A DNA stretch of 64,000 bases from assembly GCA_947452765.1 (NCBI GenBank), contig CANGDR010000006.1:1184-65183 (forward strand), read 5' to 3'. Of the stretch, positions 1 through 64,000 are shown one piece after another. How positions within the stretch are numbered: position 1 is the first letter of the stretch; each line of letters begins with the position of its first letter. Origin of the DNA: Actinomycetota bacterium. GTDB taxonomy: Bacteria; Actinomycetota; Actinomycetes; S36-B12; UBA5976. The position numbers were made by a program, and so were the translations under genes. The notes below the pieces were generated by a model. That model was given only the letters and a program-made list of their open reading frames with translations, was not told the origin of the DNA and ran no database searches.

Positions 1-8
1 CTTTTGAT

Positions 9-686
9 TCACTTGCCACCGTCCAAGTAACCAAGTTCCTTAGCTCGCTCCATGGCTCGCGCTTTCATACCCGGTGCATCCAGTGGCCCATCTACTAACC
101 CGGCAAAGCCAATCAGAATGCGATCGCCAGAAATGGGAATTAAGTTGATGTGGACAGTCTCGCCCGGCGGGAAGTCGACATGTTCACCTGCGGGAATTTG
201 TAATCGTCGACCGTAGGCAGCCTCGCGATCGAAGTTGAGCCGAGGATTGACCTCAAAGAAGTGCATGTGTGTGGTGACTGAAATTTGAATATTCGAAATA
301 TTTTTTACCGTTAGCGTTACTACGTCAGCAACATTTGAAACCGGGAGGGCTTCTAGTCGAACTACTTCACCTGGAATGTCCAAGTCATTCGATTCAAAAT
401 CAACAACTACTAATCGGCGCCCGTCGGGAAATACCGCCTCAACGGCTATGCCAGTAAGTAGCGGACCAATTCCTGAAAGTAACTCGGATTGAGTTACTGC
501 CGACTTTCCGATGGCTAGTGCCTCACTATGAGTTTTCCCATCGCGGGCCGCCTCAACTACCGCGTGTGAGATTAGCGCCGTTGCTTCGGGCAAATTTAAT
601 TTCAAGCCGCGATCGCGTCGGGATTGGGCAAGTTGAGCCGCTGTAAAAATCAGCAGATGATCTTGTTCCGAAGGAGTTAGTTCCAC
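9..686 (-). CDS. ureAB: Fused urease gamma/beta subunit (UreAB-like), divergent
   Basis: N-half RRDRGLKLNLPEA...EAARDGK...VEAVFPDG is the gamma signature; C-half HFFEVNPRLNFDREAAYGRRLQIPAG is the beta signature. Confidence 0.9.
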   Translation of the reverse strand: MELTPSEQDHLLIFTAAQLAQSRRDRGLKLNLPEATALISHAVVEAARDGKTHSEALAIGKSAVTQSELLSGIGPLLTGIAVEAVFPDGRRLVVVDFESNDLDIPGEVVRLEALPVSNVADVVTLTVKNISNIQISVTTHMHFFEVNPRLNFDREAAYGRRLQIPAGEHVDFPPGETVHINLIPISGDRILIGFAGLVDGPLDAPGMKARAMERAKELGYLDGGK

Positions 687-700
687 AAATCTATTCTTGA

Positions 701-2296
701 CTATCCGTGAACCCGAACGCCACCAAGCCAGGTTCCAACCACTTTGGCATTACGAATTTCCATTGGCGCAAGGGAATGGACGTCACAATCGAGAAGTACT
801 ATGTCCGCCCTTTTACCAACAGCCAAGTCACCCCATAAGTTGGATTCGCCAGCTTGAACTGCGCTGCCCATTGTGTAGGCGGTTAGCGATTCATCCAAAG
901 TTAGCCGTTCACTTGGAACCCAGCCGCCTTCTGGGAATCCTTCGTCAGTTAGGCGAGTAACTGCTACGCCAATCCCTTCCATAGGCACAGGAGAGGTAAC
1001 TGGCCAATCTGAACCGAATGAAATTTTAGTTCCGCTGCGCAGCAAAGTCGCCATTGGATATTGTCGATCGGCGCGCTCTTGACCTAGGCGAGGGATGGTG
1101 AGCACGACCTGTTCGCTGGCAAGCTGTGCCCAAAGTGGCTCAAAGTTTGCAATCACATCAAGGGCTTTAAATCGCGGTAAGTCTGCTGGATCAATTAGTT
1201 GTGAGTGTGCGATAACTGGATTGATTAAATGGCCATGTAGGTTGCGGGCATTTTCAAAAGCGTCTAGCGCAGTGCGAATTCCGGCATCACCGATTGCATG
1301 GATGTGAGCTTGGAAGCCACGCTTTACAACTTCGGCAACTGCATCGATCAGTTCTTCTCGCTTCCAATTCGGAATGCCCTTGTTTGGGCAGTCACAATAA
1401 TCTTCAAGTACGGCAGCAGTGCCACCTTCGAGAATTCCATCTGCAAAGAACTTGACGGTATTACCCGTCAAAAATTCCGGAGCTTCAGTATTTACGCGAT
1501 CGCGATTAGCTTCGAAGCCATCAACTTTGGTCCGCCAAACTCCTTCGGGTTCGGCTAACCAAGCTAAGTTTGCCCGAAATTTCAGTGCCCCTGATTTGGC
1601 CGCTTGAAGCCAAGACTCCATGGTGTCATTTTCCACCCAGGCATCTTGCGCCCAAGTAACACCGCAAGCCGAAAAGGCGGCCGATGCAGCACGCAATGCC
1701 TGGTCACGTTGTTCCGAAGTTAATGCGGGAAGTAAGTCATAGACGGGTCCCCAAGCTCCCCACTCGCGCAAAGTACCGGAGGGTGTGCCATCTGCACGCA
1801 ACGATATTTCGCCATCGCTTGGTTGGGGTGTGTCTTTGTTGAATCCAGCAAGTTCTAAAGCTTTCGTATTAACCCAAGCGGTGTGGTAATCCATCGCGCG
1901 TAAAACTACTGGCCGATCGGGAACTATTTCGTCTAACCACTTGGCATCAAATTCACCTCGTGGCGCCAAACTCGGATCGTAACCTTCGCCTCTAACCCAT
2001 TCGGCATTCGGATTTACGTCTGCCCATTTCTTAATCGCGGCCAAAAGTTTCGCTAAGGTTTCAGGTCCGCGAACTGGCGCGAATAAAGTTTCGATGCCAC
2101 CGAATACCGGGTGAGCATGTCCATCTCCAAATCCTGGTAACAAGGTTCGGCCCGCTAAGTCGATTGATTCATCAGCTTTAAGTGCAAGTGCTGCATCTCC
2201 GTGCGCAACAATGACCCCATCTGTAGCCGCTAGTGCATGAGTTGAATTATTTTCATCAATCCAAACTTTGCCATTCACCCAAACTGTGGTTGTCAT
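701..2296 (-). CDS. Metal-dependent amidohydrolase, YtcJ/NfdA-like (Amidohydro_3)
   Basis: PGFGDGHAH, KFFADG, HIHAIGD, GSDWPV and GKRADIVLLD motifs. Confidence 0.88.
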   Translation of the reverse strand: MTTTVWVNGKVWIDENNSTHALAATDGVIVAHGDAALALKADESIDLAGRTLLPGFGDGHAHPVFGGIETLFAPVRGPETLAKLLAAIKKWADVNPNAEWVRGEGYDPSLAPRGEFDAKWLDEIVPDRPVVLRAMDYHTAWVNTKALELAGFNKDTPQPSDGEISLRADGTPSGTLREWGAWGPVYDLLPALTSEQRDQALRAASAAFSACGVTWAQDAWVENDTMESWLQAAKSGALKFRANLAWLAEPEGVWRTKVDGFEANRDRVNTEAPEFLTGNTVKFFADGILEGGTAAVLEDYCDCPNKGIPNWKREELIDAVAEVVKRGFQAHIHAIGDAGIRTALDAFENARNLHGHLINPVIAHSQLIDPADLPRFKALDVIANFEPLWAQLASEQVVLTIPRLGQERADRQYPMATLLRSGTKISFGSDWPVTSPVPMEGIGVAVTRLTDEGFPEGGWVPSERLTLDESLTAYTMGSAVQAGESNLWGDLAVGKRADIVLLDCDVHSLAPMEIRNAKVVGTWLGGVRVHG

Positions 2297-2377
2297 TGCT
2301 CTACCTACTCATTCGCTTTAGATCGCCTAAACACACTGTTCCAGATTCATTTCGTTTCAGTGCCCGTATTAAGAATA

Positions 2378-4027
2378 TTATTTGGCCATCTGAGAAAGGC
2401 CATACGCGACGGCGTATCTATGTCCCAACAAGCCAGCAACATTGCCCCGCCCCAATCCACTTACTTCATTAAGTTCACCAAGGATTGGAATTAGTTCATC
2501 ATCAGCAGCGGGACCGCCCACAACCACAATGTCGCGCGGTTCGCTGTGACCAGTTTGGATCGACAGACTTCTGATTATTCGTGCCACGTTATTACCTAAT
2601 GCCGCACGCTTAAGCGAGTGGCGCATGATTCGCCACTCGGCAGGTTGCAAATTTTTGCCAAATGTTAAGTAGCCAGCAGGGCCTTGAGTTACCAGTGATC
2701 CAGTTGCCGTGGCCGGAAACTCTTTAGTCTCGGGAACAAAATCCTTGGTGCCGTCTTCACCCAAGAGCACATGCGGTGAGTCAAGACGTTGCGCCGAGCC
2801 GCGCTTTACCCAGTCGGCAGCGCCGCGGGAAATACCTAAGGCTTGCGAAACCGCGGCAGTGAGTAATTCACCAGCACCAGCAGCAGAAATTTCTACCTCT
2901 CCAATTAAGTCAATCGTTCCGCCCCCAATGTCCAGGATTAATGAATCTGTCATTAAACCTGGTGTGCTATTTGCCCCAAGAGCAGCTGCCGCAGCTTCGG
3001 AAGTTGCGACTGTTACGTTAGTTGCAAAAATTTCAGCAAGTGGATAATCCGATGAATTAGTGGCCTTGGACAATTGCGCAATCGCAAGGTCGCGAGTGTG
3101 TCCAGAATTCCGTAGTCCCGTGATTGCTAGGGCTGATGTTATGTCAAAACCCCAAACATCCGAAGTAGCCTGATTTTCGTCAATGAATATCGATGTCACA
3201 TCGCCTATTTGCGACTCTGGAAATTTTGGAACAGCGTGGAATAGGTTTTCAGTAACTCCAGATCGCCACGTAACCGAACTTTCGATTTCGGGTGCGGGCT
3301 GCTGCGCAAGAGGAAACAGCCCAATCAAGATAGATCGTTCATCTTTAACCCACCGAGTCAATAAGTTAAGGGGTTCTGCTTCGACGTCACTTAATGAAAA
3401 TAGCGACTTCATTGCCCAGACGTCAGTTGCAGTCTTTAGTAATTTTCCAGAAGGTCTAACTTCCACAAACAAATATGAAGCAGCTACCGTTAAGTCAACA
3501 TCTACGCCGTCGATAACTGGAATCGCTGCGTCTAGGCGCCTAGAAATAAGTACCGCTTCATCATCAGCGGCAACAACTGCGCCAATTTTGCAACCCTTTG
3601 CTACCGCTTGGTTAATAAATTGGGCTGCGACTTCAAATCCGGTAGCGCTCGGAACTACTGCGATTAAATCATCACCTGTTGGTAACGGACTTAAAACCGA
3701 CCAAGGAGCGCCAGTTGCCGACCCATCACCAGAAACACTGTTGCTAGAGCTTGAAATTATCCGCAGCCGCCCAGTATCAGGTTGCGGTTCGTGGACCGTG
3801 GAAGTTGCAGTTGTTACCGGACTCCACGGCGCAACAACAACATGGTCGACTTGCAAATTGTGGTTGCGTTCAATCGATCGCAATAGACCTGCCGCCGCAT
3901 GAACCGAGGATTCGGATCCCTTTTGCCCCCGTGTTGGTCGCCTATCCCAAGCGACAGGCTTGTCACCTAGCGAAACCACAATTTCAGTCGTTGAGTTTCC
4001 AATGTCTATTCCTGCTACTAGATGCAT
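2378..4027 (-). CDS. Diol/glycerol dehydratase reactivase large subunit (DdrA/PduG-like)
   Basis: AGIDIGNSTTE N-terminus, ILDIGGGTID, AGAGEL, C-terminal GNVAG...RYAVAYGL; adjacent to dehydratase genes. Confidence 0.88.
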   Translation of the reverse strand: MHLVAGIDIGNSTTEIVVSLGDKPVAWDRRPTRGQKGSESSVHAAAGLLRSIERNHNLQVDHVVVAPWSPVTTATSTVHEPQPDTGRLRIISSSSNSVSGDGSATGAPWSVLSPLPTGDDLIAVVPSATGFEVAAQFINQAVAKGCKIGAVVAADDEAVLISRRLDAAIPVIDGVDVDLTVAASYLFVEVRPSGKLLKTATDVWAMKSLFSLSDVEAEPLNLLTRWVKDERSILIGLFPLAQQPAPEIESSVTWRSGVTENLFHAVPKFPESQIGDVTSIFIDENQATSDVWGFDITSALAITGLRNSGHTRDLAIAQLSKATNSSDYPLAEIFATNVTVATSEAAAAALGANSTPGLMTDSLILDIGGGTIDLIGEVEISAAGAGELLTAAVSQALGISRGAADWVKRGSAQRLDSPHVLLGEDGTKDFVPETKEFPATATGSLVTQGPAGYLTFGKNLQPAEWRIMRHSLKRAALGNNVARIIRSLSIQTGHSEPRDIVVVGGPAADDELIPILGELNEVSGLGRGNVAGLLGHRYAVAYGLSQMAK

Positions 4028-4032
4028 GAGTT

Positions 4033-4401
4033 CTATTTTGCTGTTAGTCCGCGCCGAGCATAAACATCGGCAGCCTGCAGAAATAGCTCAGCGTTCTTGA
4101 TGGCACCTTGGCTTGATAGTTCAGTTGCGATAGCAGTTAACTGATCCGCGGTAGATCGACCTGGGCGAAGCGCATCGTAGTAACCCAGCACAACTGAATC
4201 TGGCAACGAGGTTAATTCCGCAGCTCGTCTAAAGTTTGCAGCAAGCTGGGGGTTGCCATTGGCTTCCGCAACTTTTGCTTGCATCTCTAAAGTTTCGGGA
4301 TGGATCCGTACATCATCAAGAGTTATGTCGCCTCGGCGAATTGCTTCGATAGTTACATCAGTTACTGGCTTACCCGAGAATCCAAAATCACCTTTAGACA
4401 T
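4033..4401 (-). CDS. pduE: Diol dehydratase small (gamma) subunit
   Basis: DVRIHPETLEMQA...LAANFRRAAELT...YDALRPGRST...AADVYARRG. Confidence 0.9.
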   Translation of the reverse strand: MSKGDFGFSGKPVTDVTIEAIRRGDITLDDVRIHPETLEMQAKVAEANGNPQLAANFRRAAELTSLPDSVVLGYYDALRPGRSTADQLTAIATELSSQGAIKNAELFLQAADVYARRGLTAK

Positions 4402-6644
4402 TAGACGACCTCCAAAGTTTCTGGCGAGGCATTAGTGACACAATTGCGTTCTATTGCAACGAGGGAAACCACTTTAGTGTGGTACCGCGCTTCGATAGCC
4501 TCGTCAGAATATGGATTTCGAACTGGCTCCGGAGTTGCACCCTTTGCATGGCGACCAGCATTTATGCCAAGCATGCGATAAAGCTCTCGAGTTATTGTTG
4601 GCGCAACCGAATACAGTTCTAAATTGGCTAGCGGTGCCAAATCCCGCCTATGAATTAATGCAGTTCCCTTAGCTTGCAGTCCAACACTTATTCCGGATCC
4701 AGAAAGCCGAGCCGCAGTTAAGCCGATCATGCCTAAATCCAGACTGTCGTTGATACGCACAATGCGACCGACGCAGCCTTCTTCTTCAAGTCCAGCCATT
4801 AGTTCGCCGATGACATCTGTAACACTCAAGCCAGAGAGCGTCATCCAAATCTCTCGCCCGGTAGCAGGTGAAACTCCAATCACTACGTCCCTTGGGTCGT
4901 AACTGATTTCAGCAGATCCTCTTACCCGAAGGTTCTGGCTCGCAAATATTTTTTGTTCATTTCGTAAATCTTCAACCGATTTTTGTTGCCGAATGTTGTC
5001 AATCTCGGCTTGTCGTTTAGCAGTTGGCTGGTATCCGGTACCTGGGCCGGAATATTCATTCGGATCGGTAACTAGCGAAAGCACATTCATTTCTTCATCA
5101 AAAATCGCGGAAGTTTGTAAGTAATCACCGACAACGCGCGCCTTAAGCATATTGAGGCAACGTTCGGCCTCTAGATCAAAGCCATTTTCTGCCAACGCTG
5201 AAATTACATCGAGCATCGTTACGTTGGTTTCCATAATTGTTCGGGCCGCATTCAAAGGCAGCATCAGATCGCCGGCGGTAACGTCTTTAGAACCCGCCGC
5301 GTCAACTGCCTGATCTGCCCAAGTTTGACTAAAGTCACCAAGTCCCAGGTGGGAATAAACCGCAGTAACTGCATCGGTCGCACGCTTACGTAATCTAGCT
5401 ACTTCAGTTTCGTCGGCGGTGCGCAATCCACCATCAACTCCCCAGTCGCGTTGCATCGCAAGAAAATCATCAATGTCTTCGGCGTTCCACTGACTAGGAC
5501 CAAACATGTTGTCATATCTTTGGATTGAACCAAATCCGCTATTAATAAAATCTGAGCCACCAATAAATATTGGATGAGTTCGCGAGGTTCGTCGTACATC
5601 TGACTCACTCATTAATGCGTCATTACCTGTGCAGGCTTCAAGATTACGCAGCATGACCATAACGTTTTCCGCCATCATGGATCGAACTCCACCAGGTACT
5701 GCGCCTGCAACCGAGGCCGCGTCAATGCCGCCATTTTGTACGCCCTGCGATCCGATGGCGCGGGCAAGTGCAACACAACGAGCTTCAAGGTAAAACATGC
5801 TGCATTGTTCAGCCCCACCCATTAGAGCTTCAGAGCCGCCACCGGATGTTACGCGCATTTTAATTCCACGACTTGCGTATGCACTTGTTAGAAATGCTTT
5901 GGACCAAGGAGTGTCGTCACCATCAATAAAGATTTGCTCTGTGCCATACAACGAAACAGTCTCGGCATAAGAAACTAGCCCGCGCATACCAAGTGCCAGT
6001 TCCGCAGCTTCTTCGACGGAACATTGAACTAACACACCGGCCGCTCCGACAGCGGCTCCAATTGAAACTGCAACAGCATTTGATGGCGCATCCCCGGCAA
6101 CCGGAACTGTGGTTTCAAGTTCTCTAAATCCAAAGGCGGCAGCAGTAGCAGCGTCCGCAGCAAGTAGTAGCGGATCATCCGACCTGTTAGTTACATGGGC
6201 CTGATTACTCGGTGTACGCCTTGCCCGCATTTTTGTCATTGCGATAACCAATTCCGCGGCAGTCAGTCGCGAAAGTACTTCGGCAAGTTTTGCTGGCGTC
6301 ATACCTGCAGCAAGGCGAACTATGTCTTTGCGGGAGTCGTTTGGATTTACTAGCATTCGAGCAAACTCGAGACTGTCGATAGCCATAGCCTCGGGCGCAA
6401 GGTTTAAATCCAAACCATGGCGTGCAATGAATTCGTCGATTGCATCGAAGTCAGATTCTGATTTTCCGTCGAGTTCAACCACTCGGCCGTCAGAAATTTT
6501 TATGGAAGGCTTCGGGTCGTTTGGTCCGTCAAATGCAACTAGCCCTAGCTCAGGTGCCGGAGTTGCGAAGCCATCGAGATTGACGCGCTGTTCGTTCATA
6601 AAACGAAAGCGGCCAATCGGCTCGTTTGGGGTCATGCCTGGCAT
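4401..6644 (-). CDS. pduC: B12-dependent diol dehydratase, fused large (alpha) + medium (beta) subunits
   Basis: RARRTPSNQAHVTN, DGDDTPWSK, ASRGIKMR and YDNMF of the large subunit; the last ~180 aa (AGLEEEG...SGSGISVGLQAKGTALIH...NLELY) match the medium subunit. Confidence 0.92.
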   Translation of the reverse strand: MPGMTPNEPIGRFRFMNEQRVNLDGFATPAPELGLVAFDGPNDPKPSIKISDGRVVELDGKSESDFDAIDEFIARHGLDLNLAPEAMAIDSLEFARMLVNPNDSRKDIVRLAAGMTPAKLAEVLSRLTAAELVIAMTKMRARRTPSNQAHVTNRSDDPLLLAADAATAAAFGFRELETTVPVAGDAPSNAVAVSIGAAVGAAGVLVQCSVEEAAELALGMRGLVSYAETVSLYGTEQIFIDGDDTPWSKAFLTSAYASRGIKMRVTSGGGSEALMGGAEQCSMFYLEARCVALARAIGSQGVQNGGIDAASVAGAVPGGVRSMMAENVMVMLRNLEACTGNDALMSESDVRRTSRTHPIFIGGSDFINSGFGSIQRYDNMFGPSQWNAEDIDDFLAMQRDWGVDGGLRTADETEVARLRKRATDAVTAVYSHLGLGDFSQTWADQAVDAAGSKDVTAGDLMLPLNAARTIMETNVTMLDVISALAENGFDLEAERCLNMLKARVVGDYLQTSAIFDEEMNVLSLVTDPNEYSGPGTGYQPTAKRQAEIDNIRQQKSVEDLRNEQKIFASQNLRVRGSAEISYDPRDVVIGVSPATGREIWMTLSGLSVTDVIGELMAGLEEEGCVGRIVRINDSLDLGMIGLTAARLSGSGISVGLQAKGTALIHRRDLAPLANLELYSVAPTITRELYRMLGINAGRHAKGATPEPVRNPYSDEAIEARYHTKVVSLVAIERNCVTNASPETLEVV

Positions 6645-7066
6645 GCTCGCTTAAATACTTCAATTCCGGCTTGGGCACAGATTTGATCCTCGTCCCATGA
6701 TCCGCCGCTAACTCCGATTGATCCGACTACTCGTTCGCCATCCCAACACGGAATTCCACCAGCAAATGCAATGTATCGTCCGTTGCCGTTTGCATTCATA
6801 CCTGGCAAGTCGCCATCGGGTGCAACTCGTGCCCGAAGCTCACCAGTTTCAATTCGATTTGTTACTGATGTGTACGCCTTGTCAACTGCCAAATTTGGTC
6901 CAGCAAGTTCTGCGCCATCCATACGTTCAAAACTCAATAAATTTGCACCCGCATCCAAGACGGCGATGGACATCGGAGCATTGATCTCGATTGCTTTTGC
7001 TTTAGCGGCATTAGTCATTTCGAGTGCAAGTGCTAGATCAATTTCCATACGTTCCACCCTTGGCAT
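6632..7066 (-). CDS. GlcG/HbpS family heme-binding protein
   Basis: SIAVLDAG...RMDGA...AVDKAYTS...FAGGIP...GSIGVSGG...DQICA. Confidence 0.88.
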   Translation of the reverse strand: MPRVERMEIDLALALEMTNAAKAKAIEINAPMSIAVLDAGANLLSFERMDGAELAGPNLAVDKAYTSVTNRIETGELRARVAPDGDLPGMNANGNGRYIAFAGGIPCWDGERVVGSIGVSGGSWDEDQICAQAGIEVFKRACQA

Positions 7067-8109
7067 CAGTTGCCTTTCTTATAGGTTTGCCACTGCGCAG
7101 CCTTAGCTCGCATTTTCTGATGCATACCCTGCATAACGTTCACACTACCTAAGTATTCCTTGGCGACTTTAGCGACCATTGTGTAGTTGGTATCAACCAC
7201 ATTTGCCACTGGAGTCAATGCGGTTTGTGAAACAAACTGGTAGCTATCCAAAGTTGATTGACCAGTTAGCTCGCTCACCCAATGCACCATCTGGGTATGT
7301 GCAATTCGAAATGCATCCTCAAGCGGTTTAGTTGAGCCAGTAGTGATGATGTAATCATCTGATTCAATGCGGGGCCACGGTGTTGGAGTCCCCTTGATTA
7401 AATCGATTATCAGTACGGTATCCATGGCAGTCTCAACAGCCACACCGCACGTTTCACCCTCACCTTGGCGGGCATGACCATCACCAAATGAAAATAGGGC
7501 ACCCTCGACATTGACTCCGAGGTAGCAAGTAACGCCTGCGCGCATTTCTGGCGAATCCATATTGCCGCCCCAGTCGCCTGGTGTTAAGGATGAGCGAACT
7601 TCGCCAAGGGCTGGTGCCACTCCGACAGTTCCATGCATCGGATCAAGTGGTAAGGCGGCAGTGAATTTGGTATCGGCTGCTGCGTATCTAACTAAGCGCT
7701 CAGTTAAGTCCAGTTCATAAATCCAAGTTCGTTCCAAAAGTGCTGGCTGCAAAGTTGCAGTTGTCGGTGTTGAAGTAAGCGCGCCAAAGAATGGCACAGT
7801 CGTACTAACGCCCCAAGCTTCACGAGGTTCAATAGAAATGAAGTGAACCGCCAAGGTGTCACCTGGCTCGGCACCTTCGACATAGAACGGTCCGGTTTGC
7901 GGATTTAGAAATCTTGGATCACAAACCTGGGTGGACATGTCACTTGGGGATTTAACGCGCCCACCGAAGCAATCAAATGACCAAGAATCAATTATTGTTC
8001 CTGGCTTAACACTTACGACACCTTCGCGTCCACCGAATGTAAAGGTATGGGTGGCAGGATCGGCATCTTCATCCGGTGCCCAGTTACAAATCTCAAAATC
8101 CATTGTCAT
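7066..8109 (-). CDS. Acetamidase/formamidase family protein
   Basis: NPQTGPFYVEGAEPGDTL, GGNMD, FSFGDGHARQGEGE; start moved to the ATG after an AAGG RBS (8103 is an alternative). Confidence 0.88.
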   Translation of the reverse strand: MTMDFEICNWAPDEDADPATHTFTFGGREGVVSVKPGTIIDSWSFDCFGGRVKSPSDMSTQVCDPRFLNPQTGPFYVEGAEPGDTLAVHFISIEPREAWGVSTTVPFFGALTSTPTTATLQPALLERTWIYELDLTERLVRYAAADTKFTAALPLDPMHGTVGVAPALGEVRSSLTPGDWGGNMDSPEMRAGVTCYLGVNVEGALFSFGDGHARQGEGETCGVAVETAMDTVLIIDLIKGTPTPWPRIESDDYIITTGSTKPLEDAFRIAHTQMVHWVSELTGQSTLDSYQFVSQTALTPVANVVDTNYTMVAKVAKEYLGSVNVMQGMHQKMRAKAAQWQTYKKGN

Positions 8110-8169
8110 GACCTTATTCTTGTGGATCGACTTCTTCGACACTTATGTATTGCCCCAAAAAGTATTCGA

Positions 8170-8212
8170 AACTGAAATTGGGCACCAGCAATGCTGATGC
8201 CCAATTTCAGTT
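8170..8212. terminator. Long hairpin between permease and formamidase genes (terminator/attenuator or mRNA stabiliser)
   Basis: AACTGAAATTGGGCA...TGCCCAATTTCAGTT perfect 15-bp inverted repeat plus inner CAGC/GCTG. Confidence 0.7.
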
Positions 8213-8221
8213 GTTTTTACG

Positions 8222-9838
8222 CTAGACGCGCTCGTGAGCTTCCGAAAGAGTCGTTCGCCCAATTTCATCGTAGATTGCTGGATGTTTTGCCTTAACCCAA
8301 TAGGCGTAGAGCAAGCCAACTAGCAATGTTCCAATAATCTGGTGCGGCAGATACTTAACCATCAACGACTGGGACTGGTAGCCGGCAGCGAAGCCGGAAC
8401 CGACTGCACTAAAGAGCAAGGTAAGCGCATAAATCATGCCGCCAGCACCAACAAGTGGAGCTACGAGCGTAGTTAGCACGTTACCCTTTTGCTTCTTTTT
8501 ACCCCAGAAGTAACCGATTACTGCGAATGAACACATGACCTGTACCACAAGAACGAAAGCCGTTCCGACGAGTGAAGGCACGGTGTAGATAACGCTGTAC
8601 GGCAACAAGTTAGGGTCTGAAGTCGCACCTGCTACAGCTGGATCAGATGTCCAAGCGGTTGAGAAGGTAGTAAACAACAACACCATGATGATGTTTATGA
8701 CGGTCACGATTGAGGATGCAACCGCAGGTGATTGATGCTTTGCGCTAACTCCGCCAATCCTTGCGCGCAAATTTGCTGACGGCAGTTCGCGACCAAGTGC
8801 GAATACGTAGCGTGATGCTGCATTGTGGAATGCCATAGCGCATGCGAATGAACCAATAACTAGGAGAATTCGATACAAGTTGTAAGGCAATGTACCTAGA
8901 TTTTCCTGAACTGGAACGAGCCAGAGGTCGACTGGATTTCCAGTACTACCGGATGACACTTCAACAGTTGTCTTGGCGCCATTAGCAACTACTGCCATCC
9001 AGGAAAGGAAGGTGTAGAACAAGCCAAGGCCGATAACTGCAATAAGTGTTGCCCGTGGCACGATCTGCTTAGGGTTTTTGGATTCTTCACCGTAAACGGC
9101 TGTGGTTTCGTATCCGATCCAAGACCAGAAAGCGAAGAAGATACCTAGCGCAGCTGTGCCAGCGGCAACTGATGAACCATATGCGCCTTCAGGAAGATTC
9201 TTGAATGCTGAGCCAAGACCAACTGTGTCGTTAACCATGAAGCCATCAGGTCCACCCTTGATAAGCACCGAGATACCAAAGGCAAGAAGCAATAGAACTT
9301 CGGAGACCAGTGTCACACTGAGAACTGCAGCGGCGAGAGTGATGTCGTAATACGTAAGTATCCAAATCAAAATCATGCCAAGTAATGCAATAACTAACCA
9401 ATTAACAGTTATCCCAGCCATCGCTGTCAAAGTATTTGATGCGAAGTATGCAAAACCACCGATCAAAGTTCCCTCGAACAGGATGTAGGCGATAGTTGCA
9501 AGCAAGCCAGCAGCCATACCCCAAACCTGACCTAAACCGTGTGAGATAAAGCCATAGAACGCACCAGTCGTAGTTATGTACTTCGACATCGCAGCAAAGC
9601 CAACTGTGAAGATTGTCAGAACTATCGTTGCGAATAGGTAACCTGCTGGTACTCCGATTCCATTACCCCAACCAGCACCAACAGGAACGTTGAAGCTCAT
9701 TGCAGTAATAGGCGCTGCGTTAGCAACTGCCATAAACAGAACAGAAACCATGCCTACGGCACCCGTTCTCAGACCCGTGTGAACCACGTGATCTCCCGGA
9801 GACGCACTATCTAGGCGCGAATCATTGTTTGTCGACAT
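8222..9838 (-). CDS. APC-family amino acid/amine permease
   Basis: About 12 hydrophobic segments; GAFYGFISHGLG and FWSWIGYETTAVYGEESKNP motifs. Confidence 0.88.
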   Translation of the reverse strand: MSTNNDSRLDSASPGDHVVHTGLRTGAVGMVSVLFMAVANAAPITAMSFNVPVGAGWGNGIGVPAGYLFATIVLTIFTVGFAAMSKYITTTGAFYGFISHGLGQVWGMAAGLLATIAYILFEGTLIGGFAYFASNTLTAMAGITVNWLVIALLGMILIWILTYYDITLAAAVLSVTLVSEVLLLLAFGISVLIKGGPDGFMVNDTVGLGSAFKNLPEGAYGSSVAAGTAALGIFFAFWSWIGYETTAVYGEESKNPKQIVPRATLIAVIGLGLFYTFLSWMAVVANGAKTTVEVSSGSTGNPVDLWLVPVQENLGTLPYNLYRILLVIGSFACAMAFHNAASRYVFALGRELPSANLRARIGGVSAKHQSPAVASSIVTVINIIMVLLFTTFSTAWTSDPAVAGATSDPNLLPYSVIYTVPSLVGTAFVLVVQVMCSFAVIGYFWGKKKQKGNVLTTLVAPLVGAGGMIYALTLLFSAVGSGFAAGYQSQSLMVKYLPHQIIGTLLVGLLYAYWVKAKHPAIYDEIGRTTLSEAHERV

Positions 9839-10194
9839 TCGTACGACCCTTTCGTTTTAACGTCGAGGAGCTCCCGACATTGCTCACTTGCGGTGACGTC
9901 AGTCACACGTTTGGTACGACTTTGCCAGAAACGCAACAGCAAAACAATGAAATTGGGAGAGTTTTCCAGTGTTTTTTGGTCAAGAGAATATTGAATTTGG
10001 TCTAAAAAATCATAGTGAAGCAGACAAAATAGACATACTTGCCAGTAAAACTAAGGTTTTATGGGGATTTAGTTGATAAACCAAAGTTCAACCAAAAGTT
10101 GCTAAAAGGTATGGTCTTTTGGTCTAATTCTATGTAATCATTTGTTTAGGTGAGCTGTGAATGCAGATGCCAGGCGATAACGAAAGGTTTCGGG
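9839..10194. promoter_or_regulatory. Divergent promoter region with repeated TTTGGT(C) candidate operator half-sites
   Basis: AT-rich 356-bp gap between two divergent operons; TTTGGT at 9910, 9975, 9996 and 10118, and its complement ACCAAA at 10080 and 10091. Confidence 0.55.
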
Positions 10195-11502
10195 ATGACC
10201 CAAGAACACGTTGCTGCACCCGAATTTGATTATGGACTCTTTTCATATGACTCCAAAGAGCAAATGCTTGATAAGTCAAAAGAGTTTTGGAATCCAGGTA
10301 AAACGCAATTCTGGATTGATTCTGGCGTTCCACTTGTAATTGATCGCCGCGAAGAATACTTCATTTATGACATGTCAGGTAAACGCCTGATTGATGCGCA
10401 CCTAAATGGCGGAACTTACAACTTAGGTCACCGCAATCCTGAAGTAGTGCAAGCCGTGACCATGGCAATGCAGCATTTTGATATTGGTAATCACCATTTC
10501 CCCTCACTTGCCCGAACTGCATTAGCGGAAGCTTTGATTAAAACTGCGCCAGCTGGCCTAAGCAAAGTTATCTATGGCTCTGGTGGTGGAGAGGCAATTG
10601 ACATCGCACTTAAGACTGCACGTCATGCAACGCAAAAGCGGAAAATTGTTTCAATTATTAAGGCATATCACGGACACACTGGACTTGCAGTTGGCACTGG
10701 CGATGATCGATTCTCGAAACTTTTCCTTTCAGATCGACCAGAAGAATTTCCGCATGTACCGTTTAATGACCTAGAAGCAATGGAAGATGCATTACGGGGA
10801 CGCGATGTAGCGGCAGTAATTATGGAAACTATTCCAGCCACATATGGATTCCCACTTCCTAACCCAGGATATTTAGAGGCCGTAAAAGTACTTTGCGAGA
10901 AATATGATGCGCTGTACATTGCTGACGAAGTTCAAACCGGCTTAATGCGCACCGGAGAACTTTGGGGAATTACCAAGCACGGAATAACTCCAGACATTCT
11001 TGTCACAGGCAAGGGAATCTCTGGCGGCTTGTATCCAATTGCAGCAGTGCTTGCAACCGAGAAAGCTGCCGGCTGGTTAAACGAAGATGGCTTTGGGCAC
11101 ATCTCAACTTTTGGCGGCGCTGAACTCGGCTGTATTGCCGCACTTAAGACTTTAGAAATTTGCTCCCGTGAAGAAACCCGGTCGATGGTGCATTACATTG
11201 CTGACTACGTTGGTAAGCGGCTTGCCGAAGTTCAAGCAACATATCCTGATTGGTTTGTTGGCATCCGGCAAAACGGCGTAATTCTAGGTTTGGAATTTGC
11301 TCACCCACAAGGTGCAAAGTATGTGATGCGCCACTTATACGAGAACGGCGTGTGGGCAATTTTCTCCACGCTTGATCCGCGGGTACTGCAATACAAGCCA
11401 GGAATTTTACTTAAGCCAGAAGTAGCCGAAGAGATGCTGGATCGCACCGAGCTTGCAATTGGAAAAGCATATGCCGAAATCCGCAACGAGCGGAGATCAT
11501 GA
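10195..11502 (+). CDS. Class-III PLP aminotransferase-like enzyme (probable amino-alcohol-phosphate phospho-lyase of RMM BMC)
   Basis: SGGGEAID, AYHGHT, IADEVQTGLMRTG, GKGISGG (PLP Lys); ATG 10195 after GAAAGG RBS; first gene of the BMC operon. Confidence 0.85.
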   Translation: MTQEHVAAPEFDYGLFSYDSKEQMLDKSKEFWNPGKTQFWIDSGVPLVIDRREEYFIYDMSGKRLIDAHLNGGTYNLGHRNPEVVQAVTMAMQHFDIGNHHFPSLARTALAEALIKTAPAGLSKVIYGSGGGEAIDIALKTARHATQKRKIVSIIKAYHGHTGLAVGTGDDRFSKLFLSDRPEEFPHVPFNDLEAMEDALRGRDVAAVIMETIPATYGFPLPNPGYLEAVKVLCEKYDALYIADEVQTGLMRTGELWGITKHGITPDILVTGKGISGGLYPIAAVLATEKAAGWLNEDGFGHISTFGGAELGCIAALKTLEICSREETRSMVHYIADYVGKRLAEVQATYPDWFVGIRQNGVILGLEFAHPQGAKYVMRHLYENGVWAIFSTLDPRVLQYKPGILLKPEVAEEMLDRTELAIGKAYAEIRNERRS

Positions 11503-13073
11503 TGAGCGAGATGACTTACGAACCGTTGATGGTTGAACCAGCAGGTGTGCCGCGTGGTCGGGCAATGATAGAGCGGGCCGATTGGGCTGCTCGTGCTTAT
11601 GCGAAGTACGACGTTGCAACTGTAAATCGAATCGTTGATGCCGCAGCGTCCGCCCTGGCAGCCAGGGCACAAGAGTTCGCACGCGATGCCGTAGCCGAAA
11701 CTGGCTTTGGTGTAGTTGAACATAAAGTTCTAAAAAATGTAGCTTGCTCCACTGGAATCGTCGATGCTTATCGCGGTCAAGATTTTGTTTCGCCTGAAAT
11801 TGATGACGTAAATAAAATTGTGGCCATTCCTAGGCCAGCCGGCGTAGTCCTGGCATTAACACCATCGACTAACCCCGTAGCTACCGTTTCGTTCAAGATT
11901 ATTTTGGCCTTGATGACTCGAAACGCAATCATTATCAGCCCGCACCCGATGGCTAAGAAGGTATGCTCAGCAGCCGCCAAGGCAATGGCAGAAGCGGCAG
12001 TGGCTGCCGGTGCCCCAGATGGAATCATTCAAATTGTGGAGGATCCTTCGATCCCACTGATAAATGCCCTCATGACAGATGAACGAACCGATGTGATTGT
12101 GGCTACTGGTGGCAGTCCGGTTGTTCGGTCGGCATACCGAAGTGGCAATCCCGCTATTGGCGTTGGTCCGGGCAATGTTCCCGTACTCGTTGACTCAACC
12201 GCCGATATTCAAAAGACGGCCGCTCGAATTATTGAGAGCAAAGCATTCGATAACTCAATTTTATGCACGAACGAAAGTGTCGTAATCGCAGAAGAAGCGA
12301 TTGCAGATAAGTTGCTTTCGGCTTTCGCCCGTGAAGGTGCCTATGTTCTAAAAGATGAAGAGCGCGACGCAATTCGTAACACGGTATTTCCAGAAGGTCA
12401 TTTCAACATCAAGATGGTTGGTAAAGATGCGGTTTGGATTGCAGAGCAAGCCGGCCTAAAAGTTCCAGCAAAAACAAGAGTCTTAGTTGCACCGTTTGAC
12501 TTAGTAGTTCCGGAAGAACCATTTGCACATGAAAAGTTGTGTCCGGTCCTTGGATTTGTTCGAGTTCCAACTGCAGAGCGCGGCATTGATATTGCGCGCG
12601 CCATTTTGCGAATCACCGGAGCGGGACATTCGGCTGCAATTCATAGTGCAAATCCAGATCTCATTATGAAATTTAGTGCTGCTGTCCCAGTGCTTCGGGT
12701 TTCAGTAAATGTTGGAAATAGTCTTGGTGCTTCAGGAATCCAAACGAACTTGCCAACAACTATGACCATCGGCACTGGATTTGCTGGTCGCTCTTCGGTC
12801 GGTGAAAATCTGCAACCAAAGCACCTTATTAACTACACCCGGTTGGCGTATAACTCCGATGTACGCGAAGTCATGCCAGCATTTGCTGGTTTGAATCCCT
12901 GGGTTGCACCGGCTGGTCCGGTCCCTGCCTACCCAACGGCATCAAATGATCGCAATAACGCTCAAGTGCCTGCGCCGATTCATCGTGAACCAATTTCCCA
13001 AGATGTTGCGGAATTGCGAGATGAAATTCGCAAATTGATTGTCGAAGAACTTCACGCATTGATTAAGAACTAA
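11499..13073 (+). CDS. BMC-associated acylating aldehyde dehydrogenase with C-terminal encapsulation peptide
   Basis: PSTNP, ATGG, GVGPGNVP, FDNSILCTNE, HEKLCPVL; Pro-rich linker then amphipathic helix ELRDEIRKLIVEELHALIK. Confidence 0.9.
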   Translation: MMSEMTYEPLMVEPAGVPRGRAMIERADWAARAYAKYDVATVNRIVDAAASALAARAQEFARDAVAETGFGVVEHKVLKNVACSTGIVDAYRGQDFVSPEIDDVNKIVAIPRPAGVVLALTPSTNPVATVSFKIILALMTRNAIIISPHPMAKKVCSAAAKAMAEAAVAAGAPDGIIQIVEDPSIPLINALMTDERTDVIVATGGSPVVRSAYRSGNPAIGVGPGNVPVLVDSTADIQKTAARIIESKAFDNSILCTNESVVIAEEAIADKLLSAFAREGAYVLKDEERDAIRNTVFPEGHFNIKMVGKDAVWIAEQAGLKVPAKTRVLVAPFDLVVPEEPFAHEKLCPVLGFVRVPTAERGIDIARAILRITGAGHSAAIHSANPDLIMKFSAAVPVLRVSVNVGNSLGASGIQTNLPTTMTIGTGFAGRSSVGENLQPKHLINYTRLAYNSDVREVMPAFAGLNPWVAPAGPVPAYPTASNDRNNAQVPAPIHREPISQDVAELRDEIRKLIVEELHALIKN

Positions 13074-13090
13074 TTAGAGAAGAGAGATAC

Positions 13091-13690
13091 ATGGCAGAGC
13101 TACGGTCGTTCATCTATATCGACCAGATGCAACCTCAAACTATGTGCTACCTAGGTACATGGGTTAAGGGCGCTTTGCCTCGAGCAAATATGGCTGCACA
13201 AGTCATCGAAGTCGCACCTGGCTTAGATATTGAAGCGTTAACAGATGTGGCACTTAAACACGCAAATGTTCAGGCTGGAATCCTGTTCGTGGAACGCACG
13301 TTTGGCTACTTAGAAATACACGGGCCCACTGAAGAAGTGCGGGCAGCAGGTCAGGCAGTACTTGCAGCGCTCGGAACATCTGAGGCGGAAGCGACTAAGC
13401 CTAAAATCTTGGCTTCTCGAGTTGTACCTTCGATTGATCAGCAACATGCATTCTTGATCAATCGCAACAAGGTCGGCTCGATGATCCTCCCTGGTGAATC
13501 TTTGTACATACTCGAAGTTCAGCCAGCTTCGTATGCAATCTTGGCAACCAACGAAGCGGAAAAGGCAACTGACATTAAAGTTGTCGACTATCGCATGATT
13601 GGCGCAACCGGCCGCGTATATCTATCCGGCAAAGAAGCAAATGTTCGAGCAGCAGCAGAAGTTGCTGAACGAGTTTTGAGTGAGCGCTGA
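13091..13690 (+). CDS. BMC shell protein, tandem-domain BMC-T
   Basis: ELRSFIYID..Q, IEVAPGL, VERTFGYLE, LINRN, ATNEAEKA, GATGRVYLSG. Confidence 0.92.
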   Translation: MAELRSFIYIDQMQPQTMCYLGTWVKGALPRANMAAQVIEVAPGLDIEALTDVALKHANVQAGILFVERTFGYLEIHGPTEEVRAAGQAVLAALGTSEAEATKPKILASRVVPSIDQQHAFLINRNKVGSMILPGESLYILEVQPASYAILATNEAEKATDIKVVDYRMIGATGRVYLSGKEANVRAAAEVAERVLSER

Positions 13691-14178
13691 TGGCTACAGA
13701 TAACGAAATGCTACGCGCGCTTGTGCGTGAAGCGCTGCGTGATGCTCTTGGTGGCGCAAGCGGTGCTAGCGAAATTGCTAAAGCATTGTCTGGAAACGCA
13801 ACACCCGTTCAAAAGCAGGTGCAAGTTGTAGAGATGGTTTCCTTGGCAACGGATGCGCAAGTGCAATCTTTTGTACATCGCATTCTTGACCTAGCGGCCG
13901 ATGAAAAAACTTTGAGCGCATTACGCCAGGGTGAAATCGTTTTTCAATTGTCTGACCAAGCTAAAGCTAATGCTGCTGACAATTCTGGAACCACTCGCGT
14001 AGACAAGGGTGCTGTTACCGAGTCAACCATTAGAAAAGCCGCCGAATCAGGATCAACATTGATCGTAGGGCGCAAAGTTGTCGTCACATCATTAGCGCGA
14101 GATAAAGCTCGCGATTTAGGTGTGACGATCATTAAGGAAAGTCAACAAGATAATCAGAAGGGATCGGTGATGCGCTGA
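13690..14178 (+). CDS. BMC-associated hypothetical protein with N-terminal encapsulation-peptide-like helix
   Basis: NEMLRALVREALRDALG helix; translationally coupled between shell genes. Confidence 0.7.
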   Translation: MATDNEMLRALVREALRDALGGASGASEIAKALSGNATPVQKQVQVVEMVSLATDAQVQSFVHRILDLAADEKTLSALRQGEIVFQLSDQAKANAADNSGTTRVDKGAVTESTIRKAAESGSTLIVGRKVVVTSLARDKARDLGVTIIKESQQDNQKGSVMR

Positions 14179-14447
14179 TGTTAAAAGCGCGAGTCATCGG
14201 CAATGTATGGGCGACCCGTCGTCTAACCGAGATTCCCCATGGGGCGTTTCTCGAGGTCGAAGTTGAAGGTGGCGCACACTTGGTTGCTTTCGACGTATTG
14301 GGTTCCGGAATTGGGGAAAGCGTTTTAGTTTCAACTGGCTCGGTAGCAGCAGCTTGGTTCTCAGACGTAACACCACCAATTGATGCTCTCATCATCGGTT
14401 CGATTGATGAGGACTCTAAGAGTTCTGGGAAGCACAGCGCTTCTTAG
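14178..14447 (+). CDS. BMC vertex pentamer (BMC-P, EutN/CcmL family)
   Basis: ARVIGNVWAT...VAFDVLGSGIGESVLV..GS.A...PIDALIIGSID. Confidence 0.93.
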   Translation: MLKARVIGNVWATRRLTEIPHGAFLEVEVEGGAHLVAFDVLGSGIGESVLVSTGSVAAAWFSDVTPPIDALIIGSIDEDSKSSGKHSAS

Positions 14448-14530
14448 TACACCGCCTGGGAAACCAGGTAAGTAAGACCGAATAAACCGAAAGCAAACAA
14501 CCGTTTGCAATCACAAATAGGAGAAAGAAT

Positions 14531-14815
14531 ATGTCAAGCAACGCACTGGGCTTGATCGAGACTAAGGGATATGTTGCAGCCGTTGCTGCCGCAGATGCCA
14601 TGGTTAAGGCAGCCAATGTAACTATTGTTGCGCGTGAAGAAGTTGGCGACGGTCTTGTAACTGTAGTCATCGTGGGTGATGTCGGCGCAGTTAAGGCTGC
14701 AACTGACGCAGGTGCCGAAGCAGTTAACCAAGTTGGCGAACTAGTTTCACAGCACGTGATTCCACGTCCACACGCAGAACTAAGTAAGTACTTCAAGGTA
14801 GGCGAGTCCGCGTGA
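14531..14815 (+). CDS. BMC shell hexamer (BMC-H)
   Basis: ALGLIETKG...[11 protein letters not shown]...GDVGAVKAA...HVIPRPH. Confidence 0.97.
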
Positions 14816-15468
14816 GTGCGGGCCCACTCGTAGCGGGGCCCGAACTACGCGTCTACTTACTTGTTGAAGAGCTCCAGCAGCAATTTGCTGCATACATGGG
14901 CACGCCGACGCGGGCTCGGGGTTATCCGCCTTATGGTGGTCAACACTCGTTGATCATTGAGGTGGCACCCGGGCTTGCGATCGAGCGAGTAATTGATTTG
15001 GCGCTGAAGTCGGTTCCTGAAGTTGAGCCCGGCATCTTGTTCGTGGAACGGCAGTTTGGTGTGTTAGAAGTTCATGCTTCTGATATCGAATTGGTCAAAC
15101 GGGCTGGTCAAGCGATCCTTGATGGCATTAATGCATCGGCAGCTGACCAACTACGCCCACGGATTCTTTACAGCGACATCATCGAGAACATCACGGATCA
15201 ACATGCCATAATTCTCAACCGCAATCGCCAAGCATCTATGGTGATGCCCGGTGAGTCGCTATTGGTTTATGAAATGACTCCGGCATTGTTTGCGACAGTG
15301 GCTGCAAATGAAGCGGAGAAAGTCGCCCCAGATGTGACATTAGTTGACGTTCAAATGATTGGCGCCGCGGGACGTGTCTATATGAGCGGTTCTACCGCAA
15401 GGGTTACGTTAGCTCGCGATGCAATTACTAAGGCTCTCGAGTCTGTGGTTGGCCGCGAGCAAGGTTAA
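14812..15468 (+). CDS. BMC shell protein, second BMC-T
   Basis: [49 protein letters not shown]; paralogous to 13091..13690. Confidence 0.92.
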
Positions 15469-15542
15469 ACATTTTTCTTCCCCAAAAGTGACAAAACCGA
15501 TTGGCAAGTAAGCCAAAATAAGGGTGTTAGTAGGAGAGTTAA

Positions 15543-16532
15543 ATGAGTGGGTATTCAAACGAACCTACAAAGTTGCATGAGTTCGCGGTGGATGCTGTCG
15601 CGAAGTTCGGGTATCCACAAGATTCCGAGATTTCGCTACTCAACCTGTCGGAAAATGCAACTTTTAAGGTAACCGATCGGAACTCTGGCCTTGATACGAT
15701 CCTTCGAATTCATCGTCCGCAATATCACACCAAAGAAGCGATCCAAAGTGAACTCGACTGGGTTCAATCATTGCGCGAAATTCAATTAGTTAGAACTCCG
15801 GCTATTTTGCCGGCTGGTTCTGGTGAGCAAATTATTCTCGCAAAAGATTCGACCGGTGAAGAGCGACATGCTGTGATGTTTGAATTTATGCCCGGAGTTG
15901 AACCCACCGAAGATCGCATGGTTGATGATTTCAAAACTTTAGGCGCCATAACCGCACGACTCCATGATCAATCAAAGCAATGGAAACGTCCAAGTAATTT
16001 CTTTAGATTTACTTGGGACCATGAGACTGCGCTAGGCCCGAATGGTCACTGGGGATCTTGGCGCGATGGACTTGCCATGGGGCCAACTGAACTTGAAATA
16101 CTTGGCAAACTGTCTGACACACTCAAATCTCGATTAGAACGCTATGGCAAGAGTGAAGATCGATTTGGGTTGGTACATGCAGACATGCGGTTAGCTAATT
16201 TATTAGTTGCAGGCAGCGACGTAACAGTTATCGATTTTGACGACTGCGGATTTAGCTGGTTTATGTATGACCTTGGGTCGTCCGTTTCGTTTATCGAGGA
16301 TCACCCACTGATACCCGATATGACTGCGTCCTGGGTCGATGGCTATCGAAGCGTTGCCACCTTGAGCAAAGAAGAGGAAGCGGAACTTCCAACTTTCATA
16401 ATGTTTCGTCGGCTACTTCTTGTGTCTTGGGTAGGGACACATCAAGATACCGAGACCGGCAAGGAAATGGGCACAAATTTCACGAAAGTAAGTTGTGAAT
16501 TAGCGGAAAACTACCTATCCAAGTTCGCATAA
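15543..16532 (+). CDS. APH/choline-kinase-fold phosphotransferase (probable aminopropanol kinase)
   Basis: SENATF, LRIHRP, HADMRLANLL, IDFDDCG; conserved position in RMM loci. Confidence 0.85.
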   Translation: MSGYSNEPTKLHEFAVDAVAKFGYPQDSEISLLNLSENATFKVTDRNSGLDTILRIHRPQYHTKEAIQSELDWVQSLREIQLVRTPAILPAGSGEQIILAKDSTGEERHAVMFEFMPGVEPTEDRMVDDFKTLGAITARLHDQSKQWKRPSNFFRFTWDHETALGPNGHWGSWRDGLAMGPTELEILGKLSDTLKSRLERYGKSEDRFGLVHADMRLANLLVAGSDVTVIDFDDCGFSWFMYDLGSSVSFIEDHPLIPDMTASWVDGYRSVATLSKEEEAELPTFIMFRRLLLVSWVGTHQDTETGKEMGTNFTKVSCELAENYLSKFA

Positions 16533-16580
16533 TCAGAGATACTTTTCGGTAACTCGAATAATCGTAAATTGGGAGTACAA

Positions 16581-17363
16581 ATGTTTACATCAGTAGCTGG
16601 ATACTCAGTAATTGTTACTGGCGGCACCAAAGGAATTGGCAAAGGCATTGCCAGAGTTTTTGCTAAAGCTGGGGCAAATGTTCTTATCACGGGTCGAGAC
16701 GAAGTAAGTGCAAAAGCAGCCTGCGCAGAACTAACTGCTTTGGGTGGCGGCACCGTGACTTATTTGCTTGCTGAAGTTAGTAGCAAATCTGACTGTGATC
16801 GTGTTGCAGCGACTGCAATCGAGCGCAATGGTGGAATTGACGTACTTTGCGCCAACGCAGGAATTTTCCCAGACTCAAAATTGGCAACTATGTCGGAAGC
16901 TGACATGGACTTAGTCTTCGGTACCAATGTGAAAGGAACCATGCTTTCAGTTCAAGCTTGCCTACCAGCCTTGGAAAAATCTGGGCATGGCCGAATTGTT
17001 CTTACTTCATCGATCACTGGCCCAATCACAGGATTCCCAGGGTGGTCCCATTACGGAGCTAGTAAAGCAGCGCAACTTGGTTTTATGCGAACAGCTGCAA
17101 TTGAATTAGCTCCAAAAGGAATAACAGTCAACGCGGTGTTGCCAGGAAATATTGCGACTGAAGGCTTAGCTGATATGGGTCCTGAGTATCGAAAAGCAAT
17201 GGAAGCATCAGTTCCGCAAGGTCGTCTCGGCGTAGTTGAAGATATTGGTAACGCAGCACTCTTTTTTGCAACAGCAGAGGCGGCTTATGTTACGGGCCAA
17301 GCGCTAGTCATCGATGGTGGCCAGATTTTGCCAGAATCACTTGCAGCACTCGAAGCAATGTAG
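16581..17363 (+). CDS. Short-chain dehydrogenase (probable 1-amino-2-propanol dehydrogenase / aminoacetone reductase)
   Basis: [35 protein letters not shown]; ATG after GGGAG RBS. Confidence 0.85.
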
Positions 17364-17387
17364 CAAGTACGCAGTTACTGTTGTTCT

Positions 17388-18173
17388 GTGAATGAAAACG
17401 ATCTAGGTCGCACTGCCGAAGATGTGCGTCAGCGCATCTTGGCACAAATTTCGACTGGTCAACTTCGCCCAGGTCAAAAATTGATTGCAGAACGAGAACT
17501 CGCGGCTGATTATCAAGTCAGTAGGTCATCTTTGCGACAAGCTCTCTCAGCTTTAGAAGAAATGGGCGTGGTTCGAAGGCTGCCCGGCAGGGGTGGTGGC
17601 ACATTTGTAGCTTCCGAGAAACTTGATCGTGACTTGTCACAAATTGTTGGCGTGCCATCGTTACTTAGGGGCCAAGGATTTACAGCCGGTACGAAATTGA
17701 TAAGCGCATCCGTAATGCAGGCCGACGCAAAGACTCAGCTTGCCTTGGGGCTTTCGGCAGGTGAACATATTTTTGATGTCGTGCGAATTCGGTTGGCAGA
17801 TAGCATTCCAATTTCGCTTGAACATGCAAGGTTCCCAGCTGATATGTTTCCCGGCTTACTAGAACGTCCACTGGGTGATTCGATTTATGAGTTATTGAGC
17901 AAACATTATGGAACTGTTCCGGATGAGGCAGTGGAACAAATTGATTTGATTAACGCCACTACTGACGAAGCTCGAATCCTAGAAGTGCAATTGGGATCAC
18001 CTTTGTTATCTGTGACTCGAACAACCATGGATACGCAAGGGCGGAAAATCGAATATTCGCATGACTTATTTCGAGGCGATCGGACTCGGATAACTGTTCG
18101 GACCAAAGGCCTGCCGCCAACGGCAGACTCACCTGGCGAGCGTGGCAGAACTGTGGAAATCAAGAAAAGTTAA
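17388..18173 (+). CDS. GntR family regulator, HutC/UTRA subfamily
   Basis: wHTH ERELAADYQVSRSSLRQAL...GTFV plus UTRA domain (SIYELL...EYSHDLFRGD). Confidence 0.9.
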   Translation: MNENDLGRTAEDVRQRILAQISTGQLRPGQKLIAERELAADYQVSRSSLRQALSALEEMGVVRRLPGRGGGTFVASEKLDRDLSQIVGVPSLLRGQGFTAGTKLISASVMQADAKTQLALGLSAGEHIFDVVRIRLADSIPISLEHARFPADMFPGLLERPLGDSIYELLSKHYGTVPDEAVEQIDLINATTDEARILEVQLGSPLLSVTRTTMDTQGRKIEYSHDLFRGDRTRITVRTKGLPPTADSPGERGRTVEIKKS

Positions 18174-18323
18174 TTTTGAGATGCCCTATAAACATTGGGT
18201 TTTTTCTTGCAATACCGATCGTTACTGAAAAATGCCCTTTAAATACCCGCAATTGAGGCCAAACCTACGCTAAACAAGTCTTAATCAGATACTCGATCTC
18301 GGTCGAGGGAAAAGGTGACTTGT

Positions 18324-19871
18324 ATGTCTATTAGTGACATGAAAGATGCGGACGAGCGTCGTCTCGCGGAGCTTGGTTATAAGCAGGAACTAGATCGTTC
18401 ATGGTCGTCGTTCTCAAACTTTGCCATTAGCTTCTCAATCATTTCAATTCTTGCCGGATGTTTCACTACATTTGGTCAGGCCTGGAATAACGGTGGACCA
18501 ATTGCAATCTCACTTGGCTGGCCAGTTATTTCCGCATTTATCTTGATCATCGGTTTCTGCATGTCAGAACTTGCTTCGGCATACCCAACTTCCGGTGGTA
18601 TTTACTGGTGGGCATCAAAGCTTGGCGGCGCAAAAGCTGGTTTCTACACCGGCTGGCTGAATCTAATCGGTTTGCTTGCAGTTATCGCATCTGTTGTCTA
18701 CGGTGCTGCATCGTTCTTGAATGTGATCCTGGGATCACTTTCAGATAGCTATGCAACTGGCTTCATGGGTGGCGATTACATTAAGCAGCAATTCGCTTTG
18801 TTCTTGCTCGTAATGGCGCTGGTAACTGTTCTTAACCTTTACTCATCGTCTCTGCTCGGTTTGATCAACAATATTTCCGTTTGGTGGCACGTCTTCGGTG
18901 CAGCCATCGTTATTGTGGTCATGTTCGTTGTGCCAGATAAGCACCAGTCCTTGTCTTGGATATTCACGGAGCGCATTAATAACTCCGGATTCAGCGACAA
19001 CTCTTTCTGGTTCTATGTTTTGCCACTCGGCTTTCTTTTGACCCAGTACACAATCACTGGTTTTGATGCCTCAGCTCACCTAGCTGAAGAAACCCACAAT
19101 GCTGAAATGTCTTCAGCACGGGGAATTTGGCAGTCAATTCTTTACTCAGCCATTGGCGGTTGGGTACTTCTGCTTTCATTCCTATGGGCAGCATCAAACA
19201 CCGACGTAATCAATTCATTCGATCCAGCTGTTAACCCATTCGGTGGCGGTTCGATTATGTCTGTGCTTTGGACTGCACTTCCAAAGGGATTCTTCCTTTT
19301 GGTTATGGCGATCACGACAATCGGTCAGATGTATTGTGCAACTGCATGTCTAACAAGTTGTGCTCGCATGATGTTTGCATTCAGCCGTGATGGTGCCATC
19401 CCAGGTAGCGCAAAGCTAAGCAAGATCAGTTCCAACAAGGCACCAAAGAATGCAGTATTTACCTCTGCAATCATCGGCATCATCATCACATTGCCTGCGC
19501 TTTGGAAATCACCAACCGGTGCACCTACCGCGTTCTATGCAGTGGTATCTGTTTCAGTTATTGGCCTCTACCTAGCGTTTGCAATTCCAATTTTCTTGCG
19601 CTGGCGTCGGCCGGAACGATTCACCGCAGGGCCTTGGACCAATGGAAATAAATACAAGTGGATGAACGTACTTGCAGTTCTTGAAATTGCTATAGTTTCG
19701 GTTTACTTTGTATTGCCATTCACACCAACTGGCGTGCCAGGTAATGCTGACTTCACTTGGACTTCCGTGAACTACGCACCGATTTTGACTTTCGGTACGT
19801 TGATCATCTTGGAAATCTGGTGGCAGCTATCTGCAAAGAAGTGGTTCACTGGACCAAAGCACACAATTTAA
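18324..19871 (+). CDS. Amino acid/amine permease (APC, ACT/GABA-choline-like)
   Basis: LAELGYKQELDR, FSNFAISFS, ELASAYPTSGGIYWWA, GFDASAHLAEET, FAFSRDGAIP. Confidence 0.88.
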   Translation: MSISDMKDADERRLAELGYKQELDRSWSSFSNFAISFSIISILAGCFTTFGQAWNNGGPIAISLGWPVISAFILIIGFCMSELASAYPTSGGIYWWASKLGGAKAGFYTGWLNLIGLLAVIASVVYGAASFLNVILGSLSDSYATGFMGGDYIKQQFALFLLVMALVTVLNLYSSSLLGLINNISVWWHVFGAAIVIVVMFVVPDKHQSLSWIFTERINNSGFSDNSFWFYVLPLGFLLTQYTITGFDASAHLAEETHNAEMSSARGIWQSILYSAIGGWVLLLSFLWAASNTDVINSFDPAVNPFGGGSIMSVLWTALPKGFFLLVMAITTIGQMYCATACLTSCARMMFAFSRDGAIPGSAKLSKISSNKAPKNAVFTSAIIGIIITLPALWKSPTGAPTAFYAVVSVSVIGLYLAFAIPIFLRWRRPERFTAGPWTNGNKYKWMNVLAVLEIAIVSVYFVLPFTPTGVPGNADFTWTSVNYAPILTFGTLIILEIWWQLSAKKWFTGPKHTI

Positions 19872-19881
19872 TAAGCAATAA

Positions 19882-19923
19882 ACAACAAGAGGTCGGCCAA
19901 TTGGTCGGCCTCTTGTTGTATTT
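19882..19923 (+). terminator. Intrinsic terminator
   Basis: ACAACAAGAGG...CCTCTTGTTGT stem followed by ATTT just after the permease stop. Confidence 0.75.
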
Positions 19924-19955
19924 AAACCATGAACGAGATTGGATACAATCAATCC

Positions 19956-21065
19956 ATGGGTGCACTCGACGGACTTGTGGTCGCAGATTTTACGCGCGTA
20001 CTTGCTGGACCATACGCAACTATGTTGCTAGGCGACATGGGTGCAACTGTAATAAAAGTTGAACGCCCTGAATTTGGAGATGACACCAGGCATTGGGGAC
20101 CACCTTACGACCCAGCTGGTCGCGCTACTTACTTTGAATCGGTTAACCGTAACAAGACATCGGTTGCAATCGATATGAACTCAAACGAAGGCTTAGCTGA
20201 GGCCAGAGAACTTGTAAAGCGTGCCGACATAGTCATTCATAATTTTCCACCAAGCAATAGCGAAAAGTTTGGGCTTGATTATTCAAGCATTAAAAACCTA
20301 AAAGCGGACGTTATCTATTGTTCGATCACAGGTTTTGGCTCTGGCGTCGGCGCCCAAATGCCTGGCTACGACCTGTTGGTGCAAGCAATGGGTGGTCTGA
20401 TGAGCGTGACCGGACCTGGTCCTGGGGAACCAACAAAAGTTGGCGTGGCACTTGTGGATGTAATTACGGGAATGCATGCCACGATTGGAATTCTCGCGGC
20501 GCTGAATCATCGAAATTCAACTGGCGAGGGTCAAGAAATCGAAGTTAACTTACTTTCTTCATTGCTCTCCGCAATGGTGAATCAGTCAAGCGGTTATGTG
20601 TCTGGTGATGTTGTGCCAGGAATTCTAGGAAATGCCCATCCATCAATCGTTCCCTACGAGGTGTATCAAACTTCTGATCGACCAGTTGTCATTGCAGTTG
20701 GCAACGACGGACAGTTTGGAAAACTCTGCAGCGTACTGGGAATTCCAGAAGTTGCAACGGACTCAAGATTCTTGACCAACCCCGATCGAGTAGCGAATCG
20801 AATCGCCATCAACGAACTACTCAATATGGAATTCAGTAAGCAAGGTGCAGATCATTGGTGGCACATGCTCACTGAAATTGGTGTTCCATGCGGACCGATT
20901 AACGCCTTAGACGATGCCTTTAAATTGGCCGATTCACTCGGACTCAATCCAATCGTGACTATTAACCAAGAAGGCGAACAACGTAAGCAAGTTGCCAATC
21001 CAATTACCTTCTCCAAGACCCCAGTGCGTTACACAGTTGCGCCACCCAGCTTGGATGAAGCATGA
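19956..21065 (+). CDS. CaiB/BaiF (family III) CoA-transferase
   Basis: DFTRVLAGP, GATVIKVE, GDDTR, NRNKTS, GYDLLVQAMGG; TACAAT 6 nt before ATG 19956 suggests a leaderless start. Confidence 0.9.
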   Translation: MGALDGLVVADFTRVLAGPYATMLLGDMGATVIKVERPEFGDDTRHWGPPYDPAGRATYFESVNRNKTSVAIDMNSNEGLAEARELVKRADIVIHNFPPSNSEKFGLDYSSIKNLKADVIYCSITGFGSGVGAQMPGYDLLVQAMGGLMSVTGPGPGEPTKVGVALVDVITGMHATIGILAALNHRNSTGEGQEIEVNLLSSLLSAMVNQSSGYVSGDVVPGILGNAHPSIVPYEVYQTSDRPVVIAVGNDGQFGKLCSVLGIPEVATDSRFLTNPDRVANRIAINELLNMEFSKQGADHWWHMLTEIGVPCGPINALDDAFKLADSLGLNPIVTINQEGEQRKQVANPITFSKTPVRYTVAPPSLDEA

Positions 21066-21712
21066 CCGAGGTAGTTACTGCACAAGCTGGCGTCTTGCGT
21101 GAGTTGCGCACCCTAATTGCGGCTGGGAAATTGGGACCCGGACAACAAGTTGTCCAAGATTCCTTGGCTGCCAGCCTTGGAGTTAGCCGCGTGCCGTTGC
21201 GCGAGGCCTTAAAAGTTTTGGAAGGTGAAGGGCAAGTTATTTATCATCCGCATCGTGGATATTTTGTTGCAGATTTGAGTGTTACCGACCTAGTTGAGGT
21301 CTATCGGATTCGATCCCTATTAGAAGATGAGGCACTTCGGGTGGGCGTGCCGCTACTGACTGATGAAGACCTTGAATACCTTGAAGGATTAATTCAAGAT
21401 GTTGAAGTGGCGGCAAAAAGTGCTGATGTAACTGCCGTTACCTCAGCAAATAGGCGGTTCCACTTTGCGCTATTTGAATCGAGCAACATGCCACGCTTAG
21501 TACGCCTAATTAGAAACCAGTGGGATGCCACCGATGCGTATCGTGGGGTGTATTTTGCAGCGGCTTCAAATCTTGATCAAATGAATAGAGAACATCGGGC
21601 TATGTTGGCAGCTCTCCGAGCGCGCGATGTTGAAAAGTCGATTGCACTACAAGCCGCACATCGCGAAAATTCCGTAAGCGTTGTAAGCGAACTAATTAGC
21701 AAACCTAGCTAA
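21062..21712 (+). CDS. GntR family regulator (FadR/FCD)
   Basis: LGVSRVPLREAL..LEGEG; NRRFHFAL...EHRAML. Confidence 0.9.
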   Translation: MTEVVTAQAGVLRELRTLIAAGKLGPGQQVVQDSLAASLGVSRVPLREALKVLEGEGQVIYHPHRGYFVADLSVTDLVEVYRIRSLLEDEALRVGVPLLTDEDLEYLEGLIQDVEVAAKSADVTAVTSANRRFHFALFESSNMPRLVRLIRNQWDATDAYRGVYFAAASNLDQMNREHRAMLAALRARDVEKSIALQAAHRENSVSVVSELISKPS

Positions 21713-22457
21713 AGGCTGATCCTTGGGAAGTGACCACTTTCCCAGTTACCACTTGACCTGAATATTCAGGGAATGCTTCGAGCCATTGCAGTCCCGGCAC
21801 ACCACCGATCAATAAAGCAGTAGCAAGAGCATCTGCCGTTGCACATTCTGGACCTACGACAGTTGCTGAACTTGCTGCAATCTTGCCTCCACTTGGATTT
21901 GTGACGTGATCGCCGCGTTCGTAAAGCGCGCTCGTGGCTATTGCTTGATTGGTAAGTGGAACTGATGTGTAAATTTCTCCTGGAATTTCGGGATGAGTTA
22001 TTCCAATCACCCATTGCTCACCAGGCGCGGACTCACCTCGAACTGCAATGTCGCCGCCAGCGTTAATCATGAAGTCGTTAAAGCCAAGTCCTTCAAGGAT
22101 TGTTACGGTTCGGTCTACAGCCCACCCTTTTACTAAACCCGAGGGATCAAATCCACTGGCGATAGCCCAGGGATCAAAAGTGCCATCGGTTTGCGACTTG
22201 ATTCTTTCGCACCTTCTTATAACGTCAGTAACCCCGGCATCGACTTCATCACGGGAAATCCGACCATCTCGAAGCTGAGAAATCACGCTATCCGACTTAA
22301 ATGTGCTAAAAACTTGATCTACATCATGTAGCCATTCCACGACTTCTTTAGTAGCAGAAACCGGTGCTTCACTATTCGTTCTATGCAATCGGATATCGAT
22401 CGAAACAACAGTTCCCCAAACGTGCTCTACATGAACGTGCCGAACTGCATGGGACAT
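21705..22457 (-). CDS. apbE: FAD:protein FMN transferase
   Basis: FDPSGLVKGWAVD, INAGGD, IATSALYERGDH, ADALATA. Confidence 0.88.
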   Translation of the reverse strand: MSHAVRHVHVEHVWGTVVSIDIRLHRTNSEAPVSATKEVVEWLHDVDQVFSTFKSDSVISQLRDGRISRDEVDAGVTDVIRRCERIKSQTDGTFDPWAIASGFDPSGLVKGWAVDRTVTILEGLGFNDFMINAGGDIAVRGESAPGEQWVIGITHPEIPGEIYTSVPLTNQAIATSALYERGDHVTNPSGGKIAASSATVVGPECATADALATALLIGGVPGLQWLEAFPEYSGQVVTGKVVTSQGSAFS

Positions 22458-22936
22458 TAAAGTCCTAGTTGATCCAGAGCTGATTGCAGCGATTGGGCGT
22501 ACCCCATCGAGGTATAAGTGGCTCCACTAATTCCAGAAATCTTTGCCGATTGAGCCTGCATTGCCTGCTGAAGTAGCATCGGTTCAACCGCTTGCGAAAT
22601 CTGCATCGAGCGCCCATCGCTATTAGGTAACTGCAGCGCAGTGATACCAGTAATTTTTCCGCCTGCGACAGTTACCTGAACCTGCACATAGCCGTATCTA
22701 GCATCAACCGCTTGTCCGGTCGCGGTCTTGGTACCGGAACTCGTGGTCGCGGTCTTAGTACCAGAGCTGGTAGTCGTTGCTGGCGTGCCAGTTATCGGTT
22801 GGGTAGTTCCCGTGGTTGTACTTTTTGGAGCAACACCCTTACCCGCGGCAGTTAGGTTTGGCCCACTTGGATTAAAGAGCAGTACACCTGCAACACCTGC
22901 CAAAGTGCTAATAGCTACCAGGGGAGTACGTTTCAT
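22457..22936 (-). CDS. Exported FMN-binding (flavinylated) protein
   Basis: Signal/anchor, Thr-rich linker, YGYVQVQVTV, flavinylation motif SGAT(YTS); ATG after AAGGA. Confidence 0.85.
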   Translation of the reverse strand: MKRTPLVAISTLAGVAGVLLFNPSGPNLTAAGKGVAPKSTTTGTTQPITGTPATTTSSGTKTATTSSGTKTATGQAVDARYGYVQVQVTVAGGKITGITALQLPNSDGRSMQISQAVEPMLLQQAMQAQSAKISGISGATYTSMGYAQSLQSALDQLGL

Positions 22937-22946
22937 TTCAATTTCC

Positions 22947-24338
22947 TTAGAATGCGAATGCTTCATCGTGAATATGGGACTCCGGTACACCTAAGACCGT
23001 TATTGCATGACGAACCGTGTTTGTCATTGATTCTGGACCGCAAATGTACACATCACTAGATGCAATTTGCGGCACTAACCTGCGAAGTGATCTTGCATCC
23101 ATCGGAAACTCTTTTCGATTTCCAACAAGATATCGAATGTTTGTATGCGGCCGATCTGCAAGTTGATCAAGCTCGCGCTTCAGCACTACTTCATCATGTG
23201 AGCGTGCGCGATAAAGCACATCAACTTGGGTGTTCACTGGTAGCTCTTCGAGCACAGCACGAATTGGAGTGATTCCAACTCCTCCTGCGATTAGGACTAC
23301 TCGCTCCCCATTACGACGCGATGCGGTAAATGCACCGTAAGGACCTTCGGCAATGACTTTAGTTCCAGGTTTCAAATCAGCCAAGGCCCGACTGTGGTCA
23401 CCGAGATCTTTAACAGTTATGCGTAAATACTTGCCATCGGGTGGAGCCGACAATGAATAGGGGTGTGCATGCCACCAAAGTTCAGGTGTCATAAATCTCC
23501 AGCAGAAAAATTGTCCTGCCGAAGCCTTCATTTTGCGTAAGTTGTGTCCAGTTAGCCAAACGCTGACAACCCCTGGCCCTTCAACAACAACTGCATGAAC
23601 GCGAAGTTGATAGCGTAACCCGCGCAAGATAGGAAGTCCCCAGCGGAACAACACCAAACTTCCGGCAGCAGATACCGTCAGGATTAACCAGATAGTGGAT
23701 GCTAAATGGTTTCGAATGAATGCATTACCGAGCGAAACTTGGTGTGCATAAGAAAGTGCGACCGCAAGGTAGGTATAAAGGTGTATGACCCACCAAGTTT
23801 CGTAAGTTATCCGACGACGTGCGACTTTATATGAAGTTACTCCTGCCATGATCATCAGAATTAACCCGGCAGTTGCTGGAAGTATCCACCTAGTCGTGGT
23901 CACCAAAGACCAAAGCTCGTGTAAGGCACTGGTTTTATCTGTGATTGAGTAGCCAACAACTGTGAATATCACATGGAACCCAATTAGGAACAATGCATAT
24001 GGCGCGATCTTGCGGTGCCAATAAACCGTTTTATCGAACCCAACTTCTCGCTCAAACCAGGGAATGCGCGCGATTAAGAAAAGTGTAATGATCACGCCAT
24101 AGGTTCCGACCATGGCGCAAATGCGACCCAGGAAGATAAACAATGAACCGGTGTTCATAGCGGCTTCGAAAGTCATACCTTGAAGTTCAAGAGCGAGAGC
24201 AGCTCCCAACCCAAGGCCCGCGATAATTCCAGCCGCATTTGCAACCGTGTGGCTCTTGCCATTTGCTGCTACCGGCGAAACTTCTCGAGAGTTTGCCTGG
24301 CTGCGCCTGGTTCGCGGGCTCTGAGTGTTGGAGAACAT
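22947..24338 (-). CDS. Ferric-reductase-like transmembrane protein with FAD/NAD-binding domain
   Basis: Heme His in WHRK/FHV/IHLY/AHQ, HPYSLS, EGPYG, IAGGVGITP, YICGP, terminal EAFAF. Confidence 0.88.
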   Translation of the reverse strand: MFSNTQSPRTRRSQANSREVSPVAANGKSHTVANAAGIIAGLGLGAALALELQGMTFEAAMNTGSLFIFLGRICAMVGTYGVIITLFLIARIPWFEREVGFDKTVYWHRKIAPYALFLIGFHVIFTVVGYSITDKTSALHELWSLVTTTRWILPATAGLILMIMAGVTSYKVARRRITYETWWVIHLYTYLAVALSYAHQVSLGNAFIRNHLASTIWLILTVSAAGSLVLFRWGLPILRGLRYQLRVHAVVVEGPGVVSVWLTGHNLRKMKASAGQFFCWRFMTPELWWHAHPYSLSAPPDGKYLRITVKDLGDHSRALADLKPGTKVIAEGPYGAFTASRRNGERVVLIAGGVGITPIRAVLEELPVNTQVDVLYRARSHDEVVLKRELDQLADRPHTNIRYLVGNRKEFPMDARSLRRLVPQIASSDVYICGPESMTNTVRHAITVLGVPESHIHDEAFAF

Positions 24339-24344
24339 GGTTCC

Positions 24345-24402
24345 AGTTTGGCGAGCGAACGTTTGGGAATGGTCCAAGAACTTGTAAGGGCTGTGTTAAG
24401 AA
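24345..24402 (-). promoter_or_regulatory. Promoter with ~11-bp-spaced direct repeats (OmpR/MprA-like box) and -10 CAAACT
   Basis: CTTAACACA-N20-CATTCCCA-N13-CAAACT-N6-ATG; same architecture at 53919-53973. Confidence 0.5.
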
Positions 24403-24481
24403 GTTCGATTAACTGACTATTTGCCACACCAAGCGAGTGTGATTTCCTTGTAAACGATGGGTTTCGCTAGTCTTACTTGGT

Positions 24482-26167
24482 ATGACACCGCAGGAGTTAG
24501 CCCAGCAGATCCGGATTGCGGTTAATGGTGCGATTTCCGCGGGGATTTTGAATCTTGAAATAGCGGACGTTCCCGATGAAATTGTGGTTGAGCGGCCAAA
24601 GAATCTGGACCACGGTGATTGGGCCACGAATATCGCGATGCAAATTGGCAAAAAAGCTGGTTTAAATCCGCGTGCCGCAGCTGAAATTTTGCAGCCAATA
24701 CTTGAGCAATTACCAGGGGTTGAGGCAATTGAAATTGCTGGACCAGGTTTCATAAACATTAGGTTGAGTGCTGCGAGTCAAGGTGAACTTGCGAGAGACA
24801 TTATTGCGAAGGGTGCTTCATTTGGTCGAGGAACCCAACTAGTTGGTAAAAAAATAAACGTTGAATTCATTTCAGCAAATCCAACTGGCCCGCTACACCT
24901 GGGTCATACTCGCTGGGCTGCTGTGGGTGATGCGATTGCGCGGGTACTCGAAGCAGAAGGTGCGCAGACTGCACGTGAATTTTATATCAACGACCTTGGT
25001 GTCCAAATGGATAAGTTTGGCGCTTCAGTTAAAGCGGCAGCAATCGGTGAAACAATCCCTGAAGATGGCTATCACGGTGCTTACATTCCAGATTTAGCGA
25101 AGGAAATTGTTTCAGCTAGCCCTGAAATAATTAATCTGCCCGAACCAGAACGCAGCGATGCATTTCGTGACGCTGCCTATGCGCTTCAGCTTGCCGACCA
25201 AAAACGCGTACTCGAAAACTTCAATACACATTTTGACGTTTGGTATTCCGAGCGTTCACTCCATACGTCTGGCGCTGTTGATCGAGCATTTGAGAAGTTA
25301 AAGTCCGAGGGCCATATGTTTGTCGAGGATGGCGCAACTTGGTTACGTACATCTGACTTTGATGATGATAAAGACCGAGTTTTAATCAAAGCGGATGGTG
25401 CATTAACTTATTTTGCTTCGGACACGGCGTATTACGTAGATAAGCGCAATCGTGGCTTTGATTTGTGTATCTACCTATTGGGTGCCGATCATCACGGATA
25501 CGTAAACAGGTTGCGCGCATTAGCTTCCTGCGCTGGGGATAATCCAGATGACCACTTACAAATTTTGGTTGGCCAGATGGTAAAGATGCTGAAGAATGGC
25601 GAAGAAGTTCGGCTATCCAAGCGTGCCGGCAACATTATTACTTTGGAAGACTTGGTTGATGAAGTTGGTGTTGACGCAGCACGCTACTCATTAATTCGTT
25701 ATCCAGTTGATTCACCTCTCGTTCTTGATTTGGATCTCTTGGTATCAAGCACCAATGACAATCCGGTTTATTACGTGCAATATGCGCACGCTCGTATTGC
25801 ATCCGTAGTTCGAAATGCGGCAGATCTTGGCTTAATTCCAGCCAATACAGCGGACTGGGACCCAGTAACTTTCAATCCTTCGCTACTGACGGATGAGCGT
25901 GAGGGAGCACTACTTGGCTTGCTAGCTGATTACCCGCGCGTCGTGGCATCGGCTGCTGAACTTAGAGAACCGCATCGAATTGCGCGGTATGTAGAAGAAG
26001 TCGCCTCTAGCTACCACACTTTCTACGCAGCATGTCGAGTACTCCCGCAAGGAGATGAAGAGGTAACCGAGCTTAATATTTCGCGATTATGGCTATGTGC
26101 TGCAACACGTCAGGTGATTGCTAACGGCTTAGATCTATTGGGTGTTAGCGCACCCGAGAGAATGTAA
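24482..26167 (+). CDS. argS: Arginyl-tRNA synthetase
   Basis: HGDWATN, EFISANPTGPLHLGH, LSKRAG, YYVQYAHAR, VSAPERM. Confidence 0.97.
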   Translation: MTPQELAQQIRIAVNGAISAGILNLEIADVPDEIVVERPKNLDHGDWATNIAMQIGKKAGLNPRAAAEILQPILEQLPGVEAIEIAGPGFINIRLSAASQGELARDIIAKGASFGRGTQLVGKKINVEFISANPTGPLHLGHTRWAAVGDAIARVLEAEGAQTAREFYINDLGVQMDKFGASVKAAAIGETIPEDGYHGAYIPDLAKEIVSASPEIINLPEPERSDAFRDAAYALQLADQKRVLENFNTHFDVWYSERSLHTSGAVDRAFEKLKSEGHMFVEDGATWLRTSDFDDDKDRVLIKADGALTYFASDTAYYVDKRNRGFDLCIYLLGADHHGYVNRLRALASCAGDNPDDHLQILVGQMVKMLKNGEEVRLSKRAGNIITLEDLVDEVGVDAARYSLIRYPVDSPLVLDLDLLVSSTNDNPVYYVQYAHARIASVVRNAADLGLIPANTADWDPVTFNPSLLTDEREGALLGLLADYPRVVASAAELREPHRIARYVEEVASSYHTFYAACRVLPQGDEEVTELNISRLWLCAATRQVIANGLDLLGVSAPERM

Positions 26168-26169
26168 TC

Positions 26170-27516
26170 ATGTCGAACGCCAATTTCCTTGATCCAGCAA
26201 TCTGGCCAGCATCAGCCACAAGATCTCACAGTGGCGAAATTGTTGTTGGCGGAGTATCGGTAAGTGAACTGGCTAAAAAATATGGGACGCCACTTTTTGT
26301 ATTCGATGAAGCAGATGTTCGCGCTCGCGCTCGTGCTTATGTAGCTGCATTTACTGTTGATGACGTAGCTACTAAAGTTCACTACGCTGGCAAAGCTTTT
26401 ATCACCACTCGAATTGCGCAGTGGGTGCACGAAGAAGGCATGGGCATCGATGTGGCAAGTGTCGGTGAGCTGGAAGTTGCCTTGCGAGCTGGCATAGATC
26501 CGAACGATATAGTTATGCATGGTAACAACAAAAGTGTTTCTGACCTGACGCGCGCCGTTGAAGTTGGTGTCGGCCGGGTTGTCATAGACAGCCTGATAGA
26601 AATCGAGCGACTGAATGAAATCGCAGCTAAAGCGGGAATAGTTCAGCAAGTATTTGTCCGCTTAACTGTTGGAGTTGAAGCGCATACCCATGAAGCGATA
26701 TCAACGGCACATGAAGATCAAAAATTTGGTCTGTCTATTGCCTCGGGTATGGCCATGGCAGCCGTAGACAATATTTTGGAATGTGATTCGCTGTCACTTG
26801 CAGGCCTACATTCACATATTGGTTCTCAAATCTTTGATGCATCTGGATTCGAAATAGCAACTCATCGCGTGATCGAGTTTGCGGTACAAATTCGCGACCG
26901 ACACGATTTCACAGTTAGTGAATTAGATGTCGGAGGCGGTATGGGAATTGCCTATGTCGACGGTGACGATCCGCTCGAAGTTAGCCACATGGGCAAAGCA
27001 ATTTTGGATATTGTTCGATCTGAGTGCGCTCGCGTACACATGCCAGTCCCAATCATCAGCGTTGAGCCAGGAAGAGCCATCATCGGAAATCCAGGGATAA
27101 CGATTTACGAAGTAGGAACTGTTAAGCCGGTTGAGCTAGATGATTCGAAAGTTCGCCACTATATCTCGGTAGACGGAGGAATGAGTGACAATATTCGCAC
27201 TGCGCTTTACAACGCCGAGTACACCGTGACTGTGGCAAACCGAAGCGTAGGTGAAGTTACTGCAGCATCGCGAGTAGTAGGTAAACATTGCGAAAGCGGT
27301 GACATCGTAGTTCGAGATGCCCAGCTACCGACAGATATTCGCCCTGGAGATTTACTTGCAGTCGCTGCCACCGGAGCCTATTGTCGCTCGATGGCAAGTA
27401 ATTACAATCACTTGCCTAGACCGGCTGTTGTCTCGGTCAAGAGCGGGAAATCTCAAGTATTACTACGTCGAGAAACGATTGACGATTTACTTTCGCTTGA
27501 CGCTGGTATTAGCTAG
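26170..27516 (+). CDS. lysA: Diaminopimelate decarboxylase
   Basis: YAGKAF, HSHIGSQ, EPGRAI, HCESGD, GAYC.SMASNYN. Confidence 0.96.
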   Translation: MSNANFLDPAIWPASATRSHSGEIVVGGVSVSELAKKYGTPLFVFDEADVRARARAYVAAFTVDDVATKVHYAGKAFITTRIAQWVHEEGMGIDVASVGELEVALRAGIDPNDIVMHGNNKSVSDLTRAVEVGVGRVVIDSLIEIERLNEIAAKAGIVQQVFVRLTVGVEAHTHEAISTAHEDQKFGLSIASGMAMAAVDNILECDSLSLAGLHSHIGSQIFDASGFEIATHRVIEFAVQIRDRHDFTVSELDVGGGMGIAYVDGDDPLEVSHMGKAILDIVRSECARVHMPVPIISVEPGRAIIGNPGITIYEVGTVKPVELDDSKVRHYISVDGGMSDNIRTALYNAEYTVTVANRSVGEVTAASRVVGKHCESGDIVVRDAQLPTDIRPGDLLAVAATGAYCRSMASNYNHLPRPAVVSVKSGKSQVLLRRETIDDLLSLDAGIS

Positions 27517-28558
27517 TTGCTTTTTCGCGCGCGATCGATCCAGCAAGCAAACGGTTAAATTCAAATACCGCAGTAACAACCATAATGGCCGCACCTACAA
27601 ACAAAAGTCCACGCAAAGCTTGTTGAGTATGGATCGCAAAGAGCGCTCCGAGAACTAGAAGTATTCCCGCACGCAATAACGAAATCCATTTGTTTGCTGG
27701 CCGTGACCAGACTCGCTTCCATTCGCGAGCAATTAATGTTGGTACATCAATATCCGGTAGTACCCCACCTAGCAAGGTGTAAGACAGGCCGCCGGCAAGG
27801 ATCAAGATAGCGGCTGGAATCCAGAATGCACCTTCGAATTCATTCCAAGAGGCAATTAAGTAGGTTCCTAACTTAGGATCACGGCCAAAGAAGTTCACTG
27901 CGATCCAAGCCACAGCACTGATTCCTGCCAAGATGCCTCCGGAAATTATTACTGACTTTGCGACCCGCTGAGCCCCTTGGCGCCAAAACGGAGCAAGCAG
28001 AATGGAAAGCAGGAATAAAACTGCTGCTGCAATTGGCAGTGCAGTTGACAGAGTGTCTGAAATCTTTAACACAGTTTGCAAAGTCTTAATCGTAGAAAGC
28101 AAACTTCCTGCTGGTGGTTCAAGAGTGAGCTGATCTATTGGAGCAATTCCAAGCTGAGGTGCAAATTTATTTATTGTTTCAATTGCGGCATTTGCAGTAT
28201 CCGTAAATTCAAGTTTTAGTTGCTGTCCGGTTAAGAATGCATCTTTGAGCTTTAGGGCAGCGCCACGAATTGGCTTGGAAAGGGCATTACTATCCAAGAT
28301 TTTGGCCGCAGCATTTTCAATGACCGGGCGAAATGCCGCAGCATTTGGTGCCTTCGTGATTAACGTATCTGCGAATTGGACACTTAATTTGTCGATAACT
28401 GCAGGATCATGCCGAATCGACTCGATGTGATCGGCTAACCGAGGTCCGTTGAGCAGGTTGTTATTGACAATTCCCGCTAAAGCGCCAATTGTCAGGCTTA
28501 ATGTACCTAAGACAATTAAGGCTTTTGCCGTAATGCGTGCAAATTTAGATTGCTTCAT
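27509..28558 (-). CDS. Hypothetical multi-pass membrane protein
   Basis: 349-aa ORF with N-terminal TM, a soluble domain and ~5 further TMs; no family recognised. Confidence 0.7.
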   Translation of the reverse strand: MKQSKFARITAKALIVLGTLSLTIGALAGIVNNNLLNGPRLADHIESIRHDPAVIDKLSVQFADTLITKAPNAAAFRPVIENAAAKILDSNALSKPIRGAALKLKDAFLTGQQLKLEFTDTANAAIETINKFAPQLGIAPIDQLTLEPPAGSLLSTIKTLQTVLKISDTLSTALPIAAAVLFLLSILLAPFWRQGAQRVAKSVIISGGILAGISAVAWIAVNFFGRDPKLGTYLIASWNEFEGAFWIPAAILILAGGLSYTLLGGVLPDIDVPTLIAREWKRVWSRPANKWISLLRAGILLVLGALFAIHTQQALRGLLFVGAAIMVVTAVFEFNRLLAGSIAREKATS

Positions 28559-28703
28559 ATTGACCCCGTTTGTTATTAAATCTTGCGATTAGTCTACGGG
28601 CGGGCGTGGCAACGGCGGCGGTTTTGGCTTGTTTCTAGGGTTTCTGCCAGAATTGGAACACAGTTGCATGCAATTTCGAGCACTGTATTAATAAGGAGAA
28701 GAA

Positions 28704-29993
28704 ATGGGCGCCCCGCTAACCGTAGTAATTCTCGGCGGTGGAACAGTTGGTGCTGCAGTTGCTCACCTTATTACTGAAAGTGCCGAAGATTTGACGGCTC
28801 GCGTAGGTCGCGAATTGAAGTTAACCGGCGTTGCGGTACGGGATGCTTCTAAGGTCCGTGCTGGGGTGGATCCAAGTTTGATCACAACGGATGCCGCAGC
28901 CTTGGCTGCATCTGGCGCAGATATCGTCATTGAAGTTATTGGTGGAATCGAGCCTGCCAAATCGCTGATCGAATCTGCATTCGCACATGGCTCATCTGTA
29001 GTTACCGCAAATAAGGCATTACTGGCGGCACATGGCGCACACTTACACAAACTTGCCGAAGAAGCTGGTGTCGATCTTTACTACGAAGCCGCAGTAGCTG
29101 GAGCTATCCCATTGCTTAGGCCATTACGTGAGTCGCTTGCCGGAGACAAAGTCACAAAAGTTCTTGGCATCGTAAACGGCACCACAAACTTTATTTTGAG
29201 CAAGATGTATGACCAAGGCGCAGACTACTCGGAAGTATTAAAAGAGGCGCAAGACTTAGGCTATGCCGAATCAGATCCAACTGCTGATGTCGAAGGATTT
29301 GATAGTGCCGCGAAGGCCGCAATTCTTGCGGGACTGGCTTTCCATACCAACGTCACAGCTGACGATGTTTACCGTGAAGGTATGACCAACGTAACGGCTG
29401 AAGATATCGTGGCCGCAAAGTCATTGGGCTACGTCATCAAATTATTAGCAATCTCGGAATTAACTGAAGATGACAAGGGCGTAATAGTGCGGGTACATCC
29501 AGCCATGATTCCGCTTAGCCATCCATTGGCATCTGTCCGCGATGCATTCAATGCTGTCTTTGTTGAAGCTGACGCTGCGGGACAGGTTATGTTCTACGGT
29601 CGTGGCGCTGGTGGCGCTCCTACGGCAAGTTCAGTTGTCGGCGATGTAGTTGCAGCTGCAAGGCACCGAGTAACTGGAACCGTAGGACCGGCGCAAAGTA
29701 TTTATGCAGACTTGGAAGTTCGTGCTATCGGAGATGCTAAGACTGCCTATTACATAAACCTTAGAGTGGCCGACGAATCGGGTGTATTGGCAGCAATTGC
29801 TAATGAATTTGCAAAGCACGATGTTTCGATTCAAGCGGTCCGCCAAGATGGCGAAGGTGATTTAGCACGCTTAATGATTCGGACTCATATCGCACCAGAT
29901 CGTCGACTTCAGGCAACCGTTGAAGCTCTGAAAAACATGTCAGCTGTCCGTAACGTAATTGGCGTGATGCGCGTTGAGGGTATTGGCGCATAA
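28704..29993 (+). CDS. hom: Homoserine dehydrogenase
   Basis: [34 protein letters not shown]-terminal ACT domain. Confidence 0.96.
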
Positions 29994-29995
29994 AT

Positions 29996-31054
29996 ATGGC
30001 TCAGCAGTGGCGCGGGGTAATTGAAGAATATCGTGATCGGTTACCTGTCGGGCCAAACGATGTAATTGTCACTTTAGGTGAGGGTGGAACTCCGCTTGTT
30101 TACGCCTGCACCTTATCTGAGCGAACTGGCGCAAAGGTTTACCTAAAAGTCGAAGGAATGAACCCGACTGGATCCTTCAAAGATCGCGGTATGACTATGG
30201 CAATTACCGATGCTGCCCGGCAGGGGGCAAAAGCCGTTGTTTGTGCATCCACTGGAAACACAAGTGCCTCAGCTGCGGCCTATGCCACCAAAGCTGGAAT
30301 GCGAAGTGCGGTACTCGTACCACAAGGAAAAATAGCCATGGGCAAATTAGCCCAGGCCGTTATTCATGGTGCAACGATTTTGCAAGTTGATGGCAACTTC
30401 GATGATTGCTTGGACATTGCGCGCGCTCTTGCAGAAAATTACCCAATTGCATTGGTTAATTCGGTTAACCCAACTCGCTTACAGGGCCAAAAGACTGCAG
30501 CATTCGAAATTGTCGACGCCCTAGGTGATGCGCCTGACATTCACTGCTTACCCGTAGGTAACGCTGGAAATATCAGTGCGTACTGGATGGGATATAGCGA
30601 GTACTACATAGACAAAGTTGCCACCCAACGTCCAGTCATGTGGGGATTCCAAGCTGCGGGTGCAGCGCCATTTGTTGCCGGTCACCCCATCGAAAAACCC
30701 GAAACCATTGCTACTGCCATTCGAATTGGCAAACCCGCCTCATGGGATTTAGCAATTGCAGCTCGCGATGATTCTGGTGGCTTAATTGACGCTGTAACTG
30801 ATGCACAAATTTTGGATGCCTACCGACTGCTCGCAAGCAGCGAGGGAATTTTCGTAGAGCCATCTAGCGCAGCTTCGGTTGCTGGTTTACTGCAACAGGC
30901 AGAACGCGGGTTGGTTGATTCGGGATCAACGATCGTTTGCACTGTAACCGGAAATGGTTTGAAAGATACTCAATGGGCGCTAGAAAGCGCCAAAGATCCC
31001 GTTGTCGTTCCAGTTGATGTTAAAGCTGCCGCTGCTGCGATCGGACTTGTCTAA
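29996..31054 (+). CDS. thrC: Threonine synthase
   Basis: [32 protein letters not shown]. Confidence 0.96.
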
Positions 31055-31965
31055 TGTCTCGAACCGTTTCAGTTTCCGTACCAGCGACTAGTGCCAACCT
31101 GGGACCTGGCTATGACGCACTTGGCTTAGCGCTAGAAATTCGAGATTTTGTATCTGCGACCATAACTGACGACAACTTAGTAACAGTCGAAATAACTGGG
31201 CAAGGCGCAGACACATTGCCAAAAGATGGAACTCACCTAGTAGCAAAAACCATTATTGATGCATGCAAAACTTTTGGTACTGAAATCACCGGACTTCATG
31301 TAGTTTGCAAAAATGCAATTCCGCAAGGTCGTGGACTTGGATCAAGTGCAGCTGCAATTGTGGCTGGGCTAGTACTCGCTAGTGAATTGACGTATGCGCG
31401 CGCGAGTGAAGATGAACTTCTCCAAATGGCGAATGCGATTGAAGGACACCCTGATAACGTAGCTGCCTGCCTTCTTGGGGCGATGACGATTGCGTGGCTT
31501 GAGGTAGATGGGCGCGCGAATTCGGTATCTATGAATGTTCATCCAGACATCGTTCCAGTACTGGGTATCCCGCAAACCGAACTTGATACTCATAAAGCGC
31601 GTGGTTTGATACCTGCGGAAATATCGCATATTGATGCGACGTTTAACGCGGGTCGTTCGGCACTTCTGGTTGCCGCAATGATTGGTGATCCTAATTTTCT
31701 GCTTGAAGCTACGGATGATCGTTTGCATCAACCGTTCCGAGCCAGCGCTTACCAATCGTCTATGGACTTGATTGGCTCGCTACGAGAACTGGGGATTGCG
31801 GCTTGTATCAGTGGCGCTGGACCTACGGTTTTAGCGCTCACTACTTCAGACCAGACCCAGAAAGCCATTGAAATCATGGCATCCGGCGGATTCTCAGCAG
31901 TTCCAGTAGCGGTTGCTGACGAAGGCGCCATTTACGATAACAACGAGAAAGTCGAAGAAGACTAG
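31054..31965 (+). CDS. thrB: Homoserine kinase
   Basis: VPATSANLGPGYD, PQGRGLGSSAA, EGHPDN, SGAGPT. Confidence 0.96.
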   Translation: MSRTVSVSVPATSANLGPGYDALGLALEIRDFVSATITDDNLVTVEITGQGADTLPKDGTHLVAKTIIDACKTFGTEITGLHVVCKNAIPQGRGLGSSAAAIVAGLVLASELTYARASEDELLQMANAIEGHPDNVAACLLGAMTIAWLEVDGRANSVSMNVHPDIVPVLGIPQTELDTHKARGLIPAEISHIDATFNAGRSALLVAAMIGDPNFLLEATDDRLHQPFRASAYQSSMDLIGSLRELGIAACISGAGPTVLALTTSDQTQKAIEIMASGGFSAVPVAVADEGAIYDNNEKVEED

Positions 31966-32124
31966 GAAAATTCCCACTCACGCCCAGAATTTCGCATCAA
32001 GTGAGATCACCTGCTAGTCTTTATTTATCGGTTGGATCTCTTCCACCGAAAATCCCGCTAAATCTCACGAACTTTCGTGCAGTCGTGCTGGATCAAAATC
32101 CACTAAAACATAAAGGACACATAC

Positions 32125-33732
32125 GTGACCGAGACAGTAGCCCAAGATAAAGGGCTTAACGCAAAACTGCTTCCAGAATTAAAGGCAATGGCAACCAAGC
32201 TAGGCATCGATGGTGCTTCTGGCATGCGTAAGGCAGACCTCGTTAAAGCGATTGGTGCCTCACAGGGTGGTGGCAATTCGAGCCGCTCAGCATCTCGACC
32301 AGCAGGTGCTGCCAATTCAGAATCCTCCGATGAAAGACCAGCTCGCGAAGATCGTGCACCACGTAACAACGGTGGCGATAGCGAAGGTGGCGAACGCGAA
32401 AGTCGTGATAACGACCGAGGTGATCGTGGTGAACGAGGCGACCGTAATGATCGCAATAACCGTAATCGCCGTGGCCGTGACCGTAATGATCGCAATAGCA
32501 ATGGTCGCAACAATCGTGGTAGCCGTGGCGGCGATCGTGATTATGATTTAGAAGTTTCTGAAGATGACGTGCTACTTCCAGTTGCTGGAATTATCGACAT
32601 CCTTGATAACTATGCCTTCGTTCGTACGTCTGGCTACTTGCCAGGTCCAAATGATGTTTATGTTTCCATGGGTCTTGTTAAGCGCTTCTCACTTCGCAAG
32701 GGCGATGCAGTTACTGGTCAGGTTAAGCAGCCACGTGAAGGCGATCGTCCGCAGAAGTTCAATCCACTAGTTCGAATTGAATCGATTAACGGTCTAGAGC
32801 CAGACGAAGCAATTAAGCGTGTTGATTTTGGCAAGCTAACGCCGCTTTACCCACAAGACCGGTTACGTCTGGAAACCGTGCCAAACAACTTAGTTACTCG
32901 CGTAATCGACTTGGTTGCACCAATTGGTAAGGGTCAGCGTGGGCTAATCGTCTCGCCACCTAAGGCTGGTAAGACGATGATCTTGCAGAACATTGCAAAT
33001 GCGATTGCAGAAAATAACCCAGAAGTTCACTTGATGGTTGTGCTTGTTGATGAGCGCCCTGAAGAAGTTACTGATATGCAGCGTTCGGTTAAGGGTGAAG
33101 TTATTGCTTCCACTTTCGATCGTCCAGCAGAGGATCACACCACAATCGCTGAACTCGCAATTGAGCGCGCAAAGCGTCTGGTTGAAATGGGTCACGATGT
33201 AGTGGTACTGCTTGATTCGATGACTCGTCTCGGCCGTGCTTACAATCTTTCAGCTCCAGCGTCCGGTCGTATTCTTTCTGGTGGTGTTGATTCAGCTGCA
33301 CTTTATCCACCCAAGAAGTTCTTTGGTGCCGCACGCAACATCGAAGAAGGTGGCTCGCTAACGATCTTGGCAACGGCACTTGTTGATACTGGCTCCCGAA
33401 TGGATGAAGTTATCTTCGAAGAATTCAAGGGCACTGGAAATATGGAACTCAAGTTGGATCGTCGCTTAGCCGATCGACGTATTTTCCCTGCAGTCGACGT
33501 CGAAGCCTCAGGTACCCGTCGCGAAGAAATTCTTTTGGCTCCAGATGAGCTAAAGGTAATTTGGAAACTTCGTCGGGTGCTTCACGCCCTTGATTCCCAG
33601 CAAGCTCTTGAACTGTTGTTAACCAAGCTTCGTGAGACTAAGAGCAATCTTGATTTCTTGATGCAGGTTCAGAAGACCACGCCTGAAGCTCCAAATGGCA
33701 TGGGATCTGACTCCATGGACAGTATTGATTAA
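32125..33732 (+). CDS. rho: Transcription termination factor Rho with actinobacterial R/D/N/G-rich N-terminal insertion
   Basis: [40 protein letters not shown]. Confidence 0.97.
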
Positions 33733-33743
33733 TTAGTCATTAG

Positions 33744-33781
33744 AAAAAGGGCCGAACCTCAATTGAGGATTGGCCCTTTTT
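33744..33781. terminator. Intrinsic terminator after rho
   Basis: AAAAAGGGCC...GGCCCTTTTT. Confidence 0.85.
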
Positions 33782-33836
33782 CGTGTTACCAGAACGTTTT
33801 CACCGGATCAGGCATACTTGCCGTAAGAGGTGAGTT

Positions 33837-35579
33837 ATGAAATTAGATCGCGAGGCATTGCTGGGTCTCAACTGCCCGGATGGCAATGACTTGGTACGCC
33901 AAGGAATTGAATTTGGCTCGAATATTGAAGTTGGAGTAAGTGCTTTCAGTCGTTCTCACGGAGTTAAATCCGAACTTGAATATAAGTTAAAAATGGCGCG
34001 CGAAGGCCGAACGATGACGGCCCTAACTATTGGATTGACTGATTGGCCAGAAACTAAAAAGGGCCTGGAGCACATTTATCAAGTTACGCAAGATCGCGGA
34101 TTCTATATCGACCGATTCATTATTGCCCTTGATCGTCGAATGGGATTGCCACCTGAATTGCGTTCGGGAGCAATAAAAGAAACTGGACCAATGCTGACTT
34201 CAGATTCTGAATGGTTGGAGGTTGCGCAATCGATCGAGATCCAGCCACACATGGGCGACATGATGATTGGCTCACCCTCATCGCTAGACAACACACGTAG
34301 GGCCTTGGAGTCTGGCGTAAATTACATCGGTAACTTATCTCAATTCGCTTGGAAATATCCTGGCTGGCCTGGCGACGATGTAGCGCAAATGTCAGAGGTA
34401 GTTAAAGCACTGGGATTAATGGCGAGCAAAGCAGCGCAAGGTGCAGTCGTTCACTCGTACCTAGATGATGGCTTTCCTGCACAATTTGGTGACTACAGCT
34501 CCTATATTGGCTGGGCAAAATTTGAACGCTATCTAATCGAAGACTTGATTGGCGCAAAGCTAGGACACGCATACGGTGGTTTGACGCATGATCCAGTTAC
34601 CAAAACTGTGGTAACTATGGCAGTTGAAGCGTTGCGACCAAGCGATGTTTGTTCATCTTTCTATTTTGGAAATACTACGCGCTATACGCCAAATATTGAA
34701 CAAAACTATGGCGTGCTGGGTGTCGACGTTCTTTACATGATGTTGGCGGATAAACACTTGAAAGCAGGATCGTCAATCATGCCGGTACCGGTCACCGAAG
34801 CAATTCGGGTTCCAACCCCAGATGAGATTATTGATGTCCAAACTATTGCCCACAACACGAAAGCAAAGCTGAATTCCATTTACGAAGTCACAAATTGGAG
34901 TGAACTAGAGCAGCGAAGCCAACAACTTGTAGCAAATGGAAATAGATTCTTCGATAACTTACTCAACGGCCTTTCGGATTCTGGTGTGGATATTAACGAC
35001 CCACTGCAATTATTGGTTGCAGTCAGGCGCCTTGGCCCCAGCGGGATAGAACGAAACTTTGGAGTTGGCAATGCGACAGAGGATCCGTTGGTTGATGGTT
35101 ACGAACCACTTGTCCCGACCGATGTTTTAAAAGATTTCTTAACGGAACGAACCCAAATTCGAAGTGCGGTACGCCCCGAGAAATGGGTTTTGAATAAGGC
35201 TCATACCCCGATTGTTGCTTCCAGCGATGTTCATGAACTCGGCATGAGATTGGTAATTGATGCGGTCGAAAGCCTGGACATTAAGCCAGTAATTAGCCCA
35301 GTTGGAATCGATCCAGATGAATTGGCCGAGCTAGCGCTGCAAGAAGAGGCAACTTCAGTACTAATTTCAACACACAATGGCATGGCCCTAAGTTATGCCG
35401 AGAAACTTCTAGCTGAACTTAAGGCCCGCAACATTGCACCGCAAGTGATAATTGGGGGCCGGTTGAATCAAGAGATTGAAGGCGAAGGCATGCCAGTTGA
35501 TGTAACCAATCAACTTATTGCCCTAGGAATTGATGTCTGCGTTGATTTAAAGGACTTAGCAAGGATGCTAAGAAACTAA
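33837..35579 (+). CDS. Uncharacterised cobalamin-dependent enzyme (C-terminal B12-binding domain)
   Basis: D-x-H-x-x-G (SDVHELG), then ISTHNG and IIGGRL of the base-off B12 Rossmann domain; ~440-aa N-terminal domain unassigned; RBS GAGGTG. Confidence 0.75.
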   Translation: MKLDREALLGLNCPDGNDLVRQGIEFGSNIEVGVSAFSRSHGVKSELEYKLKMAREGRTMTALTIGLTDWPETKKGLEHIYQVTQDRGFYIDRFIIALDRRMGLPPELRSGAIKETGPMLTSDSEWLEVAQSIEIQPHMGDMMIGSPSSLDNTRRALESGVNYIGNLSQFAWKYPGWPGDDVAQMSEVVKALGLMASKAAQGAVVHSYLDDGFPAQFGDYSSYIGWAKFERYLIEDLIGAKLGHAYGGLTHDPVTKTVVTMAVEALRPSDVCSSFYFGNTTRYTPNIEQNYGVLGVDVLYMMLADKHLKAGSSIMPVPVTEAIRVPTPDEIIDVQTIAHNTKAKLNSIYEVTNWSELEQRSQQLVANGNRFFDNLLNGLSDSGVDINDPLQLLVAVRRLGPSGIERNFGVGNATEDPLVDGYEPLVPTDVLKDFLTERTQIRSAVRPEKWVLNKAHTPIVASSDVHELGMRLVIDAVESLDIKPVISPVGIDPDELAELALQEEATSVLISTHNGMALSYAEKLLAELKARNIAPQVIIGGRLNQEIEGEGMPVDVTNQLIALGIDVCVDLKDLARMLRN

Positions 35580-36859
35580 GACACTTTTATGGCGCTGAGA
35601 TCCAAAGCTTTGTATTTACCAGATTGCGTGTAGTCGCGGATGCGCTCGAAACCTTCGAATACTTCTAAATATGAAGTGGCTAGTGGCGAGATAGCCAGAC
35701 GGATGCAGTTCGGAGCACGGTAGTCCGGAATGACCTTCATGTCATCACGCAACCCGCGTGCTATCTGCGCCGCATCCGGATGGTAAATACTGATGTGCCC
35801 ACCACGAAGATTTGCTTCGCGTGGGGTTATAAGTTGATATCCAATTTCTACTAGCCATTGCTCATAAAGTTCAATCATCATGTCAGTACCTTTTGCGGCC
35901 TTTGCATTGATGGCTGCAATTGTTGCTTCTGCAATCATCCCAAAACCTTCATCGATGCAGAGTAAACCCATTATGGAAGGGCTAGCGATCTGGAAACCCC
36001 GCATTCCTTCGATCTGATCAAATTGCGATCCCATTAAGAATTGATTCCGTTGCGCAAACCAACCTTGAATCGGCAGTTGTAGTTCTGTTTGGATCTGCTT
36101 GCTCACATATAACCATGCAGGTGACCCTGGTCCAGAGTTTCCATATTTGTATGTGCAGCCAACCGCAAGATCTACGCCATCACGATCAAATTGCAAATCG
36201 ACTGCGCCAACGGCATGACTTGCATCCCAAACCATCAGAGCGCCCGCTGTGCGAACTAGGTCAGTGAGTTCCTTAACGTTATGTAGAGCTCCAGAACGAT
36301 AGGCAACAACTGAAAGCGTGACAACCGCAACATCAGCATTTAAGTACGGTTGCAATAACTCTGCAGTAACTCGTTCGTTGCTGAAATCTTCGCCCGCAAT
36401 ATGTTCTCTCAGATCATTTGGAATAATTACCAGATTTAGATCTAACTCGTCGGCAATACCTTGCATGATATATCGATCAGTCGGGAAGTTCGCTTCATCA
36501 GTAATGATGGTTCGTCGACCTGGTCGCGCCGAAATAGCGGCTCTAATCAAGCGATAAAAATTTACACTGGTGGTATCCATTGCGAGGGTTTGGCCACTCG
36601 CTGCGCCTAAAGCAGCTCGACCTATTAAGTCTCCAGTGGTCTCGGCTTTGTCGATCCACTCTGCCCAGCCATCGACCATCTTCGCGCCCCAACCTGTAAC
36701 CAAGAATTCATTGATGGTCTCGATTGTGGATTTTGGTAGGCGTCCTAAGGAATTGCCATCTAGGTAGCAAATGTCCGGATCCATAACCACGAAGCGATCC
36801 CGGAATTTTGCAAGGGGGTCGGTGACATCTAGGTTCTGGGCATCTTGGCGAGTGAACAT
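35576..36859 (-). CDS. kynU: Kynureninase
   Basis: YLDGNSLG, NFPTDRY, WDASHAVG, GCTYKYGNSGPG, GWF; start at ATG 36859 behind TACCCT. Confidence 0.9.
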   Translation of the reverse strand: MFTRQDAQNLDVTDPLAKFRDRFVVMDPDICYLDGNSLGRLPKSTIETINEFLVTGWGAKMVDGWAEWIDKAETTGDLIGRAALGAASGQTLAMDTTSVNFYRLIRAAISARPGRRTIITDEANFPTDRYIMQGIADELDLNLVIIPNDLREHIAGEDFSNERVTAELLQPYLNADVAVVTLSVVAYRSGALHNVKELTDLVRTAGALMVWDASHAVGAVDLQFDRDGVDLAVGCTYKYGNSGPGSPAWLYVSKQIQTELQLPIQGWFAQRNQFLMGSQFDQIEGMRGFQIASPSIMGLLCIDEGFGMIAEATIAAINAKAAKGTDMMIELYEQWLVEIGYQLITPREANLRGGHISIYHPDAAQIARGLRDDMKVIPDYRAPNCIRLAISPLATSYLEVFEGFERIRDYTQSGKYKALDLSAIKVS

Positions 36860-37030
36860 GGAAATAAGGGTATTGCTAGTGACGTTTCGACAGTTAGTTG
36901 ATGCTGCGCAACCCCAGTTTTCTGGACGTTTTGTGGGAATCCCTGAAAACTGGCACAATCAAGGGGTTGGTCGGTTCACGCAAGGCATCCGAGTCTGCGA
37001 CCCGATCACAGTATTTATAAGGAGAAATCC

Positions 37031-37240
37031 GTGCAGACTGGCATCCACCCAGAGTACGTAGAAACCGCAGTTACTTGTGGTTGCGGAAATACATTCACCA
37101 CACGCAGCACGCAGAAGAGCGGAAACATACATGCCGATGTGTGCAGCGCTTGCCACCCGTTCTACACGGGCAAGCAGAAGATTCTTGACACCGGTGGCCG
37201 CGTCGCCAAGTTCGAGAAGCGCTTCGGTAAGCAGTCCTAG
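37031..37240 (+). CDS. rpmE: 50S ribosomal protein L31 (Zn-binding type A)
   Basis: IHPEY...CGCGN...[12 protein letters not shown]...GRV.KF. Confidence 0.97.
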
Positions 37241-37247
37241 CTTTCTT

Positions 37248-37295
37248 AATGAGGTGTTGTCGTCGTCTACGGATGATGACAACGCCTCATTTTTT
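37248..37295 (+). terminator. Intrinsic terminator after rpmE
   Basis: AATGAGGTGTTGTCGTCGTC...GATGATGACAACGCCTCATT followed by a T-run. Confidence 0.8.
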
Positions 37296-37342
37296 ATCTC
37301 CAGATAATTTTTAATAGTGCACCACTACCTTAAGGACACCTG

Positions 37343-38425
37343 ATGGGGCAAGACTTCAACAAAGTTGATGCAATGGTTACCGAGCTGGACGAGCTCGAAG
37401 CCAAGCTCAGCGATCCTGCAACCCATAGCAATCCAAACGAAGCTCGCCGGATTGGTAAACGTCACGCTGAACTTAAGCCGGTAGTTGCCAAGTATCGCGA
37501 GTGGTTACAACTGCACGACGACGAAATTGCCGCTCGCGAAATGGGTGAAGAGGATTCCGCATTTTTGGCAGAAGCAGATCAGATGGCAATCGCACGAGAA
37601 GTTGCTGCTGACAAACTTCAGGAGATGTTGATACCGCGCGATCCAATGGATGGCAACGATGTAATTCTTGAAATCAAAGCGGGTGCAGGGGGAGAAGAGT
37701 CAGCTTTATTCGCTGGCGATTTGATGCGTATGTATTTGAAGTATGCCGAAAAGCGTGGTTGGGCAACTCAAGTTTTAGAGGCTGAAGAATCTGACATGGG
37801 TGGCTATAAAGATATTGCGATCGCAGTTAAGTCCAAGGGTGTAGTCGCACCGGAAGATGCTCCGTTTGCAAATCTAAAGTTTGAAGGGGGAGTACACCGA
37901 GTACAGCGCGTTCCGGTGACTGAATCGCAGGGACGGATTCATACATCTGCTGCTGGCGTACTAGTACTTCCTGAGGCAGAAGAAGTTGACGTAACTATCG
38001 ATCCTAATGATTTGCGAATTGACGTCTTTCGCTCTTCCGGACCTGGTGGCCAGAGCGTAAACACAACTGACTCTGCGGTTCGGATCACACACTTACCAAC
38101 TGGCATCGTAGTTTCTTGTCAGAATGAAAAATCACAATTGCAAAACAAGGAATCTGCGATGCGTATTCTTCGTGCTCGCATGCTCGCTGCGGCTCAAGAA
38201 GCTGCGATGGCTGCGGCATCCGATGTTCGAAAGAGTCAGGTTCGTACGGTCGATCGTTCCGAACGAATTCGTACGTACAACTTCCCAGAAAACCGGCTAG
38301 CGGATCACCGAGTTGGCTTCAAAAGTAATAATCTTGATGCAGTTATGAACGGTGATTTAGATCCAGTAATCGGTGCCTGCATCGAAGCAGACACCAAAGA
38401 ACGACTTGCAACTCTAGGAGATTAA
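37343..38425 (+). CDS. prfA: Peptide chain release factor 1
   Basis: [20 protein letters not shown] (PVT), GPGGQSVN. Confidence 0.97.
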
Positions 38426-38427
38426 CC

Positions 38428-39324
38428 ATGGTTGACTCCAAGGATTTATTAAGTAGTGCCAGCTTGCTACTTAGTGAAGCAGGAGTTGCTAGCCCGCATG
38501 TTGACGCCGAATTATTAATGGCACACGTCTGTGGCATCGAACGCTCACAGCTTGCTTCGGTCTTCGAAATCTCACTAGATCAAACCCAGGAATTCAATGA
38601 TTTAGTTGCCCTACGAGTAAAGCGGGTGCCATTACAACACTTAACTGGAGTTGCATACTTTCGTCACCTAGAACTAGCAGTTGGGCCCGGTGTTTTTGTG
38701 CCTCGCCCAGAAACTGAACTTTTAGTTGAAGCGGCGATTGAGTACCTAAAAGCAATATCCGGACCACGAATCGCAGTAGACCTTTGTTCTGGCAGCGGAG
38801 CAATCGCACTATCGATCGCGTTGGAAGTTCCAGGAACTTTAGTTTTAGCTGTGGAACTTTCAGATGATGCGGTGAAATGGTTAGCGCACAATATCGTTGA
38901 CCATGCATCAAAACTTGAAGCAGTCGGATCTCAGGTTTACCTGCACCATGGAAATGCTGGAGACCGAAACTTGCTCAATGACATGGCTGGCCAATTGGAT
39001 GCTGTGGTAACAAATCCGCCTTACATTCCAGAAGCCATGATTCCGCGTGATCCAGAAGCTCGTGACCATGATCCGGCAATGGCGCTCTTCAGCGGGCTAG
39101 ATGGCTTAGACGTCGCACGTCAAGTTGCGTGGGTCGGCGCAGACTTACTTAAATCTGGCGGATTCTTTGGCATGGAGCATGCAGACGTGCAAGGTGAAAG
39201 TGTTCCTGCATTTTTGAATTCCATGCCTGGCACATGGGAGCAAGTGCAAGACCATAAGGACTACAACAAATTGCCTAGGTTTACTACCGCGGTGCGAACT
39301 GATCAACCAAGCGTAGGAAGATAG
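38428..39324 (+). CDS. prmC: Release factor glutamine methyltransferase
   Basis: VFVPRPETE, DLCSGSGAI, TNPPY; follows prfA. Confidence 0.95.
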   Translation: MVDSKDLLSSASLLLSEAGVASPHVDAELLMAHVCGIERSQLASVFEISLDQTQEFNDLVALRVKRVPLQHLTGVAYFRHLELAVGPGVFVPRPETELLVEAAIEYLKAISGPRIAVDLCSGSGAIALSIALEVPGTLVLAVELSDDAVKWLAHNIVDHASKLEAVGSQVYLHHGNAGDRNLLNDMAGQLDAVVTNPPYIPEAMIPRDPEARDHDPAMALFSGLDGLDVARQVAWVGADLLKSGGFFGMEHADVQGESVPAFLNSMPGTWEQVQDHKDYNKLPRFTTAVRTDQPSVGR

Positions 39325-39328
39325 TCCT

Positions 39329-39994
39329 GTGTTTGAAACTCTCAAAGTCACACCCGATACATCGCAAATCGAAATTGATTCAGCGATAAGTAAAGCGGTT
39401 GCCGCTATTCAAGCTGGAAAATTAGTAGTAATTCCAACTGATACTTCTTATGCAGTCATGTGCGATGCATTTAATGCCGAGGCAATTGCACAACTTCGAA
39501 TTGCTAAGAAGCAAACTTCTGATGTTGCATTACCAATTTCTGCGGGTTCGATTGAAACCATTAAAGGCGTAGCAAACCTCTCGACCCTGGCAAATGACTT
39601 AGCGAGTGCATTTTGGCCCGGTGCCTTAACCTTGCTAACTACCGCACAGGATTCGCTTGCTTGGAATATTGGTGGAAGTGGCACTGCGCTTGCCGTTCGC
39701 GTTCCACATAATGATGTGGCGATAACAGTTTTGAATCAAATCGGGCCGTCAGTTATGACCGGAGCGCAGATAGCTGGTAAATCTCCAGTTAATACCGTGG
39801 ATCAAGCCATTTCAGCATTGGGCGAGAGTATTGCAATTTTCCTTGATGCGGGGGAACTTTCAAATCAGGTCTCATCAGTCATCGACACCACTGGCCAGCA
39901 CTTACGGCTCATCAGGGCAGGATCGCTTACCCTGCAGGAAATCCGCGAGGTTATGCCGATCGTCATAGATGCCTCTGCATCAAAATCGTCATAG
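39329..39994 (+). CDS. TsaC/Sua5/YrdC family protein with degenerate ATP-binding motifs
   Basis: VIPTDTSY, FWPGALTL, AVRVP, SSVIDTT..LRLIRAG; syntenic position after prmC. Confidence 0.8.
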   Translation: MFETLKVTPDTSQIEIDSAISKAVAAIQAGKLVVIPTDTSYAVMCDAFNAEAIAQLRIAKKQTSDVALPISAGSIETIKGVANLSTLANDLASAFWPGALTLLTTAQDSLAWNIGGSGTALAVRVPHNDVAITVLNQIGPSVMTGAQIAGKSPVNTVDQAISALGESIAIFLDAGELSNQVSSVIDTTGQHLRLIRAGSLTLQEIREVMPIVIDASASKSS

Positions 39995-40010
39995 ATGCCT
40001 CTGCATCAAA
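39959..40010. repeat. Perfect 26-bp tandem duplication spanning the stop codon
   Basis: ATCGTCATAGATGCCTCTGCATCAAA x2. Confidence 0.95.
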
Positions 40011-40074
40011 ATAGGTCACGCCCTAGACTTGTGAAACTGCGCACAAGCGCACTACGGGGTAAAAGGTGACCACT

Positions 40075-41340
40075 ATGAGCGACACATTCTTTGGTTCAGA
40101 TTTCGACGAGCTAAATGAAACCGATCCAGAAATAGCGGACATTCTGCTTGCCGAACTAAATCGGTTGCGCACTGGAATTCAGTTAATCGCTTCCGAAAAC
40201 TTCACCTCACCAGCTGTCCTAACTGCACTTGGCTCAACTCTGAGTAACAAGTACGCCGAAGGCTATCCAGGCAAGCGTTACTACGGCGGTTGCGAAGTTG
40301 TGGACATAGCGGAGAACCTTGGTATCGAACGTGCCAAATCCTTATTTGGCGCAGAACATGCGAACTTACAGCCACACTCCGGCGCAAGCGCAAACATTGC
40401 GGTGTTTGGTGCATTCATGAAGCCAGGCGATACCTTTTTAGCAATGGCTTTGCCACACGGTGGTCACTTAACACATGGCGCAGGCGTTTCATACTCTGGT
40501 AAATGGTTCAATCCAGTTCACTACGGTGTTGCTGAAGGAACTGAAAATATTGACTACGACCAGTTACGCGACCTTGCACGTGAACACAAGCCAAAGATGA
40601 TTGTCGCCGGTGGATCTGCAATTCCTCGCTTAATTGACTTTAAAGCCATTCGTGAAATTGCTGACGAAGTTGGAGCGATCATGCACGTTGATGCTGCGCA
40701 CTTCATTGGACTAGTTGCAGGTAAGGCAATCCCGTCTCCAGTTCCGTACGCCGATGTAGTTACATTCACAACTCACAAGGTGCTTCGTGGACCACGCTCC
40801 GGCATGATCGTTTGCAAATCAGAGCATGCAGCTGCGATCGACAAGGGAGTATTCCCTTTGATGCAAGGTGGACCGATGATGCATGTGATTGCTGCAAAGG
40901 CTGTCGCATTAAAAGAATGTGCAACTCCCGAGTATCAGAAGTATGCAAAAGATGTCATTGTGAACGCCCAGGCGCTAACAGCAGGTTTAGCTACGGAAGG
41001 TATGCGCCCGGTGACTGGTGGAACTGATACGCACCTAGCGTTGCTTGATCTGCAAGGAATCGACGTTTCAGGCAAGGATGCTGAGCAGCGAGCAAGTGAT
41101 TCCGGCATTGTCCTTAACAAGAATTCAATTCCGTACGATCCAAAGCCGGCAGCAGTAACTTCCGGTGTTCGTGTTGGCACACCTTCAGTAACTACCCAAG
41201 GTATGGGCGTTCCTGAAATGGAAAAGATTGCTTCCATGATTGGGCGGGCTGTTAAGACTGATAATCCAGCAGTTCATGCGGAAATTAAGGCTGAAGTAAC
41301 GGAACTCACTGCTAAGTTCCCTGCGTACCCACGTCCATAA
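40075..41340 (+). CDS. glyA: Serine hydroxymethyltransferase
   Basis: LIASENF, NKYAEGYPGKRYYGGC, TTHKVLRGPR, GGTDTH. Confidence 0.97.
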   Translation: MSDTFFGSDFDELNETDPEIADILLAELNRLRTGIQLIASENFTSPAVLTALGSTLSNKYAEGYPGKRYYGGCEVVDIAENLGIERAKSLFGAEHANLQPHSGASANIAVFGAFMKPGDTFLAMALPHGGHLTHGAGVSYSGKWFNPVHYGVAEGTENIDYDQLRDLAREHKPKMIVAGGSAIPRLIDFKAIREIADEVGAIMHVDAAHFIGLVAGKAIPSPVPYADVVTFTTHKVLRGPRSGMIVCKSEHAAAIDKGVFPLMQGGPMMHVIAAKAVALKECATPEYQKYAKDVIVNAQALTAGLATEGMRPVTGGTDTHLALLDLQGIDVSGKDAEQRASDSGIVLNKNSIPYDPKPAAVTSGVRVGTPSVTTQGMGVPEMEKIASMIGRAVKTDNPAVHAEIKAEVTELTAKFPAYPRP

Positions 41341-41366
41341 TTTCTAAAGGGGTTTAACCTTTCCCT

Positions 41367-42464
41367 ATGCGCGAATATCTGCTGTGCCTAGTTGCTGCAG
41401 CGGCTGTCACATATTTACTGGCACCGTTAGCTCGCGCATTAGCGATTCATTTTGGCGCCATGGCCCAAGTGCGAGATCGCGATGTACATCTGAGGCCAAC
41501 CCCACGATGGGGCGGACTGGCAATGTTAGTTGGACTATGTGTCGCAATTGTGCTGGCCAGTCAATTGCCGCTGATGTCCACGATTTTTACTGATCGCCGC
41601 CAGATAACTGCGCTGCTTCTTGGCTGCCTAATAATCGTGATACTTGGATTATTAGATGACAAGTATGGACTTGATGCTCCTACAAAACTTGTCGGACAAA
41701 TTTTGGCTGCCGGAACTATGGCTATGCAGGGTGTAACCCTGGTGTGGTTACCAATCCGTGGAACTTTTATTCTCGATTCAAGTACATCCGTATTGCTAAC
41801 AGTGCTGGTCGTATTAGTCAGTATTAATGCCGTGAATATGGTGGACGGACTTGACGGGCTGGCCGCAAGCATTGTTATGGTCGGCGCCAGTGCGTTCTTT
41901 GCTTATTCGTATTTCCTTTCCGTGCAAAATGGCTACCAGCGCGCTGCGCTTGCAACTCTTGTCTCTGCCTCGCTGGTTGGAATGTGTGCAGGATTTTTGC
42001 CGCACAACTGGTACCGCGCTCGGGTATTTATGGGTGACACCGGTTCAATGTTGATAGGTCTACTAATGGCAGCTTCTTCAATCATGCTGACTGGTCAGGT
42101 TGACCCAAGCGGATTGAGCGGCGGCACATTGCTTCCAGCTTTTCTTCCAATTGTTTTACCGCTCTCGATTTTGGCAGTTCCGTTACTTGACCTCATACTG
42201 GCTGTGGCGCGGCGAACTCGAAAGGGTAGTTCACCGTTTACCCCTGACAAAGAACACCTTCATCATCGACTACTCAATCTCGGCCATGGGCAAGAGCGCG
42301 CAGTTCTGATCATGACTGCGTTTACCGGGTTGATCGCATTTGGCGCAGTGAGCACAGCGTTTGTGCCAGTTTGGCTAACTGCCCTTGGCGTTGGTGCAGG
42401 CGGAATTGCAATTGCAGGCTGGGTTTTGAATCCGCCACAACAAGTAACTAGTCACCAGCCTTAA
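41367..42464 (+). CDS. wecA: Polyprenyl-phosphate GlcNAc-1-phosphate transferase (WecA/Rfe, MraY-like)
   Basis: GLLDD, NMVDGLDGLA, FMGDTGS, DKEHLHH. Confidence 0.88.
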   Translation: MREYLLCLVAAAAVTYLLAPLARALAIHFGAMAQVRDRDVHLRPTPRWGGLAMLVGLCVAIVLASQLPLMSTIFTDRRQITALLLGCLIIVILGLLDDKYGLDAPTKLVGQILAAGTMAMQGVTLVWLPIRGTFILDSSTSVLLTVLVVLVSINAVNMVDGLDGLAASIVMVGASAFFAYSYFLSVQNGYQRAALATLVSASLVGMCAGFLPHNWYRARVFMGDTGSMLIGLLMAASSIMLTGQVDPSGLSGGTLLPAFLPIVLPLSILAVPLLDLILAVARRTRKGSSPFTPDKEHLHHRLLNLGHGQERAVLIMTAFTGLIAFGAVSTAFVPVWLTALGVGAGGIAIAGWVLNPPQQVTSHQP

Positions 42465-42480
42465 CTGAGAGAATGAAATT

Positions 42481-42918
42481 ATGAACAGCAAAAACATAAT
42501 TGTCCGAGCAGCTATCCCAACGGTCGTTGTGGGCATAATGGCCGTTGTTGTCGGGTACCTAAAGACTGGAACTCAAGGACTTGTCGGCGCCGCATTCGGC
42601 GCACTAATTGTCGTAGTTTTCTTCAGCGCTGGGCAATTAGCCCTAGATAAGGTAATTCGGACTAATCCAGGAATCGCAACTTCGATGGCACTCCTCCTCT
42701 ATCTAATAAAGGTCGCAGTGCTATTTGTTCTAATTCTGATATTTCAGGATACGAAGGCCTTTGATACCAAGGTTTTTGCTGCGACGATTGTTACCTGCAC
42801 GATTGTTTGGTTAGTGGCCGAAACCTGGGCGTTTGCCACTGCAAAAGTCCTTTATGTGGAGCCTGGATCAGGTCCAGAAATCATGCCATTTGATGATGGA
42901 AAACCGAGCAATTTCTGA
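42481..42918 (+). CDS. ATP synthase-associated membrane protein (AtpI-like)
   Basis: Four TM segments, conserved position before atp genes. Confidence 0.7.
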   Translation: MNSKNIIVRAAIPTVVVGIMAVVVGYLKTGTQGLVGAAFGALIVVVFFSAGQLALDKVIRTNPGIATSMALLLYLIKVAVLFVLILIFQDTKAFDTKVFAATIVTCTIVWLVAETWAFATAKVLYVEPGSGPEIMPFDDGKPSNF

Positions 42919-42981
42919 GGCAAAGCACTCACTTTGAAATGACAGGGGCTGGTTCGGAGTGCCCAACCAAACCTGATAATC

Positions 42982-43257
42982 TTGCACGAAATGAAGGCAG
43001 ACGGCACCGATCTCCCCAACAGTGACGACACCCGCGCAACAGCAGATATGGCATGGCGATCAGTAAGTAATCTGACCGCCGGCATGTTGTTGTACGGGGG
43101 ACTTGGCTGGTTAATCGGACGTAAAGTCGGACACCAGTCAGCCTTTATGGCAACAGGACTTGTACTCGGAATAGTTCTGGCGCTCTACCTAACGTATGTA
43201 CGAGTTTCGAACATGGATCGAGACCTAACGAATGACCGGAGGAACGAACAGCAATGA
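42982..43257 (+). CDS. AtpZ/AtpI family small membrane protein
   Basis: Two TMs (AGMLLYGGLGWLI...GLVLG) directly before atpB; exact start uncertain. Confidence 0.7.
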   Translation: MHEMKADGTDLPNSDDTRATADMAWRSVSNLTAGMLLYGGLGWLIGRKVGHQSAFMATGLVLGIVLALYLTYVRVSNMDRDLTNDRRNEQQ

Positions 43258-44072
43258 GCGCTGTAATCGTCGCTAGCGAGGGATGTCACCTCAACTCTGG
43301 TTGTGGATTCCCAGCACCAAGCGCCGACATTTTCTTCCTTGAGCCATACGCAACGCTTCACATTGCTGGGATGGACTTCGTAATTGGTAAAACCACAATC
43401 CTGGTTGCCTTAGTTGCACTTGTTATTTCAGTTTTCTTTTTAGCCGCAGCTCGCCCACAGCGTATGGTCCCTGGAAAACTTCAGTCCATCGGCGAACAGG
43501 GCTACCTCTTTATTCGCGATCAAATTGCTCGCGAAGTAATTGGCAAGGATGGTGATCGCTTTGTGCCATTCCTTGGTGCCTTGTTTTTCTTTGTTTGGCT
43601 TTCTAATTTGATGGGCGTTATCCCCGGGGCGCAATTCCCGATTATGTCGAGCTTGGCTTTCCCAGTTGCGCTGACTTTGGTGGTTTACGCGACATACCTA
43701 TACCTAGGTATGAAGCATCAGGGGCCAATTAAATTCTTCAGCGCTGCAATGTTTCCAGCCGGCGTGCCAAAAGCTATGTACATTCTGCTTGCACCACTTG
43801 AATTACTTCAACTAGTTGTTACTCGGCCAGTAACACAGGCAATTCGTTTGTTTGCAAATATGTTTGCTGGCCACTTACTTATTACAACTTTCACAGTGGG
43901 TGCCTACTACTTGTTGTCACCCTCGATCATTGGCGCACTTGGATCTGCAACCTCGTTCGGCGTTACCGTCGTTCTAACTGGATTTGAAATGTTTATTCAA
44001 TTCCTGCAAGCATTTATTTTCACGCTACTTACTGCCGTTTACATTGGTGGTTCGTTGCACGCCGAACACTAA
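43254..44072 (+). CDS. atpB: ATP synthase F0 subunit a
   Basis: RLFANMFAGH, FLQAFIFTLL. Confidence 0.96.
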   Translation: MSAVIVASEGCHLNSGCGFPAPSADIFFLEPYATLHIAGMDFVIGKTTILVALVALVISVFFLAAARPQRMVPGKLQSIGEQGYLFIRDQIAREVIGKDGDRFVPFLGALFFFVWLSNLMGVIPGAQFPIMSSLAFPVALTLVVYATYLYLGMKHQGPIKFFSAAMFPAGVPKAMYILLAPLELLQLVVTRPVTQAIRLFANMFAGHLLITTFTVGAYYLLSPSIIGALGSATSFGVTVVLTGFEMFIQFLQAFIFTLLTAVYIGGSLHAEH

Positions 44073-44151
44073 AACTTCGTGCCTAGGAAACTGGGCAGGA
44101 TTGCAAGACAGCAAGACAGATAGAAACCTGAGTTACTGGACAAGCCAGTAA

Positions 44152-44400
<249 letters not shown>

Positions 44401-44420
44401 TTCAAAAGGATTTATAAACC

Positions 44421-44960
44421 GTGATTAACATCTTCGCTGCTGGAGCTGAGCAAGTAAATATCCTGCGGGTTCCGCTGGATGAACTTGTCATCGGCACAAT
44501 TGCGTTTGGTTTGGTCTTCTTTGCGCTTGCTAAGTTCGCATTCCCTGCGATCAACAAGACGCTCGAAGCCCGTGCTGATGCAATTGAGGGTGGCCTACAG
44601 CGCGCGGAAGACTCGCAAGCAGAGGCTGCTGCCATGCTTGACCAGTATCGTGCGCAATTGGCGCAAGCCCGAACCGAAGCGGCAAGCATTCGTGCTGAAG
44701 CTCAAGCAGATAAAACAGCCATGATCGAGCAAGCTCGCTCCGAGGCCGCAACTGCTGCTGCAGTAGTAACTGAACGCGCGCAGGCTCAAATGGATGCGGA
44801 ACGCTCCCAAGCGATGACGTCACTTCGCCGTGATGTGAGTGAACTTGCACTTGTCTTAGCTGGCAAAGTCGTAGGGGAGTCCCTATCTGATGATGCTCGC
44901 GCCCGGGCTTCGGTTGACCGCTTCATCGCAGATCTCGAAGGCGAGGCAGCCAAGAAATGA
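44421..44960 (+). CDS. atpF: ATP synthase F0 subunit b
   Basis: N-terminal TM then Ala/Glu-rich coiled coil; operon position. Confidence 0.95.
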   Translation: MINIFAAGAEQVNILRVPLDELVIGTIAFGLVFFALAKFAFPAINKTLEARADAIEGGLQRAEDSQAEAAAMLDQYRAQLAQARTEAASIRAEAQADKTAMIEQARSEAATAAAVVTERAQAQMDAERSQAMTSLRRDVSELALVLAGKVVGESLSDDARARASVDRFIADLEGEAAKK

Positions 44961-45766
44961 TCGGCGCATCCCGCAATAGTTTGGCATTAGTACAGGAGTC
45001 ATTGCGCTCCCGTTCTGGGCTTGGCGATCTGTCCGCCATGTCCGCTGAACTTCTTGCGGTCGCCGATGTCTTGGCTAATGAGAAATCACTTCGTCAGAAC
45101 TTGGCAGACAGTGGCCAGCCAACTGCCGCACGTGCATCTGTAATTAAGGATGTCTTCGGCACCAAGGTAAATTCAGCAACTCTTGATGTGTTGAATGAAC
45201 TTGTGGCTGCGCGCTGGTCATCCGATATCGACTTAGTTGACGCAGCAGAACTCTTAGGTTCCCAGGCTGCTTTTGCAGTCGCAGATAAAGCTGGATCGCT
45301 CGACCGAGTAGAAAATGAACTTTTCCACTTTGGCCGCGCGGTTGATGCCTCTTCTGAACTCCAAATGACCTTGACTGATCCGGCGATCGACTCGGCCACA
45401 AAGTCCGCCATAATCGGCGATCTACTTGGCGGGAAAGTCGATGAAACCAGTTTGAACTTGATCAAGTACATCGCCGGACATTTGCGTGGTCGTCGCGTTG
45501 ATTCAGTTTTGGAAACATTTGGTAACTTGGCGGCTTCTCAGCGCAACCAAGTTGTTGCAGAAGTCCGCGCTGCTATTGCATTAGATGCGGAACAAACTCG
45601 CCGGTTAGCTTCAGCTCTTTCGAAGATCACCGGTAAAGATGTTCGAATCAATGTCGCAATTGATTCATCCGTTGTAGGTGGCATTTCAGTTGCTATCGGA
45701 GAAGAAGTCTTCGATGGTACCGTCGCTGCCCGCCTCGAAAGTGCCCGCAGAGCTCTGCTGGCCTAA
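44957..45766 (+). CDS. atpH: ATP synthase F1 subunit delta (long actinobacterial form)
   Basis: C-terminal VVGGISVAIGEEVFDGTV; operon position. Confidence 0.94.
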   Translation: MIGASRNSLALVQESLRSRSGLGDLSAMSAELLAVADVLANEKSLRQNLADSGQPTAARASVIKDVFGTKVNSATLDVLNELVAARWSSDIDLVDAAELLGSQAAFAVADKAGSLDRVENELFHFGRAVDASSELQMTLTDPAIDSATKSAIIGDLLGGKVDETSLNLIKYIAGHLRGRRVDSVLETFGNLAASQRNQVVAEVRAAIALDAEQTRRLASALSKITGKDVRINVAIDSSVVGGISVAIGEEVFDGTVAARLESARRALLA

Positions 45767-45825
45767 CACCCGAAATTTAACCAAGTACTACCAAGCAAGA
45801 ACTACCAAGAAGAAAGCAGGACACC

Positions 45826-47457
45826 ATGACGGAACTCTCGATCCGCCCGGATGAGATCCGCGATGCAATCGCTCGTAACATCGAGTCATTTGCAGCTGGC
45901 ACTTCTCGTGAAGAAGTTGGACATGTGACACAGACCGGTGACGGTATCGCACGTGTTGAAGGACTTCACTCAGCCATGACTAACGAATTGCTTGAGTTCG
46001 AAGGAGGCCTTAAGGGCCTAGCCTTGAACCTTGACGTTCGTGAAATTGGAGCTGTGCTTCTTGGCGATGGTTCCAGCATTGCTGAAGGTCAGACAGTCAA
46101 GCGCACTGGCGAAATTCTTTCGGTTCCAGTCGGAGACGGTTTCTTAGGTCGTGTTGTTGACCCACTTGGTAACCCAATCGATGGCCTTGGTCCAATCGTT
46201 GCTGAGGGTCGCCGTGCTCTGGAAACTCAGGCACCAACAGTCGTGCAGCGACAGCCGGTTAAGGAGCCAATGTTGACTGGCCTTAAGGCCATTGACGCGA
46301 TGACTGCAATTGGTCGCGGCCAGCGTCAGCTAATCATTGGTGACCGCCAGACCGGTAAGACTGCTGTTGCAATTGACACCATTCTTAATCAGCGCGAGAA
46401 CTGGAAGTCCGGTGACAAGAAGAAGCAGGTTAAGTGCATCTATGTCGCAATTGGCCAGAAGGGTTCCACGATTGCGGCAGTTAAGGGTGCACTCGAAGAA
46501 TTCGGCGCCATGGAATACACAACCATCGTTGCCGCCCCAGCATCTGACCCAGCAGGCTTTAAGTACTTAGCGCCTTACACCGGCTCTGCAATTGGCCAGC
46601 ACTGGATGTATAAGGGCGAGCACGTACTTATCGTCTTTGATGATCTTTCCAAGCAAGCCGAGGCATACCGCGCCGTTTCCTTGCTACTTCGTCGTCCGCC
46701 AGGTCGCGAGGCATACCCAGGTGACGTTTTCTACTTACACTCCCGCTTGCTAGAACGTTGCGCAAAGCTTTCTGATGAACTTGGCGGCGGCTCGATGACT
46801 GGACTTCCAATCATCGAAACCAAGGCAAATGACGTTTCGGCATACATTCCAACAAACGTAATTTCCATCACTGATGGTCAGTGCTTCTTGGAATCAGATC
46901 TCTTCAACTCTGGTATTCGTCCAGCTATCAACGTAGGTATTTCGGTATCTCGTGTTGGTGGTTCGGCACAGCCAAAGTCGATGAAGAAGGTTGCCGGTCG
47001 TCTCCGTTTGGACCTAGCCCAGTACCGCGAGCTAGAAGCCTTCGCGGCATTCGGTTCCGATCTTGATGCTGCATCCAAAGCTCAGCTTGAACGCGGTTCG
47101 CGCCTAGTTGAACTGCTAAAGCAGGGTCAGTACCAGCCACAATCGATGGAACGCGAAGCTGTTTCAGTTTGGGCTGGAACTTCAGGCAACTTAGATGACG
47201 TGCCAGTGGAAGATATTCGTCGATTTGATTCTGAATTCCTAGATCAAATTGAACGCAACCACAACGCAATCTTCGAATCCATTCGCACAACAACGGATCT
47301 TTCCGATGACAACGTAAGTGCACTGGAAAAAGCAATCGGTGAATTCAAGAAGCAGTTCCGCACAACTGCGGGTCATTCTTTAGTTAACGATGCTCCAGTT
47401 GCAGCAATCAACGAAGATGACGTTGAAGTCACTCAGATTGTGAAGGTCAAGGCCTAA
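45826..47457 (+). CDS. atpA: ATP synthase F1 subunit alpha
   Basis: [31 protein letters not shown]. Confidence 0.98.
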
Positions 47458-47459
47458 AA

Positions 47460-48368
47460 ATGGGAGCTCAACTGCGGGTCTACCGACGACGGATCAAATC
47501 CGTCCAGTCGACCAAGAAGATTACGAAGGCAATGGAGCTCATTGCTTCTTCGCGTTTCGTCAAGGCGCAACAGCGCGTTGAAGCTTCTTTGCCGTATACC
47601 CAAGAGTTACTTCGGGCAATTTCGGCAGCCGTGTCGCATGGCAATAACAAAGGTGCCTTGGTTTCTGAAGTTGAGAATCGTAAGCGGGCTGCGGTAATTC
47701 TGATTACTTCAGATCGCGGACTTGCAGGCGCTTACTCCTCAGCAGTTATTAAGGAAGGCGAAGGCTTAAACGCCTTGCTAACCGAGGCCGGCGTTACACC
47801 CGAGCATTATCTGGTTGGACGTAAGTCCGTTGGTTACTACAAGTTCCGCGAGCGCAAGATTGCAAACTCTTGGACTGGCTTTACCGACCAACCAACTTAC
47901 GAAGACGCTAAGCGAATCGCTGCCGCGGTACTTGAAGCCTTCAACACTCCAACCGCAGAGGGTGGCGTAGACGAAATTCATTTGGTTTACACCCACTTTG
48001 TAAACATGGCAGTGCAAGAAGTTCGAGTCCGACGCATTCTGCCAGTTGAGGTTGTTGAACTATCGAAGGAAGTTGCATCCGAGAAGTTGGATACCAAAGT
48101 ATTCCCACTTTACGATTTCGAACCAAGCCCAGAAGAAGTGCTTGCTGCGCTACTTCCGCGTTACGTCGAAAACACCATTTACACATCGTTGTTACTGGCT
48201 GCAGCCAGCGAGCACGCCGCACGTCGTCGCGCTATGAAGTCTGCATCTGATAACGCCGAAGAATTAATCCGCACACTTGCCCGCCAAGCCAACCAGGCTC
48301 GTCAGGCAGAAATCACCCAGGAAATCAGTGAAATCGTCGGCGGAGCCGACGCACTGGCGTCCGCATAA
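47460..48368 (+). CDS. atpG: ATP synthase F1 subunit gamma
   Basis: KITKAMELIA, SDRGLAG, ARQAEITQEISEIVGG. Confidence 0.98.
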   Translation: MGAQLRVYRRRIKSVQSTKKITKAMELIASSRFVKAQQRVEASLPYTQELLRAISAAVSHGNNKGALVSEVENRKRAAVILITSDRGLAGAYSSAVIKEGEGLNALLTEAGVTPEHYLVGRKSVGYYKFRERKIANSWTGFTDQPTYEDAKRIAAAVLEAFNTPTAEGGVDEIHLVYTHFVNMAVQEVRVRRILPVEVVELSKEVASEKLDTKVFPLYDFEPSPEEVLAALLPRYVENTIYTSLLLAAASEHAARRRAMKSASDNAEELIRTLARQANQARQAEITQEISEIVGGADALASA

Positions 48369-48379
48369 CCAGGGAGTAA

Positions 48380-49813
<1,434 letters not shown>

Positions 49814-49815
49814 AC

Positions 49816-50217
49816 ATGTCAGAACTCAACGTTTCCGTCGTAGCGGTCGACCGCAGTGTGTGGGTCGGTACCGCTAAGTCGATCGTTGCCAAAACACCTG
49901 AGGGCGAAATTGGCATCCTGCCGGGTCACGAACCGGTGTTGTCACTTTTGGTTAATGGCGTAGTGCGCATTGAACCAACTGAAGGTGCCAATGTAGCGAT
50001 CGCAGTTCACGGCGGATTCGTGGCAGTGGATTCGGATAATGTTCGAGTCCTTGCAGAAACCGCAGAGCTTGCTTCGGACATTGACTTGGATCGTGCGCAA
50101 ACGGCGTTGACTCGAGTTCAAGGTGTCGAGACACCTGAGGCTATGGCTGCACTTCATCGGGCCGAGACTCGCATTAAGGCAGCTGCCGCCGTCACCTCGC
50201 AAGGGCTTCATAGCTAA
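49816..50217 (+). CDS. atpC: ATP synthase F1 subunit epsilon
   Basis: GEIGILPGH, HGGF; last atp gene. Confidence 0.96.
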   Translation: MSELNVSVVAVDRSVWVGTAKSIVAKTPEGEIGILPGHEPVLSLLVNGVVRIEPTEGANVAIAVHGGFVAVDSDNVRVLAETAELASDIDLDRAQTALTRVQGVETPEAMAALHRAETRIKAAAAVTSQGLHS

Positions 50218-50220
50218 AAA

Positions 50221-51945
50221 CTATTTAAAGGTATACGCACTTGTCGTAATTGTTCCCAGTGGAATCACGATCCTGAGACGATATGAACCACTACGAGAAA
50301 GCGCTACAACACGATGCGCAGTGGCTGTGTAAGTTTTAACGGTTAGCCATTGACTACCGGACTTGCGTTGAATGTAGATTTTAGATTTCGCGGGCGCAGC
50401 AACGCGTATATCTAACTTTCGGTGCGAAAGTTTAGTTATGTTCAATGATTTAGCTACCCCAGGCACTGAAATCGCATATGCCGCAGCTTGCTGGGCAGCC
50501 AATAGATCAGCTGCGGCTTTGTCCGCCGCAACCTTATCAGCAGCAGCTTTGGCCGCAGCTGCTTGAGCGGTTGCCATTTGTTGAGCTTTCAGCGCAGAAA
50601 CAAATTTTGATTTGTCGACGGCGGCTGGAGCATTTATTAACCCGAAGCCATAAATTTGGTCTTTGCCAGTTGCGCCTTTATCGACGGCAGATGAAGTAAT
50701 AATGCCTTCAACGTCGGAATTATTGAGGTGTGGATCCATTGCGAAAATTAATGCAGCCAAGCCGGATACAAAAGGGGTTGCCATAGAAGTTCCACTCAAG
50801 GATTCGTAATTTGGATCACCATCAGTCGTAGTGCATACAGTGCCTGGACTGGTGCAAGTTGACCAAATGTCAACTCCTGGAGCCACCACGTCAACATAGT
50901 CACCATTGTTTGAAAAGTTTGCAATCGCTCCGTATTGATCAACCGCTCCGACACCGATGACATTTGGATATGCTGCGGGAAAACTTGGCAATGCCGATGG
51001 ACCGCCATTGCCCGCAGCGGCAACCACTACTAGGCCCTTGGATATCGCGTAAGCTACTGCTGCGTTCAATGCAGGGCTATCTTGAGTCGCAACTATAGAT
51101 AAATTTATTACTTTCGCACCATGTTCTGCGGCATAAATAATTCCGCATGCAACATCAGCCATATCGCCGGTGCCTTGCGGCGAGATTACTCGAACTGGCA
51201 TGATAATTGCTTGCGGCGCCACAGACCTGACGCCAATCCCATTGGAAGCTATAATTCCAGCAACGTGAGTCCCGTGGCCATTGGGGTCATATTTACCAAA
51301 ATCAGCGTGAGTTTGGTTTGCAGCAGGCACTTGGTCTGTGTACGAAGTGCAGTGATCAATTAAGGTGCCTGAATTATTTAGGTAACTTATCCCATCGCGA
51401 TAGTCCACTCCATCCATTACTTTTCCACTCAAGTCTGGATTGCCTGCATCAACACCACTGTCAACTACAGCAACAATAACGCTGGCACCTTGTGTAGATG
51501 TTGATACGGATGCTGCATCTGATCCAACTGCACCTAGTCCCCATTGGGATGAAAAATATGGAGGAGCTGACAGAGGAGCTGACATTAAGTGGACTTGCCT
51601 GTCGGGTTCAATTGCCACGACCGTTGGATCATTCTTTAGTTTTGTTAGAGTAGAAACAAGTTCTGAATTAGAACTTAAATGTGCCGAATCAATTACTGGA
51701 GCGTCGTTTACGTTCCGCACGACAATCAAATCCAAAGATCCGTCAGCTATTTCACTCTTAAGTTCATTCTGGGTCGATGAGATTGCTTCGGCTTGGACTT
51801 CCCAGCTAACCTTGCCTGTGGTTAGAGCGTATGCCTTTGCAGGTGCTGAAAATCCAGCTCCAGCAATAACTAGTGACAAAGCGCCAACCAAAATTCGGGT
51901 TCGCCGATTACGCATAGGTAATTTGCGCAATTCTTTGGGATTCAT
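50221..51945 (-). CDS. Secreted S8 (subtilisin-like) serine protease
   Basis: Signal peptide; triad VVDSG / HGTHVAG / GTSMATP; AAGN oxyanion motif; Ala/Lys-rich linker and basic C-terminal domain. Confidence 0.92.
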   Translation of the reverse strand: MNPKELRKLPMRNRRTRILVGALSLVIAGAGFSAPAKAYALTTGKVSWEVQAEAISSTQNELKSEIADGSLDLIVVRNVNDAPVIDSAHLSSNSELVSTLTKLKNDPTVVAIEPDRQVHLMSAPLSAPPYFSSQWGLGAVGSDAASVSTSTQGASVIVAVVDSGVDAGNPDLSGKVMDGVDYRDGISYLNNSGTLIDHCTSYTDQVPAANQTHADFGKYDPNGHGTHVAGIIASNGIGVRSVAPQAIIMPVRVISPQGTGDMADVACGIIYAAEHGAKVINLSIVATQDSPALNAAVAYAISKGLVVVAAAGNGGPSALPSFPAAYPNVIGVGAVDQYGAIANFSNNGDYVDVVAPGVDIWSTCTSPGTVCTTTDGDPNYESLSGTSMATPFVSGLAALIFAMDPHLNNSDVEGIITSSAVDKGATGKDQIYGFGLINAPAAVDKSKFVSALKAQQMATAQAAAAKAAADKVAADKAAADLLAAQQAAAYAISVPGVAKSLNITKLSHRKLDIRVAAPAKSKIYIQRKSGSQWLTVKTYTATAHRVVALSRSGSYRLRIVIPLGTITTSAYTFK

Positions 51946-52077
51946 GATTTCCTCTCGGCCTGTTCAGTTTACCCAATCGAAAAATTAGTAAAACCTTAAA
52001 ACCATGGAATTAGTCCAAGTTTTAGCAAAGTTTCACCAGACTAAAATTTTTTCGATAGACCCGTCTAGGCTCTACTC

Positions 52078-52917
52078 ATGGCATCTCGCATCGCAGTCGT
52101 TGGAAGTATTAACGCAGACCTTGTGGTTTTGATGCCAAAATTGCCTGACCGAGGCGAAACCGTAACCAGCTCTGAACCTAAATGGTTCCCAGGCGGAAAA
52201 GGTGCAAACCAAGCGGTAGCCGCAGCTCGCATGGGCGGGATTGTCTGCATGGTCGGTGCCGTTGGAAGCGATGCACCCGGGGAAATGTGTTTAGCCGCTC
52301 TAAAGTCCAGTGGTGTCAACGCGGAGTATGTTTTAAAGACAACTGCCGCGACCAGCACTGCGCTTGTAATGGTCGAAGACTCGGGCGAAAACCAAATTGT
52401 GGTTACTGATGGCGCTAATAGTGCAGTTGAAGTTGACGCCGAATTATTAGCCAGTTTTGATGCCGTAGTTGCACAGTTCGAAATCCCAGAACCTGCTGTG
52501 TTGCAAGCGGCAAAAGCAACCAAAGGAATCTTCATAGTTAATGCTGCTCCAGTTCGGCCGATTTCCGAAGAGTTAAGCGCACTAATCGATGTACTCATTG
52601 TTAATGAGCACGAGTTTGAGCAATACGGAAAGCCAGCACATGGACTTGTAATCGTTACCGCTGGCTCCAAAGCGGTGGTTGCCTACCAAGACGGCGAAGT
52701 GGTAGCGCAATGCCAGCCGAAAAAAGTTGAGCCCGTCGACACCGTCGGAGCTGGTGATACTTTTGTTGGAGCCTTCGCAGTTGCTTACGCTGGGGGATCA
52801 TCAATCCAGGCAGCAATCGAACGCGCTTGCGCAGCTGGCGCATTATCGACGCTTAAACTTGGGGCACAATCAGGTATGCCCAATTCAGGCGCAGTAGACG
52901 TATTCATGCAAGGCTAA
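52078..52917 (+). CDS. rbsK: Ribokinase (PfkB family)
   Basis: GSINAD, GGKGANQA, NEHE, DTVGAGDTF. Confidence 0.88.
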   Translation: MASRIAVVGSINADLVVLMPKLPDRGETVTSSEPKWFPGGKGANQAVAAARMGGIVCMVGAVGSDAPGEMCLAALKSSGVNAEYVLKTTAATSTALVMVEDSGENQIVVTDGANSAVEVDAELLASFDAVVAQFEIPEPAVLQAAKATKGIFIVNAAPVRPISEELSALIDVLIVNEHEFEQYGKPAHGLVIVTAGSKAVVAYQDGEVVAQCQPKKVEPVDTVGAGDTFVGAFAVAYAGGSSIQAAIERACAAGALSTLKLGAQSGMPNSGAVDVFMQG

Positions 52918-52941
52918 GTAAACAAAATCGAAAGGCTCGAC

Positions 52942-53886
52942 ATGGGACGCGCAATACTTATCGATACCGATCCTGGCATTGACGATGCGGTAGCAATTGC
53001 GTTGGCATTAGCTGTTCCTGATGTTGAGGTCATTGGGATTACCACTGTTGGTGGCAACTCTGGTTTGCAGTACACAACTCGCAATGCGCTTCGCCTACTT
53101 GAGTTCTTTGGCCGAACCGATGTTCCGGTGGCATCTGGCTACGACGAACCATATGCTCGACCAAAAATGGAAACTGGTTACGAGCCAGTCCATGGGCACG
53201 ATGGCCTAGCTGGCGTTAATCTTCCTGAACCAACTACCAAAGTGGTTTCAACTGATGCACCAGCTTTTTTGGCAGAGAAAATTCGTATTTCACCAGATCC
53301 AGTCACCCTGGTAGCGATTGGACCGTTAACGAACATCGCACACTTAGTTGATCAGCACCCTGATGTGATTCCAATGATCGATCGATTTGTGATCATGGGC
53401 GGGGCTGCCCGAACTGGAAACGTTACTCCGGTCGCAGAGTTCAATATTTGGCATGATCCCGAAGCTGCCAAGCGAGTATTTGCAAGTGGCTTAAAACCCG
53501 TGATGGTCGGCTTAGATGTCACACATTCTGTAAAGACTTACGAAAACTTGTGGGAATGGTTATCCGGAGCAGGTCGTTTCGGAGAAGTATTCGGACACAT
53601 CCTGGGTTCTTACACGGATTTCTATTCAAGCTTTTACGGCGAACGAATGACTCACCAACATGATGCGTTAGCTATGGCGGAAGCCATCTGGCCAGGAATT
53701 ATGACCCTGGAAGATGCCTTTATCGATGTGGAATGCCAAGGGGAATTAACACTAGGTATGACTGTTACCGATACGCGGCTTCGACAAGGCGTAGTCAACG
53801 GTCAAGTAGCTTGGACTATAGATGGCGATGTTTTTCACGAAAGATTAATGTCTGCATTAAGCAATTTGGCAGCCACAATTAACTAA
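52942..53886 (+). CDS. Nucleoside hydrolase (IU-NH family)
   Basis: DTDPGIDD, GPLTN, AEFNIWHDPEAA, HDALA. Confidence 0.92.
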   Translation: MGRAILIDTDPGIDDAVAIALALAVPDVEVIGITTVGGNSGLQYTTRNALRLLEFFGRTDVPVASGYDEPYARPKMETGYEPVHGHDGLAGVNLPEPTTKVVSTDAPAFLAEKIRISPDPVTLVAIGPLTNIAHLVDQHPDVIPMIDRFVIMGGAARTGNVTPVAEFNIWHDPEAAKRVFASGLKPVMVGLDVTHSVKTYENLWEWLSGAGRFGEVFGHILGSYTDFYSSFYGERMTHQHDALAMAEAIWPGIMTLEDAFIDVECQGELTLGMTVTDTRLRQGVVNGQVAWTIDGDVFHERLMSALSNLAATIN

Positions 53887-53918
53887 TGCTCCTACGAATT
53901 CAACTCTTAGACGTGTGA

Positions 53919-53973
53919 CTTAACACAATCCAAATAATTCTCTGCTCATTCCCACACAGTTGTGACGTAACTT
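53919..53973 (+). promoter_or_regulatory. Promoter with OmpR/MprA-like direct repeats and -10 TAACTT
   Basis: CTTAACACA-N19-CATTCCCA-N13-TAACTT, matching 24345-24402. Confidence 0.5.
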
Positions 53974-54029
53974 GATATTTAACAGGCGGGAAAGTCAATC
54001 GACTACCCACAACTGAAAGGTCCGAACTC

Positions 54030-54488
54030 ATGGCGAAAAATAATAAGCCAACTGCTGAAGAACCAACTCCAGAATTGGTTGCAGCACAGCAAGTTATGGC
54101 AAGTGCCACGCCGATCCGTAACTTTTGGGCTAAGCCAGCAGTTGCAATCGCAGGAGTAGCACTAGCTTCTGGAATTGTCGGCTTCGCTATTGGTAGTGCA
54201 ACCTCACACGAAGAAGGCCGAGCTGGTATTTCTGGTGAGGGTTTTGGGCATAGAAATCATCACGGGATGCCTGGCATGCAGGGTAATAACAATCAGTTTG
54301 GTCCGCAAGGTGGTTCAGATCAAGATGGGGGCAATTGGATGGGCGGCGGTATGCCAATCCCTCCCGGCCAAGGATTTCAAGACGGACAACAACGTGGTCC
54401 AGGTGCAATGATGCAGCCTGGCCAACCAGGTCAGTTGGCACCAGGACAACCAATTCCTATTCCAACCAGTTCAACTGCAGTTCAGTAA
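54030..54488 (+). CDS. Hypothetical single-TM protein with G/Q/P-rich low-complexity tail
   Basis: RBS GAAAGG, one hydrophobic segment, then HRNHHG and PGQ repeats. Confidence 0.7.
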   Translation: MAKNNKPTAEEPTPELVAAQQVMASATPIRNFWAKPAVAIAGVALASGIVGFAIGSATSHEEGRAGISGEGFGHRNHHGMPGMQGNNNQFGPQGGSDQDGGNWMGGGMPIPPGQGFQDGQQRGPGAMMQPGQPGQLAPGQPIPIPTSSTAVQ

Positions 54489-54512
54489 AACTTTGAATAT
54501 TTCCTCTCTCAC

Positions 54513-54550
54513 ATTAAGAAAGGCCCACCAGTAGGTGGGCCTTTCTTAAT
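54513..54550. terminator. Bidirectional terminator between convergent genes
   Basis: ATTAAGAAAGGCCCACC-AGTA-GGTGGGCCTTTCTTAAT perfect 17-bp stem. Confidence 0.88.
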
Positions 54551-54579
54551 TCAGTTAGCAACTTAAATCTATCGGTGAA

Positions 54580-55152
54580 TTACCGAGTGTTACCTGGCTT
54601 CCAAAGTACGTCGCCAATTTCCTTATTTGCAACTCTCGAAAGTATGAATAGTAAATCTGAAAGTCGATTTAAGTAGTTTGCAGCTAGTACGTTCATCCCG
54701 CCGTGGTACATATCCACAGCAGCCCAAGTGCTTCGCTCAGCACGTCGAGCAACCGTACGAGCAACATGCAAGTATGCAGCACCAACCGTTCCGCCAGGCA
54801 AAATGAATGATCGCAAAGCTTCAAGCTCTTCGTTGTATTTATCGCAGGCCGCTTCAAGCCGCTCGATATATTCAGGAGTTACTCGTAGCGGTTCATGTGC
54901 TGGGTTGTCGATAACAGGAGTGCAGAGATCTGCACCTACATCGAACAATTCATTTTGGATATTTAAAAGTAATTCACGAACATCCTCGCGTAGCTCGCCA
55001 GCAGCGATGGCTAAGCCAATTGAGCTGTTGGCTTCATCAACATCCGCATACGCCTTTAGGCGCGGATCGTTCTTTCCGGTTCGGCTCATGTCACCAAGAT
55101 TGGTCGTGCCGTCATCACCAGTGCGGGTGTAAATTCTCGTTAAATTAACCAT
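54580..55152 (-). CDS. Cob(I)alamin adenosyltransferase, PduO type
   Basis: [36 protein letters not shown]. Confidence 0.95.
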
Positions 55153-55236
55153 GTTCCTAGCCTAGAGTGCATTTGTTCATTGAGCATTTGGGTCAGGGCT
55201 CAAGAAAGGCCCGATTTCACGTTATTCTGCTTAATC

Positions 55237-56514
55237 GTGGACGTGTTTCGGATTCAAGGAGGCGCTCGCCTAGCTGGCGAGGTCTATGTTTCGGGCGCAA
55301 AAAACAGCAGCCTTAAGTTGATGGCGGTCGCCCTGCTTGCACCTGGAGTGACCACAATTCACGCCGTCCCAAACATCGTTGACGTGACAATCATGGCGGA
55401 ATTGCTTCGCAGACTTGGGTGCACCGTTTCCTATGATGCTACTTCCGAAACCGTAGTAATCGAAGTCCCCGAAGTGATTGAACATCGCGCTGACTATGAC
55501 TTAGTTCGACGGATGCGTGCATCAATTGCAGTGCTCGGCCCACTTGTGGCAAGAACTGGCGCTGCCGATGTTGCACTTCCTGGCGGCGATGCAATTGGAT
55601 CTCGTGGTTTAGATATGCATACTGCTGGCCTTGAGCGAATGGGTGCCACTGTTACGAACGAACATGGCTATTTGGTAGTTCATGCTCCGCTTGAAGGACT
55701 TATTGGAACGCAAGTATTTCTTGACTTCCCGAGTGTTGGCGCGACCGAAACTTTATTGATGGCCGGAGTTACTGCAAACGGAACAACAGTCATTGATAAC
55801 GCAGCGCGTGAACCTGAAATCGTTGATATCTGCAACATGTTGGTCAGAATGGGCGCACAAATTGAAGGCATAGGTTCACACTTGCTGACGATAACAGGTG
55901 TGTCAGCTTTGAATCCTGTTGAGTACACGACAGTTTCTGATCGAATTGTTGCTGGTACTTGGGCTGTTGCCGCTGCTATCACGCAAGGCGACATAACAGT
56001 TCACAATGCAAACCCGGATCACTTAGCGATTGCATTAGAAAAACTTGTTACAGCAGGCGCAATAGTCAATAAAACAGGTACCGGATTTCGGATTCAAATG
56101 GAGCGGCGCCCAACTGCTATTGACATAGCTACGCTTCCTTATCCAGGATTTCCTACTGACTTACAACCGCAGTTCATTGCGCTAAATGCAATCGCTGAAG
56201 GTTCTGCCATGGTTACTGAAAACCTATTCGAAGGAAGATTCAGATTCGTTCAGGAACTTTCTCGACTGGGTGCCGAAGTTAGAACTGATGGACACCATGC
56301 TCTTATTCGCGGGCGCACCGGTCTTTCTGGCGCCCCAGTCGAGGCAACGGACATTAGGGCGGGCGCTGGTTTAGTGCTGGCTGGGTTGGTGGCAGATGGC
56401 GAGACAACAGTTCATGCCGTAGATCATATTGATCGAGGCTATGTGAATTTTGAGAAGCAACTAACACTTCTTGGCGCAGATATTGTGCGCGAATCTATCG
56501 CTGACCTTTCTTAA
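55237..56514 (+). CDS. murA: UDP-N-acetylglucosamine 1-carboxyvinyltransferase (Asp at the fosfomycin-target Cys position)
   Basis: [40 protein letters not shown]; GTG start behind TATTCT. Confidence 0.95.
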
Positions 56515-56824
56515 GAATTGCTTTCGCAGAGTCAACATCTTTAGGCCAAACCATTATGCGCGGACCGTCATTAGTTTGAGCCAAACTGGCGCGAATTCCA
56601 GAATCGACTAACGTGCGACGCAGGACTTCACCTTCGATGTAATTGTTCGGGGTCGCAATGGGTGTCAGCATTCCATATTCTTCGGGATTACCAGGTTTAA
56701 CGGGCCGCTCAACGACAGAAGTTCCGCGGGCAAAAGCCCAGCGCAAGATCAGAATCATCACTCCAACACCAATGAAACCCATCAAGGGTCCAAAGAAGTA
56801 TGAAAACGAATTCCAGGCTGGCAC
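56495..56824 (-). CDS. Small membrane-anchored hypothetical protein
   Basis: N-terminal TM plus small soluble domain; CAGAAT -10 before the start. Confidence 0.65.
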
Positions 56825-56931
56825 ATTTCAGATTCTGCCTGAGATTTCTAGTCAGCGCGCGTTATTCGATCTGGTTTCATTCGAAGACAGGCTTGGGTAG
56901 TCAGAATTTATCCGTCTGACAGAATTGGCCT

Positions 56932-58053
56932 ATGAGTTACTCAAAGATTGGCGTTGTCGGACTTGGCATCATGGGGGCCGGAATTGTCGAAGTTTTTGCT
57001 CGATCTGGTTACGAGGTAATTGGGGTCGCTGAAAGTGAGGCAGCCGTAGAAATCGGTAGAGGCAACTTAGCGAAATCATTAAGTCGGGCAGTCAGTAAAG
57101 GAAAGCTTTCGCAAAATGAAAGCGATGTGATTACTGGGCGAGTAACTTTCGGGCCAGAGTTTAAATTGCTATCCGATTGCGATTTAGTTGTTGAAGCTGC
57201 TCCTGAAATCCTTTCGCTAAAAACCTCAATCTTTTCGCAATTAGATCAAGTGGTTAAACCTTCAGGCATCTTGGCTACCAATACATCCAGCCTTTCCGTA
57301 ACTCAGATCGCCCAAGCAACTAATCGGTCGGGTCAAGTTGTTGGGTTACATTTCTTTAATCCCGCTCCAGTTCAAAAATTTGTGGAAGTGATCGGAACGA
57401 AAATTTCGGATCCAGATGTTGTCGCCTCGGTAACTGCATTAGGCGCTGCATTGGGTAAGCGCACTGCACAGGTAACGGATAAGCCAGGATTTATCGTGAA
57501 CAAATTGCTACTTCGGTATTTGAATCACGCGGTACAAATTCTTGATGCCGGCAGTGCCTCTAAGGAACAACTGGATGCGGCAATGCGCGAATTATCAAAC
57601 TACCCGATGGGTCCATGTGAATTGCTGGACTTAGTAGGGATTGATACCTGCGTCGAAATTATGAAAACCATACATGCGGATACTGGGCTGGATATTGATA
57701 TTCCGGCGCAAGGAATGCTAGAGCTCGTCGCAGACGGGAAAATGGGGCGCAAAACTGGCTCAGGTTTTTATGACTATTCGCAATCGCACGAAGCGCCAAC
57801 AGATTCTGACGAATTGATAAAGGCTCAAGTGCACCTAGATCTAGTCACAGCTTATTTGGGTGATTGCATCGCGATGCAGGCAACTGGCTATGCATCTCGC
57901 GAAGATATCGACGCAGGTATGAAACTTGGTTGTGGGCTACCAGAAGGTCCATTCGAAGTTATTGAACGCGTCGGACTTTCACAGGTGCGGAAAAATCAAG
58001 CTGATTTAGCAAATCGAACCGGTATTTCGTCCTATCAGCCCTTGTCGCTTTAA
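56932..58053 (+). CDS. 3-hydroxyacyl(butyryl)-CoA dehydrogenase with duplicated C-terminal domain
   Basis: GLGIMGAG, ATNTSSLS, GLHFFNPAP, PGFIVN, PMGP, second DIDAGMKLGCGLPEGPF. Confidence 0.9.
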   Translation: MSYSKIGVVGLGIMGAGIVEVFARSGYEVIGVAESEAAVEIGRGNLAKSLSRAVSKGKLSQNESDVITGRVTFGPEFKLLSDCDLVVEAAPEILSLKTSIFSQLDQVVKPSGILATNTSSLSVTQIAQATNRSGQVVGLHFFNPAPVQKFVEVIGTKISDPDVVASVTALGAALGKRTAQVTDKPGFIVNKLLLRYLNHAVQILDAGSASKEQLDAAMRELSNYPMGPCELLDLVGIDTCVEIMKTIHADTGLDIDIPAQGMLELVADGKMGRKTGSGFYDYSQSHEAPTDSDELIKAQVHLDLVTAYLGDCIAMQATGYASREDIDAGMKLGCGLPEGPFEVIERVGLSQVRKNQADLANRTGISSYQPLSL

Positions 58054-58082
58054 TCACGAATTAAGAATCTACAATTGAATGT

Positions 58083-58355
58083 ATGGGCCGCCGAAATCGC
58101 AGAGAACCACACCAAGAGGTTTCCGAGCTGAAGTTAGGAAACTTTGGCCGCACCGAATCGCATTCTGATGGTGATTGGCAAGTTGTTTCGTTAACGGGTG
58201 AGACTTCACTTAAGGTCTACAAATGCCCAGGCTGCAATAGCGAAATTCAACCTAAAACACCTCATGTAGTTGCCTGGCTGTTAGATATGCCCGTTGAAGA
58301 GCGGCGTCACTGGCACACTGCGTGCTGGAAGCGCCGCACCCCAAAGAGGTTTTAG
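58083..58355 (+). CDS. Conserved actinobacterial small protein (possible Zn-binding)
   Basis: YKCPGC...HVVAW...RRHWHTACW. Confidence 0.75.
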   Translation: MGRRNRREPHQEVSELKLGNFGRTESHSDGDWQVVSLTGETSLKVYKCPGCNSEIQPKTPHVVAWLLDMPVEERRHWHTACWKRRTPKRF

Positions 58356-59110
58356 TTTTGACTGACATAGTTTCAAATAGCGTCCTTCCAGCAATTCGTG
58401 AAGCAATCACGCTTAATACAAGTGATGGCCTAACGCTGGTGGGCGAGTTGGCACTGCCTGAATCAGTTCCGCCTAAAGCGACACTGTTGTTACTTCATCC
58501 CAACCCGACGGGTGGCGGGATGATGGATAGCCACCTTTATCGAAAAGCAGCTTGGCGACTTCCAGCACTGGCTGATGTAGCCGTACTTAGATGGAATTTC
58601 CGAGGGGCAACGAGCGCAGCCGGAACTAGCGAAGGCCACTATGACGAAGGTGGCGCCGAAGGAAAAGATTTGGCAGCAGCGCTGCAGTTCGCAAAAGAAC
58701 GCGGGCTTCCAAATATTTGGCTGATCGGTTGGTCGTTTGGTACTGATGTGATTTTGATGCATGGAAATGTTGACCCAGTCCAAGGTGCAATTTTATTTAG
58801 CCCACCATTGATGTGGGGTAAGGATGAGCACTTAGCGGACTGGGCAAGCTCACGCCGTCCATTAGTTGCATTAGTTCCGGAATTTGATGACTATCTAAAA
58901 CCGGATGAGGCGAAACAGAGATTTGCAGCTGTTCCGCAGTGTGAGGTTGTAGCAATTCCTGAGGGTAAGCACCTTTGGGTGGGTGAAAAATTTGTGCGCC
59001 TTGCGTGGGATTTGGCCCTTAAGCGAATCCGACCTGAAATGCCTGAACTTGACTGGACTTGGGATGGTCCAATGTCACGCTGGGACGATCTAGTAAATAA
59101 ATCTAAATAA
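58322..59110 (+). CDS. Alpha/beta hydrolase
   Basis: HPNPTGGGMMD, NFRG, GWSFG nucleophile elbow; start may be slightly downstream. Confidence 0.85.
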   Translation: MLEAPHPKEVLVLTDIVSNSVLPAIREAITLNTSDGLTLVGELALPESVPPKATLLLLHPNPTGGGMMDSHLYRKAAWRLPALADVAVLRWNFRGATSAAGTSEGHYDEGGAEGKDLAAALQFAKERGLPNIWLIGWSFGTDVILMHGNVDPVQGAILFSPPLMWGKDEHLADWASSRRPLVALVPEFDDYLKPDEAKQRFAAVPQCEVVAIPEGKHLWVGEKFVRLAWDLALKRIRPEMPELDWTWDGPMSRWDDLVNKSK

Positions 59111-59548
59111 CTATTTTGGTAGCTCTACTAGTTCAACTAAAACTCCGCCAGCATCCTTGGGGTGAACGAAGTTTATTCGTGAACCGGCAGTACCAATTCG
59201 GGAGTCCGGATAAATAAGTCGCATTCCTGCCGCAGTTACGGCAGCCATGGCTAAGTCAATATTTGAAACGCGGAATGCAAGTTGTTGGATTCCTTCGCCA
59301 TTCTTAGCGAGAAATTTTGCAATCGTGCTTTCTGAATTAAGCGGCGCAATAAGTTGAATTCGAGACCCATCGGCAACACCGAGCATGGCTTCTTCAATAC
59401 CTTGTTCGATATTGGTTTCGCGATGTGTGACTTTGAGTCCAAAAGTCTTTGACCAACGATCGATTGCAGCATCCAGGTCGGAAACAGCAAGCCCAACATG
59501 ATCAATTCCAAGCAGAGTTCCACCGAGCGCTTCTTGAACTGTGGCCAT
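59111..59548 (-). CDS. mce: Methylmalonyl-CoA epimerase
   Basis: IDHVGLAV, GEGIQQLA, FVHPKDAGGVLVELVE; ATG after AAGAAGG. Confidence 0.92.
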   Translation of the reverse strand: MATVQEALGGTLLGIDHVGLAVSDLDAAIDRWSKTFGLKVTHRETNIEQGIEEAMLGVADGSRIQLIAPLNSESTIAKFLAKNGEGIQQLAFRVSNIDLAMAAVTAAGMRLIYPDSRIGTAGSRINFVHPKDAGGVLVELVELPK

Positions 59549-59670
59549 TATTACCTTCTTAATTGATGGGCGGATTTCTGTTGGATCTGAAATCCTCGCT
59601 ATTGTGACAGTAGGGGAATGGCACTGCCCTAGGCAATTCCAACCCATATCTTCGAACCGAAAGGCCCTGC

Positions 59671-60846
59671 ATGTCCGTGATAGTTGGTGGAGCTCGCACT
59701 GGAATTGGTCGACTCCTAGGCAGCCTAAAAGATGTATCTGCAGTTGAGCTTGGTGCCACTGCGATTAGGGGTGCTATCGAAAAGGCAGGTATTTCAGCCA
59801 GCGATGTGGATTACGTAATCATGGGCCATGTACTCCAAGCTGGTGCTGGGCAAATGCCGGCGCGCCAGGCGGCGTTGAAAGCGGGAATTGGTTTTGACGT
59901 TCCAGCAATGAGCATCAATAAGGTCTGCCTATCAGGCATCAATGCAATCGCACTTGCCGACCAATTGATTCGTGCCGGGGAAGCCGATGTTGTAGTTGCC
60001 GGTGGCATGGAAAGTATGACTAATGCGCCGCACGTACTTGTGGGAAGCCGCGAAGGTATGAAGTATGGCGATTGGACGCTGAAAGACACTATGGCTTTTG
60101 ATGGTCTGTATTGTGCAATTGACAACCTTGGTATGGGTGAAGCAACTGATAAGTACACAGCAAAAGCAAAGATTTCACGGGAAAGGCAAGACGAGTTTTC
60201 AGCAAAATCACATAAGCGCGCTGCTGATGCCCATGCCGCTGGAATTTTTGACGATGAAATAGTTCCAGTTGAAATCCCGCAACGTAAAGGTGATCCGATT
60301 ATGTTTGCCACAGACGAAGGCATTCGCGGGGAAACTACTAAAGAAACTCTGGGGAAACTCCGCCCGGCTTTCGATGCTAATGGCACGATCACAGCCGGAT
60401 CCTCGTCTCAAATTAGCGATGGTGCTGCAGTTGTAATCGTGATGAGTGAAAAGAAAGCCGCGGAACTTGGTGTAAAGGTTCGTGCTGAAATTATTTCTCA
60501 CGGTATGGTCGCAGGTCCAGATGCATCTCTGATTTCGCAACCAGCTCGCGCTATAACTAAAGCTGCGAAAAAAGCCGGTCTAGATCCTGCCAAACTTGAT
60601 TTATACGAAATGAATGAAGCATTTGCCTCCGTTGCATTGCAAAGTATGGATGAGCTTGGAATTGACGACAGTAAAGTTAATGTAAATGGTGGTGCGATTG
60701 CGTTAGGACATCCAATTGGTATGTCCGGAGCGCGCATAGTTCTGCACCTAGTCAATGAGCTAGAACGTCGAGGTGGTGGAACTGGCGCCGCTGCACTCTG
60801 TGGTGGTGGCGGTCAAGGCGACGCTTTAATTATTCGCGTCCCTTAA
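59671..60846 (+). CDS. Acetyl-CoA C-acetyltransferase (thiolase)
   Basis: [34 protein letters not shown]. Confidence 0.95.
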
Positions 60847-61620
60847 TTAATTTACTTCTTCAAACTCAGAAGTCATCAACCTGGCATAAGTGAGAGCAGA
60901 TTCACCCGACAGTTTTTCGTCATGAGCAGAAGCACTACCACCATTGAACCCAAACAGGTGCTTACTCCAAACGAGCCATAGCACTGCGAGAATATTTATT
61001 AGCAATGCACCTAATTTTAAAAATGTAATTGAGTGCGAAAGTTCATAGACTTCAACTGGAATAAACGCACTTGTAGCGACAACCGTTAAATACTCTGCCC
61101 ATCTTTTGGTTAACCAAAGTCCAACTGCTTCGGTTAATTGAAGTGCGCCATAGGCGAGTAATGCCAAGGTGATTGCTAAGAGTGTCTTGGAAGAAGCTTC
61201 GACAGCTTGATTGAGTACATGAATCACACGGGATTCTTGAATGTTCCAGCCAATTTGGTCTGCGAACGGTTTAAGAAGTGGCAAACCAGATGTAATTCGT
61301 TGCTCTAGGGAATCCTGTGATCCTCGGAGCTGCCAGGTTAAGAATGCAAACCCAATCACAAGTGCTCCGCGAATCGCACGTTCGATCGAGAGTACGCGAA
61401 TGATTATCTGATCCCGGATTTGCCGGTCATGTAATACTTCTGGCGCTTCAGTTGCTGGGCCGTGCGCGAACGCTTCGCCAGGAATGAACGCAGCACAACG
61501 CATACATTTCCAAGCTATTCCAACTGGAGTCTGAGCCGAGAGGCCAGTTGCCCAAAACTCTTCATCTGGCTGATAAGTCAAATGTCCCTTGCGAGCGCAG
61601 GTCCGTAGGCTCCAATCCAT
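60847..61620 (-). CDS. DUF2127-like membrane protein
   Basis: EAVGLW..KRWAEYLTVVATSAFIPVEVYEL; N-terminal Cys/His cluster. Confidence 0.75.
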   Translation of the reverse strand: MDWSLRTCARKGHLTYQPDEEFWATGLSAQTPVGIAWKCMRCAAFIPGEAFAHGPATEAPEVLHDRQIRDQIIIRVLSIERAIRGALVIGFAFLTWQLRGSQDSLEQRITSGLPLLKPFADQIGWNIQESRVIHVLNQAVEASSKTLLAITLALLAYGALQLTEAVGLWLTKRWAEYLTVVATSAFIPVEVYELSHSITFLKLGALLINILAVLWLVWSKHLFGFNGGSASAHDEKLSGESALTYARLMTSEFEEVN

Positions 61621-61673
61621 AACTTGAGTCTACGGAAGTTTTAACCCGAATGGCTGTGGGGCACAATGGTGTT

Positions 61674-62609
61674 ATGACGCAGTCGCCAATGAACTTGCAG
61701 GGTGCCATAGATCTCGGCGCAGTAGTTGCTGCCCGTGATGCGCAGGCAAAGGCAAAGCAAGCCGCAGAAGAGCGATCGAATAACCCTGTTGCATCCAAGT
61801 TGATAGTAGATGTAACTACAACAACATTCGAACAGGATGTACTTCAGCAGTCGCAGACAGTACCGGTCGTGGTCGATCTTTGGGCAACTTGGTGTGAACC
61901 ATGTAAACAGCTTTCGCCGATTTTAGAGTCGCTCGTTCTTGAGTACGACGGCAAATGGATTTTAGCGAAAGTTGATGTGGATACAGAACAGCAAATTGCT
62001 GCTGCATTCCAAGTGCAGTCGATTCCAGCGGTGTTTGTTGTAATTGGTGGTCAGGTTGCGCCCATGTTTCAGGGAGCCATGCCAGAATCACAAATTCGCC
62101 AAGTGATCGATGCAGTCTTGCTCGAAGCCGAGAAGGCTGGCATCAATGGCAGGGTTGGCGATTCGCAAGTCACTGAAGCCGACCCAGTGTCACCCGAGGT
62201 TCCAGGTGATCCACGATATGACAAAGCCGAGTCCGCGATTGAAGCGGGCGATTGGGAATCTGCGATTGCTGCCTACAAAGAAATCCTGGCTGAAACGCCA
62301 TCAGATGTAATCGCAAGAATTGGACTGCTAAACGTAAACCTAATGAAGCGATCTGATGGTCGCGACCTAGCCAGTGATGCAAAGAATCAGGCACAAGATA
62401 CCGAAAGCAGATTGAACGCCGCGGATGCAATGTTTATGCTTGGTGATTTCGCTGATTCATTTGCCGTATTAATTGATCATGTCCGCAGTAACTCTGGAAA
62501 AGACAAAGATGCAGCTAGAGAGCGATTACTTGAACTATTTGAAATAGCTGGTCCGGCAGATCCCGCGGTCGCGAAGGGGCGAAGTGCGCTGACTAACGCG
62601 CTCTTTTAA
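61674..62609 (+). CDS. Thioredoxin-TPR co-chaperone (YbbN/CnoX)
   Basis: WATWCEPCK thioredoxin domain plus helical TPR C-terminus ending RSALTNALF; ATG behind CACAAT. Confidence 0.9.
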   Translation: MTQSPMNLQGAIDLGAVVAARDAQAKAKQAAEERSNNPVASKLIVDVTTTTFEQDVLQQSQTVPVVVDLWATWCEPCKQLSPILESLVLEYDGKWILAKVDVDTEQQIAAAFQVQSIPAVFVVIGGQVAPMFQGAMPESQIRQVIDAVLLEAEKAGINGRVGDSQVTEADPVSPEVPGDPRYDKAESAIEAGDWESAIAAYKEILAETPSDVIARIGLLNVNLMKRSDGRDLASDAKNQAQDTESRLNAADAMFMLGDFADSFAVLIDHVRSNSGKDKDAARERLLELFEIAGPADPAVAKGRSALTNALF

Positions 62610-62654
62610 AGGTCAACTGAAGTTTCGAGTTTTGCGCATTGCTGGCTCATATTC

Positions 62655-63446
62655 TTGACTAGTCTTTGTTGTGTGTTCGAATTTATAAATGTAGAAAATC
62701 AGGGTCGGGTAGCGATCATTCACCTAGCTCGCCCAAAAATGAATGTATTGTCACGGGCTATGCAAGAAGAAATCCGTCAGGCTGCGGTCGAAATCTCCAA
62801 ATCTCCGGAAGTAAGAGCAGTCGTAATTTATGGCGGCGAACGCACATTTGCGGCGGGTGCTGACGTAAAGGAAATGGTGGATTGGGACTCAGTCATTGCA
62901 ACTCGCGAAACCCCAGGCTTGCAAGAAAGTTTCAACGCGGTGGCCCAAATTCCGGTACCGACTATTGCAGCGATAACTGGATATGCACTTGGCGGCGGAC
63001 TTGAACTTGCACTTTCCTGCGATCTGCGAATCGCAGCCACTGATGCGACACTTGGGCAACCAGAAATCTTGCTTGGGATCATCCCAGGTGCAGGTGGTAC
63101 CCAGCGGTTATCTCGGTTGATAGGAAATTCTCGCGCGAAGGATCTAATTTTTACCGGAAGATTTGTTTTAGCTGACGAAGCAATGTCAATTGGCTTAGTA
63201 AATGAAATAGTTGAGCCAAGCTCAGTGCTAACCAGGGCGCTAGAACTAGCGAATATCCTTGCGGCGGGGCCAGGTCAGGCTTTGAAAGCTGCAAAGGTAG
63301 CAATTGATGAAGGTAGTGAAAAGTCATTACATGATGGCTTGCTGGTTGAACAGAAACTATTTGCAGCGTTATTTGATACCCAGGACCAAGTGATTGGGAT
63401 GCAGTCATTTATCGAAAATGGTCCAGGCAAAGCAACCTTTAACTAG
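62655..63446 (+). CDS. Enoyl-CoA hydratase/isomerase
   Basis: FAAGADVKE, ALGGGLELAL.CD, PEILLGIIPGAGGTQRL; start uncertain. Confidence 0.92.
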   Translation: MTSLCCVFEFINVENQGRVAIIHLARPKMNVLSRAMQEEIRQAAVEISKSPEVRAVVIYGGERTFAAGADVKEMVDWDSVIATRETPGLQESFNAVAQIPVPTIAAITGYALGGGLELALSCDLRIAATDATLGQPEILLGIIPGAGGTQRLSRLIGNSRAKDLIFTGRFVLADEAMSIGLVNEIVEPSSVLTRALELANILAAGPGQALKAAKVAIDEGSEKSLHDGLLVEQKLFAALFDTQDQVIGMQSFIENGPGKATFN

Positions 63447-63466
63447 CTGAAATTCGAGGCGAACCC

Positions 63467-64000
63467 ATGTCGAATGCTTTTCTAGCAATTGATCAAGGTA
63501 CGTCTGGTACGAAGGCAATTGTGATTGATGATGAACGCGGCGTACTTTCAAGTGTCGAGATTTCGATCCGCCCTAGTTACGGAGACGACTCAGCAGTTGA
63601 GCAAGATCCAATCGAACTCCTCGCCTCAGTAATTGATAGCGGGCGTCAAGCAGTTGCAGAAGCTGGCGTTGCTATTAGCGCCGTCGGATTGGCAAATCAA
63701 GGTGAGACGGTTCTCGCTTGGGATAAATCAACGGGTGAGCCACTTTCGCAGTTAGTAGTTTGGCAAGACGGTCGGTCACTTCAAATCTGCAATGAGCGAC
63801 TTGACGCTAATGATGCAATCACTAAATCAAGCGGACTCTACCTGGACCCATATTTTGCAGCGCCAAAAATGACTTGGCTGCGCGAGCAGGTAACTAAATC
63901 TGGCGTAGTCACAACTTCAGATGCTTGGTTGATAAATAGGTTGACTGGTGAGTTTGTAACTGACGCGTCAACCGCATCTAGAACTTTGCTTCTTGATTTG
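63467..64000 (+). CDS. FGGY carbohydrate kinase (glycerol-kinase-like), truncated by window end
   Basis: Read from sequence (absent from ORF track): MSNAFLAIDQGTSGTKA...VEQDP...ANQGETVLAWD...VWQDGR...DPYFAAPKMTWL. Confidence 0.85.
   Translation, partial: MSNAFLAIDQGTSGTKAIVIDDERGVLSSVEISIRPSYGDDSAVEQDPIELLASVIDSGRQAVAEAGVAISAVGLANQGETVLAWDKSTGEPLSQLVVWQDGRSLQICNERLDANDAITKSSGLYLDPYFAAPKMTWLREQVTKSGVVTTSDAWLINRLTGEFVTDASTASRTLLLDL

Follow-up and report, generated by a model that had tools for sequence, protein, structure and literature searches.

An RMM2-type microcompartment locus with a divergent B12-dependent diol dehydratase operon in a freshwater actinobacterium

Divergent operons and the RMM arm

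The stretch of DNA that we analyzed (64,000 nucleotides, hereafter the window) belongs to a freshwater actinobacterium with a small genome of 1.6 Mb. Among public genomes, its nearest relatives are MAGs that carry the label Candidatus Nanopelagicales. As an earlier note made from the sequence alone had claimed, the ORF list and the sequence reveal two tightly packed divergent operons with a common 356-bp gap, and every gene family named in that note is found where it was placed, as judged from ORFs and Pfam. The genes of the left arm, on the minus strand, overlap by 1-13 bp or are spaced by at most 81 bp, and those of the right arm, on the plus strand, overlap by 1-13 bp or are spaced by at most 83 bp. 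The right arm encodes, in this order, an aminotransferase-fold protein, an aldehyde dehydrogenase, a BMC-T, a 162-aa protein, a BMC-P, a BMC-H, a 218-aa protein, an APH kinase, an SDR and a GntR/UTRA protein.

The shared divergent control region (9839-10194), delimited from the sequence and aligned loci, measures exactly 356 bp only when the aminotransferase-fold gene starts at the ATG at 10195. This codon is conserved in 11 aligned loci; the mechanical ORF list has a GTG at 10150. Blocks of the control region are likewise kept across 11 aligned loci. It contains a cluster of TTTGGTY/RACCAAA half-sites at 9975-10124, with 5 of the 62 WTTGGTY matches in the window falling inside a 150-bp stretch here, and a GTGAC-N3-GTCAC inverted repeat at 9894-9906, within the permease leader. 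The half-site cluster or the inverted repeat might serve as operator. The GntR/HutC-type protein with a UTRA domain (17388-18173; Pfam GntR and UTRA) is the candidate regulator for both arms, which would probably be co-regulated through the shared region. Excerpts of Axen 2014 (PMC4207490) cite aminopropanol-responsive GntR control of the SDR.

The right-arm enzymes closely resemble those of RMM loci. The class III aminotransferase-fold protein (10195-11502; Pfam Aminotran_3) shows 73-98% identity across RMM loci and is the homolog of the RMM enzyme proposed as a 1-amino-2-propanol O-phosphate phospho-lyase, an activity that the RMM enzyme reportedly possesses. It is followed by an acylating aldehyde dehydrogenase of the CoA-dependent type (11499-13073; Pfam Aldedh), whose matches to the NCBIfam EutE/AdhE-type acetylating models all fall below cut-off. 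The C terminus of this enzyme consists of a Pro/Ala-rich linker and an amphipathic tail resembling an encapsulation peptide, with a motif, LR(D/E)EIRxLIxEEL, kept in all 11 homologs listed for the 12 loci examined. The APH-family kinase (15543-16532; Pfam APH), a homolog of the RMM amino-alcohol kinase, has as its best PDB match 6ef6 (E 2.6e-88), which we take to be the Mycobacterium smegmatis (S)-1-amino-2-propanol kinase. The SDR (16569-17363; Pfam adh_short), a homolog of the RMM aminopropanol dehydrogenase, best matches 6ci8 and 6ci9 (E about 1e-99), presumably the M. smegmatis aminopropanol dehydrogenase.

The shell set comprises one BMC-H, two BMC-T and one BMC-P. The tandem-domain BMC-T (13091-13690) matches Pfam BMC over two stretches, BMC-P (14178-14447; Pfam EutN_CcmL) would form the pentameric vertices, and the hexameric BMC-H (14531-14815; Pfam BMC) matches PDB 5l38, "MSM0272 - RMM microcompartment shell protein" (E 1e-39). 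The 218-aa protein (14812-15468), listed as hypothetical in the earlier note and missed by Pfam, turned out to be a second, divergent BMC-T paralog that shares 47% identity with the tandem-domain BMC-T in a genome search, a likeness also visible in the translations. The 162-aa protein (13690-14178), conserved in position in RMM loci, has an N-terminal amphipathic helix. A Pfam search found no family for it, and in the Atlas it falls into hypothetical-protein clusters only, besides a weak PDU_like lead at 0.84. The PDB best matches (5l38, 6ef6 and 6ci8/6ci9) bear out the assignment of the right arm to the RMM gene set.

Three modules in the left arm

For locus-level comparison we fetched 80 loci with PduCD. 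Judged by gene content and synteny, the left arm appears to split into three modules: permease and FmdA; GlcG, PduCD, PduE and reactivase; and Amidohydro_3 with ure(AB)C.

The left operon opens with an APC-family permease, perm1 (8222-9838; Pfam AA_permease_2), followed by an acetamidase/formamidase-family hydrolase (7066-8142; Pfam FmdA_AmdA) whose best PDB match is 5ubu, a "putative acetamidase/formamidase" (E 3e-57). In three dehydratase-less loci (L141, L143 and L144), perm1 is divergent from the aminotransferase-fold gene, and in L140, L146 and L141 FmdA is paired with perm1, apart from or without the dehydratase; where the flank is long enough to tell (65 loci), 21 lack FmdA. The pair thus accompanies the RMM core, including in loci that have no dehydratase, and for this reason an import-and-deacylate front end, which had been proposed for the whole left arm, is possible for this pair alone.

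The second module begins with a GlcG/HbpS-like (DUF336) protein (6632-7066; Pfam PF03928), found upstream of PduCD in 59/75 loci and remaining beside it in the relocated dehydratase operons of L140 and L146. The next gene encodes a 747-aa fused PduC-PduD, a B12-dependent diol/glycerol dehydratase (4401-6644; Pfam Dehydratase_LU, E 1.5e-235, and Dehydratase_MU) that scores 842.9 bits against the NCBIfam large-subunit model for propanediol/glycerol dehydratases (cut-off 788). PduCD aligns over its full length to the fused glycerol dehydratase PDB 9vi2 and retains the motifs NQxH, ETTV, GTE, QNG, SD and SG, which we take to be those around the diol/Ca substrate site of classical diol/glycerol dehydratases. 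The PduE-like small subunit (4033-4401; 122 aa; Pfam Dehydratase_SU), present in 75/75 loci, matches profile positions 20-130 with its residues 9-118, without an N-terminal extension. The module ends with a 549-aa diol dehydratase reactivase resembling the large subunit (2378-4027; Pfam DDR and DDR_swiveling), which matches the NCBIfam PduG model below cut-off and which 60 of the 64 sufficiently flanked loci contain. No separate small reactivase subunit was seen, nor, by eye, any encapsulation-type extension on the dehydratase subunits, the reactivase or FmdA. A PduO-type adenosyltransferase and a B12-dependent methylmalonyl-CoA mutase are encoded elsewhere in the genome.

The third module starts with a 531-aa YtcJ-like metal amidohydrolase, Amidohydro_3 (701-2296; Pfam PF07969, E 2.9e-95), for which no NCBIfam model reached cut-off, followed by a urease gamma-beta fusion, ure(AB) (9-686; Pfam Urease_gamma and Urease_beta), which matches the NCBIfam "bifunctional urease subunit gamma/beta" with 249 bits (cut-off 243). 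Of the urease-like genes reported earlier, the window thus holds the gamma-beta fusion; the alpha-like gene (L001:2-1195, minus strand) lies outside it, in the 1183 contig bases to its left, and is truncated where the contig stops. Amidohydro_3 is separated from the reactivase by 81 bp (85-134 bp in nine relatives), and no terminator-like site was called in this gap; since the genes share a strand, Amidohydro_3 and ure(AB)C may be co-transcribed with the dehydratase operon in this lineage. Of the 47 loci whose downstream flank reaches 6 kb or more, only 10, those of the closest relatives, have them after the dehydratase, and five sampled genomes carry both modules unlinked, 100-700 kb apart or on separate contigs. 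Of 18 further ure(AB)C loci from Actinomycetes, none has shell or dehydratase genes, three have isolated weak homologs of right-arm enzymes, and nine have an Amidohydro_3 homolog nearby, seven of these together with a PotA-like ABC ATPase. Outside the window's lineage, a polyamine-type ABC importer is often found near the pair, and in the nearest relative the module runs on with C45, DAO and the genes of an ABC importer that has two binding proteins. UreF was found neither in the host genome nor in five close relatives; the Streptomyces-size genomes checked have a canonical urease with adjacent UreF as well. We judge Amidohydro_3 and ure(AB)C (9-2296 onward) to be a neighboring, independent nitrogen-compound module rather than part of RMM2; ure(AB)C is a urease paralog that occurs without UreF. 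Synteny of the left arm with RMM elsewhere holds for permease-FmdA and the dehydratase module, and for Amidohydro_3 and ure(AB)C in the window's own lineage only.

Association of the dehydratase with RMM loci and comparison with known systems

Of the 46 PduCD loci whose upstream flank reaches 9 kb or more, 42 have the RMM BMC-H, and in L038, one of the four misses, the shell sits further downstream. In 38 of the 80 loci (the window and 37 others) the dehydratase and the RMM arm diverge; the arrangement is tandem in seven and downstream in two; a convergent form occurs in L140 and L146. In a fixed sample of 401 genomes of the class, PduCD at 68% identity or more was found in 26, of which 23 carry the RMM-specific BMC-T, in 21 of the 23 on the PduCD contig within about 10.5 kb, although these genomes are interrelated, so that the counts overstate independence. 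The association also occurs, with a different gene order, in Gammaproteobacteria MAGs. A complete single-contig genome, G010, has permease-FmdA-GlcG-PduCDE-reactivase beside the SDR, kinase and aminotransferase-fold genes, and a genome-wide search for the RMM shell returned no match.

Axen 2014 (PMC4207490, in excerpts) already lists RMM loci with an opposite-strand diol dehydratase under the name RMM2, and the earlier note was right that some RMM variants carry dehydratase genes. By its gene content, the window from 2378 to 18173 is a member of this locus type, the gene set of which is known as a type. The combination of RMM and dehydratase is hence not new, and the literature naming RMM2 with "microcompartment", as far as it was accessible, yielded no experimental study or expression data on any RMM2 locus. 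Like RMM2 in excerpts of PMC4207490 and PMC8217296, the locus has an RMM core, running from permease to GntR regulator, with opposite-strand diol dehydratase homologs, and has neither PTAC nor alcohol dehydrogenase. Unlike RMM2 as these excerpts describe it, it has the permease-FmdA pair joined to the GlcG-dehydratase module in one operon, has Amidohydro_3 and ure(AB)C directly after that operon, and resides in a 1.6-Mb freshwater actinobacterium. Mycobacterium smegmatis has an RMM1, or AAUM, compartment (Mallette & Kimber 2018, cited through PMC8156839) with homologs of the SDR, the kinase, the aminotransferase-fold enzyme, the aldehyde dehydrogenase, the shell proteins, the permease and the GntR regulator, as seen from the PDB matches and the synteny with L143, but with no adjacent dehydratase; according to excerpts of Axen 2014 (PMC4207490), RMM1 also carries other hydrolases, absent from RMM2.

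With Salmonella PDU, the window shares a B12-dependent PduCDE-type dehydratase with reactivase and, judging from its genes, an acylating aldehyde dehydrogenase that would convert propionaldehyde to propionyl-CoA in a BMC shell. In contrast to PDU, the window has PduC fused to PduD and an RMM-type shell set, and its PduD and PduE show no N-terminal extensions in their profile positions. In PDU, these extensions have a targeting role. PduL, PduQ, PduS and PduO were not found in the window's locus. As for the urease-like genes, they resemble a known urease cluster in which a fused gamma-beta gene is followed by the alpha gene and accessory genes are absent, but in the window they sit behind Amidohydro_3 and adjoin a microcompartment locus.

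A putative two-entry propionaldehyde system

The earlier note read the entire left arm as one cytosolic feeder, importing an amino-alcohol or amino-diol with an N-acyl, N-formyl or N-carbamoyl group, which the three hydrolases would remove before dehydration to an amino-carbonyl for the BMC. The layout of the eight left-arm genes, on one strand with gaps of at most 81 bp and no terminator called before Amidohydro_3, is consistent with this, as are the RMM-associated permease-FmdA pair and the adjacency of reactivase and Amidohydro_3, kept in 10/10 close relatives with enough flank. However, in the remaining 37 of the 47 loci Amidohydro_3 and ure(AB)C do not follow the dehydratase. The five genomes with unlinked modules, the other ure(AB)C loci (half with an Amidohydro_3 homolog, none with shell or dehydratase genes) and the extension of the module in the nearest relative also speak against a linear feeder of three hydrolases and the dehydratase. 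Moreover, PduCD keeps the classical diol/glycerol dehydratase motifs, and from chemistry 3-amino-1,2-propanediol would give 3-aminopropanal, which is no RMM substrate, and not aminoacetone. We consider a single feeder improbable. The same motifs argue against a dehydratase acting on 1-amino-2-propanol, in which migration of the OH would give a carbinolamine and then propionaldehyde and ammonia, a B12-dependent bypass of kinase and phospho-lyase, for example for the other enantiomer. The tight, repeated linkage of this dehydratase clade to aminopropanol genes and its place behind an amine-type permease would fit such a bypass, but we know of no precedent for a B12 diol dehydratase with this substrate and regard the idea as very improbable indeed.

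The dehydratase could also be a mere neighbor, an independent cytosolic enzyme for diols or glycerol beside a compartment devoted to amino-alcohol degradation; excerpts of Axen 2014 (PMC4207490) prefer a reading in which the compartment makes no use of the dehydratase. The opposite strands of dehydratase and shell genes, the lack of visible encapsulation-type extensions on PduCD and PduE, and the shell-less G010 favor it. Against this stand the co-occurrence with the RMM shell in 23/26 genomes, mostly at close range, and its persistence through three or more rearrangements in two phyla, as well as the recurrent divergent arrangement. In the window, furthermore, the dehydratase lies downstream of the RMM permease in one tight operon, and both routes give the aldehyde expected for the tailed dehydrogenase. 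We find this alternative unlikely, if less so than the two above.

The window from 2378 to 18173 is thus probably an RMM2 locus encoding a two-entry, one-exit propionaldehyde system, with a separate module starting at 9-2296. This reading builds on observed gene content, homology, synteny and co-occurrence, from which we infer substrates, encapsulation and regulation. Against it weigh the lack of visible encapsulation-type extensions on the dehydratase subunits, the reactivase and FmdA, the preference of Axen 2014, the loci that lack FmdA, and the possible co-transcription with Amidohydro_3 and ure(AB)C. Propionaldehyde production by the dehydratase in the cytosol would also be awkward, and a source of 1,2-propanediol is not obvious for a planktonic aerobe. 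Under the two-entry reading, the permease-FmdA pair may free an amine from an amide, and the SDR would interconvert aminoacetone and 1-amino-2-propanol, as in the pathway proposed for Mycobacterium RMM/AAUM. The APH-type kinase would phosphorylate the amino-alcohol, and the aminotransferase-fold phospho-lyase would cleave phosphorylated aminopropanol, releasing propionaldehyde along with ammonia and phosphate. From 1,2-propanediol, the fused B12 diol dehydratase, with its reactivase, would produce propionaldehyde as well; it is because these routes give the same aldehyde that we propose two entries and one exit. The acylating aldehyde dehydrogenase would then form propionyl-CoA within the shell, where its encapsulation-type tail leads us to place this step, and propionyl-CoA could continue via the B12-dependent methylmalonyl-CoA mutase of the host.

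Gene content of the locus and its place among microcompartment types

The window spans bases 1184-65183 of contig 6 in a 1.6-Mb assembly of 46 contigs (completeness 91.65%, G+C ~49%), and the closest public loci come from freshwater MAGs (for the most part labelled as Candidatus Nanopelagicales or Actinomycetota), in which the dehydratase is 87-89% identical to that of the window (among the best 80 of 232 relatives). The ORF list and Pfam matches bear out every gene named in the earlier note. The left arm, on the minus strand, encodes an APC permease (8222-9838), an FmdA_AmdA-family protein (FmdA, 7066-8142), a GlcG/HbpS-like protein (6632-7066), a B12 diol/glycerol dehydratase in which the large and medium subunits are fused (PduCD, 4401-6644), its small subunit (PduE, 4033-4401), a reactivase (2378-4027), an Amidohydro_3 protein (701-2296), and a urease gamma-beta fusion (9-686). 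A partial urease alpha-like gene, left of the window (L001:2-1195 in the fetched locus), has a 4-base overlap with the gamma-beta gene and runs into the contig end. On the plus strand, the right arm encodes, in order, a class-III aminotransferase-fold protein, an aldehyde dehydrogenase, a BMC-T, a 162-aa protein, a BMC-P, a BMC-H, and a 218-aa protein, followed by an APH-family kinase, an SDR, and a GntR/UTRA regulator. The divergent gap of 356 bp described earlier is exact, since the ATG at 10195 is conserved as the start of the aminotransferase-fold gene in 11 aligned close loci. Directly after the GntR/UTRA gene, the segment 18315-21712 encodes another APC permease, a CoA-transferase of family III, and a GntR/FCD regulator. 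In a congeneric genome (L134), too, the regulator gene is followed by that for the CoA-transferase, which could have a putative role in propionyl-CoA handling or CoA recycling.

Several right-arm proteins have close relatives of solved structure. The best solved relative of the kinase is 6ef6 (E 2.6e-88), which we take to be the aminopropanol kinase of M. smegmatis, and those of the SDR are 6ci8 and 6ci9 (E ~1e-99), presumably the aminopropanol dehydrogenase of the same species, while the BMC-H matches 5l38, "MSM0272 - RMM microcompartment shell protein" (E 1e-39). Mallette and Kimber are said to have set out, in 2018, the aminopropanol pathway of this Rhodococcus/Mycobacterium-type (RMM) compartment, as cited in PMC8156839.

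As for the dehydratase, its large subunit passes the NCBIfam model "propanediol/glycerol family dehydratase large subunit" with 842.9 bits (cut-off 788), and PduCD aligns over its full length with the solved fused glycerol dehydratase 9vi2 (E 6e-211). Six stretches of PduCD that presumably carry the substrate and calcium ligands are unchanged with respect to 9vi2, namely NQxH (148-151), ETTV (177-180), GTE (234-236), QNG (303-305), SD (348-349), and SG (369-370), so that the substrate is taken to be a vicinal diol, a prediction from these motifs. The PduE match begins at profile position 20, and that of the medium subunit at position 23, inside the fusion, which indicates that N-terminal extensions of the PduD/PduE type, which serve targeting in the PDU system, are absent. 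When the translations were inspected by eye, an amphipathic helix was not seen at the ends of PduCD, PduE, the reactivase, GlcG, or FmdA. The locus thus departs from a PDU microcompartment, in which PduCDE with N-terminal targeting extensions is accompanied by PduP, PduL, PduQ, and a PduABJKNTU shell; the PduL and PduQ families, unlike in PDU, were not found among the locus proteins searched with Pfam.

The gene content instead corresponds to an RMM locus. The RMM core set (permease, aminotransferase-fold protein, aldehyde dehydrogenase, shell genes, phosphotransferase, SDR, and GntR regulator, by Pfam) is present in synteny, with a like gene order in the homologous loci L140-L146 and in 40+ PduCD loci. 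The metabolosome core is incomplete, the phosphotransacylase and alcohol dehydrogenase families being absent from the 18 locus proteins. The locus has two tandem-domain BMC-T paralogs, and in the passages concerned, Sutter et al. 2021 (PMC8217296) place a double-stacking (dp) BMC-T clade in RMM1 and RMM2. These two types are told apart by the absence or presence of diol dehydratase genes, which in RMM2 lie on the strand opposite the RMM ancillary genes, according to the relevant sections of Axen et al. 2014 (PMC4207490). Here, PduCD, PduE, and the reactivase occupy 2378-6644 on the minus strand, and the RMM genes are on the plus strand. The combination of RMM genes with a B12 dehydratase, one part of the candidate new system of the earlier note, is therefore the published definition of RMM2, a type that is catalogued and uncharacterised, not new. 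Sutter et al. 2021 (PMC8217296), in the same partial text, retain RMM2 as a type and mention phylum outliers. No experimental study of RMM2 function was evident in the accessible text of the literature naming RMM2 together with microcompartments, which consists of catalogues, a microbiome survey, and a structure paper on a carboxysome shell protein. Outside supplementary tables, which might list such loci, we found no literature pairing microcompartments with Nanopelagicales, and likewise none combining microcompartment, acetamidase, and diol dehydratase; the words microcompartment, propanediol, urease, and aminoacetone do not occur in the available main text of a 2025 paper on cultivated members of the Nanopelagicales. 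FmdA, GlcG, or these MAG lineages may already be tabulated in Dataset S1 or Table S2 of Axen et al. or in Supplementary Data 3 of Sutter et al. The value added here is a dissection of the locus into modules, together with a side observation on a urease paralog.

Modules of the left arm across related genomes

To follow the left-arm genes, we used the fused dehydratase as a query, took the best 80 of 232 relatives with 10-kb flanks, located homologs of all window proteins by tblastn, and counted each gene only over loci with sufficient flank. PduE is present in all 75 such loci, the reactivase in 60/64, GlcG in 59/75, FmdA in 44/65, the permease in 48/59, and the RMM BMC-H in 42/46, with the RMM arm divergent from the dehydratase in 38 of the 80 loci, in tandem with it in 7, and downstream of it in 2. 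Amidohydro_3 is found in 10/52 loci and the urease alpha-like gene in 10/47, the urease-bearing loci all being closest relatives (L002, L005, L006, L009, L011, and L013-L017) with a dehydratase identity of at least ~82%. Among these 80 loci, the Amidohydro_3 and urease-like genes of the cytosolic feeder proposed in the earlier note follow the dehydratase only in the closest relatives.

A marker specific for RMM loci is provided by the 218-aa protein (14812-15468), which has no Pfam match and is a second, divergent paralog of the BMC-T at 13091-13690, with which it shares 47% identity. All BMC-domain matches in the genome fall within the RMM locus of the window. One fixed set of 401 genomes from the class was searched three times; these genomes are kin, and the counts describe the data with no statistical test attached. 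The second BMC-T is found at an identity of at least 67% in 28/401 genomes, the dehydratase at an identity of at least 68% in 26/401, and both in 23, in 21 of which they lie on one contig within ~10.5 kb, the assemblies of the remaining two being fragmented. The dehydratase occurs without the shell in three genomes, two of them MAGs that are 68-78% complete and the third the complete single-contig genome G010; five genomes have RMM genes with no member of the dehydratase clade nearby and are RMM1-like. FmdA at an identity of at least 65% occurs in 30 genomes, that is, 22/28 RMM genomes and 8/373 others; this tally, like that for urease alpha, includes genomes flagged as unpublished (G011, G019, and G040), none of which carries a specific claim made here. 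The FmdA matches of six genomes (G231, G063, G137, G279, G215, and G148) each contain one in-frame TGA, which may reflect an alignment overrunning the true start into the upstream gene, and that of G118 is in two pieces.

Seven loci fetched from this sample reveal how the modules move. L140 and L146 share the order [FmdA <- permease] [aminotransferase-fold -> ... -> GntR] [reactivase <- PduE <- PduCD <- GlcG], so that two pairs, FmdA with the permease and GlcG with the dehydratase, have kept together while lying on either end of the RMM arm. The RMM locus L141 has permease-FmdA and lacks a dehydratase, and the RMM loci L143 and L144 have just the permease. In L142 (G010:C1:2840000-2859999), permease-FmdA-GlcG-PduCD-PduE-reactivase are divergent from genes for an aminotransferase-fold protein, a kinase, and an SDR; no RMM shell match was found anywhere in the complete G010 genome, and in place of the RMM aldehyde dehydrogenase the locus has only a distant one (29% identity). 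This looks like a natural shell-less variant. In the window, both sub-modules are joined in a single tight operon with the RMM permease at its head. The comparative data define three separable modules, each of them testable: permease and FmdA; GlcG, PduCD, PduE, and reactivase; and Amidohydro_3 with ure(AB)C.

The association of dehydratase and RMM genes extends to another phylum. Two gammaproteobacterial loci, L018 and L038, had been regarded as combining dehydratase and aminopropanol genes with no shell, a description now withdrawn: the conserved tail of their aldehyde dehydrogenase led us to examine the adjacent DNA, where shell genes lie just past the 10-kb flank, which leaves G010 as the only shell-less case among the loci. 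Their order is dehydratase-reactivase, AraC-type regulator, ABC importer, SDR, kinase, aminotransferase-fold gene, aldehyde dehydrogenase, BMC-T, 162-aa homolog, BMC-P, BMC-H, and second BMC-T. The gammaproteobacterial loci thus differ in gene order and transporter and have neither FmdA nor GlcG. The gammaproteobacterial MAGs of L152 (G406:C18:59000-66000) and L153 carry an RMM2-type locus in this different order, and their dehydratase shares 79-81% identity with its actinobacterial counterpart, which suggests transfer between phyla.

The urease-like module

The motifs HxH, KIHED, HTD, HVEG, AH, and SSD, whose residues we take to be the urease metal ligands, are all present in the partial alpha protein of the window and in the full-length protein of the near relative L005. 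The latter (genes L005:15980-18345) passes the NCBIfam "subfamily" model with 608 bits (cut-off 354) and scores 528 bits, below the cut-off of 680, against the equivalog model TIGR01792. A match of the gamma-beta protein to "T6SS effector deamidase TecA" is spurious (19.8 bits against an NCBIfam cut-off of 220). The metal-ligand motifs are intact, as expected of a canonical nickel urease. As for the accessory proteins of such a system, no UreF, UreD, or UreG was found in the genome of the window (91.65% complete), and no UreF in five close relatives or in five genomes that have only the paralog and are 96-100% complete, so that UreF was seen in none of the 11 paralog-only genomes checked (G000, G001-G005, G173, G214, G044, G246, and G100). 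As a positive control, UreF was detected in 4/5 genomes that also have canonical ureC, each time beside it. Moreover, urease-alpha matches are bimodal across the 401 genomes, with a paralog clade at 54-63% identity and canonical ureC at 38-48%. The clade occurs in 55/401 genomes (the window's own, its congener, and 53 others), and some large genomes have both paralog and canonical urease. The arrangement in the window, a gamma-beta fusion with the alpha gene directly after it and no adjacent ure accessory genes, is that of clusters with "only ure(AB)C genes," reported for S. coelicolor and S. avermitilis in the portion consulted of a 2008 paper. As a side observation, the paralog found without UreF may give a clue to the assembly of a urease-type metal centre without UreDFG.

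The genomic context of the paralog argues that it belongs to a unit of its own. Among 18 other paralog-centred loci of Actinomycetes, nine have an Amidohydro_3 homolog (37-60% identity) within ~8 kb, seven of these nine with a PotA-like ABC ATPase as well. Shell and dehydratase genes are absent from all 18 loci; three have an isolated homolog of a right-arm enzyme only (aminotransferase-fold, 29%; APH, 50%; SDR, 30%), and one has sarcosine/dimethylglycine-dehydrogenase-like genes and a full ABC importer. In a near relative of the window, the genes that come after ure(AB)C encode a protein of the C45/AAT family, an oxidoreductase of the DAO family, and an ABC importer comprising two permeases and two binding proteins. 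RMM2 and the paralog occur together but apart in five of the sampled genomes (G243, G238, G100, G127, and G279), ~100 and 700 kb from each other or on other contigs. From these contexts without RMM genes and these unlinked co-carriers, we conclude that Amidohydro_3 and ure(AB)C probably begin a separate nitrogen-compound module that came to lie beside RMM2 in the lineage of the window. Grouping them with the dehydratase, as the earlier note did, does not agree with a urease alpha-like gene in 10/47 loci and its lack of linkage in five genomes. The gap between reactivase and Amidohydro_3 is 81 bp in the window and 85-134 bp in nine relatives, and there may be co-transcription across it.

Encapsulation, control, and proposed working

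At its C-terminal end, the aldehyde dehydrogenase has a linker rich in Pro and Ala and, after it, the motif LR(D/E)EIRxLIxEEL, kept in 11/11 homologs from 12 loci examined, gammaproteobacterial ones included (L142 has no qualifying homolog). The conserved 162-aa RMM protein (13690-14178), for which the Atlas returned only clusters of hypothetical proteins and a sub-threshold lead (0.84) to PDU_like, has an N-terminal amphipathic helix similar to this tail. By their resemblance to known ones, both are candidate encapsulation peptides.

In the divergent gap, five of the 62 WTTGGTY matches of the window fall within 9975-10124, in blocks conserved across 11 loci, and the permease leader (~100 nt) has a conserved inverted repeat, GTGAC-N3-GTCAC, at 9892-9908 and a GGAGCTCC palindrome at 9867-9874. 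In L140 and L146, which belong to a high-G+C family, the permease/aminotransferase gap carries GACCGGACC / GGTCCGGTC repeats. These repeats and the WTTGGTY cluster look like candidate half-sites of the GntR/HutC type. Upstream of the relocated GlcG-dehydratase operon of L140 and L146, nothing convincing was found in the way of a shared operator, and the region 5' of GlcG looks coding. An Rfam scan of window 1-24000 (E up to 0.1) gave no match and no riboswitch, and a scan for promoter-like sites (3 vs. 21.5 expected) and terminator-like sites (25 vs. 21.8 expected) was uninformative.

From the gene content and associations, we infer the substrates and a working in which a phospho-lyase route and 1,2-propanediol dehydration would both end in propionaldehyde, to be consumed from both routes by the tailed acylating aldehyde dehydrogenase; this enzyme would be encapsulated, and the two arms would be under common regulation. 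A gene for a PduO-type cob(I)alamin adenosyltransferase lies ~36 kb from the locus (~54628-55134, minus strand), and one for a methylmalonyl-CoA mutase on contig 11. The genome thus has the means to adenosylate B12 and an outlet for propionyl-CoA; the PduO-type enzyme would supply adenosylcobalamin to both dehydratase and mutase. In the sections seen of Axen et al. 2014 (PMC4207490), the favoured view is of an RMM2 compartment that makes no use of the dehydratase, and a "bifunctional" compartment is the alternative. The ending of both routes in propionaldehyde favours the latter, an argument that rests on a pathway proposed after that paper, and on the comparative data, too, "bifunctional" is the more natural of the two options. 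A stronger version, which we consider rather improbable, would have RMM2 as an obligate two-substrate propionaldehyde organelle, with the fused B12 dehydratase as a true signature enzyme, the second, of this shell type, permease-FmdA as an uptake and deacylation front end for N-acylated aminopropanol or aminoacetone, and the adjacent urease paralog (found without UreF) perhaps having a non-classical substrate or metal.

The role of the dehydratase was left open when RMM2 was named, as far as the relevant part of Axen et al. 2014 (PMC4207490) goes, and for very small planktonic actinobacteria to carry a microcompartment locus is of ecological interest. If the stronger version were true, contrary to the reading preferred at that naming, an abundant, genome-streamlined freshwater actinobacterial lineage would be spending ~1% of a 1.6-Mb genome on an organelle.

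Follow-up and report, generated by a model that had tools for sequence, protein, structure and literature searches.

B12-dependent diol dehydratases are textbook radical enzymes that in nature act, as far as is known, on little besides 1,2-propanediol, glycerol, and ethanediol. Positions 301 and 336 of the large subunit (PddA numbering throughout) are the usual engineering targets for substrate range, and to our knowledge serine occupies position 301 in all of the studied relatives. As described in PMC7674605 and PMC9850924, Ser301 faces the C3 hydroxyl of glycerol and hydrogen-bonds to it in the studied enzyme. Engineered changes at the two positions, namely S301A, Q336A, and S301A/Q336A (Yamanishi et al. 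2012, via the same two papers), alter inactivation by glycerol with propanediol activity retained (PMC9850924), and the double mutant, whose pocket can fit a bulkier C3 substituent, also takes longer 1,2-diols and 1,2,4-butanetriol. An initial annotation of the locus described here had named these effects, in agreement with both sources.

Fusion of the large and medium subunits, with a separate small subunit, is reported for the dehydratases of Mycobacterium smegmatis and Mesorhizobium loti (Liu et al. 2010, as cited in PMC7674605, where the architecture is given and neither a pocket difference nor a substrate). In addition, RMM2 microcompartment loci carry “diol dehydratase homologs” (Axen et al. 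2014; Sutter et al. 2021), in hosts given as Mycobacterium or Rhodococcus. The purpose of the RMM2 dehydratase has been an open question since 2014, and the available text of these two papers does not mention the pocket. The enzyme described below offers a concrete, testable answer.

The window (the whole stretch of DNA analyzed, 64,000 nucleotides) includes a dehydratase operon and, divergent from it, an RMM operon (Table 1). Unlike the RMM2 hosts listed in the available text of those papers, the bacterium it comes from is a freshwater actinobacterium of the streamlined kind, with relatives labeled Ca. Nanopelagicales.

Table 1. Features of the dehydratase and RMM operons, pocket codons, and adenosyltransferase gene in the window
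Feature	Position	Strand	Evidence
Diol dehydratase reactivase large subunit, 549 aa	2378..4027	-	Pfam DDR + DDR_swiveling
ddC, dehydratase small (gamma) subunit, 122 aa	4033..4401	-	Pfam Dehydratase_SU (PF02287), E 7.8e-37
ddAB, alpha-beta-fused AdoCbl diol/glycerol dehydratase (large + medium subunit), 747 aa	4401..6644	-	Pfam, NCBIfam, PDB
Glu at PddA His340 position (query E347), second clade-specific carboxylate	codon 5604..5606	-	Alignment
Ala at PddA Gln336 position (query A343)	codon 5616..5618	-	Gap-free alignment
Asp at PddA Ser301 position (query D308)	codon 5721..5723	-	Gap-free alignment
HbpS/GlcG-like protein, overlaps ddAB start	6632..7066	-	Pfam PF03928, E 2.6e-33
Acetamidase/formamidase-family protein, dehydratase operon	7066..8142	-	Pfam FmdA_AmdA, 83 bits; PDB 5ubu, E 3e-57
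APC-superfamily permease perm1, first gene of dehydratase operon	8222..9838	-	Pfam AA_permease_2
Divergent intergenic region, dehydratase operon / RMM operon	9839..10149	.	Both TTGGTCTA words of the window
Class-III aminotransferase-fold enzyme, RMM operon	10150..11502	+	Pfam Aminotran_3
CoA-acylating aldehyde dehydrogenase (EutE/PduP type)	11499..13073	+	Pfam Aldedh; NCBIfam EutH_ACDH, 394 bits, below cut-off
Shell gene block	13091..15468	+	Pfam BMC, EutN_CcmL
BMC-domain protein	13091..13690	+	Pfam BMC / EutN_CcmL search of shell block
orf162	13690..14178	+	Neither Pfam nor PDB match
BMC-P	14178..14447	+	Pfam BMC / EutN_CcmL search of shell block
BMC-H	14531..14815	+	Pfam BMC / EutN_CcmL search of shell block
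Tandem BMC-T	14812..15468	+	PDB 5suh “MSM0271 protein”, E 2.4e-96
APH-fold kinase	15543..16532	+	PDB 6ef6, E 2.6e-88
SDR	16569..17363	+	PDB 6ci8, 6ci9, E about 1e-99
GntR/HutC-type regulator, UTRA domain	17388..18173	+	Pfam GntR + UTRA
Second APC permease, common to RMM1-type loci	18315..19871	+	Pfam AA_permease_2, E 2.7e-51
PduO-type ATP:cob(I)alamin adenosyltransferase	54580..55152	-	PF01923 match G000:C6:55811-56317, E 1.3e-60

The ddAB product has the same subunit domains as Klebsiella oxytoca PddABC and K. pneumoniae glycerol dehydratase (1dio, 1eex, 1iwp, 9vi2), although its alpha and beta subunits are naturally fused. Pfam Dehydratase_LU (PF02286) matches residues 12–558 with 783 bits, covering profile positions 5–551 of 552, and Dehydratase_MU (PF02288) matches residues 608–705 of the same protein. 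The NCBIfam large-subunit model for propanediol/glycerol dehydratase (NF011979) is passed at 842.9, against a cut-off of 788. Searches of PDB chains with phmmer gave 1dio_A at E 2.7e-170 and 9vi2_A at E 6e-211, with residues 568–746 matched by the medium subunits 1dio_B and 1iwp_B. Only seven residues precede the PddA start, and the beta N terminus is internal to the fusion; dehydratase subunits of the canonical PDU type carry terminal encapsulation peptides. As in the Klebsiella systems, a reactivase gene adjoins the dehydratase genes; its product scores 149.7 bits against the NCBIfam PduG model, under that model's cut-off, and we found no reactivase small-subunit gene among the open reading frames neighboring it.

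Because residues 12–551 align with 1dio_A 5–544 and 1iwp_A 6–545, spans of equal length, the alpha alignment contains no indel and the numbering offset is a constant seven (D308 is PddA position 301). The initial annotation had read Asp at 301 and Ala at 336, and both residues fall exactly at those positions and codons. Its reading of the catalytic and metal residues as intact likewise holds: His143, Glu170, and Asp335 are present, as are all five Ca2+ ligands (Gln141, Glu170, Glu221, Gln296, and also Ser362). In the alignment with the fused glycerol dehydratase 9vi2, QNGAVSC stands opposite QNGGIDA and NDQTF opposite NDALM, and the minus strand of 5560–5790 reads ...QNGGIDAAS... and ...TGNDALMSESD.... 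The other differences from PddA around the pocket are V300I, C302A, T337L, F338M, and H340E. Ala336 is shared with the engineered enzymes, whereas the natural residue at 301 is a carboxylate and not the alanine of S301A. Given that the canonical Ser301 and Gln336 are absent, we file ddAB as a variant subfamily and not as a propanediol/glycerol dehydratase proper. We tentatively regard it, jointly with the substrate model developed below, as a working vicinal-diol dehydratase that depends on AdoCbl and Ca2+ and belongs to a natural subfamily of its own.

By homology, Asp301 would face the C3 substituent of the substrate. An AlphaFold2 model (P0001, 16-row alignment) has a mean pLDDT of 69 and falls below 50 across residues 299–314 and 341–356, that is, in both pocket loops, and the orientation of Asp301 is therefore taken from homology.

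Asp301 is present in 120 of 120 close homologs, in all 80 genome loci of the window's clade (68%–89% identity), and in all 80 metagenome loci of a second clade that is only ~50% identical. For P0122, the best identity in 401 Actinomycetota genomes was 49%–50%, with no close relative among them, and its clade was then located in metagenome contigs. Across the 160 loci Asp301 is encoded by GAT in 47 and GAC in 113, and the pocket residues in general vary in synonymous codons with the amino acids unchanged, so the change at 301 is neither chance nor a sequencing error, and we take Asp301 to be under selection. The five Ca2+ ligands are retained in 80/80 loci of each clade. In a tree of 61 rows, a branch with SH-aLRT 99 separates all 48 Asp301 rows from the 12 Ser301 rows; Asp is found in 48/48 non-redundant rows of its clade and Ser in 12/12 on the canonical side. 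Position 340 follows the same division, with Glu in 47 of the 48 Asp301 rows, and His in 11 and Asn in one of the 12 Ser301 rows.

Position 336 is a less diagnostic character. Ala336 occurs in 80/80 loci of the window's clade and 71/80 of the second, but natural Ser301 enzymes can have it too (22 representative clusters; they form a clade apart), and Asp301 enzymes may have T, N, S, or C at this position. Asp301, rather than the Asp/Ala pair, is thus the change that, judged from these alignments, defines the subfamily. Co-segregation, proposed as a check in the initial annotation, is strong for Asp301.

The genes around ddAB differ from those of a pdu or dha operon: they are amino-alcohol catabolic genes with an amine-type permease. 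The locus is of the RMM2 type, with an RMM shell (BMC-H, BMC-P, and tandem BMC-T) and the RMM2 enzyme set in synteny (class-III aminotransferase, aldehyde dehydrogenase, kinase, SDR, GntR regulator, and permease). The tandem BMC-T protein also matches the “RMM microcompartment shell protein MSM0275” (5l39, E 8e-48). The layout, including diol dehydratase genes on the strand opposite to the RMM operon, is that of the RMM2 loci in the available text of Axen et al. (2014) and Sutter et al. (2021). Among the 20 genes annotated in 1–21 kb there is no phosphotransacylase or Fe-alcohol dehydrogenase of the canonical PDU type. We take 6ef6 to be the M. smegmatis RMM (S)-1-amino-2-propanol kinase and 6ci8/6ci9 to be the corresponding dehydrogenase for 1-amino-2-propanol, and the window's kinase and SDR to be their orthologs. 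The aminotransferase-fold enzyme is presumably the 1-amino-2-propanol O-phosphate phospho-lyase, an assignment that follows the M. smegmatis pathway; the RMM aminopropanol pathway of that organism was reportedly worked out by Mallette and Kimber.

Within the dehydratase operon, perm1 has weak NCBIfam matches to amino-acid transporter and ethanolamine permease models, and it is present in 41 of the 52 long loci (at least 12 kb of flank) of the window's clade. Most loci of this clade keep the HbpS/GlcG-like gene upstream of ddAB, and most actinobacterial loci keep the acetamidase/formamidase-family gene. Transporters adjacent to the dehydratase are amine-type, either APC permeases or SBP_bac_6/8 plus PotA-like ABC systems, and no propanediol-channel gene was found among the annotated neighbors.

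Linkage across genomes was counted in long loci as the presence of SDR, kinase, or aminotransferase orthologs. These occur in 46/52 long loci of the window's clade (seven of the 46 without shell genes) and in 15/25 of the second clade (11 of the 15 without shell genes), and in 0/5 Ser301 loci of the same phylum, two of which lie within PDU-like shell loci; because related loci are kin, such linkage and conservation counts overstate independence. In about 10 of the 25 long second-clade loci, and for one Mycobacterium-like copy (G111:C5), amino-alcohol genes were not found nearby. A survey of 151 genomes belonging to the same order found dehydratase plus kinase in 26, the dehydratase without the kinase in one (there a fragment at a contig end), the kinase without the dehydratase in none, and neither in 124. 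Gene order varies. One locus (L150) is a single co-directional run of permease, SDR, aminotransferase, kinase, ddAB, and ddC. In a Mycobacterium-like genome, the genes for GntR, SDR, kinase, and aminotransferase diverge from permease, ddAB, ddC, and reactivase genes, with shell genes absent, and gammaproteobacterial loci combine the dehydratase with AraC, a PotD-like ABC system, SDR, and kinase. Because many Asp301 loci lack shell genes, the link is with the amino-alcohol enzymes rather than with the RMM shell. The initial annotation had suggested looking for the substitutions in RMM-linked homologs; the association seen is with the enzymes. This tracking of amino-alcohol enzymes even in shell-free loci is a point of difference from the available RMM2 accounts.

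Those accounts lean toward a dehydratase that goes unused. From the opposite strand of the genes, Axen et al. (2014), in the text available, concluded that the diol dehydratase plays no part in the RMM2 compartment, and ddAB could accordingly be carried along in the island while decaying or without catalytic function. We consider this very improbable and disfavor it. The frame of 747 codons is intact with every catalytic residue retained, the gamma subunit and reactivase are conserved, and codon variation at the pocket residues of the 160 loci is synonymous only. Furthermore, co-occurrence with the kinase is near perfect, and in L073-type and L150-type loci dehydratase and amino-alcohol genes share one strand.

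A more serious alternative, although in our estimate still unlikely, is that ddAB is an ordinary 1,2-propanediol/glycerol dehydratase, co-inherited with the aminopropanol genes because both routes end in propionaldehyde for the same aldehyde dehydrogenase and shell. Asp301 and Ala336 would then be only tuning (e.g., against glycerol inactivation) or lineage history. The canonical state of all residues that bind both hydroxyls and Ca2+ fits such an enzyme, as do the pass against the NCBI propanediol/glycerol model and the retained propanediol activity of engineered 301/336 variants in the accounts cited above. The partial texts available also show that Axen et al. (2014) suggested that the RMM2 compartment may be bifunctional and that Ravcheev et al. 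(2019) outlined how 1-amino-2-propanol could be converted, via lactaldehyde, to 1,2-propanediol. However, to bury a carboxylate beside a methyl group would be odd, and still the residue does not vary between clades that are only ~50% identical, just as the 12 canonical rows all hold Ser. A neutral diol has no need of the amino-acid/organocation-type permease or PotD-like ABC transporter of these operons, many Asp301 loci have neither a shell nor an acylating aldehyde dehydrogenase nearby, and none of the five Ser301 loci shows the linkage. If the substrate is plain propanediol after all, the enzyme is still a natural example of variation at position 301.

The preferred reading, of the kind put forward in the initial annotation, is that the Asp301 enzymes act on an amine-bearing diol. 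This is plausible, and better supported than before, owing to the clade-wide Asp301, the gene linkage, and the co-occurrence with the kinase. There is a parallel in an unrelated family: when choline trimethylamine-lyase CutC is compared with the glycyl-radical diol dehydratases, the cationic amino-alcohol substrate is matched by an Asp in the active site that contacts the ammonium. This is an analogy only, as CutC differs from ddAB in fold, cofactor, and chemistry (C–N cleavage), and we do not suggest homology. Ethanolamine ammonia-lyase EutBC is an AdoCbl-dependent eliminase of small amino alcohols and is often microcompartment-associated, but its subunits are of another family and it lacks the Ca2+-bound vicinal diol. 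Since ddAB keeps every diol-binding residue, a C–O rather than a C–N shift would be expected.

In the working model, a small 1,2-diol with a cationic or strongly hydrogen-bond-donating C3 group (most simply 3-amino-1,2-propanediol or an N-substituted relative) would be imported by the amine-type transporter of the operon, the APC permease in the window and the PotD-like ABC system elsewhere. The operon-encoded amidohydrolase may first release the diol from an amide. Both hydroxyls would then sit on Ca2+ and the ammonium on Asp301, and the usual radical 1,2-OH shift would give an amino-carbonyl compound, 3-aminopropanal with canonical regiochemistry or aminoacetone if the substrate binds reversed, to be processed onward by the neighboring enzymes. 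We put the model as a whole, from entry through binding at Asp301 to dehydration, at somewhat short of an even chance. In five of the 80 second-clade loci a betaine-aldehyde/aminobutyraldehyde-dehydrogenase-like gene adjoins the dehydratase, which fits an amino-aldehyde product.

Several points weigh against the amine-bearing diol. The common product propionaldehyde could alone explain why a propanediol dehydratase is inherited with the aminopropanol pathway. 3-Aminopropanal is not a known substrate of the neighboring dehydrogenase, kinase, or lyase, and the aminoacetone route requires reversed binding, in which Asp301 is not obviously a contact. We do not know 3-amino-1,2-propanediol as an established natural metabolite. 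Arg337, which adjoins the pocket in the second clade, could neutralize Asp301.

The Asp may just as well anchor a hydroxyl or amide group, and the substrate could then be some other polar but non-cationic diol (e.g., a triol, a tetrol, an N-acyl or carbamoyl aminopropanediol, or glyceramide), with Asp301 accepting a hydrogen bond from a hydroxyl or amide NH and an operon amidohydrolase acting before or after the dehydratase. Each clade does have its own, unrelated amidohydrolase family, FmdA/AmdA-like in one and, in the other, an isochorismatase-like protein (weakly BiuH/RutB-like) in the dehydratase operon of 33/80 loci. The hydrogen bond of Ser301 to a C3 hydroxyl and the acceptance of 1,2,4-butanetriol by S301A/Q336A variants, both as described in the sources above, point the same way. 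This substrate class nevertheless seems quite improbable to us. It leaves unexplained why the aminopropanol dehydrogenase, kinase, and lyase, and also amine-type transporters, are so persistently linked to the dehydratase, and amidohydrolases are absent from the Mycobacterium-like, Streptosporangiaceae-type, and gammaproteobacterial Asp301 loci. The isochorismatase-family gene upstream of the dehydratase in one gammaproteobacterial locus (L018) was considered as a parallel to the actinobacterial amidase and was ruled out, being a plain nicotinamidase by NCBIfam.

A more specific form of the amine-bearing-diol model, which we regard as a long shot, is that the Asp301 enzymes bind 3-amino-1,2-propanediol or a close relative reversed, take hydrogen from C2, and release aminoacetone. 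The dehydratase would then feed an aminoacetone reductase, followed by the kinase, the phospho-lyase to propionaldehyde, and the acylating aldehyde dehydrogenase, with the reductase re-oxidizing the NAD(P)H made by the last enzyme. If true, ddAB would be the missing entry enzyme of an “aminoacetone utilization” pathway and would give the family its first additional natural B12 eliminase specificity in decades, a ketone-forming one that is widespread in freshwater, soil, and marine bacteria.

Searches of open-access literature text returned nothing relevant on an amino-diol dehydratase or a 301/336 pocket signature, no account of the pocket of the M. smegmatis cobalamin-dependent diol dehydratase, and nothing on Nanopelagicales microcompartments. 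What the comparisons do reveal is a large, old, and environmentally widespread natural subfamily with a carboxylate at 301, tied to amino-alcohol catabolism and not to pdu or dha operons. This suggests that thousands of metagenomic genes now annotated as “propanediol dehydratase large subunit” have probably been given the wrong substrate, and it points to an unrecognized amine-bearing diol as a nutrient of abundant streamlined freshwater Actinobacteria.

The intergenic region between the two operons may have a regulatory role. TTGGTCTA occurs there twice, against 1.26 copies expected over the whole window, a count that is not significant; the co-location of both copies in this region is the one point in favor of the pair as a possible operator and is suggestive. 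There is no cobalamin riboswitch in the window (no Rfam matches at all). With regard to cofactor supply, no CobA-type adenosyltransferase was matched in the 92%-complete genome, and the PduO-type enzyme encoded in the window is the only adenosyltransferase found there.

The diol dehydratase gene ddAB is a single open frame of 747 codons that joins alpha with beta subunit in a fusion, an arrangement already known from nature in M. smegmatis and M. loti, according to one published review (PMC7674605). The match to the Pfam large-subunit domain is full-length (783 bits), and the protein scores above the cutoff of the NCBI model "propanediol/glycerol family dehydratase large subunit" (842.9 vs. 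788 bits). In a PDB sequence search, ddAB residues 12–551 correspond to residues 5–544 of 1dio_A and 6–545 of 1iwp_A. Equal span lengths mean that the alignment contains no indel, and a constant offset of 7 leads to the numbering of Klebsiella oxytoca PddA, which is used for pocket positions throughout. In this register, Gln141, His143, Glu170, Glu221, Gln296, Asp335, and Ser362 are all kept. All structural criteria tested on the sequence place ddAB in the AdoCbl diol/glycerol dehydratase superfamily; the one point on which it departs is the set of residues that define the propanediol/glycerol substrate pocket.

The initial annotation had reported Asp in place of Ser301 and Ala in place of Gln336, and the gap-free register to the PDB sequences places both exactly at the codons it had named. 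Neighboring substitutions, relative to PddA, are V300I, C302A, T337L, F338M, and H340E. The roles that it had given for the two positions were also correct, as described in two reviews (PMC7674605, PMC9850924): glycerol bound in the pro-S mode directs its C3-OH at Ser301, both S301A and Q336A lower glycerol inactivation, and the S301A/Q336A double mutant fits 1,2-butanediol, 1,2-hexanediol, and 1,2,4-butanetriol. Judged by homology, Asp301 should face whatever C2 of the bound diol carries. Built from 16 aligned rows, an AlphaFold model of ddAB averages a pLDDT of 69 and drops below 50 in model residues 299–314 and 341–356, the loops of the pocket.

Features of the dehydratase locus and other parts of the window discussed in the text
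Feature	Position	Strand	Remarks
Amidohydro_3 protein and fused urease gamma/beta	1–2296	−	after reactivase
Reactivase large subunit, 549 aa	2378–4027	−	Pfam
Small subunit, ddC	4033–4401	−	Pfam
Fused alpha and beta subunits, ddAB	4401–6644	−	
Large-subunit domain	ddAB residues 12–558		Pfam
Medium-subunit domain	ddAB residues 608–705		Pfam
Ala336 codon	5616–5618	−	PddA register
Asp301 codon	5721–5723	−	PddA register
HbpS/GlcG-like protein	6632–7066	−	dehydratase operon
FmdA/AmdA-like amidohydrolase	7066–8142	−	dehydratase operon; PDB 5ubu-like
APC permease	8222–9838	−	dehydratase operon
TTGGTCTA, two copies	9997–10004, 10119–10126		divergent region
Divergent RMM operon	10150–19871	+	
162-aa ORF	13690–14178	+	shell operon
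580-aa ORF	33837–35579	+	
PduO-type adenosyltransferase	54580–55152	−	

The Asp301 and Ala336 pair occurs in 120/120 of the closest database homologs and, at 68%–89% identity, in every one of 80 related loci drawn from a collection of species-representative genomes. A search of 50%-identity cluster representatives recovered several pocket types within the family: the canonical Ser-Cys...Asp-Gln; Ser-Cys...Asp-Ala, in which Ala336 occurs naturally together with Ser301; and Asp-Gly/Ser/Ala...Asp-Ala/Thr/Asn/Ser. Among the representatives listed that have both columns, the 301/336 pairs are S/A (22), D/A (20), D/T (9), S/Q (6), D/N (2), D/S (1), and D/G (1), with a few garbled fragments besides; 47 representatives cover neither column. 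For phylogeny, 98 alpha sequences were collected and cut at 90% identity to 61 rows. In the resulting tree (IQ-TREE quick search, LG+G4), a branch with an SH-aLRT of 99 splits the 12 Ser301 rows from all 48 Asp301 rows. The long-branched protein P0136 falls with the Asp301 rows. Its sequence diverges from the family directly after Gln296, with positions 301, 335, and 336 scrambled; a frameshift in the gene call is the probable cause, rather than a third pocket type.

A second Asp301 clade, ∼50% identical to ddAB, was found in metagenome contigs. Asp301-Gly302 is present in 80/80 of its loci, and Arg337 and Glu340 in 79/80 each, with position 336 being Ala in 71, Thr in eight, and Cys in one. 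Over 160 loci, Asp301 is encoded by GAT 47 times and GAC 113 times; with both codons in use, the residue is conserved across synonymous change. Taken together, the conservation, the tree split, and the codon variation indicate that Asp301 is an old, selected change that defines a subfamily, and the observation is thereby confirmed and generalized beyond the window. It is very unlikely that ddAB is a decaying passenger gene, given its intact frame and the purifying selection. Ala336 is common, yet these comparisons indicate that it is neither specific nor necessary to Asp301 enzymes. The initial annotation therefore gave it too much weight: it also occurs with Ser301 and is replaced by Thr, Asn, or Ser in Asp301 enzymes. 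The Ser301/Ala336 clade (motif SC...DAIAH; proteins P0124, P0129, P0134, and P0135, and locus L085 at G249:C15) is also alpha-beta fused, and its members are naturally occurring equivalents of engineered Q336A. Amino-alcohol genes were not found around the dehydratase of G249, the one genome of this clade in which context was checked.

In the window, the minus-strand operon runs in the order permease, amidohydrolase, HbpS/GlcG-like protein, ddAB, ddC, reactivase, Amidohydro_3 protein, and urease gamma/beta. The divergent operon encodes a class-III aminotransferase, an acylating aldehyde dehydrogenase, a BMC-domain protein, the 162-aa ORF, BMC-P, BMC-H, a tandem BMC-T, an APH-fold kinase, an SDR, a GntR/UTRA regulator, and a second APC permease. 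For the kinase, the PDB match is 6ef6 (E 2.6e-88), which we take to be the (S)-1-amino-2-propanol kinase of M. smegmatis; for the SDR, it is 6ci8/6ci9 (E ∼1e-99), presumably the (S)-1-amino-2-propanol dehydrogenase of the same species. The tandem BMC-T matches 5suh "MSM0271 protein" (E 2.4e-96) as well as "RMM microcompartment shell protein MSM0275." By its gene set, the locus is RMM2-type in the sense of Axen et al. (2014). That study already records dehydratase genes within RMM2 loci, on the opposite strand, and its authors leaned toward the compartment not using them. The 162-aa ORF is kept at 29%–90% identity in many related RMM loci and has no Pfam or PDB match. The source genome (1.6 Mb, 92% complete) has its nearest records labeled Candidatus Nanopelagicales (freshwater Actinobacteria); G+C content of the window is 48.6%, and the annotated remainder, at 21–37 kb, consists of housekeeping genes.

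Linkage was tested by tblastn with the window's own proteins (query coverage of at least 50%; identity minima of 45% for the SDR, 38% for the kinase, and 50% for the aminotransferase). A locus counted as linked if an orthologue of any of the three was present, and as long if its flank was at least 12 kb. In the window's clade, 54/80 loci are linked, as are 46/52 long loci (39 with shell genes, seven without); the second clade has 26/80 linked, and 15/25 of the long ones (11 without shell genes), although these and the co-occurrence counts below come from related genomes and hence non-independent samples. Four of the six long unlinked loci in the window's clade (L013, L014, L039, L069) have <4.2 kb on the relevant side. 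Shell genes are present in five of the 25 long second-clade loci, and 10 of these long loci lack the three markers. Of two Asp301 genes in genome G111, one (contig C5) is flanked by unrelated genes, and the neighbors of the other (C17, Asp301/Ser336) are limited to an APC permease and a PucR regulator. Five Ser301 loci served as controls; they come from the same sample of the phylum, where 8/401 genomes had a dehydratase of any kind. None of the five carries an SDR, kinase, or aminotransferase orthologue, and two (G125, G037) lie in a PDU-like setting that includes BMC-H, reactivase, and a PduP-like dehydrogenase.

Across 151 genomes of the window's order, the dehydratase occurs in 27, the kinase in 26, and both in 26; in the single genome with dehydratase and no kinase (G496), the dehydratase is a contig-end fragment, and none has the kinase without the dehydratase. 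Both genes are present in 10/15 other genomes of the window's genus. The island is patchy (0/17 genomes from other genera of the same family; 8/40 genera of the order), and is an accessory trait of host genomes of 1.2–1.8 Mb.

Gene order around the Asp301 dehydratases varies considerably. Nanopelagicales-type loci have divergent operons and shell genes, and in Streptosporangiaceae-type loci the dehydratase lies immediately downstream from GntR on the same strand. The Mycobacterium-like genome G152 (Asp301/Asn336) has GntR-SDR-kinase-aminotransferase divergent from permease-ddAB-ddC-reactivase, without a shell, and locus L150 has permease-SDR-aminotransferase-kinase-ddAB-ddC in one codirectional run. 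The usual second-clade order is a divergent aminotransferase, then ddAB-ddC, an isochorismatase-like gene, a transporter that is either an APC permease or a PotD-like ABC system, and SDR-AraC-kinase. Gammaproteobacterial loci have the dehydratase, AraC, an SBP_bac_6 ABC system, SDR, and kinase, and their dehydratases are nested within the Nanopelagicales clade of the 61-row tree. Because the link recurs across orders, phyla, and architectures and is absent at Ser301 loci, functional coupling of the Asp301 dehydratase with the amino-alcohol enzymes is the simplest reading. The linkage and residue tests thus uphold the amine-centered context and the pocket residue from which the initial annotation argued.

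Incidentally, five loci labeled Gammaproteobacteria or marine bacterium (L018, L019, L021, L022, L038) have dehydratases 78%–81% identical to ddAB; this, with their place within the Nanopelagicales clade, suggests recent interphylum transfer of the gene. None of the five has shell genes. In L021, a dimethylglycine/sarcosine-dehydrogenase-like gene is immediately upstream of the dehydratase, and a sugar-type ABC system is present in L022.

ddAB retains everything needed for canonical chemistry (the set for chelating the vicinal hydroxyls through Ca2+, Glu170 as general base, and, for the migrating hydroxyl, His143 with Asp335), so a vicinal diol most likely still undergoes a radical 1,2-hydroxyl shift in it, rather than a C-N shift of the ethanolamine-lyase type. 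The altered part would be the pocket wall that meets the third carbon of the diol. The main alternative is an ordinary propanediol dehydratase, coinherited with the aminopropanol pathway because both routes yield propionaldehyde for one aldehyde dehydrogenase; we consider this possible but less likely, and it does not account for the invariant Asp301, the amine-type transporter, or the many loci without shell or dehydrogenase. The carboxylate at 301, the operon's own amino-acid/organocation- or polyamine-type transporter, and constant neighbors that handle small 1,2-amino alcohols point to a diol with an ammonium group or a strong hydrogen-bond donor. Action on a polar, noncationic diol seems improbable to us. 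The minimal candidate for the predicted substrate is 3-amino-1,2-propanediol, and N-substituted or one-carbon-longer relatives are possible too.

With canonical regiochemistry, 3-amino-1,2-propanediol would yield 3-aminopropanal. This product fits the betaine-aldehyde/aminobutyraldehyde-dehydrogenase-like genes that adjoin the dehydratase in 5/80 second-clade loci, but it would not supply the neighboring dehydrogenase, kinase, and lyase. Bound in the reverse mode, the diol would yield aminoacetone, which would suit those three enzymes perfectly and assign the SDR a role in cofactor recycling, although Asp301 would then not be the obvious contact. The amino-diol interpretation is partly supported. 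In the open-access literature, we found no report of an Asp301 subfamily, of a dehydratase link to amino-alcohol genes outside microcompartments, or of amino-diol turnover by this class of enzyme. A conserved carboxylate at 301 and linkage of this strength are unexpected for both B12 enzymology and the microcompartment field, and a 10-yr-old loose end, the dehydratase of RMM2 loci, becomes experimentally tractable.

Both clades have an amidohydrolase in the operon: an FmdA-like one in the window's clade and, in 33/80 second-clade loci, an isochorismatase-like one. The latter gene, weakly BiuH/RutB-like, directly follows ddC (L118:3623–4324 and 32 other loci of L103–L182). The use of two unrelated families looks like nonorthologous displacement of a putative amide-cleaving step; such a step would hint that an N-acyl or N-carbamoyl derivative could be what is imported. 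Urease gamma/beta and Amidohydro_3 genes follow the dehydratase operon solely in Nanopelagicales-type loci (L002–L017), an adjacency that could be chance or an extra nitrogen-releasing step. Within window positions 2296–4027, no small-subunit reactivase ORF follows the 549-aa large subunit, and the window's reactivase, used as query, found none beside second-clade dehydratases (0/80 loci, L103–L182). The window has just two copies of TTGGTCTA, and both fall in the 311 bp that separate the divergent dehydratase and RMM operons; the count is not above chance (two observed vs. 1.26 expected in 64 kb), and the sequence is a possible half-site for a HutC-type GntR regulator. Finally, Pfam gives the 580-aa ORF a single signal, for a B12-binding domain, which at 30 bits is weak and under the cutoff; the ORF is a possible second cobalamin protein of this small genome.
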